This document shows positions 1-64,000 of a stretch of DNA of 64,000 bases, piece by piece (position 1 is the stretch's first letter; each line of letters opens with the position of its first letter). Source of the stretch: Stegostoma tigrinum. Taxonomy: Eukaryota. The stretch covers positions 101,875,558 through 101,939,557 of the forward strand of contig NC_081357.1 of assembly GCF_030684315.1 (NCBI RefSeq), written 5' to 3'. The notes below the pieces were generated by a model that did not search any database, had not been told where the DNA came from, and saw nothing but the letters and a program-made list of their open reading frames with translations. The position numbers were made by a program, and so were the translations under genes.

Positions 1-453
1 TTCTTATGTTTGCAGTCTTTGACCTTTTCTGTTGCTGAATAAATATTTCATTATCCGTCTGATTGTATATCTTTAGTATGATCACACTTTCAAGTATTTA
101 CACATTGCATGTTGGTTTCACCATGCGGGAATAAACAGCGGTCTGTGAGACAATGCATTAATGTGGATTAGTGATCATAGTTTTTTTTTAACCTCTTAAG
201 ACTTCAGTCAGCATAACATATCTGAGTGTGGTGCAGTAAAGTTTCTCATGATAGATAGCAATTAGACAGGAATCCTGAGGAATTCCACTTTGACCCTTCC
301 ATCATTGATATCACTTCAATGTTTCAGAGTGCTAAGTGTTTTAGACTATTAAGTTGCCCTGGACTTTGAGCACTCTCTCGCATAGTATTGAACCTGCGAG
401 TAGCAATGCAATATGCAGTTTTTCTTGGCAAATCAATAAGCTATGATGAACAT

Positions 454-657
454 AAAAGCGGAAAATGTTGGAGAAACTCAGCATGTCTGGCAGCATCTGT
501 GGAGAGAAAACAGAGGTGATGTTTCAGGTCCAGTGACCCATCTTTAGAACCCTGAAATGTTAACTCTGCTTTCTGTCTGCAGAATCTGCTAGACCTGCTA
601 AATTTCTCCAGCAATTTCTGTTTTAGTTCCAGATTTCGGACACCCACTGTTCTTTTT
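454..657. mobile_element. PLE-terminus-derived fold-back element, family B (decayed hammerhead arms)
   Basis: Left arm TTGGAGAAACTCAGCATGTCTGGCAGCATCTGTGGAGAGAAAACAGAG is inverted in the right arm CTGCTAGACCTGCTAAATTTCTCCAGCAA. Same sequence as the terminus of the PLE at 27178. Confidence 0.75.
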
Positions 658-1288
658 TAATAGAGCTACAAACTACCCAATGTACTCCTCACAGTCTTGA
701 ATGGCAGGGTGTTCCCTTGAACAACTCATGCTAGAATGAAACTCCCTGCCAAGATTTATGGATTCATCTCACAAGGTGCATGTAAGTGTGAAATAATGTG
801 TGAAAACCAGGGCCTAGTATGTTTTTCAATATTGTTTATGTGAAAATGTAATGCCTTGGCTGCAGTCTTCAACATAACTGTTTAAGGATACCTGACTGAA
901 ACGACCTTTCTAAACTTTCAATGACATTACCATTGCTGGATCCTTCATTATTAACATCTGCCTCCCGGTCAAGTCCTGAAGTTATCAACGGTGGAACCTC
1001 CACATGGACGCGATGTGTAACTACTCTCTACCTTTTGCAACGATGATCTTCTTATGGGAAAATCTGGGTTTGAGGTCCAGGAGCTGACTTCTACTCAAGA
1101 TTGACTATTACTTGAGTTTATATCTGGTATATTCAGTTGGTGAATGATTCCTTCATCCCATTCCCTGTATGCATTGTTTAATTTGCACAAAAGTTATAAC
1201 ACTTAATAGTGTTACTTGTAAAGTTGAAGTGTCAAGTTCTGATTAAGTTTATTGTTTACACTTTTGGAAACAAACCATTGAAACATGC

Positions 1289-1461
1289 AATAACACAGTG
1301 TGAAGCTGGATGAACAATGCAGGCCAAGCAACATCAGAGGAGCAGGAAAGTTTGACGTTTCGGGTCAAGACCCTACTTCTCTGATGCTGCTTGGCCTGCT
1401 GTATTCATCCAGCTTCACACTGTGTTATCTCAGATTCTCAAGCGTTGGCAGTTCCTACTAT
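1289..1461. mobile_element. PLE-terminus-derived fold-back element, family A, with target-site duplication
   Basis: Inverted arms ATAACACAGTGTGAAGCTGGATGAA / TTCATCCAGCTTCACACTGTGTTAT. Direct repeat CATTGAAACATGC at 1276-1288 and 1462-1474. Confidence 0.85.
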
Positions 1462-1834
1462 CATTGAAACATGCTATGCCTCTCATTTGCCGAAAGAAGG
1501 AAGAGATGTAATGTATTGAATCTGTATTTCTTCCACTTGTATCTACTATATCCGTGTAACAGCAGAGAGAGACGAGAAGGAAAGTGAAGGAACTCATGTT
1601 TAAGACGATGTGCAGTGAATGTATCTTACTGAATCTTTGTTTATTTGTCCCCAAGAACTTCACAGCTATCTCATATTGTTCCATACTCCTCAAATCCCGT
1701 GACCAGATAATCCATGTTAGTGATGGCCAGGTGACTAGCGAACTTCTGCTACTGATGTGTTTCACATCACCACTTACAACCACTTAAGAGGATTTTCGGT
1801 TTATGTGCCAACTAGAAATATGAAGTTTACTACC

Positions 1835-2110
1835 TCCCGCAGTATTGATTCTTTCGGTGCCCAGTTCCCTCAGTATTGATTCTCTTGATGCCCACCTCCC
1901 TCAGTGCCCATTGCCTCCACCAGTGCAGCATTTCTGCAGTGCTTGACTCCTTCAGTTTCCAGTTCATCATTTTTCACTACCTCCATTTCTATCACCTTTA
2001 CCAGTGCGGCATTTCCTCAGTACTGCGTTGAAGTATCAACCTCAGTCATATAGTCAAGTTGATTTATGCGCCAAAGTCTCCAGAGTATAGCATGAAACTA
2101 TAATCCTGAA
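1835..2110 (-). repeat. Decayed Deu-type SINE fragments with local ~31-bp tandem duplication
   Basis: CAGTGCGGCATTTCCTCAGTACTGCG...AAGTCTCCAGAGT resembles the element at 53880-54200. CAGTATTGATTCT is repeated at about 31-bp spacing. Confidence 0.4.
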
Positions 2111-3943
2111 GGATAAATACTTGTTCATAAACATATCTACCATAGATCTTTTGTGGCTTGCACTAGTTTAGCAGAAATATAGAAAAGTTTCTTCTCAGTG
2201 CACTTGGGTTTTCTCCTGAAGTAATTTTAAACACTGTTACTTATTTTATCTGAGCTTGAATACTTCAACAATTCAAAGAATGCAAACTTGTTTATTGCTT
2301 CTCCAATACGCACACTCATAATGATAAATCATTACCTTTTTTTAATATGACACTGAAAATCTAATTATTCTCGCCAGTTTATGTACATTATATCTAATTA
2401 ATGGGTCAAAGCTATTATTCACCTGCCTAAGGTGTGATAAAGCTGGATGCTTCTGGTTTTAATTTATTGTACAGTAATTTAGTTGTAACTCTCAAAAATT
2501 GGGGTTAAGAGGAGATGTAAGTAAAATAAATAAACTCTATTACCCAAATGCCAAATCAAAGATTTAGGAACGTTTGTTCATGTAATTCAAAAACTGCCAA
2601 TCTGCAAACACCACGAAACGTAATTATAACTTTTGTGACATGCTTGAGAACCCAGGAAATGCCATAATGATACCCAGACCTACTGGTAGAATTTTTATGA
2701 TTTCTAGTGCACCTGAAAATCTGTAAAGATTAAAGCTCTGCAAAGCAGAAAGTAAATGGACCAATGCAGATCCAAAAGGCGTGAGGAGAGAATTGATGCT
2801 GTTTTAAAGACCGAGCTCTTCGAAAGGGTGACCAGAAATTTTCAACTTCTTGCTAACTATGATTCTGTTCTTACCTGAAAATATTGGTGGAAATAATACT
2901 TGTAATCGTAACTTTTTAAAAAAGTGTGCTTTATTACATAGCTAAAATACTTTTTCCGTTTGGATTTATTTATCATACAGAGAATTCTTGGGTATGTAAC
3001 CACCTTCTAACCTGCAGACATGCCTGATCCACTGAGGCCACCTCTGTTTGATTAGTCCTGGCATGTTTGGCACTCTACCTTTCAGTGGACTGCTGCGTTT
3101 GAGAATAACATGATATACCTGTAATGCACCAGATATAATGCATATGGAACTTATTTCTTAAGTAAATAAATAAATTATCATTTCCCCCTTTACCTGGGAA
3201 ATGACTTTTGGTGCCCTTAGAGTCAATTTGGTAATAAGATGGAGACTGAAGTATGGAGTAAAATGGATCAGCTGCCTATTTTATAAGTGCACAGCTGCCT
3301 CCAAGTGGCTATTAAAATTAACTTCCAAAGCAGCTCCCAGTTGGAAACTCCAGTACTTCTTTCATGCCAACTGCCCAGGGATTATGATCTTCTCTTTGAT
3401 ATCCTGTATGATTCACAAGTGGCTCCTTTGCCCACCCTTTAGAATTAAATATGGGGCAGTGCCGACATAACTACTGTGAGATATGCAGAAAATTTCAAAA
3501 GCACAGATATTTGTCAGTGGTGATGACAGCAGACTCACCTCAAGCAAAACTATCACGAGTGCCAGGCTAACTTAAGGGTCAACCAAATCCAAATTAAACA
3601 AAATACCTCTTGACTTAACTTTAATTCGTATTTATGCCAATTAAGTGTTATAATTGACTTTTAGAGAGAAAGATGTAGAACAAAAATGAACTAACTTCTG
3701 GTATGTAGCGAGTTAATAATAAAATTAATTCTCACTCCTAATATACTCATCCACATAATTCCATGAACAGCTTAACGACTATGTGTTTGAGATGGATTTT
3801 TGTTATATAGTTTTTCAAACCTTAAAGATAACAATGTAATTGTAATTTACTAGTTTTAAATAAATATCAATTTAATTCTTTAATTTGGATGCAACATTTT
3901 GTCTCATTAAGATATATTAAAGAGAGCATGCTTTATTAAAAAC

Positions 3944-4538
3944 ATTGTCAGGTACGAGCTTGTTTGTCGCGTACCATTGAATTCAATTTAAAATTAGACT
4001 CTTAACTCATCAGCATATACTGTCGCTCTCAACATAACACATCCTCAACTCCTATTTCCTCTTATCAAAATAATGTTTGTACTTGAAAGGTCCCTGCAGC
4101 AACAGGAGAGAATTAAAACATTATACTTTATGTTGTTTCCATTTTCCATTTTTCATAACATTGCCAACTGGGTAAAGACATAATACCTCTTAGAAGTGTG
4201 AGCAATCTTTCTGGCTTTTTCATTGTCTTAACATTATCGAATAACCCTGTGAATACCCTTGTTGATCATCTTTCATTTTCTGAAATTCATTTCTCAATTT
4301 TGTGTTGACTAAAGACTGTGACATATTTCTGCAACAGAATGGCGTACAACAGCTGGAAAGGTGGGAGGGTTTTATCAGATTCAAGTAGGGACCTTTTACG
4401 TGCAAACATTATTTTGATAAGAGGAAATAGGAGTTGAGGATGTGTTATGTTGAGAGCGACAGTATATGCTGATGAGTTAAGAGTTTAATTTTAAATTGAA
4501 TTCAATGGTACGTGACAAACAAGCTCGTACCTGACAAT
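3944..4538. repeat. Long inverted repeat: 152-bp arms (3944-4095 / 4387-4538), 291-bp spacer
   Basis: Manual alignment of the left arm with the reverse complement of the right arm gives 5 mismatches in 152 bp. Confidence 0.95.
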
Positions 4539-4999
4539 ACAGCTTAGTAATGCTATTGCAAAGGGCAAAGAGGGCTGTTTGACAGCTACTTATATATACG
4601 TTAATGTATGGCATATACATTTAGAAAATTAATCTTGTGAAGACCAAATTTATAGAAAAATAAATGTCTAAAGATACAACAGCTGAAGTAGAACATGTGT
4701 GGGCAAGTAACGTTGTTGAATACCTTAGCTAGAACAAATAATTGCTTGATTCAAGTGAGATTGAGCTAAAGTTCACATACCAACACCTTTCTCCCACTTT
4801 AAACAAATGTTCGAGTGTGGAAATTAATGTTGTTTCTAAAAGTGATAAATCTAACAAAAGTTTGAATTTTCCTTTCTGGCGAAAGATTCTGATTTCTCTC
4901 CTCAATCAAATGGAGAGATCTGCGGGATAATGCGATTGGTGAGTGCTGGGATATTCAACTTTTCATCCTGGGCAGTGCCCCAGCATTGAGAATAACTTG

Positions 5000-5750
5000 C
5001 TACATGCTGGTTTGGCAGAGTAGTGAACAATTTGCTGACTCTGTCACATTTACTGTACATGCAACTTAAAGGCTCAGGTAGAGGAATTCTTTGAAGCTGT
5101 GTGTGTGATCTCTCTGATGTCTTAACTTCACCTCTGCAAGCTCCTAATGGTGTCTTTTGATGTGTTAGGTGCATTCCTGAATAAGGGTCCAGTTCAGATG
5201 GTCATAGGCTTGGGATGTCATCTGTCAGCAGGCTTGCTTGATCTTTTCAGGGATGTTTTGAGGATCTGCCTAAAGTCCTTCTGTTGCTCTGCTGGGAGTC
5301 TCCAGTTCCACGTAGATTGTTTGTATTTCATGATTTTGGTGTCAAACGTGCAATGTTATGTTCCGCCCAGAGAGGCTGGTTTTCAGTGAGTTAAATGTCA
5401 GCTGCCTCTGGGAACTGCACATACATGAACGACTGACTGCTCCCACAAGATTGAGAAATGCCAGGGTTGAGGACAGCACTTGGGATTTCCAATGACTTCT
5501 GACAATGCAACAGACACTCGCCATCATAGCCACAATTAGAGCTTAAGTTTCATTGTCAAGAGAAAGTTCGTGGAAACAAAAGTGGCAGACAAAAAACAAA
5601 GTTTGATTTTATTGACACTGAAAATACAGAAGAAAATACAGGTGCTCCTTAACATTTGCTGAAGGTGACAGCAAAAAGTGAAGGACAGCAAGATTGTGAA
5701 GCTCTCTTGGATAATGAGGGTGATCCTAGAGTAATGAACTGTTTTGGTTG
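5000..5750 (-). mobile_element. Highly decayed RTE-clade LINE fragment
   Basis: Minus-strand peptide TFNSLKTSLSGRNITL and downstream remnants resemble the RTE ORF C-terminal region. Many stops; boundaries approximate. Confidence 0.35.
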
Positions 5751-5899
5751 AGGAGAGTGAAGTCTATATGTACTCGATATAGTCCAGATGATGACTGACT
5801 AAATCAGTTGTGGACCTGTTATGCACCAATCTATACATTTTAAGGCCAGCAGAAGTGAGGTTGAAGTTCATGCCAGGAAGAATGTCTGGGGTGGGAAAA

Positions 5900-6005
5900 T
5901 GATGGGGAGGTGCCAGTGTTGGACTGCGGTGTACAAAGTCGGAAATCACACAACAACAGGTTTATTTGAAATCACAAGCTTTCATAGCACTCCTCCTTCA
6001 TTAGT
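5900..6005 (-). mobile_element. PLE-terminus unit, family D (single arm)
   Basis: GGAGGTGCCAGTGTTGGACTG...AACAGGTTTATTTGAAATCACAAGCTTT...CTCCTTCAT matches 42820-42880 and the reverse complement of 43300-43362. Confidence 0.65.
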
Positions 6006-6049
6006 TGAAGTACTCTTCTGAAATGCTTTGGTGACTCTTTTGGGAAAGG

Positions 6050-6410
6050 TCATGGGATGTGGTGTTGCAAGGGTATTATCGCTGGATAATAATTTATAGA
6101 TCCAGATTAATGCTTTGGGGACATGGTTGTGAATCCTAACATGGTAGATGATGAAATTTGGATCAATAAAAATCTGGAATCAAAAGTTGACCTAATGGTG
6201 ATAGTGTAATCATTGTCAACTGTAGTGAAAATTCATTCGGTTCACTAATGCACAGTAGTGAAGGAAATCTGTCGTTGATACCTCATCTGGCCTACATGTG
6301 ACTCCAGGCACACAGCAAAGTGGCCTCAGCAAGCCAGCCCGTCCAAATGACATTTAAGGATGGGCAACAAATGCTGGCCGAGTCGGCAATGCCCACATTC
6401 AAATAACAAA
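6050..6410 (+). mobile_element. tRNA-headed SINE sharing its 3' tail with the CR1/L2-group LINE
   Basis: Degenerate B-box GGTTGTGAATCC, core GGTTCACTAATG...CTGGCCTACATGTGACTCCAG, tail GGATGGGCAACAAATGCTGGCC...GCCCACAT plus A-rich end. Second copy at 16030. Confidence 0.75.
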
Positions 6411-7371
6411 CAAAATAAAAAAAGAGGTGCCCTTTGGGAATATTCAAGATAAGCAAAAATGTGTGTATCCAGCTCAGTGGAACTGTCAAGTGGTCAAAGC
6501 ATTTAGATTTCTTACCCTTTAAATATTTGAACAAAGCTGGGTGCAATTGTAAAAAATGTTAATACATGCTACCTGTTCACGTAAGTTTGAAGGGGACGAT
6601 TACAGAATTAGCATTATAAAACGGATTTAATAATCTTCCAATATTGTAGTGAGATGTCAATTTACAGTTCGATTGACAACTGCATGTTGTTAGAAACTCT
6701 TTGAAGCGGGACAATGAATCAAATGTTTGCTTTTATAAGAGATTAAAGAATGTTAAATATGTTGATTGGATTTTATCAAAGATGGTTTTGTTTTTAAACA
6801 GTGAATAAATCAATAGGCATTATTTGAGAATAACATTATTTAATTTCATCATGGCACCTAAGGTTGCATGTGATGGATGGTTGATGAATCAGCTTGTTAG
6901 ATGTAAGAGAAACAGTAAATTTGATATGGGCTATAAAGGACTTTGAGCGATGGATAGAGGAACATAGATTGACATGGATTGGTATGGATGGAGCATGGGG
7001 AATGTGTGGGTATGTGAAGGTGAATTACTAGTATGAGATGGAGGGTTATTTTTTTCATTTTATTCATTTATTTCCATTTTTCCTACAAATTTTTGAAGCA
7101 TCAAGGCTGACAATCCAACTTTTCATGGGATCACCCGCCATGTCTCCTTTTAAAGCTATCAATCCAGAATGAAAATTGGAACTTCTGAAGCAAGCTTTCC
7201 TGTTCATATATACAGAGTCACTGGAGTTGTCCAGGTTCTGTGTTTCCAAGCAAAGAGGAAAGTTCAGGCCTCGGTGTGTATGGGAAGTAGGCCCAAATCC
7301 CATAAAATTTCCTCACTAATTCCATTCCTAGAATACTGCTCCAACAGGGAGCCAGAGAAATGTTTTATTTT

Positions 7372-8335
7372 TAATTCATTTGTGGAATGTGGGCATTGAT
7401 GGCTGGCCAGCATTTCTTGCCCATCCCTAGTTGCCCTTGAAAAGGTAATGGTGAGCTGTCTTCTTGAACTACTGGAGTTCACCAGCTGTAATTTGACCCA
7501 CAAGGCTGTTAGGGAGGGAATTTCAGGATTTTGACCCGGCAACAGTGAAGGAATGGCGATATATTTCCAAGTCAGGATTGTGAGTGGTTTGGAGGGGAAG
7601 TTGGAGGTGGTGGTGTTCCCATATGTCTGCTGCCCTTGTCCTTCTAGACAGAAGTAATTATGGGTTTGGAAGGTGCTGTCTAAGGATCTTTGGTGAATTT
7701 CTGCAGTGCATCTTGAAGATAGTACACATTGCTGCTACTGAGCATCAATGGTGGAGGGAGTGGATGCATTTCACAATATGTATACCAATATTATATACCA
7801 ATCAAGTGGGCTGCTTTGTCCTGGATGGTGTCAAATTTCTTGAGTGTTGTTTGGGCTGAACTCATTCAGGCAAGTGGGGAGTATTCCATCACACTCCTGA
7901 ATTTTGCCTTGTAGATGGTGGGCAGGCTTTGAGGAGTCAAGAGGTGAGTTAGTCACCACAATATTCCTAGCATCTGACCTGCTCTTGTAGCAACTGAATT
8001 TATGTGGTAAGTACAGTTGAGTTTCTGGTCAATGATAATCCCCTGGATGTTGATAGTGGGGGATTCAGTGATGGCAACACCATTGAATGCCAAAGGTTTG
8101 TGTTTTGATTGTGTCCTATTGATGACAGTCATAGCCTGGCATTTGTGTGGCACAAATGCCACTTGCCACTTGTTAGCCCAAGCCTGGAAATTGTTTAGAT
8201 CTTGTTGCATTTGAACATGGGCTGCTTCAGCATCTGAGAAGTCATGAACGGTGCTGAACATCGTGCAATCATTGGCAAAGATCCCCACTTCTGAATTTAT
8301 GATGGAAGAAGACCATTGATGAAGCAGCAGTAATG
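7372..8335 (-). mobile_element. CR1/L2-group LINE, 3' RT fragment (decayed)
   Basis: ORF 7953-8288 GIFANDCTMFSTV...QQDLNNFQAWANKWQVAF.PHKC (FADD region), with the 3' tail at 7372-7440. Homologous to 46590-48527. Confidence 0.85.
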
Positions 8336-8357
8336 AGGTCAGGAGCTAAATCAGAGA

Positions 8358-8575
8358 CAATAAAACTGCAGATGCTGGGATCCAAGGTAGACAAACAGGA
8401 GGCTGGAAGAGCACAGCAAGATAGGCAAAATCTGGAAGAAAAGAGCAGTCAACGTTTTGGGTATTACCCTACCTCAGGAGACTTGAGGAAAGATAATACC
8501 TGAAATATCAACTACGTCTTCCCTCCATATGCTGTCAGCCTTGCTGTGTTCTTTCAAACTCCTGTTTGTTTACCC
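8358..8575. mobile_element. PLE-terminus-like fold-back element, family C
   Basis: Inverted arms GTAGACAAACAGGAGGCTGGAAGAGCACAGCAAG / CTTGCTGTGTTCTTTCAAACTCCTGTTTGTTTAC. Minus-strand core CTGAGGTAGGGTAATACCCAAAACGTTG. Shares the ACTGCAGATGCTGG end motif. Confidence 0.7.
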
Positions 8576-10564
8576 TGTTTCTTTCTACTCCTTGTGGCAA
8601 TAACTTTTGGAATTATAATTAACCATGTGTGTTCTGTCAATAGTGACAAAAAATGTGAATATTTGTCTCTCAGTTAACATCACTAAAATATTCTCTAATC
8701 AGTATTACCTTACCTTGTGAGTCGAAATGACTGCAACTTATAATGTTGATGAAATTTAAAAGGATTTGATTGGCTGTTGTGAGTATCAGGATATCTGAGG
8801 TTGTGAAATACAAATGCAACATTTTTTCCTTTCAAAACCAACAATGGTAGTGCCCTAGAAAGGTGATGACACATGCTCATGGCCAGAATCTACATATGGT
8901 GTCTTCTAACATAGGGAGGCTTTTAGTCTGCACCTACCACACAGTTGTACCTGACTAGAGACAGTCCTGCTCTAACCCCAACTATAAACAGATTGGAAGA
9001 ATTTAGAGAATAATGTGCAAAGTGTTTGGCAATGCTAGGACCTAACATGGCCATCAAGCCTTCAGGTGCAATTTGGATACAGAACTTCCAGCCCAGAGGC
9101 AGGTGCTGTCACTGTGCCATGAGATCTCCAGCAATATTCAATTTTTTTCATAGTTCTTTCTTTAAAAGCAGGATACCAGGAAACCTTTACATGCTGTTTT
9201 AGTTTCAGTGGTGCAGACAGTGGTATGGATAAAGAAATGTACTAACAGAAGAAGCAGGTTAAACTACATGACCCTTGTGAAACAGTTGGAAGATCAGATG
9301 GTTCATGAAATGGGTGGAGATCTAACCTCTGAGTCCTTTTGTTTCTTCATAATAAAGTAATTGTAACAACAGGATCAGCATTCCAATCTTAGCCAATCAT
9401 AGCAATCTGAATTTCCTAAAGCAAAGACTTACATTATAATTTATTTGCATTCTGGCAGTAATGTCACAAAACAGCGTTTAGTGTGAAAGTCTAATTAATC
9501 TAACATATCCATTTTGAAAATATATTCATTGGCAATAACATATATGTGTAATGAGATATGCAGAGTCCATATTCCATGATTACGACAAACTTAGTTACAT
9601 GCATTAAAATAATTTAGTTTTGAAAGGAATTCTCAACCCATTGACCAACACTTTTTTTTGGCTTCGGATAAATTGTGAGTGGTTATCTGCATCACGTTAG
9701 TTCAACTAGAGTCAAGTGTATCAAGAGCTAGACTGTTTATGATTAATAAATCCAATCAGCCTCACTATGATTTAGGAATTACAGTCTGTTTAAAATTAAT
9801 AGTAATCATTTTTATTGATGGTAGGGTGCTGAAACCTAAATGAAAATATCCTATCCAATCCATGTGGAAGAATTGTCCTCATTACTTGATATTAGCATTT
9901 TTGCCTCAACACAGATAGCACCTGCACTGGACTTTTAAATAGGCTCCATTCAGCTAAGAGAACCAGATGGTGCAATAGCTGTGATTATAGTCTGATCAAT
10001 CCTCTTTCTAAGTCCCCATAGATCTCATTGTGCCAGTCAATGAGTTGGAGGTAGGGCAGGATTTACATTTTTGGAGCTGGTCTAAAGATTGCATTTCCTC
10101 TTGCATTTGTGAACACTTGCAAACTTATTCCCAGCCAATTACATGATAAATTCAGTGTAACGAGAAATAGTTTTGGTTTCACACTGATGCTAAACTTGTG
10201 GACTTTGTTATGATCCTAGCAGATGTCATTACTGGACAAGTGAAACCCCAGACTGAAACCTCGCTTCATGGATCATAATTTGTTTCATTTTGGATTTAAC
10301 AAAGTTGTCCCTGACTGAAACATAAATGCTGCAGATTTTGTTTTAAACAATAAAACAGATATTCATGAACAAAAGAAATGAAGATAAGATAGGATAAATC
10401 AAATTATTCACTTGTAATGCTAACAAAGATTTTCAGGTGCACAGTAAAAGTATAATCCCACTAAACCTCAACACTCCTTTACAATTTGAAAAGAAAAACA
10501 CTTTTTGTACAGTACTTAAAACACACCTTGCATAACACCCCAAAACACCACTGATACAGTAAGT

Positions 10565-10675
10565 GTGGATGCTAGAAATCTGAAACAAAAATTGCTGGAG
10601 AAAGTCAGCAGATCTGGCCGCATCTGTGGAGAGAAAACAGAATTAATGTTTTGAATCCAGTAACTCTTTTCAAAA
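10565..10675 (-). mobile_element. Family B PLE-terminus unit (single arm)
   Basis: GATGCTAGAAATCTGAAACAAAAATTGCTGGAGAAAGTCAGCAGATCTGGCCGCATCTGTGGAGAGAAAACAG. Confidence 0.7.
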
Positions 10676-12334
10676 CCACTTATACACAATCACCATCATC
10701 CCTGTCTCATTAGCATCTTAATAGGTTTCATTTCCTTGAGACTTTAGCCTATAGCCTGGAACTGAAGATAGTTTCTTCCTGGAGCGAACAGACACCTGAG
10801 CTTAAACTTGCTCCATTTAAAGTAGCCTCTTCAGGATTTTATTCCAACACTTCCAGTGTGGGACTAAGATGGGCTCTATACTCAACAGTAATTCAATTTC
10901 ACTATCTCAAAGAACAAAGAACAATACAGCACAGGAAGAGGCCCTTCAGCCCTCCATGTCTGCACTGACCCCTATCAAAAGCACTTGTCTACACAACCAT
11001 CTTTATCCAATAACTTCATAGGTCTTAAAGGAAACCTAAACAAAAACTCTCTCTAAGCCATGGTTGTTAAAAAAGACCAAGTTTCAGAAATCTCTAACAA
11101 AACTATGAGACCCCATTATTTATCCTATTGGGCCACAAAACAGCATGACAAAAACAAAAAAAAATTGATTCTAAAGCTATGCCTCAAAAACCATTTTAAA
11201 GGAAATCACCATGGCTATGGGAATACTCACGTGTTAATTATTAACTTTCAGACACATTAAAAAGCTTACATTACTAACTGAAAAAACAAAAACAAACCTA
11301 CCATACATTATGTTAAAAATATATTTATATCATACAGTGTACACTACCATTACAATAACACACTGGACTGGAAAAATTAAATTAAATACTGTGAAGACAA
11401 AAAGGTCAAATTTTTGATTCAAGGTTTGAAATGCTCGAAGGTAATTGCACTGACAAGTAGCCATATTGCCCACATTTACATTTCATTATTATCTATTTTT
11501 AGCTCATTGATGTGCAATTTGATATTCTTCCATGTGGTGGAGATAAATTAGACAATAAGGATTCCCGATATATAAATATGGAAAAAAAATCCCCACTTGA
11601 CGTTGTTGCTTGCCTCCATTTTAGCCAGTAGGTCCCAACATCCCTCCTCATCCACTGAGATTGGTAGCTGACATAGACCAGGCTCACCACATCATCATGG
11701 CACAACTCCTACTGGCTTAGAGTACAGTTCTCCACTTCAATACTGTACTTCGGAGCTAACTTACACCTTTCACTATAATGCTTCTGTCAGGCACTCTGCA
11801 CACAGGGACAGGAACCCATCTCAGTAGGATACTTCTCAGGGCTCTTACCTTGTTCTTGTAGTGTTAACTTACGCTGTATCCTGTTTGGATGCTCACAGCA
11901 TTTTGTGCATTGTCATTTCATTCAGAGCTTACAGAACCCAGTTACTTCCGTCTTGCCCTGCTTCTTCTTAGTGCAGACAGAAAGTCGGGCAGCTAGCCAT
12001 GTCTGTCAGTAGTAATCAGTCAAGTGGGTGGACATGTTGCTTTATGGCACTGTGCTATGTCAATTTCATATCGGCAGCATGTGCCAGCAGCTTTTGTGGC
12101 AAACATGTTGCATGTATATGAACCAAATAGCCATGTCTGAAAGTCTAAGGGGAGTAGTCCTTCGTCAAGTGAAGGGGATTGGCACAAAAAGTCAAGGACA
12201 TCATCCAATATCAGTCCAGAGACTTGGACACAGTCAGTCAGCAATTAGGGCAGTCAGTGTCAGGGGTTCCATATTGATAGAGTCTGGGCCATAGTCAGAC
12301 CAGCGAGTCCACCATAGTCAGACAGGAGATTAGG

Positions 12335-12620
12335 GTTGGCACAGTGGTTAACACTGCTGTCTCACAGTGCTGGGTACCTGGGTTCAATTCCGGTGTAGGG
12401 TGACTGTTTGTATGAACTTTGCACATTCTCCCCGTGTCTTCATGGGTTTCTACCGGGTGCTCTGACTTGCTTTCACAGTCCAGAAGATGTGCAGATTAGC
12501 CATGATATAAGCACGGTTATAGGGATAGGGTAGGGGTGTGGGTGGAATGCGCTTAAGATGGTTGGTGCAGATTCGATGGGCTTGAAAGGCCTCTTCCTGC
12601 ACTGTCAGGATTCTATGATG
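12335..12620 (+). mobile_element. HE1-type V-SINE (tRNA-derived)
   Basis: TGGCACAGTGGTTAACACTGCTG (A-box), GGTTCAATTCC (B-box), V-domain-like TTTGCACATTCTCCCCGTGTC...GGGTTTC, CR1-type tail GATTCTATGA. Confidence 0.85.
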
Positions 12621-13271
12621 AGAAGTAAGTCAGTTGGGAGCTGCACATGGATGGGTCAGGGCTTTGGTCACCCATGATTTGGGGCTGTCATTCCAAGTTA
12701 CTCACGGGGGAATGGTCACCGTTAATATTTTTGTCACACTGGGCTTTAGCGGAAGAGTAACACTGCCTTTCAAAATATGTGGCACTAAGGATGTGTAGCT
12801 TATGGAGCTTGATTCTTGTAGCTGCAGTTACTATGACAGTTGAAACAGACTGGTGACGATGCAAAATGTTTATACTCTTACTAATATGAACTTTCTTTCC
12901 AGTTAGGTGTCAATAGTACCACCTATATGGCAGTAGAAGCTGTTTTTTTTTCACTTGCTTTCCTCCCACAGTCTGTACTGTGTGTAAGCTATTCCTGGCT
13001 GGCAGCGTTTGAACTGGCACAGCTGGGGGGCATGACAGATGGCAATGGTGACAGGGATCCTGCCAGTGACAAGTACCACCCCTGCTGGTGAATGAAAGAT
13101 GGCATCAGGGTGGTGTTGTAGAGGGTTGGTACCAATGTAATGCACAGACAATGGAGAACTGCATGAGATAACTCACTGGAGTTCATGGAGAGAAAACTGA
13201 TTTTTCAATGGCATCTTACTCTTACAGTTTGACAGATGTATTAAAATGACAAAGCTAGAACACAAGAAAGA

Positions 13272-13987
13272 GATGTGGAAGCTGAAGATCTGAAACAAAA
13301 ACAAAAGTTGCTGGAGAAACTCAGCACGTCTGACAGCATTTGTGGAGGGAAAGCAGCTTTAACAAGTCCAGTGACTATTCTTCAGAATTTATCCAATCTA
13401 GGCAAAAAGCCATATTTATGCTGACGACAGGCCCTGTCATGACATCAGTGATAATGGGAACTGCAGATGCAGGAGAATCCAAGATAGTAAAATATGAGGC
13501 TGGATGAACACAGCAGGCCCAGCAGCATCTCAGGAGCACAAAAGCTGACATTCCGGGCCTAGACCCTTCATCAGAGAGGGGGATGGGGTGAGGGTTCTGG
13601 AATAAATAGGGAGAGAGGGGGAGGCGGACCGAAGATGGAGAGAAAAGAAGATAGGTGGAGAGGAGAGTATAGGTGGGGAGGTAGGGAGGGGATAGGTCAG
13701 GCATGGGCTGCTTTCAGCAGAGCCCACCCATTTTCATCAACTCATTAGCAGCTTTTCTCCTTCCCTGGGTCATTATTAACCATCCCTTTGTCTGCTGAAT
13801 TTTCTTTCTCTCTCTGAGCTCCATGTCCATCTATATGGTCATGCCTCCCCTGCCTCTCTCCCTCAATCCCGTCATCAGCAAAAATGTACTAACTATTGTC
13901 AGTTCGTAGGAAGGGTCACTAGACTTGAATTGTTAACTTTGTTTTCACTGCATAGACACTGACTTTCCCCAGCAATTCTGTTTTTGT
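13272..13987. mobile_element. Family B element with inverted ends and internal pyrimidine-rich segment, interrupted by a younger PLE end
   Basis: Left end 13272-13390 (TTGCTGGAGAAACTCAGCACGTCTG) is inverted at 13900-13987 (GGAAGGGTCACTAGACTTGAATTGTTAAC...CCAGCAATTCTGTTTTTG). AAAATGACAAAGCT occurs at both flanks (~13242 and ~13990). Confidence 0.6.
13447..13699 (-). mobile_element. Young 5'-truncated Neptune-like PLE 3' end with hammerhead motif (family A)
   Basis: Near-identical to the reverse complement of 20903-21155. Confidence 0.9.
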
Positions 13988-14169
13988 TTAAAATGACAAA
14001 GCTCCTTACATAGCCCCAGGTATGATTTAACCACATTTGTACGTCAATCTGTGGGGAAGGAGAAAGGTGGGGGAGCTGATACTTTGCAGTCTTTTTTTTA
14101 ATGCAACCTGTTGTCCTTCTGCAATCGGATGCTGCAAGGAGGGGCATCTGGTTCTCGGGGGGCGGAAGA

Positions 14170-14345
14170 GCTGACAACCCATCTGACTGGCTGGAAAGAA
14201 TGATGATATTATTCCAACTCTGGATGGCATGTGTCTTGGAGGGGAAAATGCAGCTGGTGTTGCCATGCATCTTGCTATTTTTGTCCTTCAAATTGGTGGA
14301 AGTCCTGGGTTTGGATGGTATTGATGAGTTTCTAATGGTGGGTGG
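14170..14345 (-). mobile_element. CR1/L2-group LINE 3' fragment
   Basis: GGAAAGAATGATGATATTATTCCAACTCTGGATGG...TTGGAGGGGAAA matches 7545-7700. Confidence 0.6.
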
Positions 14346-16029
14346 CATTCCCAGCCTTTACCCTCTGTCTTCAACTGCACCATCGGGGGGAAATAGGGAA
14401 GCATAAACTACACTCCTTAGTTGGTGGTAATGACAACACAAGTAATGCTACCTCCTTACCAGAGGTGAAATGGCCATTCCCTGCTGTAGAGCTGTTCAAT
14501 TTGCATCAAACCAAGTAATCAAAGTGGTGACCTAATTGGACAATGGTGATAAATTATGAGGCAAAGTGCAGGACATTGCATGACTTTGCACAACAATGTA
14601 TGAGAAACTTGTATCTGCCAGACAGTAGCAATGTAATTCTACCCCTCATTTCATTAAGAGTTGATTAACTCACAGGTACTGTGAGCTGTTTGGCTAATAG
14701 AGACAAATTTTTCAATAGACCTTTAACATTTTCATTAATGTACCTCAATGAATAGATTTCAATTGTATTCCACTAATTTTTGTATATGATCATTACTGTT
14801 TTTGTCCTTTGCTAAGATTGAATGCCTCTCACTATGTCAACACTCTCATATCTCTTTGTAACAATCCTACAGAGTTACCATCTACATTACTTGTTCACAT
14901 CATCTCTGTAGATTTCAACAGATACTTACAAGTACCTGACGACCTAAAAACCTCAAAGCTCTATCAACTGGGAATTCAGCTTCTTCTGAAAGTACTGATT
15001 AGGCAATCCTTACTGATGCCCGCTTTTTTATTTAAATCTCCCAAAGCACAGAGATTTTACGTAAGATCAATGCACTAGCTCTTCCTACACACACAGTACG
15101 AGATCTTGCAAGCACAGTGTCATCAAAGTTAAGATTTTCTGCCTGGAGATTAATTGGAAAATGTATTTGGAGAGGTAAGTTGCAATTTTCATTTTGGGAG
15201 GTCCCATCTGTTGCAATTGAAATATTCAGTAGGCATCGAAAATTGATATTCTGATCATTTTTTGTAATGCTTGAAATTTAAATTAGATATCTTCTGGTTG
15301 AATGACAGTAACCAGACTTGAAGCATTTCCCTCCTTCCTTTAAAACTTTGAAACATTAATTCTTTCTTAGGTTTTCTTTTAAGAAGTGGAGATTGGTTAA
15401 ACTAATTCATATTTATATTATTTTCTTTACGAAATACAACATTCCATAATCTTCAAACATAGAAGTCCAGAGAACAGCTTGAAATTTTGAATGCCATATG
15501 TTTGAACAGATTTTTGCTCAAGAGGGTATGGTTTTCATACCTTTAAATTAGTGAATGCTAAAACAAAACCTGATTAAGACCATTCCCTTCATATTAAGTT
15601 TAAGCTTGAGCTTCATCAATGAAAGAATGCTGACAGTATTTTAAGTTATAATAAATGAGTGCAGGAAGTTTTACCACATACAAATATTTAAATATAACAC
15701 TATTGTTAGATTCAATCTGAACATTAATACAAATATAAGTAGTTGCTTTGAAATGGAATAGGATTAACCTTTGATAACAGCTTGAAATAAGAATTGATCT
15801 GAATTTAACTTATTTGAACGTGCTCCTAGAGGTTGTCAGGGTCTGAGATTTATCCTGTTTTGAAGTGTTTCGAATATTGGTAGATATGGCCCCCTTAACT
15901 GAATGATTGTTATGCACTCTTCTGATTTTAAAGAGGTTTGTAAGATCAAATCGTCACATTAACAGTCTTCTTCGACACCGCCTTCCAAACCCACAATCTC
16001 TCACACCCAGAATGAAAACAAGGACACCT

Positions 16030-16385
16030 CCTCAGGTGGAGGTGATGGTTGCACTGTTAATCCAGAGAACAGACAACATTCTGGGGACCCAGGTTCGAAC
16101 CCCACCACTGTAGATGGTGGAATTTGAGTTCAATAAATGTCTGGAATCAAGGGTCTAACAATGATTGTGAATCTATTGCCGATTGTTGGGGGAAAAGCTC
16201 ATCTGGTACACTAATGTCCTTTAGGGAAGGAAACTGTCATCCTTGTCTGTTCTGGCCTGCATGTCACTTCAGAGCCACAGCAATGAGGTTGACTCTTAAC
16301 TGCCCTCTGGGCAATTAGGAATGGGCAATAAATGCTGCTTTGCTAGCAACACCCTTGTCCTGTGAATAAATAAAAGGAAAAAAAA
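16030..16385 (+). mobile_element. tRNA-headed SINE (same family as 6050)
   Basis: B-box GGTTCGAACCC, core CTAATGTCCTTTAGGGAAGGAAA, tail GGGCAATTAGGAATGGGCAATAAATGCT plus poly-A. Confidence 0.8.
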
Positions 16386-16689
16386 TACAGTGATACATCA
16401 CGGCATGAACATTTCTCTCCAAATTAGATATTGGCCTGAGTTAGAAGCACCATGGATCATGGCATTCAAGTCCACTTGGCACACAATTCTATCCTGTTTT
16501 TGGCACCAAAATGCATGTATAGGCCTTTCCTTGGCAGATGAACTGACTCCTCATTTTTCAGCAATTAAATGCATACCATGGGCTTTACTCAACTTGGCAG
16601 TCAGCCTCATTTTTCAGCTCAGTCATAAATGTTTCGGGTCATACTTGCCTTAGACTCAGTCCATGGGTTCAAGCAGGTTGTATTGCCAA

Positions 16690-17545
16690 GAATTTATAAG
16701 AGTATAAGATAAGCCCACAAAGGGCAGATCACCATGGCTGAACAGATATGATTCCTGCATTTGTGACATTTGCCCACTTGTCGTACAATAGTGTTGTAAT
16801 GAGGGAATTGGCTATTAGTGAATACCTAGTTTAAGAATCGGGGGAAAGATAGCCGTGGGAACCATGACATCAGGCCGCAGCCTCTGGCCCAAAATTGAAT
16901 AGCGCATATTGGTATGGGTCCTTGAAACTTTGCCAGAATGATTACATTGTCATCAGAAATGCAGTGTGTTAAGTCAACCATATAAATTCTCGAGTGAGCC
17001 AAACATTTCAGTGCAATAGCTGTGTAGTTGCTGCATGTGACAGAAATATCTCGTGTTAAGTCAGAGGATGAAGATTGCTTGGAGACTACAGGAGACCTCA
17101 ATGGCAAAATGATTAGTTTTCAGCACTTCATCGTTAGATAGCAGCAAAAACTCAAGTGCCCATATAATCCCATCATGAGGCTAAGTGAAACCTTTGGCCT
17201 AATCTTGAACAGCACATATTGGAATGCGCCCTTGAAGATTTACCAGAATAGTTACATGAAAGGCCCAGAGTGAGATCTTTAATACGATCATGTAGCCGAA
17301 GTAATTTAGGTTAATTTTGACAAACTCAATAGTTCAGATGCTGATGACAATGAATTTGATGCTTTTTAAACTGTACGATTGTAGTTGAAGCTAACCTGGT
17401 AGAATTAGTACATTCAATATAACGTGGCATGCTAATTTAATTTGAAACGCAGGCTTCATTTTCACTTTTCAAAATGGCGAAAATCTTCACCAGTGGTATA
17501 TGCTTTATGCATGGCGTATAAGTTGACACTAATTCCGGGAAGGAT
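16690..17545 (+). mobile_element. Probable pogo/Tigger-type DNA transposon relic, internally deleted
   Basis: Peptide remnants WPNLEQHILE (~17196; CENP-B HTH-like) and acidic end FDKLNSSDADDNEFDAF* (~17316-17369). GGCGTATAAGTTGAC resembles pogo subterminal motifs. Boundaries approximate. Confidence 0.4.
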
Positions 17546-17552
17546 TTTATGA

Positions 17553-17731
17553 GCAAAAATAAAGCTGCTGGAAAAGCTCAGCAGGTCTGGCAGCATCTGT
17601 GAAGGTAAAAAACAGAGTTAAAATTTCAGGTCTGTTGATGCTTCTGAGGAAGGGTCAACAGACCTGAAACATTAACTCGGTTTTCTGTTTTTGTTCCTGA
17701 TTTACAGCATCCACAGTTCTTTTGTTTTTTT
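17553..17731. mobile_element. Family B fold-back element with hammerhead core
   Basis: Inverted arms. Plus-strand core CTGAGGAAGGGTCAACAGACCTGAAACATTAAC at 17644. Confidence 0.8.
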
Positions 17732-17849
17732 ACTTACGATGTTATGAAGCTCCTCATGTTGTCTTACATGTCTTCTCAATAATTAATTGAAAGAAATTGC
17801 TGCACATTCACTTTTGCTGTTGATTTGCACATAATCTATGAACTGAACT

Positions 17850-17965
17850 ATTTCCTACATTAGAATGGTGACTACATGTTTAAAAAGTACCTATTTAGCT
17901 CTAAAGCACTTTCAGGCTTCCTAAGGTCATGAAAGGCACTATCTAAACTGCAAGCATTTCTTTCT
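17850..17965 (+). repeat. Deu-type SINE 3' tail fragment
   Basis: TTTCCTACATTAGAATGGTGACTAC...GTCATGAAAGGCACTATCTAAACTGCAAGCATTTCTTTCT. Confidence 0.5.
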
Positions 17966-19284
17966 AATGTCTGACAGGAAGTTTATTCTTACTATTTTTA
18001 AATAGTAAGACTGAAATAGTTTTCGCATTCTTCACCAGGCTGTGAAACTGAGTTCCATTCAATGATAGGAATCAAATTCTTTCAGAGAAACTTTATCCAA
18101 CCATCTCATTATAACTGTGTCTTTTGTCAATGTATTAGGAGAGATTTTGACAGCAGCTTTGAATAAAGTCCAACTTTGCATGCTTCACATTCTTAATTAA
18201 AGCAAGCATGCCCACAAGCAGAAAATAATATTGAATACCAGTTAATGTTTAATTAATGTGTTGTAAGCTAAGAAAGACAAAGCAGTGTTGCTTTTACACC
18301 AGGGTTAAGGAAATGGATGCAAAGTACACCTGTATAACACTTTTTTGCAGTCCTTTTATTGAAGTGATGTCACTGTTGTACGATACAGAAATCATAGAAT
18401 AGGTATAACACAGAAAAAGGCTATTCTGTCCATCATGTTTGTTCTAACTCTATATAAGGACAACATGGTTTATTCCACTTGCTCAGTTTGGCAGAATACC
18501 GTCCAGCAAACAGCATTGTGATATTGACCTGTATTTTCCAATAATGGTACTGGTGAATGACTTGACTTAAGCCGCTGATGTAACTTGGGACTGTGAAGAA
18601 AGCTTGGTGGATGCACAAACTTATACAGGAAGTTTAAACTTATGATTGTTCGCTGTATGCTTCCCAAATTACTGCACGATTCCCTACGGCAATGGGGCGA
18701 GGTGTTCATATCCACAGACTTGAGCTTGGCCATATACGTATCTTGATTTTTGTAGCAATGTGCTTGAAGAGTTTCCCAATCCAAGATAAATCAGTTGAAA
18801 TGTTGGAGAATTTGAGCATCCTCAGAAAACCTGCTGTACTTCGGCACCACCCCCCATCCCGTCGATACAGCTCACTATCCCTGCCCTGAAGTTAATCAAT
18901 CCACACCAATAATATCACGACTTTCTGAGAATGATTGCCTCCTTCCTGACAGTGCCAACTCCTCTCCACACGCTCACCCCCATCCCCTCAACATTGCTTG
19001 CTACCCACTCAACCGTGCTTACTCCCTGTCCTTCAACCCCCACTGATAATCCTCACCCCCACCCCAAGGTAATGGTCATCTATTCCTCAGGACAATGATT
19101 ATCCCCATGTCTGAATAAGACACACACCACATCTGCATCCCCTCTTCCAGCTTTTCTTTTGTTCTACCTGTCTCTTGCCTGGCAGATGGTGGGAGGGTCA
19201 GCAATGTTGGGGAGTTGTGAATACGGTGACGAGAATTGCTCAGGATGAGAGGGGGTACTGTCAGCAGGGACGTTGGTGAGCATT

Positions 19285-21400
19285 TGAGAGGATCGTGATG
19301 AGTTTGCCTTCTTGAATTTTTCCAGTCTGGATGAGGCAGGTGCACCCACAGGACTGTTTTAAAGAAAGTTCCAGGATTTTGACGTCGTGATGGTGGAGGA
19401 ATAACTACATACTTCCAAGCCAGGATGGCGTGTGGCTTGGAGGGGAGCTTGTCGTGAGAGTGTGCTAATTCATCCCACTTCCTACAGACAAAGGGGGTGG
19501 CCATGGGCACCCGCATGGGCCCCAGCTATGCCTGCCTCTTTGTAGGTTATGTGGAACAGTGCCTCTTCCGCACCTACACAGGCCCCAAACCCCACCTCTT
19601 CCTCCATTACATTGTTGACTGTATCGGCGCTGCCTCTTGCTCCCCAGAGGAGCTTGAACAGTTCATCCACTTCACCAACACCTTCCACCCCAACCTTCAG
19701 TTCACCTGGGCCACCTCCAGCACATCCCTCACCTTCCTCGATCTCTCAGTCTCCATCTCAGGCAACCAGCTTGTAACTGATGTCCATTTCAAGCCCACGA
19801 ACTCCCACAGCTATCTCGAATACACCTCCTCCCACCCACCCTCCTGCAAAAATTCCATCCCCATTCCCAAAAACTCCGCCTCCGTCGCATCTGCTCCCAC
19901 AATGAGGCATTCCACTCTCGCACATCCGAGATGTCCAAGTTCTTCAAGGACTGCAATTTTCCCCCCACAGTGGTCGAGAACGCCCTTGACCACGTCTCCC
20001 ACATTTCCCGCAACACATCCCTCACACCCCGCCCCCGCCACAACCGCCCAAAGAGGATCCCCCTTGTTCTCACACACCACCCCACCAACCTCCCGATACA
20101 ACGCATCATCCTCCGACACTTCCGCCATCTACAATCCGACCCCACCACCCAAGACATTTTTCCATCCCCACCCCTGTCTGCTTTCCGGAGAGACCACTCT
20201 CTCCGCGACTCCCTTGTTCGCTCCACACTGCCCTCCAACCCCACCACACCCAGCACCTTCCCCTGCAACCGCAGGAAATGCTACACTTGCCCCCACACCT
20301 CCTCCCTCACCCCTATCCCAGGCCCCAAGATGACATTCCACATTAAGCAGAGGTTCACCTGCACATCTGCCAATGTGGTATACTGCATCGACTGTACCCG
20401 GTGTGGCTTCCTCTACATTGGGGAAACCAAGCGGAGGCTTGGGGACCACTTTGCAGAACACCTCCGCTCGGTTCGCAATAAACAACTGCACCTCCCAGTG
20501 GCAAACCATTTCCACTCCCCCTCCCATTCTTTAGATGACATGTCCATCATGGGCCTCCTGCAGTGCCACAATGATGCCACCTGAAGGTTGCAGGAACAGC
20601 AACTCATATTCCGTTGGGAACCCTGCAGCTCAATGGTATCAATGTGGACTTCACCAGCTTCAAAATCTCCCTTTCCCCCATCGCATCCCAAAACCAGCCC
20701 AGTTCGTCCCCTCCCCCACTGCACCACACAACCAGCCCAGCTCTTCCCCTCCACCCACTGCATCCCAAAACCAGTCCAACCTGTCTCTGCCTCCCTAACC
20801 TGTTCTTCCTCTCACCCATCCCTTCCTCCCACCCCAAGCTGCACCTCCATCTCCTACCTACTAACTTCATCCCACCTCCTTGACCTGTCCACCTTCCCTG
20901 GACTGACCTATCCCCTCCCTACCTCCCTACCTATACTCTCCTCTCCACCTATCTTCTTTTCTCTCCATCTTCGGTCTGCCTCCCCCTCTCTCCCTATTTA
21001 TTCCAGAACCATCTCCCCATCCCCCTCTCTGATGAAGGGTCTAGGCCCGAAACATCAGCTTTTGTGCTCCTGAGATGCTGCTGGGCCTGCTGTGTTCATC
21101 CAGCCTCACATTTTATTATCTTGGATTCTCCAGCATCTGCAGTTCCCATTATCACTGCTAATTCATCTGCTGCATTTCCAGGTGGCAGAGACAGCAGGTT
21201 TAGAAAATACTATTGCCGAAGCTTTGTGAATTGCTACAGTACATTTTGCAGATGATGTGTACTATTGCCATTGTGCTTTGGTAGGGAAGGTATGAATATG
21301 TAAGGTGGTGTTGATCAACAGGCTGCTTTCTCCTAGATGATGTCAAGCTGCTTAAATGTTGCTGGAGCTACAGACATCAAGGCATTGACATTCCCACCTG
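19285..21400 (-). mobile_element. CR1/L2-group LINE 3' fragment split by the PLE insertion (19285-19462 and 21168-21400)
   Basis: Both flanks align consecutively with 7440-7870. Confidence 0.7.
19475..21155 (+). mobile_element. Young 5'-truncated Neptune-like Penelope element: RT C-terminus, GIY-YIG endonuclease, 3' UTR with hammerhead
   Basis: RT motifs VAMGTRMGPSYACLFVG, YIVD (degenerate YIDD), TFLDLSV, YLEYTSSHP. Zn-linker CNRRKCYTC. EN NVVYCIDCTRCGFLYIGETKRRLGDHFAEH. Frameshift near 19860, stop at 20582. TSD TGCTAATTCATC at 19463-19474 / 21156-21167. Confidence 0.95.
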
Positions 21401-24400
21401 GAGTTTATTCTGTGTCCTTGACACCCTCAGTCCTTCTTCCAGTATGTGTGAAACCTATAAAGTTGCAAATTTGTACAACATATGCCTGAATTCATTCTTT
21501 TGAAATGGTTAAATTAGATGATTGAATAAAATTGTGCATTTCGAAAAACACAAAATTGCATATCAGTGACTGGAAAACCACTGTTGAAATTGGCAGTTTT
21601 CTTAAATGGTAACAATGTTACTATCATTGTCTATTGATTTGCACACATTCTTGATATTATTAGAATCGACCTTTTCAGCAAAGACGATATTGGATTCTCA
21701 AGCACTACAAATCTATTAAAAACAAGGGGAGCAAGCTTAAAACTAGCTAACTAAAAGAAATCATCATACATTTTTTAAATTTTGACTTTCAAATGGAAGA
21801 ATTTGAACTGAACAGTAACGATGAAAATACCTTATATTGGCACCATGGTATATGCTGGGTGCAGAACTAAATTATTCACAATCTCAGGATCAGCCCTAGC
21901 AGATAGTAATCTGCATATTCCACTCTAGTCAGGCTGATATGGGATTGAACCTTATCCATGTTGTCAGTGTAGCTGCTAGAGAAACCTTCTCCTAATTAGA
22001 CACCTCTGCACTCAACATCCTCATTAGGAGAACACACGTGATCTTCACATTGCTTGCCCCTTGGATCCACAGCATTACCACACTAACAGACCCACTGGTA
22101 AATATGGGCACTGCTGGGGTCTTATGGTCTTATGGCAGATAGATGCCCACAGGGACTCCCGAACATAGAGGCACCCTTAGCTGCTTACTTGAATTAATGA
22201 TTTAAGGACTCCTACAACTGGGAGGATCAGCGGCCATAGGGAAAATCCTCTGTAAGCTTATGCAGAGGATATGCTTTGATCCTCTCGGTACCTACATGAT
22301 TGAGGCATGAAAATTCTAGATCTGTCATCTCCCCAGTCTGCTAATGTCAAGCCATCTTAATTGAGTTGTCTCATCTGGTGTTGGCGGGGGTGGGGATCAG
22401 TGGGGGAGTGAATATGGGAGGCACTCTGTGTAGGAAAAACACTGGGAACAGCACCAAATGACCCCTATTTAGGACCAGCATTGCCTTAAATGGTCCCTGC
22501 CTTATTGGAGTGAGCAGCTGGAATGGTTACCAGCCCGCCTGGTGTGGGGGATGGGGGGGTGCATGTGGAAATTTCATCAGAGAGTCATCCTGACGTGACT
22601 TGCTTCAATTTCTTGTTCACCTTGCCCTCAATACTAGGCTGTAGAGGGGATTAGAAAGCTTTATTGGACATCTGAATCGTTTGAAAAAAGCTTTAATTGG
22701 AGGTTCCATTACTGAGGCTGAAAGTTTTTGCAACGATTGTAACTATGTGTTGTCTGTCAATAAACTGCAGTTTCAAAAATATTTCTTACATTGAGCTTCA
22801 CATGGTTGTTAGTGGCTCTTGTATGTTTAGTTTATCCCTGGTTACTCAGATGGTACAATTGTTTCTTCTATTTTAACCATTCTAATCAAAAGCAGAAGAT
22901 GTACTACATCAGCAATAACTTGGTGTAGAAGTTGGCTCACATGAAAGAGCGAATGCTGTCTGCAATGGGTAGGTTCAAGGCACTTGATATTAGGACCTCA
23001 TTTACATAAGGCCAGTGAACTTCTGATAGCTCTTTTATATCCGTCGACAGGTTGTCAGTGCATCAGATTTTAATTTTAGGTGAATACATTGTTTGCAGAA
23101 GACTTTGAGAAAGTGCCAAGGGTTGGTATGGGATGTCAGTTTGATGGAGAGGTGGTTTCAGAGCGTGAAACCAGGAGATCAGGAGGCATTAAATCTCCAC
23201 TCCCTTTCCAAGGAAAACATTTAACTTTCTTTGTGGTCACAAGTGGCCCAATTAGAACTTGCTAGTCTGCCTGCGCATGGACCTGATTTCCCCTGAACAC
23301 ATCAACTGAGCAGAGATGGCTGGCAGGACTGACCACTTTCAGGAAAGAGACCAGGCTCTTTGCGTTTGCAAAAAAGGGCTTAACTTGGCCATCAGTCACA
23401 GTTTTGAACATTTTTTTATCTGCATTTTGAAAATATATTGAGGGGCACACTTCCAGTGCAAAGTATGCTTGGTCAAACTGCACACCATATTGCGTGCTAA
23501 GATGCCCATTCCCTTCTGCAAATTGGACGTGGCATCAGCCAGTCTGTTGACACTTGAGTGTATACATGACATCTTTCATGCAGGCAAGAGTACCAATGCA
23601 TGTCACCAAGGCAATCATTCTGGAAACTACTGATGCCAAGACAAACAATTAAGATGAGTAATTAAAAGCTTGAGGAAAGGAACTGGTTTTAAGAATAGCT
23701 TTAAAGGACACTGGCAACCGGGAGAGCTAGAGGAATCTGATGAAGATACTTATTTGCTGACAAAGTGAAGGAGATGGAAAATGACATGTCTCTCCCTGAA
23801 GGGCAGGATTACAACATGTTTGAAATGATTATCAACAAAAGGCTTTCACCACATAATGGTCAATTACTGCCAAGGCTAGCCTGATACTAAATGATATCTT
23901 TCAGCAGCTGTCAGGTCATTTCAACAGATGAACTATGCAGAAAGCCACATACATATGTTAGATTCATTTGATTTTCTTTTCTGCACATTTAGGAATAGCA
24001 AATAGTGCTCAGAGAAAGGGATGAAAATCTACATTGATAATTGCAAACTTAATGATTTTCTTGTAATTGTTTCCTCATCACACATTTTACTTTTAGATCT
24101 AAATCATTGGCTAATGAGAAATGAAAATAATTTCAAAAATATACTTTGAGCGATTTGATTATTTTGCTTTCTTCTGCATGTCAAACGTTTAATGGTTGTT
24201 TGTCTGGTATTTGTTTATTCTGGAGACGTAGCTTCCCTAACTGTTCTATTCATTGTTACTTAAGATGATAACTCCCATCACAACATCATTAAAGTCTACA
24301 AAGTCAGCCCCCTTGGTCCTGGCTGAGATTGGGTATCTCAAAATAGTGCAGGATCATACATGTGCTCTAATATTCCATTGGTATATGAATAAAAAGGAAG

Positions 24401-24599
24401 GAGAAAGAAGAAAATCTCTTTCTGAACAATATGAGCAACCTTTGTGCATTTAAACTGAGGGCAGGTTAATTGAGTGGCAGTATCCAATTTGTAATTTTGG
24501 TCTTGTTCTCACATTAGCAAGATAGGCCATTCACTAATGTGCTATTTATTCATTTTTTAAAAATCACATCATTGGTTATTAGCTATGAGTATATATAAA

Positions 24600-25153
24600 T
24601 CAGGAGATTTGACATGTCCATTGGGACCCTCACCAATTTCTACAGATGCACCATTGAAATCATACTGCCCGGGTGCATGTTGGCCTGGTATGGCAACTGC
24701 TCTGCACAGGACCGTAAGAAGCTACAGAATGTTGGGTGCACAGCCCAGACCAACATGGATGCCAACCTTTCACCCATTTGCACAGCTTGTTGCCATGGAA
24801 AGGCTGCCAACATCATCAAAGACCCATCGCACGCAGGTAATGATCTCTGACAGCCTGTTTTGTCAGGCAGAAGACATGGAAGCCTGAACACAAGCAACAA
24901 CAGGTTCAGGAACAGCTTGTTCCTGCCTGTTATTAGAATGCTGAATGTTCTCTTCAGCCTCAAATAATGCTGATCTTGCTAATGTCGATCTCATCTAGCA
25001 CATGCTCTGTGCAATGTAACCTGTATGCCTCCATCTAGGGTTTTTTTACACCTTTGATCGGTACACTCTTGCTTACTACGATCTGCCTCTCCTGCTGGTA
25101 AACAAAGCTTTTCACTGTACTTCAGTACACGTGACAATAAATCAATCAATCAA
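24600..25153 (+). mobile_element. Rex1/Babar LINE 3' end
   Basis: TLTNFYRCTIEIILPGCMLAWYGNCSAQDRKKLQ is typical of the Rex1/Babar ORF C-terminus. Tail TTTTCACTGTACTTCAGTACACGTGACAATAA(ATCA)n. Confidence 0.85.
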
Positions 25154-25414
25154 ACACAATACTTTGATTTTTCTCAAATTCAGCAGCCTCTAGAGTACTG
25201 TACATATAAGTAATTATGAAAAGGGACCTGGTGCTAGCCATTGACGGTAGTTTTCATGTATTTATCAAGGTGAAATATCACAGTGTGATGAAATGAAACA
25301 TACTCCTTCCCTACGCCATGTCTACTAAACAGCAGCAGAAACTTCTTCATCAAGCATAGACTGCTTAGTCAGATCACTTGAGAACTTGACCAGTTTCCAG
25401 TGAGAAATATAATG

Positions 25415-25615
25415 AGATTAGGTGGGTTGGCCATGCTTAATTTCCTGCAATGTCCAAGGGATATGCAGGCAAAGTGGATTAACCATAGGAAATTTAGGAT
25501 TACGGGGATAGAGTAGTTGGGTCTGGGTGGGATTTTCATCGGAGAGTCGGTGTGGACTAGACGAGTCAAATAGCCTGCTTTCACAAAATAGGGATTCCAT
25601 GCTTTTATGATTTTA
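25415..25615 (+). mobile_element. HE1-type SINE 3' half
   Basis: TTAGGTGGGTTGGCCATGCT...GGAGAGTCGGTGTGGACT...GGGATTCCATG, with an internal duplication of the GATTGGCCATG-like segment. Confidence 0.7.
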
Positions 25616-25804
25616 TGAGGTCAGGGAAAATAAGATGGTCCCTGTGTGATGATTTGCCTTTAAAGTATCAATACCTTCTACTACACCACTGCATAAGTGC
25701 TGTTGAACCCTAAGTTGTCTTTTTCCGTGAGCCTCTGAATTGAACGCAATTAAACATGAATTTCAGGAAAATACCATTTTGTAGCATTGCAAACATTGGA
25801 AAGT

Positions 25805-25808
<4 letters not shown>

Positions 25809-25868
<60 letters not shown>

Positions 25869-26218
25869 AAAGTGTATGTGTGGGTGCGTGTAAGTGTGTG
25901 AGAGGATGTGTGTGTGTGTGTGTGTGTGTGTGAGAAAGTGTATGTGTGGGTGCGTGTAAGTGTGTGAGAGAATGTGTGTGTATGTGGGAGAGAGTGTGTA
26001 TGTGNNNNNNNNNNNNNNNNNNNNNNNNNNNNNNNNNNNNNNNNNNNNNNNNNNNNNNNNNNNNNNNNNNNNNNNNNNNNNNNNNNNNNNNNNNNNNNNN
26101 NNNNNNNNNNNNNNNNNNNNNNNNNNNNNNNNNNNNNNNNNNNNNNNNNNTGTGGGTACGTGTGTGATAGAATGTGTGTGTATGTGTGAGAGTGTATGTG
26201 TGTAAATGTTTGAGAGAA

Positions 26219-26247
<29 letters not shown>
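25809..26247. repeat. (TG)n microsatellite/minisatellite containing an assembly gap (N 26005-26150)
   Basis: Directly visible. The His/Thr and Cys/Val ORFs here are artefacts. Confidence 0.98.
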
Positions 26248-26249
<2 letters not shown>

Positions 26250-27177
26250 ACACAAATTTCACTGAGTATTTTTAACAGCTGGCGCAAACAGACACCTCTT
26301 TCTGTTCATTAGTGAATCTGGAGCTCCAAATAGTGTGAGTTGTTTATCTAATAATAATACCCAAGTGACCTTACTTTGCTCCCCATTTGATAAGTTCTTC
26401 TGCAATTTCTCAAGGTTCAGTTTGGCAGCCAAACAGCAGCAGCAGAGCAGCTCCTAGCCATCTTTAAAACCGACAAGATCTAATTTTCTAGGCTATTTCA
26501 AAATGACATGAATAGGCAATTTACTTCATTTAGATCTAATTCCCTTAATTACATATGGTTACAAGATAAATTGGTAGACTCATTCATGTATTCGTGGAAT
26601 TAATCTTTCGCTTATAATCAGAAAGTGCATTCTGAGGTTCCCTCACGGGTGGGTTGAGAAAATCTGTCCTCATATACCCACTTTTATCAACCATATCATC
26701 TGAAGATGTACTATCAGTTTTCATCATTCATTAGAATTCCAACAAGACACTGGAAAATGTGGAACCTACTCCATTTGCAAAAAAAATACAATTTCCAAGC
26801 TGCTTTTTGCATGCTAATATTTTGATCAGTCACCTTCATTTATGTGCCTCCTTACTCATGTACTTCATGACATTTATCTTTGATCTGAGCTTGTTTTATT
26901 CATGAAATTCTTTCTTGGTATCAAAGCTTTTCCATCTTTCTGAAATTTACCTTTGAAGTTACCATGATCACTTAAAAAGGGTAATTTCCAACATGTTTCC
27001 AAATTCATTTTGATTGGGACAAGCTCATATTTTTTGGCATTTGACCAACTGAGACAGCACATGTAGTAATTATGTGTGTAGTGATGGATACCATTTAAAG
27101 GTTTTCATTGCTAAAAGTAGCTGGCTCTGTTGGCAAGGTCATGTTCACCGGTGAACGGCCGGCAGAAAATTCTGCCT

Positions 27178-29060
27178 ACAAAAATAGAAATTACTGGAAA
27201 AGCTCAGCAGGTCTGGCAGCATCTGTGGAGAGAAATCAGAGTTAACATTTTGGGTTGAGTGACCCTTCCTCAGAACTGATGATATCTAGAAAAATATTGT
27301 CCATAAGCAGAAGATAGCATGGTGGGAGGGGGCAGGAGTAAATGACAGGTGGGGATGCAGCTCAAAGAGAGACAAGAACAGTTGGCTAGATATGGGAGTG
27401 GATGATGATCTGGCTATGGGGGTGAATAATGGAGACTGTTAGTGGCTAACAATGAGTTGTGTGTAACAACAGACTATGTGATAACAAGGCCTGGTGTGTA
27501 GAAATTGGGGTAAGGACATGGGAGATGACCCTCAAGCCCTTAAGTTATTGAACTCGATATTGAGTCCAGAAGGTAGCAGTGTCCCCAAGAAGAAAATGCG
27601 GTGTTATTCTTTCAGCTTGCGTTGAACTTCGCTGGAAGGCTATAGCAAGCCTGAGATAGAGCCAGGGAACAGAATGGTGTGTTTTAAAGTGGCAGGCAAC
27701 AGGTAGCTCAGGGTCTGTAGAGCATAGATATTCCATGAAGTGGTCACTCAATCTGTGCTTTGTTTCACCAAGTAGAGGGGACCACGCTGTGAGCAGCAGA
27801 AGCAGGAGACTAGATTGTGTGAAGTGCAGGTAAAGTGCTGCTTCACCTGGAAGGTATATTTTGGGGCTTGGATACTGAGGAGGGAGAAGATGTTACACTT
27901 TAGCTGGTTGCAGGGAAAGGAGCCATGAGGCTGTGGGGGGCAGCGCTGGGAGTGACAGAACAGTGGACCAGGGTGTCCCGAAGGGTGACAAGAGGGGAGG
28001 GGAAATGTGTCCAGTGATGGCTTCACACTGGAGGTGATGGAAATTCCATCCGATGATCTTCTGGATGTGGATGCTGATGGGATGGTAAGTAAGGACAAGG
28101 GGAGCCCTCCCACTGTTGCAGGAGGGAAGCGAGGGAGTGGGGGCTGAAATGCGGGTGATGAAATGCAGCCCTGTCTACAACAGAGCTGGGGAATCTTCAG
28201 TTGAGGAAGAAGGTGGACATTTCAGAGGCTCCCTTTTTGAAGTTGTCATCATCGGAACATATGCAATAGAGACAGAAGAATTGGGAGAATGGAATGAAGT
28301 CTTTACAGGAAGCAGGGTGTGAGGATGTATAGTCAAGGTAACCGTGGGAGTCAGTGGGTTTATTGGTAACCAATCTATCACCTGAAATGAAAAACAAAAG
28401 TCAAAGAAGGGAAAGAAGGAATCAGAGATGCGCCAAGTGAAGGTGAGAGAGGGATGGAATTTAGAAGTGAATTCGATATGCTTTTCCAATTCTGAATGAG
28501 AGGTGGAGGCAGCACCAAGTATATCATTGATATGTCAGAGAAAGAGTTATGGGTGGGGACCCGAATAGGACTTGAACAAGGAATGTTCCATTTACACCAC
28601 AAAGAGACAGGCATAATTGAGGCCCATGTGCATTCCCATGACCATGTCTCTGACCTGAAGGAAATGAGAGGAATTAACAGAAAAGTTGTTACGGGTGGGA
28701 ATGAGCTTGGCCAGGTAGAGGCGGCTGGTAGTGGAGGGGTTGGTTCAGGCCTTTGTTCCAGAAAGAAGTGGAGAGTCTTGAGATCATCCTGGAGGGGGAT
28801 GGATACGTAAAGGGATTGCATGTCCATGGTAAAGATGTGGCAGCTGGATGCTGCAAACTGGAAATTCTGAAACTGGCATAAAGTGTCAGAGGAATCGCAG
28901 ACTTAAGTGGGCAGGGACTGGACCGGGGGAGAAAAGACTGAATCGAGGTAGGAAGAGATGAGTTCAGTGGGGCAGGAGCAGACAGAAACAATGGGTCTGC
29001 CCAGGTAGTCCTGTTTGTGGAATTTGGGAAGGAAGTAGAAGCAAGCTGTGCTTTCCACAT
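27178..29060 (-). mobile_element. Older Neptune-like PLE (RT + GIY-YIG, many frameshifts) ending in the family B terminus
   Basis: MDMQSLYVSIP (RT), FTSKFHPSLTFTW, YLDYTSSHP, FTCTSHNLVSCFCCSQRGPLY (EN). Terminal core on the minus strand CTGAGGAAGGGTCACTCAACCCAAAATGTTAAC. Confidence 0.9.
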
Positions 29061-31529
29061 GGTGTTACTAAATGCTCTTGCAACTGCCCTGGTATTTTCG
29101 TTGGTGGGTGTATTGTCTACTGAGACAGCACAGTGTCAGGGAGGTTGTGGGTTTGTATCACAATTTTTGGTGAGCTAATAGATCTGAGCCAGAACACCAA
29201 TGGAGATTCAACAGTTGACTAGGTTACTCAAGGCCTGCCCAGTCTCCTATTCCTGAATGCAAATGAGAAGCCAGGTATTGCATTTGGAAGGGCTAAGGGT
29301 AAAGTATGCACATTTCCACTGTCAAATGACTGACTGTCACTCATTGATTGGGCTCAAACAGATCAGCATGCCTTTTGGTGCAGTGGTACTGTTCCTACCT
29401 CTGGGCGAGAAGCTCTGGGTCCTGGCTTGACGTAAGAATTTGATGGCCACAGATGCAGGCTCACAACACGGTCAGACAGGTGAACTATCAACTTGTAAAC
29501 TCTATCAGAGGTATTAGGACCCACACATGCTGGAGAATCTGAGATATCGAAGTGTAGAGCTGGATGAACAGAGCAGGCCAAGCAACATTTCCCTGTGTGA
29601 TCATTCTATCTTTCAATCACTAAAGGCCATCGCACTCATTTTTGAAACAAGTCTGCTATCGTTTTAGACACTCCTGGCATTTTTTTGTGTGTTGATCCAT
29701 ATTCATAACACTAGTTTTCTCAGTGGCTTTCTGATAAGTATTCATAAATTTAACTTTCACAGGTACACAGTAATGCAGCTGAATTTATTAGTTTATTCCT
29801 TTCTATTTTTTTGGATTTACAAATAGAACTCATATTTATGAAGCTATTCTGAGATCCACACTCATTCTGATGTTAATTGAGTTAATTTTTTGCATTCAGA
29901 TATTTACAAAACCTGGTCTAGGTGACATACCCAACTTATTGAAATTCATATAATATGGTGTCATATATATCAACAAATTAATATTAATGAAACCTTTCTG
30001 CACACACCTTTTGTATTAATATTCATAAGCCTCTTACACCCATTCACTTGCAAGAGACTTGACATATAATGACCAACATTGGGACAACTTTAAAAGGGCT
30101 TTTGACAGCTGGTCAAAATAGATTCAATTCTGAATTATCCACTTGTTATTCAAAATGAAACTGGATGGCTATTATGGGTAATTTATGCAGGTCACGTGTA
30201 AGCTAGCCGTCACTGCTTAATCATTGTATATAGATGAATTATGTGGTTGATTGAACAGAGACAAAAATGATGCACTTCTAGACTGTGCCCAAACATTTTT
30301 AATGGCTATTGATTTTCCACTTTTGTCATGAGATAGAGTTTAAAACAAGAATTCATAATTATAATCATCCAGAGATATTATTCAATATTGATTGCAATGC
30401 TTTAAAAACTAATCATTACAAAACATTTTCGGATAAAGGATACAAAAACTGCACCATTGTACTAGTGCAAGGACTGCATTACATGCTGAAAAACTGACAA
30501 TAAGGAAGACTTATTCTAAAGTAAAAACATGTATAAAATGCCTTTAATGATTTAAGTGAGCTCTACAAAATTTTACAGCTAATGGATTGCTTTTGAAATG
30601 TAGCCACTGTTGACATCTCAGAAATTGGAAAATTATGATGAATGTTTTGGGGTTTAAACTTTTTAAGTGTATAGTATGGCGTTGGTCACACGTTCAGATT
30701 TAACATGAATGTGGTAGCAAAACCAGCCCTTGTGCATCTCACCTTAGCACTGACAGAGTACTCGCCTCACTGGAGCATGTCTCAAAGCAGATACCTCTCA
30801 TGTTAATGATAATGTTCCAGTAATAAATTGCTGTACAGGGAATGATTCATTCCATGGTTTAGTTTATTTCAAAAGTAAAACATGTTGCGGGTTATGAAGC
30901 AGAAATTATAGCAATCAACTGGTTTCAGTGCATGCAGTTTGCAGCCACACAGCAGACCAATCAGCTGACAGAATTACAACATTGCATTCACACAGTCCAT
31001 AGAGCTCTGACAGACAGTCTCTCTGAAAGGCAATTTATACATGTAGCTCACTCCTTTCCAAAAATAAAAGTTTAGCTGCTTACACCTAAGTGTGCCTATG
31101 AATCTCGATGATATGTAGGTAATTTGTCAATTTGTCCAGGTTTTGTGATAGTTACTTTTCCTGAAATTATTTTTATTCCAAAAATTGGAATTGCTTTTTA
31201 AAAATCGTTTATCTTGATGTGCGACAACCAACCTTGTTATAGATTTGCTATGGACCGATCTCATTCTACAAACCGTTTTGAATGGTTCAAGATTTCTCAG
31301 CATTTACTATTTTGTTTCTTAAAAGCTTACAGCTCATAGAAGTTCCTGACTTTAGACACTGGATTTATCTAACTCTAGTGAAGTTTCAGCTTTCTGTTAG
31401 TAAACTATATATTTTTTTCTCATTCATATTCCCTACTATCAACTATGAGCTGCATTATAAATGTTGAAAATATAGTTCAGTTCAGAAGCTAAAATTCCTG
31501 CAACAAATAACTCACTTCCTAAGTTCCTA

Positions 31530-32180
31530 AAGCCTGCCCACTGTCTAGGCTCAAGTCAGCAGTGTGACAAAATACTCCAAACTTGCCTCAGGGACCATTA
31601 CTTCAACAATACTCAGGAAACTTGACGCCATCCAGGATGAGATAGGAGGAACTGCAGATGCTGGAGAATCTGAGATAACAAGGTATAGAGCTGGATGAGC
31701 ACAGCAGGCCAAGCTTCATCAGCGGAGCAAAAAAGCTGATGTTTTGGGCCTTGACCCTTCTTCAGAAAACATTTCTACATTTCTGAAGAAGGGTCCAGGC
31801 CCGAAACATCAGCTTTCCTGTTCCTCTGATGCTGCTTGGCCTGTGGTGTTCACCCAGCTCTGCACCTTGTTATCTCCTCATCAAGGATGAAGCACCTTGC
31901 TTGTTTGGCACTACATCTAGAAACATTCACCCCTTCATCTGCCGAAACTCAGTTGCAGCTGTGTGCGTATGACCTACAAGATGCAGATACAAAATCCACT
32001 AAGGCTCCTTAGACAGCACTTTCCAAATCCACAAACACTGTTGTCTAGAAGGACGAGGGAAGCAAATACATGGGAACACAAAAACCCTACAAGTTCCCTT
32101 CCAAGACACCCACCATCCTGACTTGGAAATATATCACTGCTTGTTGGTTGTCACTGGGTCAAAATCCTGCACCTCCCTTT
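31530..32180 (+). mobile_element. CR1/L2-group LINE 3' fragment, interrupted by a fold-back element
   Basis: GGCTCAAGTCAGCAGTGTGACAAAATACTCC...CCTGACTTGGAAATATATCACTG matches 47985-48395. Confidence 0.75.
31641..31878. mobile_element. Family A fold-back element with two inverted hammerhead motifs and TSD
   Basis: Arms of about 100 bp around the loop ACATTTCTACA. Cores CTGAAGAAGGGTCCAGGCCCGAAACATC (+) and CTGAAGAAGGGTCAAGGCCCAAAACATC (-). TSD CATC(C/A)AGGATGA at 31629-31640 / 31879-31890. Confidence 0.9.
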
Positions 32181-32246
32181 AACCATGAGGAGCATGTCTC
32201 AAAGCAGATACCTCTCATGCTAATGATAATTTATTCATCCAGGGAG

Positions 32247-33879
32247 GTTGTAGGCATGTTCGCCAAGCTGTTGGGTTTGGTTGCAAATGTTTTGTCACCT
32301 TACTAGGTAGCATCATCAATGTGCCTACTGTGAAGCATCGGCATTCTGTCCCGTTTGTTATTTATATGCCTCGGTTTGCTGGGGTGGTTGGTATTATTTC
32401 CGGTTTTGTTTCTCAGCGGTTTGCACACAAGGTCTACTTCAATGTGTTTCTTGATGGAGTTCCGGTTGGAACTCTAGGCCTCCAGGAATTCCCTGGCATG
32501 TGTCTGTTAGGCTTGTGCTGTTATCGATATGTTGTCCCAGTTGAATTTGTGTCTCTTGTTGGCCGTGTGTATTGAGACATGTGAGAATTGGGCATGTTCT
32601 TTGGGTCCGACATGTAGGTGACACCTTTATGATTATTAAATGCACAAAACTAGAAGAAACCCACCAACGCATAAACAACATCCTCACTAGGATAAAATTC
32701 ATGAAAGAAGAAGAGAAGAACAACTGACTCCTCTTCCTGGACATAATGGTAGAACGCAAAAACAACGGGGAACTCCAGACTAGTGTACATAGAAAGATCG
32801 CACATACGGACCAGATACTGAAGTACACCAGCAACCACCCCAACGCCCACAAACAAAGCTGCAGCAGGACAGTATTTAAATGAGCCACAACACATTGCAG
32901 CAACCTGGAACTACACAAAGCAAAACAGGAGCACCTATACGGAATCTACAAAAGGAATGGACACCTGAAAAGCACAGTCCGCTGTTACCTCCGAGACAGA
33001 CTGCAACAGGAAGACACAACATGACCAGAATTACTTATTACCCTACTATACATCAAGGACATATCAGAGATGACCACTCAAACCCCTAGGCATCACAGTA
33101 GCAGTGACAGAAGAAAGTAGAGGATCCCATACCCAACACCAGCAAAACTGGGCTAATATACAAAACACCATGGAAGGACTGTGAGAAACACTACATTGGC
33201 CAAACCAGAAGAAAACTGACAATATGGATACATGAACACCAACTACCCATCAAGAGAAACAACCGATTCTCAATTGTCTCTCTACACCTGGACAATGAGG
33301 GACACAAATTTGACTGGGAGAACATATCCATAATCGCACCAGCCATAAAGACATATACCAGGCAATTCCTGGAGGCCTGGTATTTCAACCAGAACACCAT
33401 CAAAAAACACATTGAATTAGACACAAAAACAAAGTTGCTGGAAAAGATCAGCAGATCTGGCAGCATCTGTGGAGGAGAAAACAGTTAAAGTTTTGAGCCC
33501 GGTGACCCCTCGGAGGAAGGGTCACCGTACCTGAAACGTTAACTCTGTTTTCTTCTCCACAGATGTTGCCAGACATGCTGAGCTTTTCCAGCAACTTTGT
33601 TTTTGTTCCTGATTCACAGCATCTGCAGTTCTTTTGGTTTTTACATTGAATTAGACCCTGTATACAAACCACTGAGAAACAGAACTGGAAATAATATAAG
33701 CAATCCCAGCAAACAGAGGTAAATAAATAATAAGCAGGGCAGAACATTGATGCTTCACTGGAAGCACACTGACGATGTTACCTAGCAGGGCAACGAATTG
33801 TTGGCAACCAAATCCACTGGCTTGGCGAGCAAGTCTACAACATCATCCACAATCCGAGCTACAAATCTTCTCAAAAACT
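32247..33879 (+). mobile_element. Poseidon-like PLE with inverted 5' copy of its 3' end (inverted pseudo-LTR)
   Basis: LLFLDIMVERKNNGELQTSVHRKIAHTDQILKYTSNHP (RT thumb); LIYKTPWKDCEKHYIGQT (GIY-YIG). 32247-32590 is the reverse complement of ~33290-33845. Degenerate TSD at 32231-32246 / 33880-33895. Confidence 0.88.
33423..33642. mobile_element. Family B fold-back element nested in the Poseidon-like PLE, perfect 14-bp TSD
   Basis: TSD ACATTGAATTAGAC at 33409-33422 / 33643-33656. Core GGAGGAAGGGTCACCGTACCTGAAACGTTAAC. Confidence 0.92.
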
Positions 33880-34899
33880 TTAATCACCCAGAGAGTGGTG
33901 AGCCTATTTTCTATGTTTCTTTGAACCTTATTTGTTTTAGACACAAGTTGCTCTGGGTCTGCCTTTACAGTGGCAATCTATTCAATGGATTGTTGACGCT
34001 GAGCCAGTAGCTCACTCTGCTTCCTCGCTGTTCTCTTTCAGCTCTTAATTCTCCTTGATAGATGAGCAGAGGCATCACCCAAAGTCTTTGTATTCTCACA
34101 TGTTCTTATTATCAAGGTTAGATTTATCTTGAGCTGATTGTTCAGACTTTTCCTCTTAAACTTTCATTTTTCTGCCAAGAGCTGGTAATTTAGCTTCATT
34201 CATTCAGAAAAAGAATGAAGCATTCCATTCGTCTTTCCTCTCCTGCTCTGAAAATGTTCCATAAAAAGTCAGCTGCAGTTCCTGTTGTGTCCTTGACATG
34301 CAATTGTATCCATGGGCTGGGATTTGTGCAATTCACAGCATGCCGGATGCCTGCAATTGCTGGTCTTGCAGTGAATACCATGTAGAAAATCTGTGATGTT
34401 GAAGCAGATTGATTGGTTATACATTCCAGAATGACTGACCCTATGCGTGGAATTTCTTAACTGTATGCTGAAAAATTCACATTCATAGAATTTATTTCAT
34501 CATGGCTTCCAAGGACTGTGGTAGATATTTTAAAGAGTTTGCTGGTGTCGTCTATTGGTACTTCTCCAATAGTTAATGGCCAATAATTAATAGACCGCTG
34601 CTTTTTGAGGATAAATAATTTGGAATCATGCAAATCCTATGATGAAATTGATGGTTTCCATAAAATTGACAGTGTGAAACATGCATTCACCTCACTTTTC
34701 TCATCATGGACATCAGATTCTCGTTCATCAATCTCTTCACAAACATAGGAGCAAATTACTGCAGATGCTGGAATCTGTACTGAAAACAAAAAATGCTGGA
34801 AATCACATGGGTAAGGCAGTCTGGGAATATCCATGCATGCAGGTAAAAATACAAGTCACAGGGTACAGGAGTTGCAGGAATTGATAGAAGTTAAGGTTT

Positions 34900-37110
34900 A
34901 AAGTAAAATAAATATCCCATCCATAGTTCTTTCCATGATCCCAGATATTGTTTGAAATTTAACTTCAATTTCAGCAGACATTTAATTTGAATTGATCTCC
35001 TAGAGACAGTGGTACCGAGTTAATATCATCCTTTACAAATTTCTGTTAGAACAGGTATCCTTCCAATCTGCAAGAAAAGGGTACAGATTTTGTGAGAGAT
35101 TTCAGAGATGAGAAGGAGGGGTAAGTCTGGTGCCTCCCATTACTGTATGAATCACTTGTTTGTTTCAATCTCTTATTTGTTTCAAGATAGTTCTAAAGAG
35201 AGGGCCGTGATGTTTCTGAATGATAGCACCAGCTCCAGACTTTCTCCACCCTTGGCTGTCGAGGTAGTTGCAGCTACTTTTAAAACAGCAAAGTCTTGGT
35301 TCCAAATAATGATTGTAGTAATGTCATTAGGACACGGGTCTCCTCACTCATTAGAAATCAGTGTCTTCAGTAGGGCCAGGATTGAAAAACATTTCCAACG
35401 TTCCTGTAAAGAGTCGTAGATTCCCTTCCTATTGTCAATATGAAACAATTCTCTAATATCAACATAGGTAATGTTAATAGATACTTTCTTCTCTTTTGCC
35501 TCTGTCGTGAATTCAGGAAGCTCAGACCTTCTACTAGTTGTCTCTTGATCAGTTGCATTACAACAGTTCACTCCAAGACAGTTGTTCTCTGACAGATCTC
35601 TCTTTGAATAGATTTGGCATAATTTGGTTTCTGTTGACCTGTTTGCTACCTTTAGGAACTTATTAAACACTTTCTGGTACCTCATGTGTGCAGGCTCAAA
35701 AATGGCAAGTGCTGATTGCAAATCATGTATATTCTCAATTCTCTTATGTCTCACTTGCCCTGGTTCATTGGGTTTATTGTGGATGTAAATAATCTAAATG
35801 CAGTTCTAACAATGGCAATGTTCTTTATTAAAGCAAAGGTTATTGCACAAATGCGGCAAAAAAATCTTATCAAACAATGATTATAATCCCAAGTGAACTG
35901 TTTTATGTGGGCTTGTCTGAGGATCAGACTGAAAAAGGTGAACAGCCTGCTCTGTCCCAATCTTCAACCACTGACCAAATAACTTCTCCTGAGCTAACTA
36001 ACTATGCCCCATGGCAAGCTTACTTCTACATTTTTTCATACAGAATGCCTATGTGTTCAAACTCTTACACTCCCCAGTCTACAGCAATTGATCAGTTTGA
36101 CAACTGGACAGCATCACGAACACGCATATTTCAATGCTAGCTAACACTTGTTTCTGTCTCCCTGCAAAAGGCTCATCTCTTGGTCTAACAAACTTTGAGC
36201 TCAGGTCAGCTTGCTCAGGTTGCTTATACACGTTATTTCTTTGCATTTTTTGTGTTGTCTAATCAACTGTATGATATTTCCACTGCACAATTCACAACTG
36301 CAAGTTTGACTGATAAATAATCCACAATATCACATCTGATTCACTGTCTGTTTTTAAACAAGACTCCAGTCTCTCAGAGCTCCTCTGATAATTCACCTCA
36401 TTACTGCTGAGTTTTCAAACTTAATCTAAATATACGCACATGTTCCTTCAGCAAAACAAAGAAACATTAAAGCCAGTAAACTTTCAATGTATTAGCTCAC
36501 CAGGCTTCACTTCTTATTGTTCATTTCATTTCAGCTAACTCAGCAAATTTTAGATTACTGTCTCCATTTGCAAGTTGCAAAGTGTGTTGTAGCTGCACAC
36601 CCTTGAGAGTTATGTAATCTGGACATATTGCTGTATCTCTTTAGACTGTAAATTTTGTTTCTTCAGTCATTGCATTCAACTTGAAAAGGTGGTGACTCTT
36701 TCCCCCGTATTCATTGACACAATTTTGTCCAGTACAAATTGATTCAATCACCAATTTTCCTGGGAATGCAGAGGGTATTGTTTCTAATCCAGATGTTTCT
36801 GTAATGTAAATACATTTGAATCAGTAGCCATTTGACACTTTGCTGCTCTAGAACTGTTATTCCTGTACATCATGAGGAAATGACATGTAGTTTTGCAGAT
36901 GTAACATACTTCTGTTATAACTGGGTGCTGTTTGTGGTTGTAATGCTTTCCTGTTCCGCAGTTCTGGCATTGACTTTTCGTATCTGCTTCCAGGCTGAAC
37001 CTTTGTATTGGTATATCATATGTCTCATTTTTAGAGTGTTTGTATGTTAGAAATTGTGTAATGTTTGTGCTCTCCTGCGATAAGGTTATTCTTTCTCTCC
37101 AAAATTTATT
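34900..37110 (-). mobile_element. Ancient Ty3/Gypsy-like gag-pol relic
   Basis: Minus-strand order: CQNCGTGKH...VCYICKTTCHF (gag zinc-knuckle-like), FKLNAMTE (~36665; protease FKLDTGA-like), QSRLFTFF (RT-like), GAGAIIQ (RNase H GLGAVLLQ-like). Heavily degenerate. Confidence 0.5.
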
Positions 37111-37119
37111 GGAAATATC

Positions 37120-37620
37120 ACTTCCAAGATGGTGGCAACGTGGGAATCCTGAGCAGGAGCTCATCAATCCATCTATTTCTGCTTTTTCTTTCTCTCTCTT
37201 TTAACTTTCTTTTAGTACTTTACTCTCTCTTTTACTTTTCCTAGTTTTTCTTTTACCCTCTGTCCCCAGGCAGCATCAGTGATGTCTGGGTGGAAAGCTA
37301 GCATGGACTTCTGGCCTCAGTGTGGACTCAAATTCCTGGCCTCAACGTGGGCTTGTACCCCCTTCCTCAACGTGGACTTGAGCCCTGACACTCCTGGCCT
37401 TGAGGCGAAGCCCGGAACACTCTGGGTTGGAAGGACTGTTATTCTGAACTCTTATTTCTCTATCTTTCTAAAGTATTGCTGGGCATTTTATTTCTTTACC
37501 TTTCTATTTTTTTCCTGACAAATAAATACTTAAAAATCTGTACCTAGGTACCTAAGATGATGACATAAGTAGCGACTTCTAAATGTTTCACTGTACAATT
37601 GAGTACATGTGATAATATAA
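37120..37620 (+). mobile_element. Non-autonomous element with Rex1/Babar-type 3' tail
   Basis: Starts CTTCCAAGATGGTGGC, has a pyrimidine tract, ends TTTCACTGTACAATTGAGTACATGTGATAATA, resembling the Rex1 tail at 25110-25140. Confidence 0.55.
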
Positions 37621-40096
37621 CTGATTCAATTTAAATTGACAATTTCAGTAATTGATGTCTCATTCATAGAGCCTTAAAAGTCTTTCAGCTATCTACTTTT
37701 GTAGCTGTTATTTTGTCTACCTGACAGTTTGCATTAAATTAATCCCAATGGTCCGGCTTTTCTATAGGTTAAATCTCTGGCCCTTGACTTCATAGCCGTA
37801 TCTGTGCCTTATGCCCTGTGCTCATTATGGTGGTGCATTCATTGTGACAATGAATATTCCTCCCTTAGCATCTATTGTTCCCTGGTCCTGGTCCTTTGTG
37901 ACATTAATTTAAAGTTTCTTACTCTTGTCTAACAGGAATATTTTACTTTGATTGTGGAGTTCCAAAGTGGTTACTTCATAGCCACCTCTCAAATTGGGAC
38001 TGTCTGTGCGGATCAATCTTCTGTAAGGAATGTGGAATGACCAAGTATGACTCTTACTAACCTTCACTTTTGTGTGCTCCTTAGCAGTTCTGAAGTGAAA
38101 GTTTTGGCTTGGAGACCTCTTTCTGCTTTGTTTTTCCTTCCTCAAGTTCTCCTGACTGTTTGCTTATTTCAGCACTTGCAGTTGTCGGTTGTGTGAGTCA
38201 TTCTTAAATTGGTGATGAATTTAAAAATATCATCTGAATTGGACTTCTGGAAATTTATTTTCCTGGATGAATGGATTTTTTCACCCCGTATCTTATGGTA
38301 TTAAGCAAAATATACCAACCGCTGATCACCACGTGGTGCTTTTTCAATTCAGTAATAGGATGAGGCCATCGCCAGCTGGGCCAACATTTGTTGCCCAGAA
38401 GACAGTTAAGATTCAACCACATTGCCGTGGGACTGGAGTCACATGTAGAAGAATGCTACCATTCCTCGATCATTGACTGGATTAAAGACACCATTTGGCT
38501 TAACTTGATAGAGGAACAACCACTAATAAGCCTTATCACGAAGAGATTCTCATTTTAGCAAGATGTAATTTATTGCATGAAAGTAATCAGACTGAATTTT
38601 CCCCAAAATTGCCTATATTTCAATACTGAGGAGGTTCAATGAGGTTTCCTTTCATGAGCCCCCATGATTTTTCGAACGCAACTGCATGCTGGTCACGTCA
38701 TTAAGAATGTACCACACATCCATGGTGTCACTCTTATGCTATGTTATGCTCAGCAATGGTGAAACACTTGCTGATGTCAGAACAGTCCCCATCTGATTAT
38801 CGGACACAATGTGCCTCTTCAAATGTGCAGCAATCCGCTCCTGCTTCCAGCAATCCTTGTGTTTATCATTAAACAAGTGATTTGCAAAAAATTGTCATAA
38901 AAATAATCACTCAAATCATTAGGTAATAATTTACCATGGTATCACATCATCATTGAAATTAATACTGTATCAACTTTGTGTTTTGGATTGAACATATAAT
39001 GCCATAATTCAAATGACATTTTATTATATTTCACATTAAAGCAATATCAATTAGTATGAGGCAGGCAGTCACCTTACAATTGCAAAATTGTTTGAAAATT
39101 ATTCAAGGACTTTATTGCGCCATTATCTTTGGTGCTTCATCTGGTCTTTTAAGTATAAACAAGGGAATATAATTGCAAAAACTGGTGTAGAATTATCACA
39201 ATTATCTCAGTGTGTGTTCAAGTACTTTATAATGAATGTGTTTTAATTGTTCCTTTTATTTCTCATTAATGAAAAATGCTGCTCCATTAACAGCCCATGA
39301 AATATGACCTCATCCAAATAACAGCCAAAAATAGAAAGAAATTTCAGCTTTTGGCAAAAAGCAACTCCACATATGGTTGGATATGTGAAACCTACACGAT
39401 AATTATATAGTTGGAGATGCACTGAGTTCAGTTATCTCCAGAATCAATAACTTTGTTATGATAATCATATTTCCTTGATCTGCTTATTAGATGTGCTGCC
39501 ATTGTTCCTCAAAGAAAATAAGTTATTTTCTCTAAATGCAAGATATTTTCAGTTACCTGCTGTGACACCATACTTTTAAAGTTGATAACCAATAACAATG
39601 ACAGCAGCAATGAATTAAGTTAGCTGAAGAGGTCAACATTATATAGTATGGCTATTCGTAACATTTATTTTCTGCAAAACTTATCCAATGGCCCTGTTAT
39701 TGTAAAATGATTATAAAAGAAAGATGTTGAGTTAGGAAGTTAATGCAAACACTTTCAGACCATTTAATGTTTTCTCCCTGAAAAGTTATGTTAAATATTG
39801 CTGCAGGACATTGAAATAACGTAAGATGGTTACTGATAAATAAGTGTACATTTTCAAATATGCATTGACGGTCAATATTAATGTTTAGTTATCAGATGGC
39901 ATAGTGAAGGAGATCACAAAATTATGGAGCATTTTGAGGTACCAGAGGCAGATGTACGGCCAATATTATCAGAAATCCCCAGGCCTTTCAGTTCAAGAAG
40001 GCTAAAGGCACAAATTGACTTTAAAACACCAAAATCCTTCTTGAGTCTAATAAAACAAAACAATGTTCTGCTTTGCATTCATTGCAACTGACAGTA

Positions 40097-40210
40097 AAAA
40101 GCAGAAATCTTCATTCTCCAGAAGCCTTCCATAAAAAAACAGAAATCTTCATTTTCCAGAAATCATCCATAAAAAACAAAAGTATTTATTCTCCAGAAAC
40201 CATCAATAAT
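40097..40210. repeat. ~38-bp tandem repeat, 3 copies
   Basis: AAAAAACAGAAATCTTCATTCTCCAGAA(G/A)C(C/A)TCCAT x3, degenerate. Confidence 0.85.
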
Positions 40211-40639
40211 TTTTTTTGTTGAGTGTCTTTTAAAAACTGGTTGATTGGCTCAACTATGCTCAAGAGGAAAGTTTATTTTTTGTCATGATGTTCTTGCGAT
40301 GTTACTGATTTGATCTGAATAATTTTGAAAATCATAGATGTTTCTTTATAAACGTTATTAAATATTCCCTCCAGTAACAGGATGATAAAGAAATAGGTTT
40401 TCAGATATCATAAAACAAATGCCTTACATTACATTGAGTTAATACACCATTCCACAATAGTCCATGTTTTACAATGGGAACAACATTAAGGTTAATAGTC
40501 CATTCATCATTATTATGGAGTAAGCCAAACAGCATCCTCTAAACATTGCACATTATTAGTTAAATACAGGGATCCAGAATTGTAGTCTGACTTACCTTGC
40601 TCCTCCACAGGCTGTAAAGTATTGTCATTGTCATTGGGA

Positions 40640-40752
40640 ATCAAGGTGGTTAGCGGAGATGGAGTCAGAGAGGTCCAGGAAGGAGAGAGAGGTATCAGAG
40701 ATGGTCCAGGTGAACTTGAGGTTGGGGTGGAAGGTGTTAGAAAGTTGATGAA
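40640..40752 (-). mobile_element. Short PLE RT fragment
   Basis: GAGATGGTCCAGGTGAACTTGAGGTTGGGGTGGAAGGTGTTAG matches 41690-41785. Confidence 0.75.
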
Positions 40753-40825
40753 TATGATTGTCCACCTAGGAAATTCTATGTTAATGATCATGGGTCTGTG
40801 GCCCTTGTGGCCATATATTTGCCAG

Positions 40826-42520
40826 AGATAGTAGGAACTGCTGATGCTGTAGTCTGAGATAAAAGATGGAGCTGGAGGAACAGAGGAGGCCAGGCAGCAT
40901 CAGAGGAGGAGGAAAGATAACGCTTTGGGTCTGGGCCCTTCTTCAGAAATGGGGGAGGGGAAGGAAGCTCTGAAGTAAAAGTGGGGGGGAGTACGTGTAG
41001 GGTGGGCGGTGATAGAAGATTGATAGTGGAAGAGGCCACATCGGGAACAGCGACACGATAGGCCACATTAGTGGATGTGTACGTGAACACCTGTTGAATG
41101 TGGAAGGTTTTTTTGGGGCCTGGGATGAGGGTGAGGGGGGAGATATAGGGGCAGGTGTCGTACTTCCTGTGGTTGCAGGGAAAGGTTCCGGCGGTGGTGG
41201 GGCTAGTGGGGAGTGTGGAGCGGACAAGGGAGTCACAGAGAGTGTGGTCCCTCTGGAAGGCAGATAAGGGTGGGGAGGGAAATATATCCTTTGCAGTGGG
41301 GTCAGATTGCAGGTGGCGGAAGTGGTGGAGAATGATGTGTTGAATCTGGAGGTTAATGGGGTGATATGTGAGGACAAGCGGAATTGTGTCTTTGCTTTTA
41401 TTGTGGGGAGGCAGTGTGAGGGCTGAGGTGCAGGAAATACAAGAGATGCTGTCGAGGGTGTTTTTGACCACTGTGGGGGCAAATTGAGGTCCTTGAAAAA
41501 AAAGACGACAAATGGAATTTCCAGGAGTGGAATGCCTCATCTTGGGAGCAGATGCACCCTGGGCAAGGGCAGAGGAATTGGGAATAGGGGATGGCATTCT
41601 TGCAGGAAGGTGGGTGAGAGGAGGTATAGTCTAGGTAGCTGTGGGAGTCAGTGGTCTTGAAATAGATATCAGTTGACAGATGGTTACCAGAGATGGAGAC
41701 AGAGAGGTCCAAAAAGGAAAGAAAGTATCAGAGATGGTCCAGGTGAACTTGAGGCTGGGGTGAAAGGTGTTAGTAAAGTTGATGAACTGTTCAAGCTCTT
41801 TGTGGGAGCACGTGGCGGCGCCGATACAGTCATCAATGTAATGGAAGAAGAGTTGGGGCTTAGGGCCAGTGTAGCTGCAGAAAAGGAATTGTTCCACATA
41901 CCCTACAAGGAAGGAGGCATAGCTTGGGCACATGTGGGTACCCATGGCCACCCCCATTGTCTGTAGGAAGTGGAAGGAATTGAAAGAGAAGTTGTTGAAG
42001 ATGAGGACGAATTCAGATAAGCAGATGAGGGTGTCAGTGGAGGGGAACTGGCCGGGCCTGCGGGAGAGGAAGAAGCAGAGGGCCTTTAGACCATCTGCAT
42101 GGGAAATGCAGTTGTGTAGGGACTGGACATCCAAGGTGAAGATGAGGTGTTGGGGGCCAGGGAATCTGAGGTTTTGGAGGATGTTGAGAGTGTGGGTGGT
42201 GTCTTGGACGTAGGTGGGGAGTACTTGGACCGGGGGGAGAAAATAGAATCAAAATAAGTGGAAATGAGTTCAGTGGGGCAGGAGCAGGCAAACACAATCG
42301 GTCGACCAGGGCAGACGGGTTTATGGATTTTGAGAAGGAGATAGAAACCGGCGGTGCAGGGTTTGGGAATGATGAGGTGGAGGCTATGGGTGGGAGGTCA
42401 CTTGAGGTGATGAGGTTATGGATGGTCTGGGAGATGATGTTTTGGTAGTCAGGCATGGGGTCATGATCAAGGGGGTGATAGTAGGAGGCGTCAGAGATTT
42501 GGTGCCTGGCATCGGTGAGA
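40826..42520 (-). mobile_element. Neptune-like PLE (RT + partial GIY-YIG, internal deletion, family A-type terminus)
   Basis: MDVQSLH, GVAMGTHMCPSYAS, FFHYIDDCIG, YLDYTSSHP. Terminus 40826-40950 with minus-strand CTGAAGAAGGGCCCAGACCCAAAGCG. Confidence 0.92.
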
Positions 42521-42809
42521 GAAAGGTTGTTTCCGGGACATGGTAGTGGCCCTTAGCCTTAAAATGATTGGCATTCCATCCTCTGGTTCCTTTTCTGTAC
42601 TTCTACTTGACGAATGGGTATTCTTGAAGAATTATGTTGTCTCATGCAACAGTTTCCTCCATGAGGGTTTCTTCTGAGTGGAGAGTGTCCCATACATTGA
42701 CATCTATGTTGGCATTTCTTGAGGGACGTCTTCAGGGATTCTTTGAGATGCTTCCTTTGACCTCATCTTGCTCAAATGCTTTACGTGAGCTGGACACTCA
42801 GCAGTCACA

Positions 42810-43362
42810 TGAGACCAGATTACAGTCCAACAGGTTTATTTGAAATCACAAGCTTTTGGAATACTGCTCCTTCATCAGTTGACTTCACCTGATGAAGGAC
42901 CAGTGCTCCAAAACCTTGGCTAAGAAGGCTAAGAGGGGGTTTAATAGAGACATACAAGATGATCAGAGGATTAGATAGGGTGGACAGTGAGAGTCTTTTC
43001 CTGAGGATGATGACTTTGGCTTGTATAAGGGGGCATAGTGGCAAATTGAGGGGCGATAGATTTAAGACAGATGTCAGAGGCAGGTTCTTTACTCAGAGAG
43101 TGGTAAGGGCGTGGAACACCCTTCCTGCCAATGTAGTTAACTCAGCCACATTAGGGAAATTTAAACAGTCCTTGGATAAGCATATGGATGATGATGGGAT
43201 ATTGTAAAGGGATGGGCTTAGATTAGTTCACCGGTTGGCGCAATATTGAGGGCCAAAGGTCCTGTTCTGCGCTGTATTGTTTGATGTTCTATGTTCTATA
43301 ACCTGGTGTTGTGTGATATCTGACTTTGTCTTCCCCAGTCTAACACAGGCACCTCCACATCA
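42810..43362. mobile_element. Family D fold-back element with two inverted hammerhead motifs, split by a CR1 insertion
   Basis: CACCTGATGAAGGACCAGTGCTCCAAAACCTT (+, ~42886) and CTGATGAAGGAGCAGTATTCCAAAAGCTTGTG (-, ~42848-42878). The right arm resumes at 43300. Confidence 0.75.
42920..43298 (+). mobile_element. CR1/HER1 LINE 3' fragment
   Basis: LIETYKMIRGLDRVD...RGRFFTQRVVRAWNTLP; tail (TTCTATG)n. Confidence 0.9.
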
Positions 43363-43369
43363 TTCCTGG

Positions 43370-44225
43370 AGTTGAGCAAAGAAGATTGCTTTGGCTGTCA
43401 GAACTCACAGATCTGAAGGCCCAACTGTGTTGGTTTCAGATGATTGAGGCCTCAGTGCTGGTGTTAATAGCTGCTTTAAGGATGCTGATGTTAGAATGGG
43501 CTTATCTTCCCAGCTGATGTACAGAATCCAGTTCAAACAGTGTTGATAAAAACCAAAAGAACTGCAGATGTTGTAAATCAGCAACAGTTCTGAGGAACGG
43601 TCACTGAACCTGAAAAGTTAACTCTAACTTTTTCTTCAAAGATGCTGCCAGACTTGCTGAGCTTTTCCAGCAACTTCTGTTTTTTGTTCAAACAGCATTG
43701 ATGTACTTCTCAAGGATCTTAAATGGTGCCTATGTGTAAGTTTCAGAACTATATAGAAGAGACAGGAGAATGGTGCCTTATGTAAAATGATCTTGGTATC
43801 GTCATGTATGTAATGGTCATTGAAGGCTATCATCCTTAGGTGTTCAAAGGTAGAACTTGCAGATTTAACTCGATGTAGAATCTTTACATTGATATCAGCC
43901 TTAGATGAAGAGTAGCCCTCTCGGGAAGAAAAATGTTCCAAGTTTGGGAGCAGCTCTCTATTAATCTGAATAGTTTGGGAGCAGCTCTCTGTTGATCTGA
44001 AGGGAGGGATGGATCAGAATTTGATGTGAGATGAGTTGGTAAAGGATCTAAGTCATCTTGAGGTTGAGGCTGAGACCAATTTTTTAGTATGCTTCCGTGA
44101 AGATATCAAGTGAAGCTTGAAAATTCTATTCTGAGAGAACGAAGATGATATTGCCATCTGCATACTCAAGTTCCACAGGTGAGGTTAGAGTTATTTTCTA
44201 CCTGGATTTAAGGCTGTAAACTTGC
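43370..44225 (-). mobile_element. RTE-clade LINE RT fragment (BovB-like motifs), interrupted
   Basis: VELEYADG (YADD-like), KIGLSLNLKMT, SSKADINVKILHRVKSASSTFEHLR, then QHCLNWILYISWEDK...NQHSWA across the 43548-43685 insertion. 31-bp tandem duplication at 43940-44000. Confidence 0.85.
43548..43685. mobile_element. Short family B fold-back element with TSD
   Basis: TSD GTTCAAACAG(TG/CA)TTGAT at 43531-43547 / 43686-43702. Core AGTTCTGAGGAACGGTCACTGAACCTGAAAAGTTAACT. Confidence 0.85.
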
Positions 44226-45208
44226 TGTGCTTACCCAACAGCTAATTGGTAAACATGCCAAAAAATAATTAGGGCTGGTGCATTTAGGCATAGTTGAATT
44301 TTTAATGGCATGATTAATTTTAATTACTGCTAATTAACCTTCCTGACCTAAAATTTTAATTGTACAAATTTGTTCAGAATTTAATTAGCATTGAAAATTT
44401 GATATTAATTACTTATGTTTTACTTCTTCTGCCAGTTTCTTGTATTAATCTTGATCTTAATCAGATCTTTATTTTGCAATCATTATTTTGTTTACTGCAC
44501 ATGATTTAAATATTGTCTATGATTCTCAGATTGTATTGCAAGGTTTAAGCTCGGCAGGCTGAGTCAAAACAGAATCAGCTAATTATTAATTTTGTTGAAT
44601 TTCATTTAGGCTTTGCCTCCATGAAGCCCGACATGTTTTCTCACACTCTGTTTATATACATATCTCATTTACCATACACCATGCCCCATTGGTGCCTGGC
44701 TCCTCTGATTCATCCATTTGACATTGACAGAGGTTCTCAACACTGCCAGAATATCCCATATTCCCAGGTGGCCATGCTATCTTTGTGTCCCAGTTGTGCA
44801 CTCAGTCAAGCATTGGCAGTCCAGAGTTATCCTTCTTTGTGAATATGGTGGGGTAACGAACGCAAACCAACGCTTCTCAGGGTACATCTGTGGCACAATT
44901 TTTTGCACGTACTACTGCACATTTCTACATCCATCGCTGTTGAAGTACCAAGCTACACAGCTTGCTATTGGTAGACAAAACAGTGTTATGAAATGGCCCT
45001 CTTAATGCGATGTGTGCACAGTCTATCACACCCTGCAGCTATCTTGCAAAGTGTCAGACCTGGGCTACTGCACTGACCTCACTTTAGGATGGAGTGGTGT
45101 GATCTAGCACAAATAGCTGGTAGGTGTCAACCTTGATACGTTTGTGTGCGGCCGCCATTTTATTCGTCATTGGGATGTCGTGGTTACCCACTCCTTCAAA
45201 TTGAAGCC

Positions 45209-46077
45209 CATAAGACCGTAAGGCCATAAAACATAGGAGCAGAAATTAGGCTATTCAGCCCATCGAGCCTGCTCTGCCATTCAGTCATGGCTAACAAGTT
45301 TGTCAACTCCATTCTCTTGCTTTCTCTCTGTAACCCTTGATCTCCTTGACAATCAAGAACCGAGCTATCTCTGTCTTAAATATACTCAATGACCTGGCCT
45401 GAACAGACTTCTGTGGCAATGAATTCCATTGATTCACCATTCTCTGGCTGAAGAAGTTTCTCCTTATCTCCGTTCTAAACGGTTGTCCCTTTACTCCGAA
45501 GCTATGTCCTTGGGTCCTAATCTCTCCTACCAATGGAAGTGTCTTCCTAACATCCACTCTGTCCAGGCTGTTTACTATTAGCTTCAATTAGATCCCCTTT
45601 TCATCTTCTAAACTCCAAGTACAGACCCAGAGTCCTCAAACATTCCTGATATGTTAAGCCTTTCATTCCTGGGATCAATGTCATGAACTTTCTCTGAACC
45701 CGCTTCAGGTTCAGTATATCCTTCCTTAGGTATGGGGCCCAAAACTGCTCACAATACTGTCTGAACAGAACTCTATAAAGCCTCAGAAGTACATCCCTGC
45801 TTTAATATTTAGTTCCCTTGAAATAAATGCTAACATTGTATTTTCCTTCCTAACCAGCAAGTTTACCTTAAACAAATCTGGGACTAGAACTCCCATGTCC
45901 CTCATATTTCTGAATTTTCTCCCTATTTAGAAAGTAGTCTATACCTTCATTCTCTGATGAAGGCTCTGATGAAGGGTCTAGGCCCGAAACGTCAGCTTTT
46001 GAGCTCCTAAGATGCTGCTTGGCCTGCTGTGTTCATCCAGCTCCACACTTTGTTATACCTTTATTCTTCCTACCAAG
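45209..46077 (-). mobile_element. CR1/HER1 LINE 3' fragment
   Basis: EIRRNFFSQRMVNQWNSLPQ; tail (CATAAGAC)n on the plus strand. Related to 51598-52383. Confidence 0.9.
45954..46053 (+). ncRNA. 100-bp hammerhead-only PLE terminus insertion with TSD; intact minimal hammerhead core 45966-45993
   Basis: CTGATGA-A-GGGTCTAGGCCC-GAAA-CGTC. TSD TATACCTT(C/T)ATTCT at 45940-45953 / 46054-46067. Confidence 0.8.
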
Positions 46078-46589
46078 TCCTGCACCAGACACAGTTCTGT
46101 GACACTGTGCTGTAACATTCTCAGTCTGTATTGGCAGGCTGCCTCACACATCTGGAGGAAATGGCATTGAGGGCAAAAAGACTCTGGCCCTCCTGTATCC
46201 CTTGAAGAATCTGAGGGACCATCAGCTGTGATGTCATCCTGGGAGGATGGTGGCAGCCCCGGAAGTTGCTGTTGGTCCTGTGCTGGTGCATTGATTCCTC
46301 CTCAATTTCTCTGCATTTTCACTGCACTACAGTAACGGTGATGATAAACATGCTGGATCCAGCAATCACATTTGCAATGAACCTGTGTGGGGAATGTAAG
46401 AGACAATCTAGGAACATGAGCAGCCAGCAGCCACATCACTTACAAATGACAGTTTAACATATATCTTCATCCTGTGGGACATGGGGGACTATAGCAAGGA
46501 GGGCCATGGAATGACTCCATATTGATGTTTTGTGTAGGGACCTATTACTGATGAATGCAGCTCCAGTCATGTCACAAAGAGACAGTAAA

Positions 46590-48527
46590 AGGTTGTGCAC
46601 AAAAACCAGGACAAATGCAACTTGGCCAGTTGTTGCCCAATCTACCTGCTGTCGATCATCAATAAGGTGAAGGAAGATGCCATTAGCAGTGCTATCAAGC
46701 AGCACCTGCTCAGCAATAACACCCAGTTTGGGTTCTGCCAGGGCCACTCAGCTCCTGTTCTCATTACAACCTTGGTTCAAGCATGGACACAAGAGCTGAA
46801 TTCCAGAGGCGCGGTGAGAGTCATAGTTCTTGACATCACATCTGCATTTGACCAATATCCCATCAAGGGGACCTAGAAAAACTGGAATCAATAGGTACCA
46901 GGGAGCAAACTCACTGCTGATTGGAGTCATAGCTGGCACAGAGAAAGATGATCGTGGTTGTGTGAGGTCAATCATTTCAGCTGCAGGACCTCTTTGCAGG
47001 AATTCCTCAGGGTAGTGTCCTCGGCCCAACCATCTTCAGTCACTTCATCGATGACCTTCCTTCAATCATAAGGTTAGAAGTGGGGATGTTTTCAGATGAT
47101 TGCACAATGTTCAGCACCATTCACAACTCGTCAGATACTGAAACAGTTCACATTCAAATGCAACAATATCTGGACAATATCCAGGCTTGAGCTAAAAAAT
47201 GGCAAAAAGAATTGTGTCACACAAATGCCAGAAAAAAAATTATTATCTTTTATAAGAGACAATCTAATTATTGCTCCTTGACATTGAATGGTGGTACCAT
47301 GACTCAATATCTCACTATCAACACTGAGGGTTATCATTGGCAAGAAACTTGACTGGACTTGCCATTTAACCAGAACAATAGTCCTCTTGTGTCACAGTGG
47401 TGATGCCCCTACTTTTCAGCCAGGAGACCTGGGTTCAAGTCCCACCAGCTCCCGAGATGTCTCATAATTTCTCTAAATAGTGTGATTCAAAATATCTATG
47501 AATACAATGGCTACAGGGGTAGGTCGTAGCTTCAAAATACTGTAGTGAGTAACTCACCTCCTGATTTACCAAAGCTTATCCATCATCTAGAGTGTGAGAG
47601 TGACCTGATAGAAGTTTATAAAATAATGAGGTATACGTAGAGTTAATGGTAATTGTCTTTTCCCTGGGATGGGGCAGTTCAAAACTGGGGGACACATTTT
47701 TAAGGTGAGAGGAGAGAGATTTAAAAAATACATGAGAGGCAAATTTTTCACACGGAGGGCAGGCCGCGTGTGAAATGAACTTTATGATGAAGTGATGGAT
47801 GCAGGTACAATTACAACTTTTAAAAGACATTTGGAAAGGTACTTGAATAGGATAATTTTGGAGCGATATGGGCCAGGAGCAGGCAGGTGGGACGATATTA
47901 ATTTGCAATTATATTCATCATGAACTGGTTGGACTGAAGGGTCTGTTTCTGTGCTGACTGACTCTTTGACTTTATGACTTTATCTACAAAGCACAAGTCA
48001 GAAGTGTGACAAAATAGTCCCTACTTGCCTGGATGAACGCAGCTCCAACAACATTTAGGAAGCTTGATACCACCCAGGATAAGGCAACCAACTTGACTGG
48101 CACCACATTCATTCGCTCCACCCCTAATGCGCAATAGAAGCAGTGCATACCATCTACAAAATAGACTACTTGTATGTAAAACGTACAAGGTTCACAAAGG
48201 ATCTTTAGACAGCACCTTCTAAATGTCTGACCACTTCTACCTAGAAGGACAAAGGCAGCAGTTATATGGAACATCACCGCCTGCAAGTTCTTTTCCAAGT
48301 CAAGAGAGTGAGTGACTTTCCAAGTCGCTCATTCTCTTGACTTGGAAATATATTGTTTCTTCACTGTCACAGAGTTGAAATCCTGGAATTCCCTCCCAAA
48401 TGGCACTGTGGATCAACCCACAGCATATGGAATGCAGTGGTTCAAGAACCAGTACCTTCTTGAGGGCAACTAGGGATGTGCAATAAATGGTGGCCAGCTA
48501 GAGGTGCCCACATCTCATTAAAAAAAA
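46590..48527 (+). mobile_element. CR1/L2-group LINE RT and 3' end with nested insertions
   Basis: NNTQFGFCQGHSA, VIVLDITSAFD, GIPQGSVLGPTIFS, MFSDD; tail GGGCAACTAGGGATGTGCAATAAATG...poly-A. Nested tRNA-like SINE (~47382-47500) and CR1. Confidence 0.88.
47595..47982 (+). mobile_element. CR1/HER1 LINE 3' fragment
   Basis: GTGACCTGATAGAAGTTTATAAAATAATGAG...GAAGGGTCTGTTTCTGTGCTG plus (TGACTCT)n-like tail. Matches 63530-63886. Confidence 0.85.
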
Positions 48528-48603
48528 AGCATTGTGGAATGAGTACTGGGTCCCTTGTGCTCCCTGCCCCATATTGCATAAAAAATGCAGCATTGCTATA
48601 AGA

Positions 48604-48827
48604 TAATAAAGTGTGGAGCTGGATGAACACAGCAGGCCAAGCAACAACTCAGGAGCACAAAAGCTGGCGTTTCGGGCCTAGACCCTTCATCAGAGAGGAG
48701 GATGAAGGGTCTAGGCCCGAAACGGCAGCATTTGTGCTCCTGAGATGCTGCTTGGCCTGTTGTGTTCATCCAGCTCCACACCTTGTTATCTTGGATTCTC
48801 CAGCATCTGCAGTTCCCATTATCACTA
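48604..48827. mobile_element. Young family A fold-back element with two inverted hammerhead motifs and perfect 16-bp TSD
   Basis: Arms 48602-48691 / 48701-48791 with a loop of about 9 nt, then a ~36-nt unpaired tail. TSD CAGCATTGCTATAAGA at 48588-48603 / 48828-48843. Confidence 0.95.
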
Positions 48828-48850
48828 CAGCATTGCTATAAGAGCAGGTT

Positions 48851-50816
48851 GCAGAATTCTTCCAGCTCAGGGTGAGGGTGAAACAGTTCCTTGCCTGTGT
48901 GCAGCTTCTGAGACTCGTTGTGGGCCACACCTGCCATTTTAAATGTTGCCTGGATTATTTCTGCTTCACAGAGATGTCTACCTTCAGCTTGAGATGATCA
49001 ATGATGTGGTTGAGATTGCTTGTGCACCCCACATGGTTAGACACTGCACATTTCACATGCACCATGGTGTGACTACAGACAACTCCAATGTGCTGTGAAA
49101 GTGCTTGATTAATGCAATTGCTCCTTTTAGGGCCTCCAGTCACTTACAAATGAAGCTTGTGCTTTGGGACAGTAAAGAGACACTGATTCCACCCACTCTG
49201 GGTGTTGTCTCAGACGTTTTCCATTTACAGATTGTGTTTTGGGGGTTGAGTAAATCTGGAAGGCAACACTTGGCACTGTGAGTCAGAGTCTCAGTCTAGA
49301 CATGAGGGACCCTCGACCTGCTATGCCCCTTTCTTCCCAGCGCTCCCTGGACAGCCCATTACCACTCATCCTTCATGTGTTCGCACACATCACCTGGAAT
49401 TACGATTACAAATCTCATCCTTACCGCTTGACCCTCATCCCCATGGTTTACTCTTACCTACCATCAAACATAACAACCCCTCCCACAACCTATCAAGGCC
49501 ACATAACCACCCCAATGCCACAGTATCCCTTGGCTCTAGCGTCTTTCCTCTATTTTTATTCCAAATATCCCTTTTCACCATCTTTGTGTTTCTGTCTCCC
49601 AAATTGCTGCCTCCAATTCCCAGTGTTTAATTCCCTGACTTCCCAAACACAGCAGTACCCCCTCAGTGTAACCCAGCCCCCTCAGTGACAGTGAATGGAC
49701 AACACTGACTGATAGTTGGCTGGACTCCTCACTGATAATCCTCAAATCTCTGGACTGCTTGCACTCACTGTAGTCCACTCTCCGAGTGTAATGAGATGGG
49801 AGGGCCCCTGACTCTGACTGTCACAAATGGATGACTAACCGTGCCCAAGTTCCTGCACTGTCAGTTGGTTTTATCGGGACTTCTGACTGACAGGGTTTCC
49901 CCTTTGACTTGCCTGAGAACTACTCCACTTTAAGTTGAGACATGGCTATTTGGTTGAAGCAGTTGCAGTGTGTTTGTTGTACAGGCTGCTGACACATCCT
50001 GTAGTAGGAGATTGACATAGCAGGGTGACATATAGCAACATGTCCACTCCATTGACTGCTCTCTGGGGGCAACCACAACCAGCTGCTTTGGTTTGGATTT
50101 TGCACTAAGTAGCACATCAAGACCCTGCTGTGAATACTGTGGGCCTTTAAGTTGCAGCTGAGTGGGCAAAGCACAAAAAGACAAAGCAAGGCATAGCAGA
50201 GACATTGCAATCATTGAAGTTGGCACAAAGTGACTGGATTCTAAGAACACAAGTGAAGATCCCTGAAATGCATGCAGTCTTGTCCAATCCACTAGCTGTG
50301 TGCAAAGTGTCCTTGCAGCAGCATTTCAATAAGAGGTGTCAGCATGCTGCAAAGTGCATGATTAAAGGAGAGAGCCATACTGTAAGTATGCTAAAGAAGT
50401 GCCCTGATAATGCAGTGAGGTTGGTACAGCTGATGCCAAGGTCCATGGGGTGGGAGATGCTAGCAGTTGCTGGCTTAGAGTGTGTCCTGAGATTCTGGTG
50501 ACTACTGTCTAAGATGAAGGAGCAAGCAGTGCACTGGAGTCACTACGTAACAGTTCTGGCCTACGTGTTAGGAATTGTTGCCTTCTAGCTTCTATCTGGT
50601 GGATAGGAGATGGTAAAGATGCAAACTAATGAAATGAGATTATGTAATAATGAGATGTTAATGCATGAAAATAGGCTTCTTGCCGCTCACTAGTAGGAGT
50701 CTCATCTTGGCATTCAACAACTGATTGGAAAATTTGATCTCAATGTTGAGAAGCTCACCCAAATTTCCCAATAATCTCACCATAGTCCACATTATTTAAG
50801 TGCTGGAAGATTCTAC
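48851..50816. mobile_element. Possible old ~2-kb TIR DNA element (Harbinger-like?)
   Basis: Terminal inverted match GCAGAATTCTTCCAGC / GCTGGAAGATTCTAC and a GC-richer interior. No convincing transposase. Confidence 0.3.
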
Positions 50817-51597
50817 TCTGTGAGGCTCATGGAGAATTCTTCAGCCTGATTTGTTGAAAAGCCACATGGTTACTTGCTCTGCCCTCTTATGCCACTGAGC
50901 CCAGGGTACTATGCTAGGTCAGGTGTCCAATGAATGCAAGTTTACCCTGACCACAAAATTCCAGGCCACAAGACTTAATTAGTGTGGTATTACTCAAATA
51001 TTTTCCTTTTTACCCCCTCATTGTAGGCCATTTGCATGTAAACATCTCCGTGATTATCATTCAGACTCACAGCAGAAGAAAATTCTGGCTGTTTGAAGAT
51101 TGAAAACATTCGATATCCTCTGGCAATTCCTTTACCAGGACAAAATGAAAAGGCAAACTTAAGCCATTCGATATCTTTTCCATCAACTCGAATTTCTAAT
51201 GATATGATATGACTAGCAACAATTCTTGTGTTATTATAGCAAGTTAGAACTCACACCTTTTACACTCAAAGAGATAGATGCAGAGAAACTCCATCAATAA
51301 TCTGATCAAGAGAAGGTGTAATGAATTTTTCAGATGATGAAGTTACAGATTTTTTTTGATAAATATCTGAATATGCTGACAGAGGATGAGATAAATTGAT
51401 TTACTCTTGGCATGATTATCTCCTTTATTAAAATCTATCAAGGATAGCAATGGTCTGGCATTGGTCCAGTCATGGCTTCTTTACAGCCTGAAAACCTTCC
51501 TTATGCTATTTACAATTTTAAACCATATTCCTATAGAATTACACACTGTCTTCTGCGTATTTACAAGTGGCAGGAAAATTGAGGACAATGGTGACCC

Positions 51598-52383
51598 TTA
51601 ACATAAGACCATAAGACATAGGAGTGGAAGTAAGGCCATTCGGCCCATCAAGTTCACTCCGCCATTTAAATCATGGCTGATGGGCATTTCAACACCACTT
51701 CCCTGCACTCTCCCCGTAGCCCTTGATTCCCTTTGAGATCAAGAATTTGTCGATCTCTGCCTTGATGGCATCCAACATCCCGGCCTCCACTGCACTCTGC
51801 GGCAATGAATTCCACAAGCCCACCACTCTCTGGCTGAAGAAATGTCGTCTCATTTCAGTTTTAAATTTACCCCCTCTAATTTTAAGGTTGTGCCCACGGG
51901 TCCTAGTCTCCCCGCCTAACGGAAACAACTTCCTTGTGTCCACCCCTTCTAAACCATACATTATCTTGTAAGTTTCTATTAGATCTCCCCTCAACCTTCT
52001 AAACTCTAATGAGTACAATCCCAGGATCCTTAGCCGTTCATCATACGCTAAACCTACCGTTCCAGGGATCAACCGTATGACTCTCCGCTGGATACGCTCC
52101 AGGGCTAGTATGTCCTTCCTGAGGTGTGGGACCCAAAATTGGACACAGTATTCTAAATGGGGCCTAACTAGAGCCTTATAAAGCCTTAGAAGCACATCGC
52201 TGCTTTTATATTCCAACCCTCTTGAGATAAACGACAACATTACATTCGCTTTCTTAATTATGGACTCCACCTGCAAGTTAACCTTTAGAGAATCCTGGAC
52301 CAACACTCCCAGATCCCTTTGCACTTCTGATTTGTGAATTTTCTCACCGTTTAGAAAATATTCCATGCCTGTATTCTTTTTTT
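51598..52383 (-). mobile_element. Young CR1/HER1 LINE 3' fragment with open ORF2 C-terminus
   Basis: ORF 51689-52423: QRDLGVLV, LYKALVRPHLEYCVQFW, LRGDLIETYKI, FFSQRVVGLWNSLP. Tail TCTTATG repeats. The first ~13 aa come from flanking DNA. Confidence 0.95.
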
Positions 52384-53879
52384 TAATCTCAGAAAGTATG
52401 GCTGTCCATGTTGTTCTTCCCAAACTAAATAGTGCACCATAGTCTCATTCATTTTGTTGTGGTTCAAGGAGCATCATTCCTCATGTAGGCCTGGTTGTAA
52501 CATGCTGATTCCTGGCATACTACCTAGTACATGCCAAGACCATTCTCTATCACTCTTCATCCTCCAGGTGATACTGCTGTTTTTCTCTTCATCTACCAGT
52601 ACAACATATGTTGCAATGTTTGTTCCTTTGTGCTTTGAACCCAAATACCTTTTGTATTCTTCACTGCCCTTGATTTTTCAGTATGTTATTTTTCTCCCTG
52701 TTAAGCTTGGTAGCTCTGGGTATGAGCTGGACTAAAATACAAGGTGCTTTCATTGTGTGAAAATGTAGCCAGTGATATGCAGCATTCTGATGACAGTAGA
52801 CGTATAGTAATATAACAGGGGTGATTTTCACTACTAGAGTTGCATTTTGAAGGCATCTTGTCAATTAGCCCCCATATCAATTTCTGCAAATACCTGAATT
52901 GGCAATGATGCCAACTAGGAATGTATCTGGAGGTTTGAATGACTGCGGGTTAGTATACTGATACTCTGCTCAAATATAACTTTATTCTTAGTTACCCTGC
53001 TGTTCCCATCAATTTTAATTAATGACAAGCTGCCCAGTGTGGGTGAGGGGTCAGAATTAGTCAGTAATTCCTAACAACAAATGTAGCTACTTCTGCCTTG
53101 CCAATCCCTACTTCACGCATTGCACAAAAGCAATGCCTGTAAAATATTTAAATTAGAACATAAATATACTCTGCCGCTGTCTGTAAACTCCACTTACTTG
53201 GACTAAAATACATTTTTAGTCCTGTGCGATATTGACATTTGCAACATTATGAAAACTGTTGATAATAAAATGATGTGCCTTGTTATAGAATGTGAAATTT
53301 CATGCTGAATGAATTGTAAAGTGTGTAAGTAGAAGATAATCTGCTAAAACTGTCAAAGTCCTTGTCAGACTACATCTGAAGTACTGGTGAGGTTTGTCTG
53401 GACTGTGTGAAGGCTAGGCACTCCGTAACCAGGATTGGCTTCTCGGATACCCTAGTGGTAACGATTGTTCGAACGATGGGAGGAACTTGACAGATCCTAC
53501 TACTTTTGGACACATAGAAATAGTTTCTGTACATTCAGCATATTTCCCTCTGATGTTGGTAATCTAAATTATCAACTTCCTTCATTCTGAGTCTTCTATG
53601 GTGTGTGTTGAAGAACACAAATGCATAAAACTGTAGTCGTGAAAACAACATTGAGTGCACTTTGCAGCCGCAGTACACTTCTGAATAATGCATGAAAGCA
53701 ATCCAAAATCGTTGGTGAACGGTTAGTTACAAAGAATGAATTGAATGCTTCCCACCCTGCAGGGTTGCTTAGGAGGCAGATGTGGCAGTTGTATCATAGG
53801 GTGAGGAGCTAAGGATGCACCACAGCATGTTCTAAAGCTTATTATGATCAATAAAGTATTTCAAAATATAGTCTATACT

Positions 53880-54200
53880 ACATTGCAGAAGTCACCACAA
53901 CAAATTTGTGCACAGCAAACTCCCACAGACAGTAACAGGATAATGAATACATAATTCATTGCACAACATTAGCTTATTGATGGGTATTGGCTGGGTTATC
54001 GGGTAAATAACCGACTCTTCTTCGAATAGTGCCATAGGATTTTTTTTAAACATACTCCTGAGAAAGTGAATTGGGTTGAGTTTAACAATTTATCCAAAAG
54101 GCAGCATCCTTGCAACATTTCTTCAGTATTAAAATGTTAACACAAGTCTTCTGCTCAACTCTCTGGAGTGAAACATGAACACAAAACCTTCTGTATCTTG
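53880..54200 (-). mobile_element. Decayed Deu-domain SINE (SacSINE1-like)
   Basis: TTTGTGCACAGCAAACTCCCACA...TCTTCGAATAGTGCCATAGGAT...GTTTAACAATTTATCCAAAAGGCAGCA...CTCTGGAGTGAAACATGAAC. Confidence 0.6.
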
Positions 54201-54309
54201 CAAATGCACTAAAAATACTTCCTTGAGGAGTGAAACTGGAACTGGGTAATTTTTTTCATACTAGAATGCTACAGAGATGCTGGATTCATTAATTTCTTTA
54301 TACAGCCAT

Positions 54310-55450
54310 AGAATCAGGAATTGTTGGCAAGGCTATTCCTAACATGTGAAGATGTTGATGAAGAAGCTTCTTTAACTGCTGCAGTTCATGTGCTTTATGT
54401 AGTCCCGCAAAGTCATCCACTTGGGAAGAGAGTATTTCGATCCAGTAACAGGAAAGGAATGGCAGCTGAGTTCCAAGACAGGGCGGAATGTGACTTAGAT
54501 GGGAGCTTGCAGGTAATGGTGTCCTCATGCATTTTTTACCTTTCTTTTTCTGGGTGTTTGAGGCTGTAGGTTTTTAAAGTGCTATCGAGGGAATCTTGGT
54601 GAATTGCTGAATCTTGTAGTGGTACACTTTGCTGTTAGTGCGAGTCAGTGAAGAAAGGAGTGAATGTTTAAGGTGGTGAATGGGATGCCAATCAATTTGA
54701 CTATTTTGTCTTGAACGATGTCAAGTTTCTGACATGTGCCTTGTAGATGGAAAGCATTTACCTCAGAATATATGGCGTCTACCCTACTCTTGTAACTACA
54801 GTGCTAATGTGGCTGGCCTAATGTGATGCCCTAGACTATTGATGTTGGAGGATTTTGTAATGGCAATGATATTAACTGCTGAAAAGTTGGGTAAATATCT
54901 TTTGTTAGACAACCTTATTGCCTGACACATATGCATTTTGAATCTAGCAGCAAAGTCTGGATAATATGCAGGTGTAGGGGCCGGGGGCATGAACAGCTTT
55001 GCAATTTGAGTAATTATAAATGGAACGGAATACTATTGCAATCTTCACCAAATGTCATCCAAACATATGCTGGAGGGCAGTCATTGATGAGACAACTGAG
55101 GATAGATGAACCTAGGATTAGCAAACTACCCTGAGGAGAGCCAACAATAAAGTCTTATGGCTGAGATGATGGTTGGCTTGCAAAAAAGCATAACCGTCTT
55201 ACTTTGTGCTGGGTGCAACTCTAACCAGTGACCAAATTTCCCATGATTCCTGTTGACTTCAATAAGGCCAGGTCTCCTTCCTCTACTCCTCTTTTCCTTC
55301 AAGATAAGGCTGCCACACTTGGTACATCTGCTCAATAGTTCACTGATGTAATATGCAGTTAAATGCTGGGCACTGTCTTTGTTGAATATTGGAGATATTC
55401 ATGGAGCTTCATCTTCCCATTAGTTGTACATTGAAAATCATCTCCACATA
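54310..55450 (-). mobile_element. Old CR1/L2-group LINE fragment
   Basis: Aligns in pieces with 7380-8330 (GGAAAGGAATGGCAGCTGAGTTCCAAGACAGG, GTGCCTTGTAGATGG, GTCATTGATGA). Confidence 0.65.
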
Positions 55451-56619
55451 TCAATATTTGAGTGAAGCCAATGGCAAACCACCACAGCCAAAAAACTGTC
55501 AAGAAAGCACAGGATTAAATGTCAACCTGCCTACCAATCTGCCAGAGACCTGTCTTCAGGTGGAGCGGATAAGAATGAATATGCGAAAAAAATCCTATAG
55601 CTCATATATCTCAATTTCCCTACGTGGCCATATTTTCTTCATTTATAAAGTTGTATGCTGCACTTCATGCTACTTGCAGTTGAAAGAGTGAAATTCTCAC
55701 AAGTACACTGCAGATGTGCTACATTATATGATTTTGGAACTTACATATAAATTGCACATTTATATCTGTTATGCCTGAGTTGAAACCATGCAAGAACATT
55801 AAGCACAGCGGACTTCGACTATGTTTGGAATCTGCCAGCAATTTTCTGTCTAGCTCTCTTGTTGATGTGTTTCAATCAGTTGGATATATTTACTCTCATA
55901 TTGAAGTGATTGGAAAGGCTCAGCTAATTTAAAAGAAATAAAATAAATTAGAAAAATTAACTTAAGTTATGGTTATCCCTATCCAAACAGTAATTTTGCT
56001 TTCACCTGCAGCCTTTACACAAAACAAAAGGATTCTGCAATTTCTCCCATCAGTGAACCCAGTTTAATTTTAGCACAGTACTTTGAATTGTTGAACATGG
56101 CTTGATACTCTGTAACCATTTTCCCCCACAGCAGACTTGACAGATGTCTTTGAGCCATTTGAGTTATCAGCTTCTTGGAGCACCTCAACTGTCGTGCAGC
56201 TGAGCTAGAAACCAATACTACGGTAAAATATATATATGTGGGTCCTGGCTGCTGGCCCAGAATCAAGATGAATAATAATGTAACACAATGCCTTTAGTTA
56301 GGACTGAGAGCCATTGTTTCTTTATGGAAGGAGTGTTTTAAATAACTGGGGGGAAATAATTCTGATTCATGATGCACAATTAAACAACTATTCGCAAAGA
56401 GACATGTCTCCCTACTCAGCTAATGACACTATTGTTGTGGTCTACAGAGTCCACAGTCATTGTAGATTTATGAATGAATTTACCTGAGGAATGATTATTA
56501 TGATCTCTTATAGTCCCAGGACAAAAATAGCAAACGCAAACTTACATCATGACTCCACCACACACCCGCCCTCCCTCAAAACTCTACAGAACGAACTGAG
56601 CAAAAGTGGACATTTCCAT

Positions 56620-56700
56620 CAAAAACAGAAATTACTGGAGAAACACAGCAGGTCAGGCAGCATCTGTGGAGAGAATGCAGAGTTAATGTTTCTGGTCATG
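56620..56700 (-). mobile_element. Family B single arm
   Basis: AAAAACAGAAATTACTGGAGAAACACAGCAGGTCAGGCAGCATCTGTGGAGAGAATGCAGAGTTAATGTTTC. Confidence 0.7.
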
Positions 56701-56929
56701 AAGAAGGTTGGCTGATTACATTTCAGTTTTTCAGGTGCTGTTTCACTTTAGTGTTTAACTCATTGACACCTTTCTTCCTGTTACGGCCATTTGAAGAAGT
56801 CCTCTCTGACAATATTTCCAGTTTAATCATTCTTCTCGGTCATCATCATTACTTTGGCTTTTGCTTCTAGTGTTTGATAAAGTGTTTGCCCAAACCTCTT
56901 TCTACAGCCACATTTCATTCCTCAGTAAC

Positions 56930-57687
56930 AGAGATAACAAAGTGTGGAGCTGGATGAACACAGCAGGCCAAGCAGCACCCCAGGAGCACAAAAGCTGACA
57001 TTTCGGGCCTAGACCCTTCATCAGAGAGGGGGATGGGGAGAGGGAACTGGAATAAATAGGGAGAGAGGGGGAGGCGGACCGAAGATGGAGAGAAAAGAAG
57101 ATAGGTAGAGAGGAGAGTATGGGTGAGGAGGTAGGGAGGGGATAGGTCAGTCCAGGGAAGACAGACAGGTCAAGGAGGCGGGATGAAGTGGTAGGTGGGA
57201 AATGGAGGTGCGGTTTGAGGTGGGAGGAAGGGATGGGTGAGTGGAAGAACAGGTTAGGGAAGCGGAGACAGGCTTGGCTGGTTTTGGGATGCAGTGGGGG
57301 GAGGGGACGAGCTGGGCTGGTTTTGTGATGCAGTGGGGGGAGGGGAAGAACTGGGCTGGTTTTGGGATGCAGTGGGGGAAGGGGAGATTTTGAAGCTTGT
57401 GAAGTCCACATTGATACCATTGGGCTGCAGGATTCCCAAGCGGACTATGAGTAGCTGTTCTTGCAACCTTCGGGTGGCATCATTGTGGTACTGCAGGAGG
57501 CCCATAATGGGCATGTCGTCTGAGGAATGGGAGGGGGAGTTAAAATGGTTCGTGACTGGGAGGTGCAGTTGTTTGTTGCGAACTGAGTAGAGGTGTTCTG
57601 CAAAGCGGTCCCCAAGCCTCCGCTTGGTTTCCCCAATGTAGAGGAAGCCACACCGGGTACAATGGATACAATATACCACATTGGCAG
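56930..57687 (-). mobile_element. Young Neptune-like PLE 3' portion (GIY-YIG + 3' UTR + hammerhead)
   Basis: ANVVYCIHCTRCGFLYIGETKRRLGDRFAEH; highly similar to 20368-21120; ~41-bp repeats in the UTR; core CTGATGAAGGGTCTAGGCCCGAAATGTC. Confidence 0.95.
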
Positions 57688-57732
57688 TGACTGCTTCTGG
57701 CTTAGACATACCCCATGTGATTTCCAGGAGAG

Positions 57733-58782
57733 GTGAGGAGCTTGAACAGTTCATCAACGTTACTAACACCTGCCACCCCAACCTCAAATTCACCTGGACC
57801 ATCTGATACCTCTCTGTCCTCCCTGGGCCTCTCTGTCTCCATCTCTGGTGACCACTTTGAAACTGATAACAATTTCAAGCCCACTGACTCCCACAGCTAC
57901 CTAGGATACATTTCCTCCCTCCCCAACCTTATCTGCCTTCTGGAGGGACTGCTCTCTCTGTAACTCCCTTCATCAACTCCACACTCCCCACTAGCCCCAT
58001 CATCCTCAACACTTTTCCCAGCAACCACAGGAGGTGCTACACCTGCCCCTACACTTCCCCACTCACCTCCATCCCAGAACCAAAATAACCCTTCTACATC
58101 AGACAGATGTCCACCCGCACATCCGCTAATGTGGTCTATCGTATCTGCTGCTCCCAATGTGGCCTCCTCTACACTGGGGAGACCAAGGTAAGGCTTGGAG
58201 ACTGCTTTGTAGAGCGGAGGCTCGGAGACCACTTTGTAGAGCACCTACGCTCAGTTTGTGACAAACAACAACGCCTCCCAATCACAAACAACTTCAACTG
58301 CCCCTCCCACTCATTGGACGACATGTCCATACTGGGTCTCTTCCAGTGTCACAATGATGCCAGTCAGAAACTGAAGGAGCAGTGCCTCATATTCCACCTT
58401 GGGAGCCTACAACCCGATGGTCTCAATGTGGACTTTGCTAACTTCAAAATCTCCCCACCCCTAGCCTCATACCAAGACCAACCTCCCTCACATCCCTGCC
58501 TCTTTGACCTGACATAACCCATCTGTCTTCTCTCCCACCTCGCTGACCAATCCTCACTACTACCTACTTGTACTCACCTATCACCATCCCACCTATCTTC
58601 CCCAGCCTGACCCCTCTCTCTCTCTTTATTTCAGAGTCCCCTTCCTCCTCTCCCATTTCTGAAGAAGCGTCCCAACCGGAAATATCAGCTTTCCTGCTCC
58701 TCTGATGTTACCTATCCTGCTGTGTTCCTATAATTCCACAACTTGTTATCTTAGACTCCAGCATCGGCAGTTCTTACTGTCT
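57733..58782 (+). mobile_element. Older Neptune-like PLE with internal deletion and 27-bp duplication
   Basis: EELEQFIN, FKPTDSHSYL, NVVYRICCSQCGLLYTGETK, duplicated RLGDCFVER/RLGDHFVEH. Decayed terminus CTGAAGAAGCGTCCCAACCGGAAATATC. Confidence 0.88.
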
Positions 58783-59184
58783 TCGAGCTTTAATCCTTTG
58801 TATTTCGAATACATTCAGGATGAAAGGTATCTCTGTGATTTACAAAGATAGCTGCTCTCACTGCATCCTGAGATCCACACTCAGTACCATGCTTTGTCAT
58901 ATGCACACTCTTGACATCTATTTCCATCAGCACCACATCACGTTATCTGAGAGATGCCCTGCTGCTCCCAGTTCCCTTCATTCTCGGGCTCATTTGATAT
59001 TCTAACGGGAGATTTTAGCTTCCTTTCAGACGCTAAGGAACATAGGCTGCAACAACTCACAGGTACTTCTGTACTCCCCTCCTGTACTCAGCAAAGGTCT
59101 TAGTTTTATCCCTCTATGCCCCATACTCAATGAATTTTGGGCACAAATGACATTGAACTCTTCTTCAATCTTCTTTGCGTCCAT

Positions 59185-59530
59185 GTCATAGAATCATTGA
59201 ATTAATTGACAGTGTGGAAGTAGGCCATTTGGTCCATCAAGTCCACACCGGCTTTCCGAAGAGCATTCCCCTATCCCCAGACCCTTCTCCGCAACCCTGT
59301 ATTCAATGGCCATTCCATCTGGCCTGGTCATCCCTGAAAGCTATGGGCAATTTAACATGGCCAATCCACTTAATCTGCACATCTTTGGATTGTAGGAGGC
59401 ATCTGAGCACCCGGAGGAAACCCACACAGACATGTGCAAACTCCTCACAGACAGTTGCCTGAGGCTGGAATCAAACGTAGGTTCCTGGCACTGTGAAGCA
59501 GCTGTGCTAAACACTGAACCACCATGTCAT
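59185..59530 (-). mobile_element. HE1-type V-SINE
   Basis: CATGGCCAATCCAC...GAGCACCCGGAGGAAACCCACACAGAC...GCTGGAATCAAAC...TGCTAAACACTGAACCACC. Confidence 0.85.
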
Positions 59531-59737
59531 TCCTTCCTTGTCCCACAGACCCCTTCACCCACCCCAAATGTCCTCCCTTCATCTGGATCCAACCCTCTAA
59601 CCTTTTATCTGCACTTGATCGATTCATTGACAACTATTGACATGATGTTGGTGGCCTGAATTTCTCTGCCTCCTTTTCCCATTTGAATCTATCTTCCTCT
59701 GAACTGACTACACTCTGTGCTCTCAGATCCTGACTTA

Positions 59738-59875
59738 GCAGTTCTGAAGAAGGATCCCTGGACTTGAAATGTTGACTTGGCTTTCTCTCCTCAGATGCTG
59801 CCATACCTGCTGACTTCCTCCAGCAATGTTTGTTTGTGTTTCAGATCTTCAGCATCCACAGTTCCTTGTTTTATT
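59738..59875 (+). mobile_element. Family B PLE-terminus unit
   Basis: AGTTCTGAAGAAGGATCCCTGGACTTGAAATGTTGAC...CAGATGCTGCC...CAGCATCCACAGTT. Confidence 0.75.
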
Positions 59876-60456
59876 GGTATTCCCATCTTCTCATTAATCT
59901 CCTAAAATCAAGGGTAGAGGAACCAAAGAGTTCTAATTTGGACTGGTCAGATAGAATTCTTCTGTGAACAATGTGGAGGGGAGAGAATAATAGTGCGAGG
60001 ATAGAGAGGAGGAGAGAGTGTGAGACAGACAGAGAGAGAAAATGTCATTATACATTATCTAATTTTTTTTGATTCATTGGAAAAGTGTACAAAACCATAT
60101 TACTGTGCCTTCAGCACTGTGGGGAAATGATCTGATATGTAATTCTAGAGAGACAGGCTTGCATTGATAGAACCATCTTGTGACACTTGGTCTTTTATTT
60201 ATACACCAGCTATATAGACTGCAGGTTAGAGCAGAGCCACAGATCAACACAATGTAAAATCAATATCTCATGAATATGGGAATTTGAGAGTTTGCTGAGA
60301 CTGAAGCTCTGAACAATGGGTAAGCAATCATTGACTTTTAACATTTAGAATTAAACTCAGCATTTCAAAAGCTGTGAGACATTTGTTGTGTCACCAAAGT
60401 GTTACCAGAATGTAGGGCTGCTTGCACAAAGTGCGAGACAACTGGTGGTGATTTAA

Positions 60457-60550
60457 TCCGAAGGCCACCATACCTCATGCGAGGGGAAAGGTTGAGGAGA
60501 GTCCGAAGGCCACCATACCTCATGTGAGGGGAAAGGTTGAGGGAGAGTCC
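60457..60550. repeat. 45-bp tandem duplication
   Basis: TCCGAAGGCCACCATACCTCATG(C/T)GAGGGGAAAGGTTGAGGAGAG x2, probably inside a minus-strand tRNA-SINE remnant (GGGAATTGGCCC downstream). Confidence 0.9.
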
Positions 60551-60821
60551 TTCATAGTAACATCAGTTGGTGATGGGAATTGGCCCCATGTTGAAATAAT
60601 AGAACAAGTCAGATTATGAGTTAAGCAGATAGCATTGAATTATGAATGGAGTGAGGAGTTAAAATTTTTGAGAGTATTAAGTTGATACGGAGCAATTAGA
60701 ATGTGGTTTAATCTCCACTGGTACTTGTGGTACTTTATGTATTCAACTTAGAGTACTCAGGTGATGAAATTTGACTACTTGTTGCTGTGGGAAGCTGAGA
60801 ACTCAGCACAACCACTTTGTG

Positions 60822-60919
60822 GCTCTCTCTGATGAAGGGTTTAGGCCCGAAACGTCAGCTTTTGTGCTCCTGAGATGCTGCTTGGCCTGCTGTGTTCATC
60901 CAGCTCCACATTTTGTTAT
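60822..60919 (+). ncRNA. 98-bp hammerhead-only PLE terminus insertion with TSD; core 60829-60856
   Basis: CTGATGA-A-GGGTTTAGGCCC-GAAA-CGTC. TSD CACA(A/G)CCACTTTGTG at 60807-60821 / 60920-60934. Confidence 0.8.
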
Positions 60920-61799
60920 CACAGCCACTTTGTGTCATGCCTGGCAAGGCCTTTCTGCCACTCAAAGCTGAAAGGAGCTGGCATGGATTCTATCTCTGCC
61001 TGATATGGAAGTGTATACATTGTGAGGTTGAACAGTGTCTCCAGACGTTCCCGGTCTGTCATTTTTGTTTTTACTGTTAGATGCTTTTGTTGAATATGCA
61101 TTCAAATGCACGAGAGACCATCAGTTATTAGTGCTATTTAAAGGAATTATTATGGGGCTTGCAGTTGAGGTGTTTATGACTTGACTTTGCACTTCATGGA
61201 TTTACACAGGAAGGGTGGTGAACTTTTTCTTTCCCTTGAGTTTAAATACCTTCCCAAGTTTCTTCACAGTATCACATTTTACAATTAACACTTAGCCATG
61301 ACAACGTAACTCATTTCATCACTTTGCACTCCAACCCTACATCAAGTCTTTCTGGTTTGAGGCATTAAGCTCCAACAGCTCTCTGGTACAATGTGTTGGT
61401 TACGTGTATTCTCTAACTTTTTCCATAGAAAACAAACATACAAGTGCAGTAGAAGAACAGCTTCTGACAATGACTGGTTTTTGGGATGTGACACTTATGA
61501 AGACTTGAATATAACATTACTTAAGACCAATCCAAGAAATACTGATCCAAACAGAACACTCTGTTTTGAATGATACAGCCTTTGGGTAGCTTGACAATGC
61601 TTGGGAAAGCCAAACAGAAATAGAAACTTTTTCAGGCACTTAGGGACACCACCCAAACAGGCTTTAGCCCCTTTTCAAGTACTAATATGGGACCTCATGC
61701 CTGTGGCAAAGACCCTTACTGGAAATTCGGTTTCCCTGAATGAATGATGCCATTGTCTTTTTTAAGTATGTAGCTTGGGCTTCTCCAGTAACTGCCACA

Positions 61800-62141
61800 G
61801 TTACAATCCCTACAGTGTGGAAGCAGGCCATTTCGTCCATCAGTCTACACCTACCCTCCAAAGAGCTTCCCACAAACACGCTACCCTATAGCCCCACATT
61901 TCCTATGGCTAACCCACTTAGCCTACACATCCCCAAAAACTACGGGCAATTTAGCATGGCCAATCCACCTAACCTGCACATATTTGGACATTGGGAGGGA
62001 ATGGATCACCGGGAGGAAAACCACACAGACGTGGGGAGAGCACGCAAACTCCACACAGATGGTCACCCGGGGCTGGAGTCGAACCTGGGCCACTGACACT
62101 GTGATGCAGCAGTGCTAACCACTGAGCCTCTGTGCCACCCC
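61800..62141 (-). mobile_element. HE1-type V-SINE
   Basis: GGGCAATTTAGCATGGCCAATCCACCTAACCTGCAC...GCAAACTCCACACAGA...GAGTCGAACCTGGG...GTGCTAACCACTGAG. Confidence 0.88.
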
Positions 62142-62479
62142 ATTGAAATAGATAAATTTTTTCAAATGTCATTGGAGCTGAAAGAACAAAAATATTTCTG
62201 CCACTGGCAGGTACATTATGGTGGTTGTCAGCTCGCCTCTTGTGATGGTGTCCTGAAATTGGACATTGCTGTCAGTCAAACTATCTCTGGAGATAACCAG
62301 TCACACTTAGTCAATGCTGTGTGTCTATGTCGACAGGTTGGCAACATGCAATTTCTACCTTAAGGTATTGTCCAAGTGATGCCCAGAAATTAACAAGGTA
62401 GGAAATGGGTTCACCAGTTTTTGTGTATAAAGCATTGAGTTCCTACCACCCAGGAAGTTACATGGAGTGACATAGCATG

Positions 62480-63886
62480 TGGGCCCCTTGCTGAGATATT
62501 TGTATCATTGATAGCTGCAGCTGAGGTGCTGCAAGACTGAAGGTTGTCTAAAGTTGTGCCGCTATTTAAGAAAGGTGGTAAAGAAAAGCCAGGGTGAGCC
62601 TGACATGAGTGATGGGCAAGTTGTTGGAAGGGTTCCTGAGGGATAGGATTTATATATGTTCAGAAAGGCAAGGACTGATTAGGGATAGTCATCATGGCTT
62701 TGTGCATGGGAAATTGTGTCTCACTAACTTGATTGAGTTTCTGGAAGAAGGAATGAAAATGATTGATGAAGGCAGGCCTGTGATAAGGTTCCGCATGGTA
62801 TACTGGTTAACGAGGTTAAATCACATTCAGTACAGGGAGAACTAACCATTTGAATACAGAACTGGCTCGAAGATAGGAGACAGCAAATGGCAGTGGAAGG
62901 TTGTTTCTCAGACTGGAGGCTTGCGACCAGTCGTGTGCCACAAGGATTGGTGCTGAGTCCACTGTCTTTCATCATACATATAAATGATTTGGATGTGAAC
63001 ATAGGAAGTATGGTTAGTAAGTTTGCAGATGACACCAAAATTGGAGGTGTAGTGGACAGCAAGGAAGGTTGCCTCAGAGTGCGACAGGACCTTGATCAGA
63101 TGGGCCAATGAGCCAAGGATTGGCAGATGGAGTTTAATTTAGATAAATGTGAGGTACTACATTTTGGAAAAGCAAATCAGGGCAGGATTTATACACTTAA
63201 TGGTAAAGTCCTGAGGAGTGCTGCTGTACAAAGAGACCAGGGAGTGCAGGTTCATTGTTTCTTGAAAGTGGAGTTACATGGAGGAAGGGATTTGGTATGT
63301 TTGTTTTTATTGAGTATAGGTTTTGGTTGTCATGTTGTGGCCAAACAGGACATTGGTGAGGCCACTTTTGGAATACTGCATTCAGTTCTGGTCTCCCAGC
63401 TATAAGAAAGATTCTGTGAAACTTGAAAGGGATCAGAAAAGATTTGCAGGAAAGCTGTCAGGTTTGGACGGTTTGAGCTATAGAGAGAGGTTAGATACTT
63501 TGGGGCTATTTTCCCTGAAGCATCAGAGGCCGAGGGGTGACCCTATAAAATCATGACGGGCTTAGATAGGTGGGGGCATCCAGAACTAGAGGGCATAAGT
63601 TTAAGTTGGCAGGGGAAAGAATTAAAAGGGACCTAAGGGGCAACTTTTTCACACAGAGGGTGGTACATGTATGGAATGAGCTGCGAGGAGGAAGTGGTGA
63701 AGATTGTTACAATTACAACATTTGAAAGGCGCCTGGATGGGTATATGAATAAGAAGGGTTTAGAGGGATATGGGCCAAATTCTGGCAAATAGGATTAGAT
63801 TAATTTATAATATCTGGTTGGCATGGATGAGTTGGACTCAGGGGCTTGTTTCCATGCTGTTCAATTCTAAGACTCTATGACTCTAT
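62480..63886 (+). mobile_element. CR1/HER1 LINE RT and 3' end (decayed)
   Basis: HGFVHGKLCLTNLIEF, VPQGLVLSPL, SKFADDTKIGG, MEFNLDKCEVLHFG, LVRPLLEYCIQFWSP; tail (GACTCTAT)n. Confidence 0.93.
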
Positions 63887-64000
63887 GTGGAGGTGGAAGA
63901 TCAAAGTTTATATTCATCCTTACAGGAAGTCCATGAGAAATAATGTTTTCAATCACTTTGTCTAGCCTTATGAGGTCTTTAAAACTGTTCTTGTACTTCA

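Follow-up and report, generated by a model that had tools for sequence, protein, structure and literature searches.

Decayed minimal hammerhead motifs at the 3′ ends of PLEs in the carpet shark Stegostoma tigrinum

Our analysis of a 64,000-nucleotide (nt) stretch of the Stegostoma tigrinum genome (contig NC_081357.1, positions 101,875,558 to 101,939,557; here referred to as the window) located 34 sites with a hammerhead-like motif, which remained after four weak rows (E values of 0.06 to 0.77) had been discarded from 38 nhmmer rows. The sites fall into families A1, A2, B, C, D, and E. Family A1, whose copies are the most alike (93 to 96% identical), includes a hammerhead at 21024..21061 on the plus strand, with a stem III decayed to ACAU, that belongs to a long copy of a Penelope-like element (PLE) and lies in its 3′ pseudo-LTR (pLTR). 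Its landmarks are C3 at 21029, C17 at 21056, and A1.1 at 21057, where the 3′ cleavage product begins; the element 3′ ends lie near 21120 and 21157. Upstream of this hammerhead is a broken PLE open reading frame (ORF; 19458..20584, plus strand), which is 90% identical to zebra-shark and 85% identical to whale-shark proteins and also matches proteins carrying RVT_1, HTH_animal, and GIY-YIG domains. The RT part is followed, in another frame (19781-20584), by a C-x4-C-x2-C linker of the Neptune type (CX2-5CxxC) and GIY-YIG. Two solo A1 copies on the plus strand retain the whole core and an ACGU stem III, one at 45961..45998 (GUC cut triplet; copy 45954-46053, flanked by 14-nt target-site duplications) and the other at 60824..60861 (2-bp stem I, 15-nt duplications). 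On the minus strand, the hammerhead at 13542..13579 carries A13→G and AUGU in a copy that reaches 126 nt further upstream, and that at 56992..57029 has a whole core and AUGU and follows a GIY-YIG fragment (57257-57694). A head-to-head inverted A1 pair (48600..48826; 18-nt duplication, tail on one arm) contains two broken hammerheads (48661-48698, minus; 48694-48731, plus).

Family A2 comprises an inverted pair at 31640..31876 (12-nt duplication) with hammerheads at 31733-31770 (minus, G12→A) and 31778-31815 (plus, whole core, ACAU), and a second inverted pair at 1290..1462 (16-nt duplication), one arm of which is truncated in the core while the other is tail only. Single A2 hammerheads lie at 40914..40951 (minus; G12→A, A15.1→G), downstream of a broken PLE RT-EN ORF (41026-42552), and at 58654..58691 (plus; whole core, broken stem II, AUAU), after a GIY-YIG fragment (57908-58517); a tail-only copy occupies 29544-29600 (minus). 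Family B includes inverted pairs at 17551..17730, at 33423..33642 (16-nt duplication), and, decayed, at 452..658, as well as a copy with an inverted tail piece at 43548..43690. The plus-arm hammerhead of the first pair (17639-17678) has a whole core, G·U at 10.1-11.1, and ACAU; that of the 43548..43690 copy (43585-43624, plus) has a whole core, a broken stem II, and AAGU. Further B hammerheads are found at 27239..27278 (minus; G12→A, 4-bp stem I), downstream of a broken PLE RT-EN ORF (27545-29135), and at 59739..59778 (plus; whole core, decayed stem II, AUGU), and other decayed B copies at 10579-10680 (minus), 13295-13392 (minus), 13897-13988 (plus), and 56619-56705 (minus).

The C family is represented by an inverted pair (8358..8577) with hammerheads at 8446-8482 (minus; A9→U, G12→A, ACGU) and 8478-8514 (plus; C3→U, AUAU). 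Family D consists of an inverted pair (42789..42922) without an adjoining ORF, both arms of which carry G12→A (42845-42883, minus, AGCU; 42884-42922, plus, ACCU), and a third copy at 5971..6009 (minus), which has G5→A and retains GAA-AGCU-U. The E hammerhead at 33764..33807 (plus; A15.1→U, UUGU) lies downstream of a GIY-YIG fragment that has no CxxC linker before it and runs over 33108-33422 and again from 33643, the intervening segment being the B pair inserted in the GIY-YIG region of this E element. A second E hammerhead (32281..32324, minus; C3→U, G12→A, ACAU) lies downstream of a GIY-YIG end (32435-32602).

Thus, pieces of broken RT/GIY-YIG ORFs precede A1, A2, B, and E hammerheads in the window, C and D occur there only as short ends with no such ORF alongside, and no intact PLE ORF is present; the Pfam GIY-YIG matches score below the curated cut-off. 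The order of RT and GIY-YIG, the 5′-truncation, and the inverted 5′-truncated copy with a one-sided tail resemble the Neptune and Penelope/Poseidon EN+ PLEs described by Craig et al. 2021 (PMC8557442); compared with the clades described there, the window differs in having no intact ORF and in family D having none. Of 8 inverted structures, 6 carry the distal tail on a single arm and none carries it on both, and target-site duplications of 11 to 18 nt flank 7 of 12 structures examined, a count made without a shuffle control. Contigs of the same species place two element 3′ ends at 21120/21 and 21153/57, 33 to 37 nt apart, and in each family the hammerhead lies about 90 to 130 nt before the two 3′ ends of its element. 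This arrangement is like that of the Poseidon element PAc of Anolis carolinensis (Frangieh et al. 2024, PMC11167929), in which the pLTR hammerhead is followed, after about 100 to 150 nt, by two RT start sites delimiting a tail of 30 to 40 nt, and priming likewise occurs on both strands.

A minimal hammerhead descriptor (strictly, CUGANGA, stem II of at least 4 bp, GAAA-NN-U-H, and stem I of at least 2 bp) matched 6 sites in the window; in 200 blockwise dinucleotide shuffles the mean was 0.005 (maximum of 1). Requiring stem III to be palindromic as well left 2 sites in the window and none in the shuffles. As judged from these features, the motif is the minimal type I hammerhead of PLE pLTRs, a kind already known from metazoan PLEs (Cervera & De la Peña 2014, PMC4209133), where it was described from the Xena, Poseidon, and Neptune elements of fish and from coelacanth, frog, and reptiles. 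Every feature listed in that study is present here at the family level. The type I core lacks loop III, and positions 15.2-16.2 are palindromic; a base is inserted between A9 and 10.1 (A in A/B/C/D, U in E), and the pair 10.1-11.1 is G-C, with G10.1 being the majority state in A1, A2, B, D, and E (one of two copies in C) and C11.1 being intact or CpG-decayed in 27 of 28 copies. The many families per genome, "full of covariations", the predominance of solo copies, and the occasional opposite-strand pairs were described there as well. Helix II measures 4 to 6 bp here versus 7 to 8 bp in the Schistosoma motifs, and the 2-bp stem I of A1 is as in D. virilis. The host differs, as the results, discussion, and two supplement files of that study name no shark. 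An earlier note on this DNA had proposed PLE hammerheads with a self-complementary, dimer-type stem III, and in this it was right; small PLE hammerheads reported to cleave as dimers (Lünse, Weinberg & Breaker, RNA Biol) are described in a review (PMC6765202) as having such short palindromic stems III.

The same note held that CUGANGA...GAAA is kept across the families. All the stem II strings it quoted are present where it placed them. However, when scored over C3-U4-G5-A6-N7-G8-A9 ... G12-A13-A14-A15.1 and U16.1-H17, the core is whole at only 9 of the 34 sites, all of them A1, A2, or B. Three of these nine are palindromic at 15.1-16.1, one (58659) with a broken stem II, so that core, stem II, and palindrome are intact together at two sites, 45966 and 60829, both plus. 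Families C, D, and E have no core-complete copy, although no core position has been lost from all copies of any of these families, and the very copies cited for them are broken: A9→U and G12→A in C (C3 at 8477, minus), G12→A in both cited D copies, and A15.1→U, UUGU in stem III, and an A·C mismatch within the quoted stem II in E (33769).

By analogy with the published class, two motifs in transcripts of master elements would join by their self-complementary 4 nt, ACGU or, in D, AGCU, and this pairing would rebuild helix III and permit a weak cut after GUC, GUU, or CUU, probably aided by the protein of the element; selection for this would have acted on the masters. In vitro activity of the published minimal hammerheads is low (PMC4209133), and eight of nine Xenopus dimers did not cut, as stated in bioRxiv 10.64898/2026.07.22.740005. 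In all four core-complete A1 copies, the monomer is predicted to fold with its catalytic core paired to the cut site, which points to an inactive hairpin, and the modeled active dimer lies 22 to 42 kcal/mol above the best alternative in a model that ignores tertiary contacts. The 5′ starts of A copies lie between −11 and +7 of C3 in 7 of 14 cases and at the cut site in none, and 672 contigs have a loose end at 21028. Since the copies end at the 5′ edge of the hammerhead and include all of it, most new copies would have been reverse-transcribed from uncleaved RNA, in agreement with PAc in vitro, where uncleaved RNA is the main template (PMC11167929).

These observations also bear on the possibility that masters keep the motif mainly for a job other than cutting, for instance to mark the start of the transcript as a folded 5′ landmark, to bind a protein, or to stop RT, with cutting vestigial at least in family A. 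The clustering of short-copy 5′ ends and loose contigs at the 5′ edge of the motif fits this idea, as does the combination of a 2-bp stem I and a predicted inactive hairpin in A1, whose copies resemble one another most. In addition, hammerhead mutants had no effect on PAc insertion in vitro (PMC11167929), Naiads are described as spreading without canonical hammerheads, and the role of the PLE hammerhead is still called unclear (both in PMC8557442). We nevertheless consider a non-cutting job unlikely, because three lineages retain all 11 invariant positions of the core together with the palindrome of helix III, and a mere hairpin would need neither. It is also opposed by a compensatory path at stem I pair 2.2-1.2, which is C-G in A1, U·G in A2, and U-A in B and C; in the aligned copies this pair, absent from the earlier note, is the best case of real compensation. 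The third objection comes from junctions: among the own-species joints listed that go back from the element 3′ end, three of eight land on A1.1 (21057), coming from RT start sites 21123, 21125, and 21157. The chance of this is about 3 × 10−6 if joints are uniform and independent, neither of which is a safe assumption.

We tentatively suggest that such head-to-tail junctions from an RT start site to A1.1 might be germ-line cutting by the minimal hammerhead recorded in DNA: RT would run off the 5′ end of ribozyme-cut RNA and then jump to a new template. They may instead reflect a preference for DNA target sites that lie within older copies, a single ancestral junction from which they descend, or an artefact of which joints were listed. 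In PAc, no RNA-seq reads ended at the cut site (PMC11167929), whereas here three candidate DNA junctions, among the joints listed, fall on it.

The earlier note counted five unrelated families, and one may ask whether five independent lineages converged on the structure, or separately preserved it, giving significant covariation. Alignment of the tails outside the ribozyme (40 shuffles per pair) argues otherwise for A, B, and C, with z scores above 4 in 56 of 84 A1-B pairs, 9 of 14 A1-C pairs, and 11 of 24 B-C pairs, and weaker similarity in A2-B (20 of 60) and A2-C (2 of 10). These tails are common to A, B, and C, and there are therefore three lineages, not five. Families A1, A2, B, and C, the last tied to A/B by its tail, constitute one diversified lineage, of putative Neptune type by its CX2-5CxxC linker (PMC8557442), so that A/B/C and PAc would differ in clade. 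By the absence of this linker before its GIY-YIG, E would be a Penelope/Poseidon-type lineage, and D is a PLE by architecture only. The D and E tails resemble neither each other nor those of A/B/C (against A/B/C, 0 of 78 D pairs and 1 of 52 E pairs at z > 4), and in their stems II both strands are changed while pairing is mostly retained.

Covariation within the A/B/C lineage is not above shuffles. In 18 A/B/C copies the score is reached by 90 of 500 shuffles, and only one cell holds a two-sided change in stem II. The consensus stem II pairs are G-C, G-C, G-C, and U-A or U·G, and only loop length varies; the "UA" loop assigned to A is too short for a hairpin, the predicted fold being 4 bp with a CUAG loop. 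Changes on both sides of a stem are confined to comparisons of ABC, D, and E with one another (n = 3), and the latter two rest on 3 and 2 decayed copies, respectively. Five independent lineages are thus quite improbable; shared ancestry is simpler than convergence, because PMC4209133 and PMC8557442 report hammerheads in canonical PLE clades generally.

Stem III does differ between D (AGCU) and A/B/C (ACGU), a two-sided change. ACGU itself is seen in 5 of 23 A/B/C copies and its CpG-decay forms in 12 of 23, and it can be taken as the A/B/C family state since position 16.2 of the 21029 copy is G in about 70% of the depth of same-species contigs. Among the cited examples, ACGU holds at 45966, while 21029 and the B copy at 17644 read ACAU, the latter without a palindrome; AGCU is found in two of three D copies, and the E palindrome is deduced from ACAU and UUGU in two copies. 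Stem I comprises 4 bp in B, 2 bp in A1, C, and E, and 2 bp plus one in A2. The claimed AGUU/AACU stem I of B is present at 27273, 43590, and 13905 but not at 17644 (5′ arm GCUU), where the supposedly compensated pair 10.1-11.1, G·U, is CpG decay of G-C. In D, each copy has a mismatch in the quoted stem II pairs, and CAC/GUG exists in no single copy: stem I forms only when different copies are combined, with two of three copies (A at 2.1) mismatched at the pair adjoining the cut.

Decay of the genomic copies is neutral, with CpGs as its main sites. Of 28 copies, 10 retain the C11.1-G12 CpG and 17 have CA or TG in its place; the catalytic G12 has decayed at this CpG in 9 of 28, and in same-species contigs G12→A makes up about 15% of the depth, the same as at the neighboring C. 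Because decay includes G12, any selection acted on master elements, not on copies. By majority, A1, A2, and B have an invariant core, while A and B tail consensuses are identical at only 35/51 and 36/51 positions (about 69 to 71%); departures outside CpGs number 4/142 in the core versus 85/824 in the tail (P = 0.0025), in 15 copies picked for a recognizable core and hence biased. The claim of selection in all lineages is thus tenable at most for masters and fails for genomic copies.

Decay of G12 at the CpG rate likewise makes it very improbable that the host kept some copies as working ribozymes, e.g., for processing a host transcript. The two fully intact same-strand A1 copies (45966 and 60829) might suggest such a use. 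However, they lie 14.9 kb apart and are predicted to misfold, and their intactness is expected from age because A1 copies are the most alike. No same-family, same-strand hammerheads stand close in tandem in the window, and none of 15 tandem-repeat rows overlaps a site. Animal non-LTR retrozymes, likewise type I hammerheads from PLE pLTRs and reported in one chondrichthyan genome, are head-to-tail tandem arrays with hammerheads (bioRxiv 10.64898/2026.07.22.740005), and the window has no such array.

A chance reading of ordinary repeat sequence is hardly conceivable, even though the Rfam check suggested earlier gave no hammerhead model among seven matches at E ≤ 10 (presumably as expected for motifs without helix III) and copy number inflates the site count because copies within a lineage share one ancestor: three lineages whose flanks are unrelated have the pattern at one and the same place in the pLTR, it shows class-specific extras that lie outside the core string originally searched, and shuffled windows yield only 0.005 sites.

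Collectively, these data indicate that the copies are very probably dead, mostly 5′-truncated pLTR 3′ ends of shark PLEs of three lineages. The finding extends the 2014 result on minimal hammerheads to another vertebrate group and in this respect adds little; the candidate cut-site junctions are what could prove important. More than 100,000 contigs of one run align to one family end, and the shark genome allows base-by-base counts of 5′ ends relative to C3 and the cut site, so that cleavage in vivo would be testable from DNA alone.

Broken open reading frames (ORFs) of the RT-GIY-YIG type lie upstream of the A1, A2 and B hammerheads in the window, which is repeat-rich, with a GC content of about 41%. 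The ORF piece at 19850-20581 is 90% identical to a zebra-shark protein and 85% identical to a whale-shark protein, which makes a carpet shark the most probable host, and a search of PDB sequences with the RT piece as query gave no match. The A1 frame contains a CX4CxxC linker, a type given as a feature of Neptune elements (PMC8557442). The E hammerhead lies after a GIY-YIG piece that lacks the CxxC linker, and E is probably Penelope/Poseidon-like, while D, for which the window holds no ORF, is a Penelope-like element (PLE) by architecture only. Target duplications of 11-18 nt were found in 7 of 12 insertion structures, the tail is confined to a single arm in six of the eight head-to-head pairs, and contigs of the same species show two 3′ ends per element. 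The two arms of each inverted pair belong to a single insertion but run on opposite strands, so that the pair cannot provide a cis dimer. One such pair, of family B (33409-33658, with a 16-nt duplication), lies inside an E element, in its GIY-YIG region, which indicates that B was active after that E copy had landed.

The window also holds fragments of non-LTR (LINE-type) elements at 7953-8345, 46589-46876, 45219-45953, 51604-52444 and 42896-43364, two of them with weak RVT_1 matches; these fragments may be CR1/L2-like. A 152-bp inverted repeat (3944-4095 and 4387-4538, 96.7% identity), unrelated to the PLE ends, is possibly a young non-autonomous DNA transposon, and an assembly gap of 146 N (26005-26150) falls inside a (TG)n microsatellite.

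The earlier note had regarded the hammerhead-bearing 3′ ends as five unrelated families. To compare the tails, the ribozyme was removed and each pair was scored against 40 shuffles with a threshold of z>4, which was exceeded in 56/84 A1-B, 9/14 A1-C, 11/24 B-C, 20/60 A2-B and 2/10 A2-C pairs. In contrast, only 1/52 comparisons of E with A/B/C passed, and none of those of D with A/B/C (0/78) or with E (0/6). A degenerate 24-base tail motif derived from A and B copies matched 11 A and 8 B copies at no more than two mismatches and was absent from the shuffles, and one distal tail word is common to A1, A2, B and C. The families thus form three lineages, since the A/B/C tails align with each other and the D and E tails do not. 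Two metagenome loci matching the shared-tail motif were rejected as chance, being GC-rich and similar in the motif alone.

Profiles built from the window copies returned 38 rows, of which 4 weak ones were dropped and 34 parsed as sites, each named here by the position of core base C3. Every core base is intact in 9 of these 34; three of the nine have a palindromic loopless stem III (positions 15.1-16.1), and two (45966+ and 60829+) also keep stem II. A structural descriptor found 6 window sites, compared with 0.005 per shuffle in 200 shuffles. An Rfam scan of the window reported no hammerhead family and instead gave seven weak miRNA/snoRNA matches, including inverted PLE pairs read as hairpins. 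Copy 45966 differs from other A1 copies in having a 5-bp stem I, which happens to arise from 10 nt of the core start repeated at its 5′ insertion junction (45954-45965). Three plus-strand hammerheads of different families (58659, 59744 and 60829) are spaced by exactly 1085 bases, probably by coincidence.

The sequence strings quoted in the earlier note were located in the window, and its account proved largely accurate for the family consensuses; however, the single copies it cited are mostly damaged. Stem III reads ACAU in the A (21029) and B (17644) copies, the core of the C copy is broken by A9→U and G12→A, both cited D copies carry G12→A, and the E copy combines A15.1→U and a UUGU stem III with an A.C mismatch within stem II. 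The assignment of ACGU to A/B/C stands, as the palindrome is intact in 5 of 23 copies and present as CpG-decay forms in 12, and G makes up about 70% at position 16.2 in same-species contigs; likewise, AGCU is found in two of the three D copies. In effect, family consensuses had been described rather than the cited copies.

Because MAFFT misplaced the D and E stems when applied to all 28 parsed sites, pair counts were limited to A/B/C, namely to 18 of the 23 copies, the other 5 being offset or cut short within the core. In these, 80.1% of cells pair, a value equalled by 141 of 500 column shuffles, and the covariation score was reached by 90 of 500, so the proposed covariation finds no support within A/B/C. 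Stem II varies there only in loop length and in U-A versus U.G. At the C11.1-G12 step, 28 copies (6 sites that were truncated or mis-parsed being excluded) divide into 10 with CG, 9 with CA, 8 with TG and 1 with GG. Both a G.U pair in stem II of B, considered as compensation, and AUAU 'palindromes', considered as stem III covariation, were rejected as CpG decay, the former at C11.1-G12. The clearest compensation concerns the stem I pair 2.2-1.2 (C-G 6, U-A 6, U.G 3, unpaired 3). Two-sided changes in stems II and III do exist between A/B/C, D and E, but three lineages are too few for a statistic, and the D and E states rest on 3 and 2 decayed copies, respectively.

The window hammerheads belong to the known kind of minimal hammerheads (min-HHR) of PLEs: as far as sequence can tell, the motif shares the features of this class. 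Helix I would have 2-4 bp, and cleavage is predicted. This part of the earlier interpretation, that they would work like the PLE class, is supported, but its five unrelated families are contradicted by the A/B/C tails, and its covariation is not supported within A/B/C. Unlike hammerheads of retrozyme arrays, those of the window are not arrayed; hammerhead retrozymes are reported for one chondrichthyan (bioRxiv 10.64898/2026.07.22.740005). The passages covered from openly accessible papers name no shark min-HHR.

In the published min-HHR class, two motifs associate by their 4-nt palindromes, which restores helix III and allows weak cutting (PMC4209133 and PMC6765202). The shark motif would most likely act in the same manner, as a palindrome-paired dimer with a rebuilt helix III and weak cutting. 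In the Anolis element PAc, the hammerhead requires the protein of the element in order to cut, and insertion in vitro does not depend on cutting (PMC11167929). Two properties of A1 count against efficient cutting: its stem I is only 2 bp long, and in the fold predicted for all 4 core-complete copies, by a model without tertiary terms, the core is paired with the cut site. In A1, stem II and its loop form a single self-complementary 12-mer (21037-21048, 45974-45985 and other A1 copies), which is predicted to join two RNAs of this family in an extended inactive duplex. Elsewhere in the species, a joint from 21059 back to 21025 in the same-species sequencing run X1 marks a head-to-tail repeat of about 35 nt comprising the hammerhead alone, a candidate tiny cis dimer.

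The 5′ ends of the copies bear on whether the templates were cleaved. Among 14 A copies, seven have their 5′ end within −11 to +7 of C3, five reach well upstream and two consist of tail only, whereas the cut site is the start of none. For B, this end falls between −8 and +5 of C3 in 6 of 13 sites, and the C and D arms, judged by eye, meet about 5 nt or less upstream of C3. A long loose end one base before C3, at 21028, is shared by 672 contigs of X1 (among the 24 of 958 rows listed), a number to which A2-type copies clipped there contribute. Since the 5′ ends of short copies cluster at the front edge of the core rather than at random or at the cut site, most templates appear to have been uncleaved, and the cluster at the core edge may reflect a transcription start or a stop of the RT. 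The B copy 56619-56705, whose alignment begins 2 nt before the cut, was rejected as a cut-site start, as the alignment is clipped and the GAAA region is still present upstream.

Three X1 junctions nevertheless touch the predicted cut site, joining element 3′ ends at 21123, 21125 and 21157 through one A to 21057, the first base following the cut (A1.1). They come from a table without a denominator, of which 12 of 125 rows are listed, 8 of them from X1; these 8 joints lead back from the 3′ end to 21057 in three cases, to the 5′ edge of the motif in two and elsewhere in three. The rows listed for the other three sequencing runs contain no such junction, and X1 may derive from the same sample as the source of the window. 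The junctions are also compatible with a DNA site preferred for insertion within older copies, or with descent from one ancestral junction. That the RT ran off a cleaved RNA and jumped template, leaving a fossil of cleavage, is a tentative reading that we consider rather doubtful; no paper on PLE cleavage-site junctions was among the matches listed from the open literature.

The distribution of substitutions points to the stage at which selection operated. At ten non-CpG positions of the core, 13 of 250 cells differ from the consensus, and G12 does so in 9 of 28 copies. Counted over 15 copies whose core is recognisable, departures outside CpGs amount to 4/142 in the core versus 85/824 in the tail (p=0.0025), a comparison biased by the choice of copies and by subfamily structure. 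The A and B tail consensuses are identical at only 35-36 of 51 positions, while the core majority is unchanged, and in same-species contigs variants of at least 8% inside the A1 motif occur only at CpGs, with G12 at about 15% (among the 40 of 49 rows listed). The earlier claim of selection in all lineages therefore does not extend to the genomic copies, which decay mainly at CpGs, G12 included; it holds at most for the masters, which, with the core spared, the tails diverged and motif variants placed at CpGs, appear to have been constrained.
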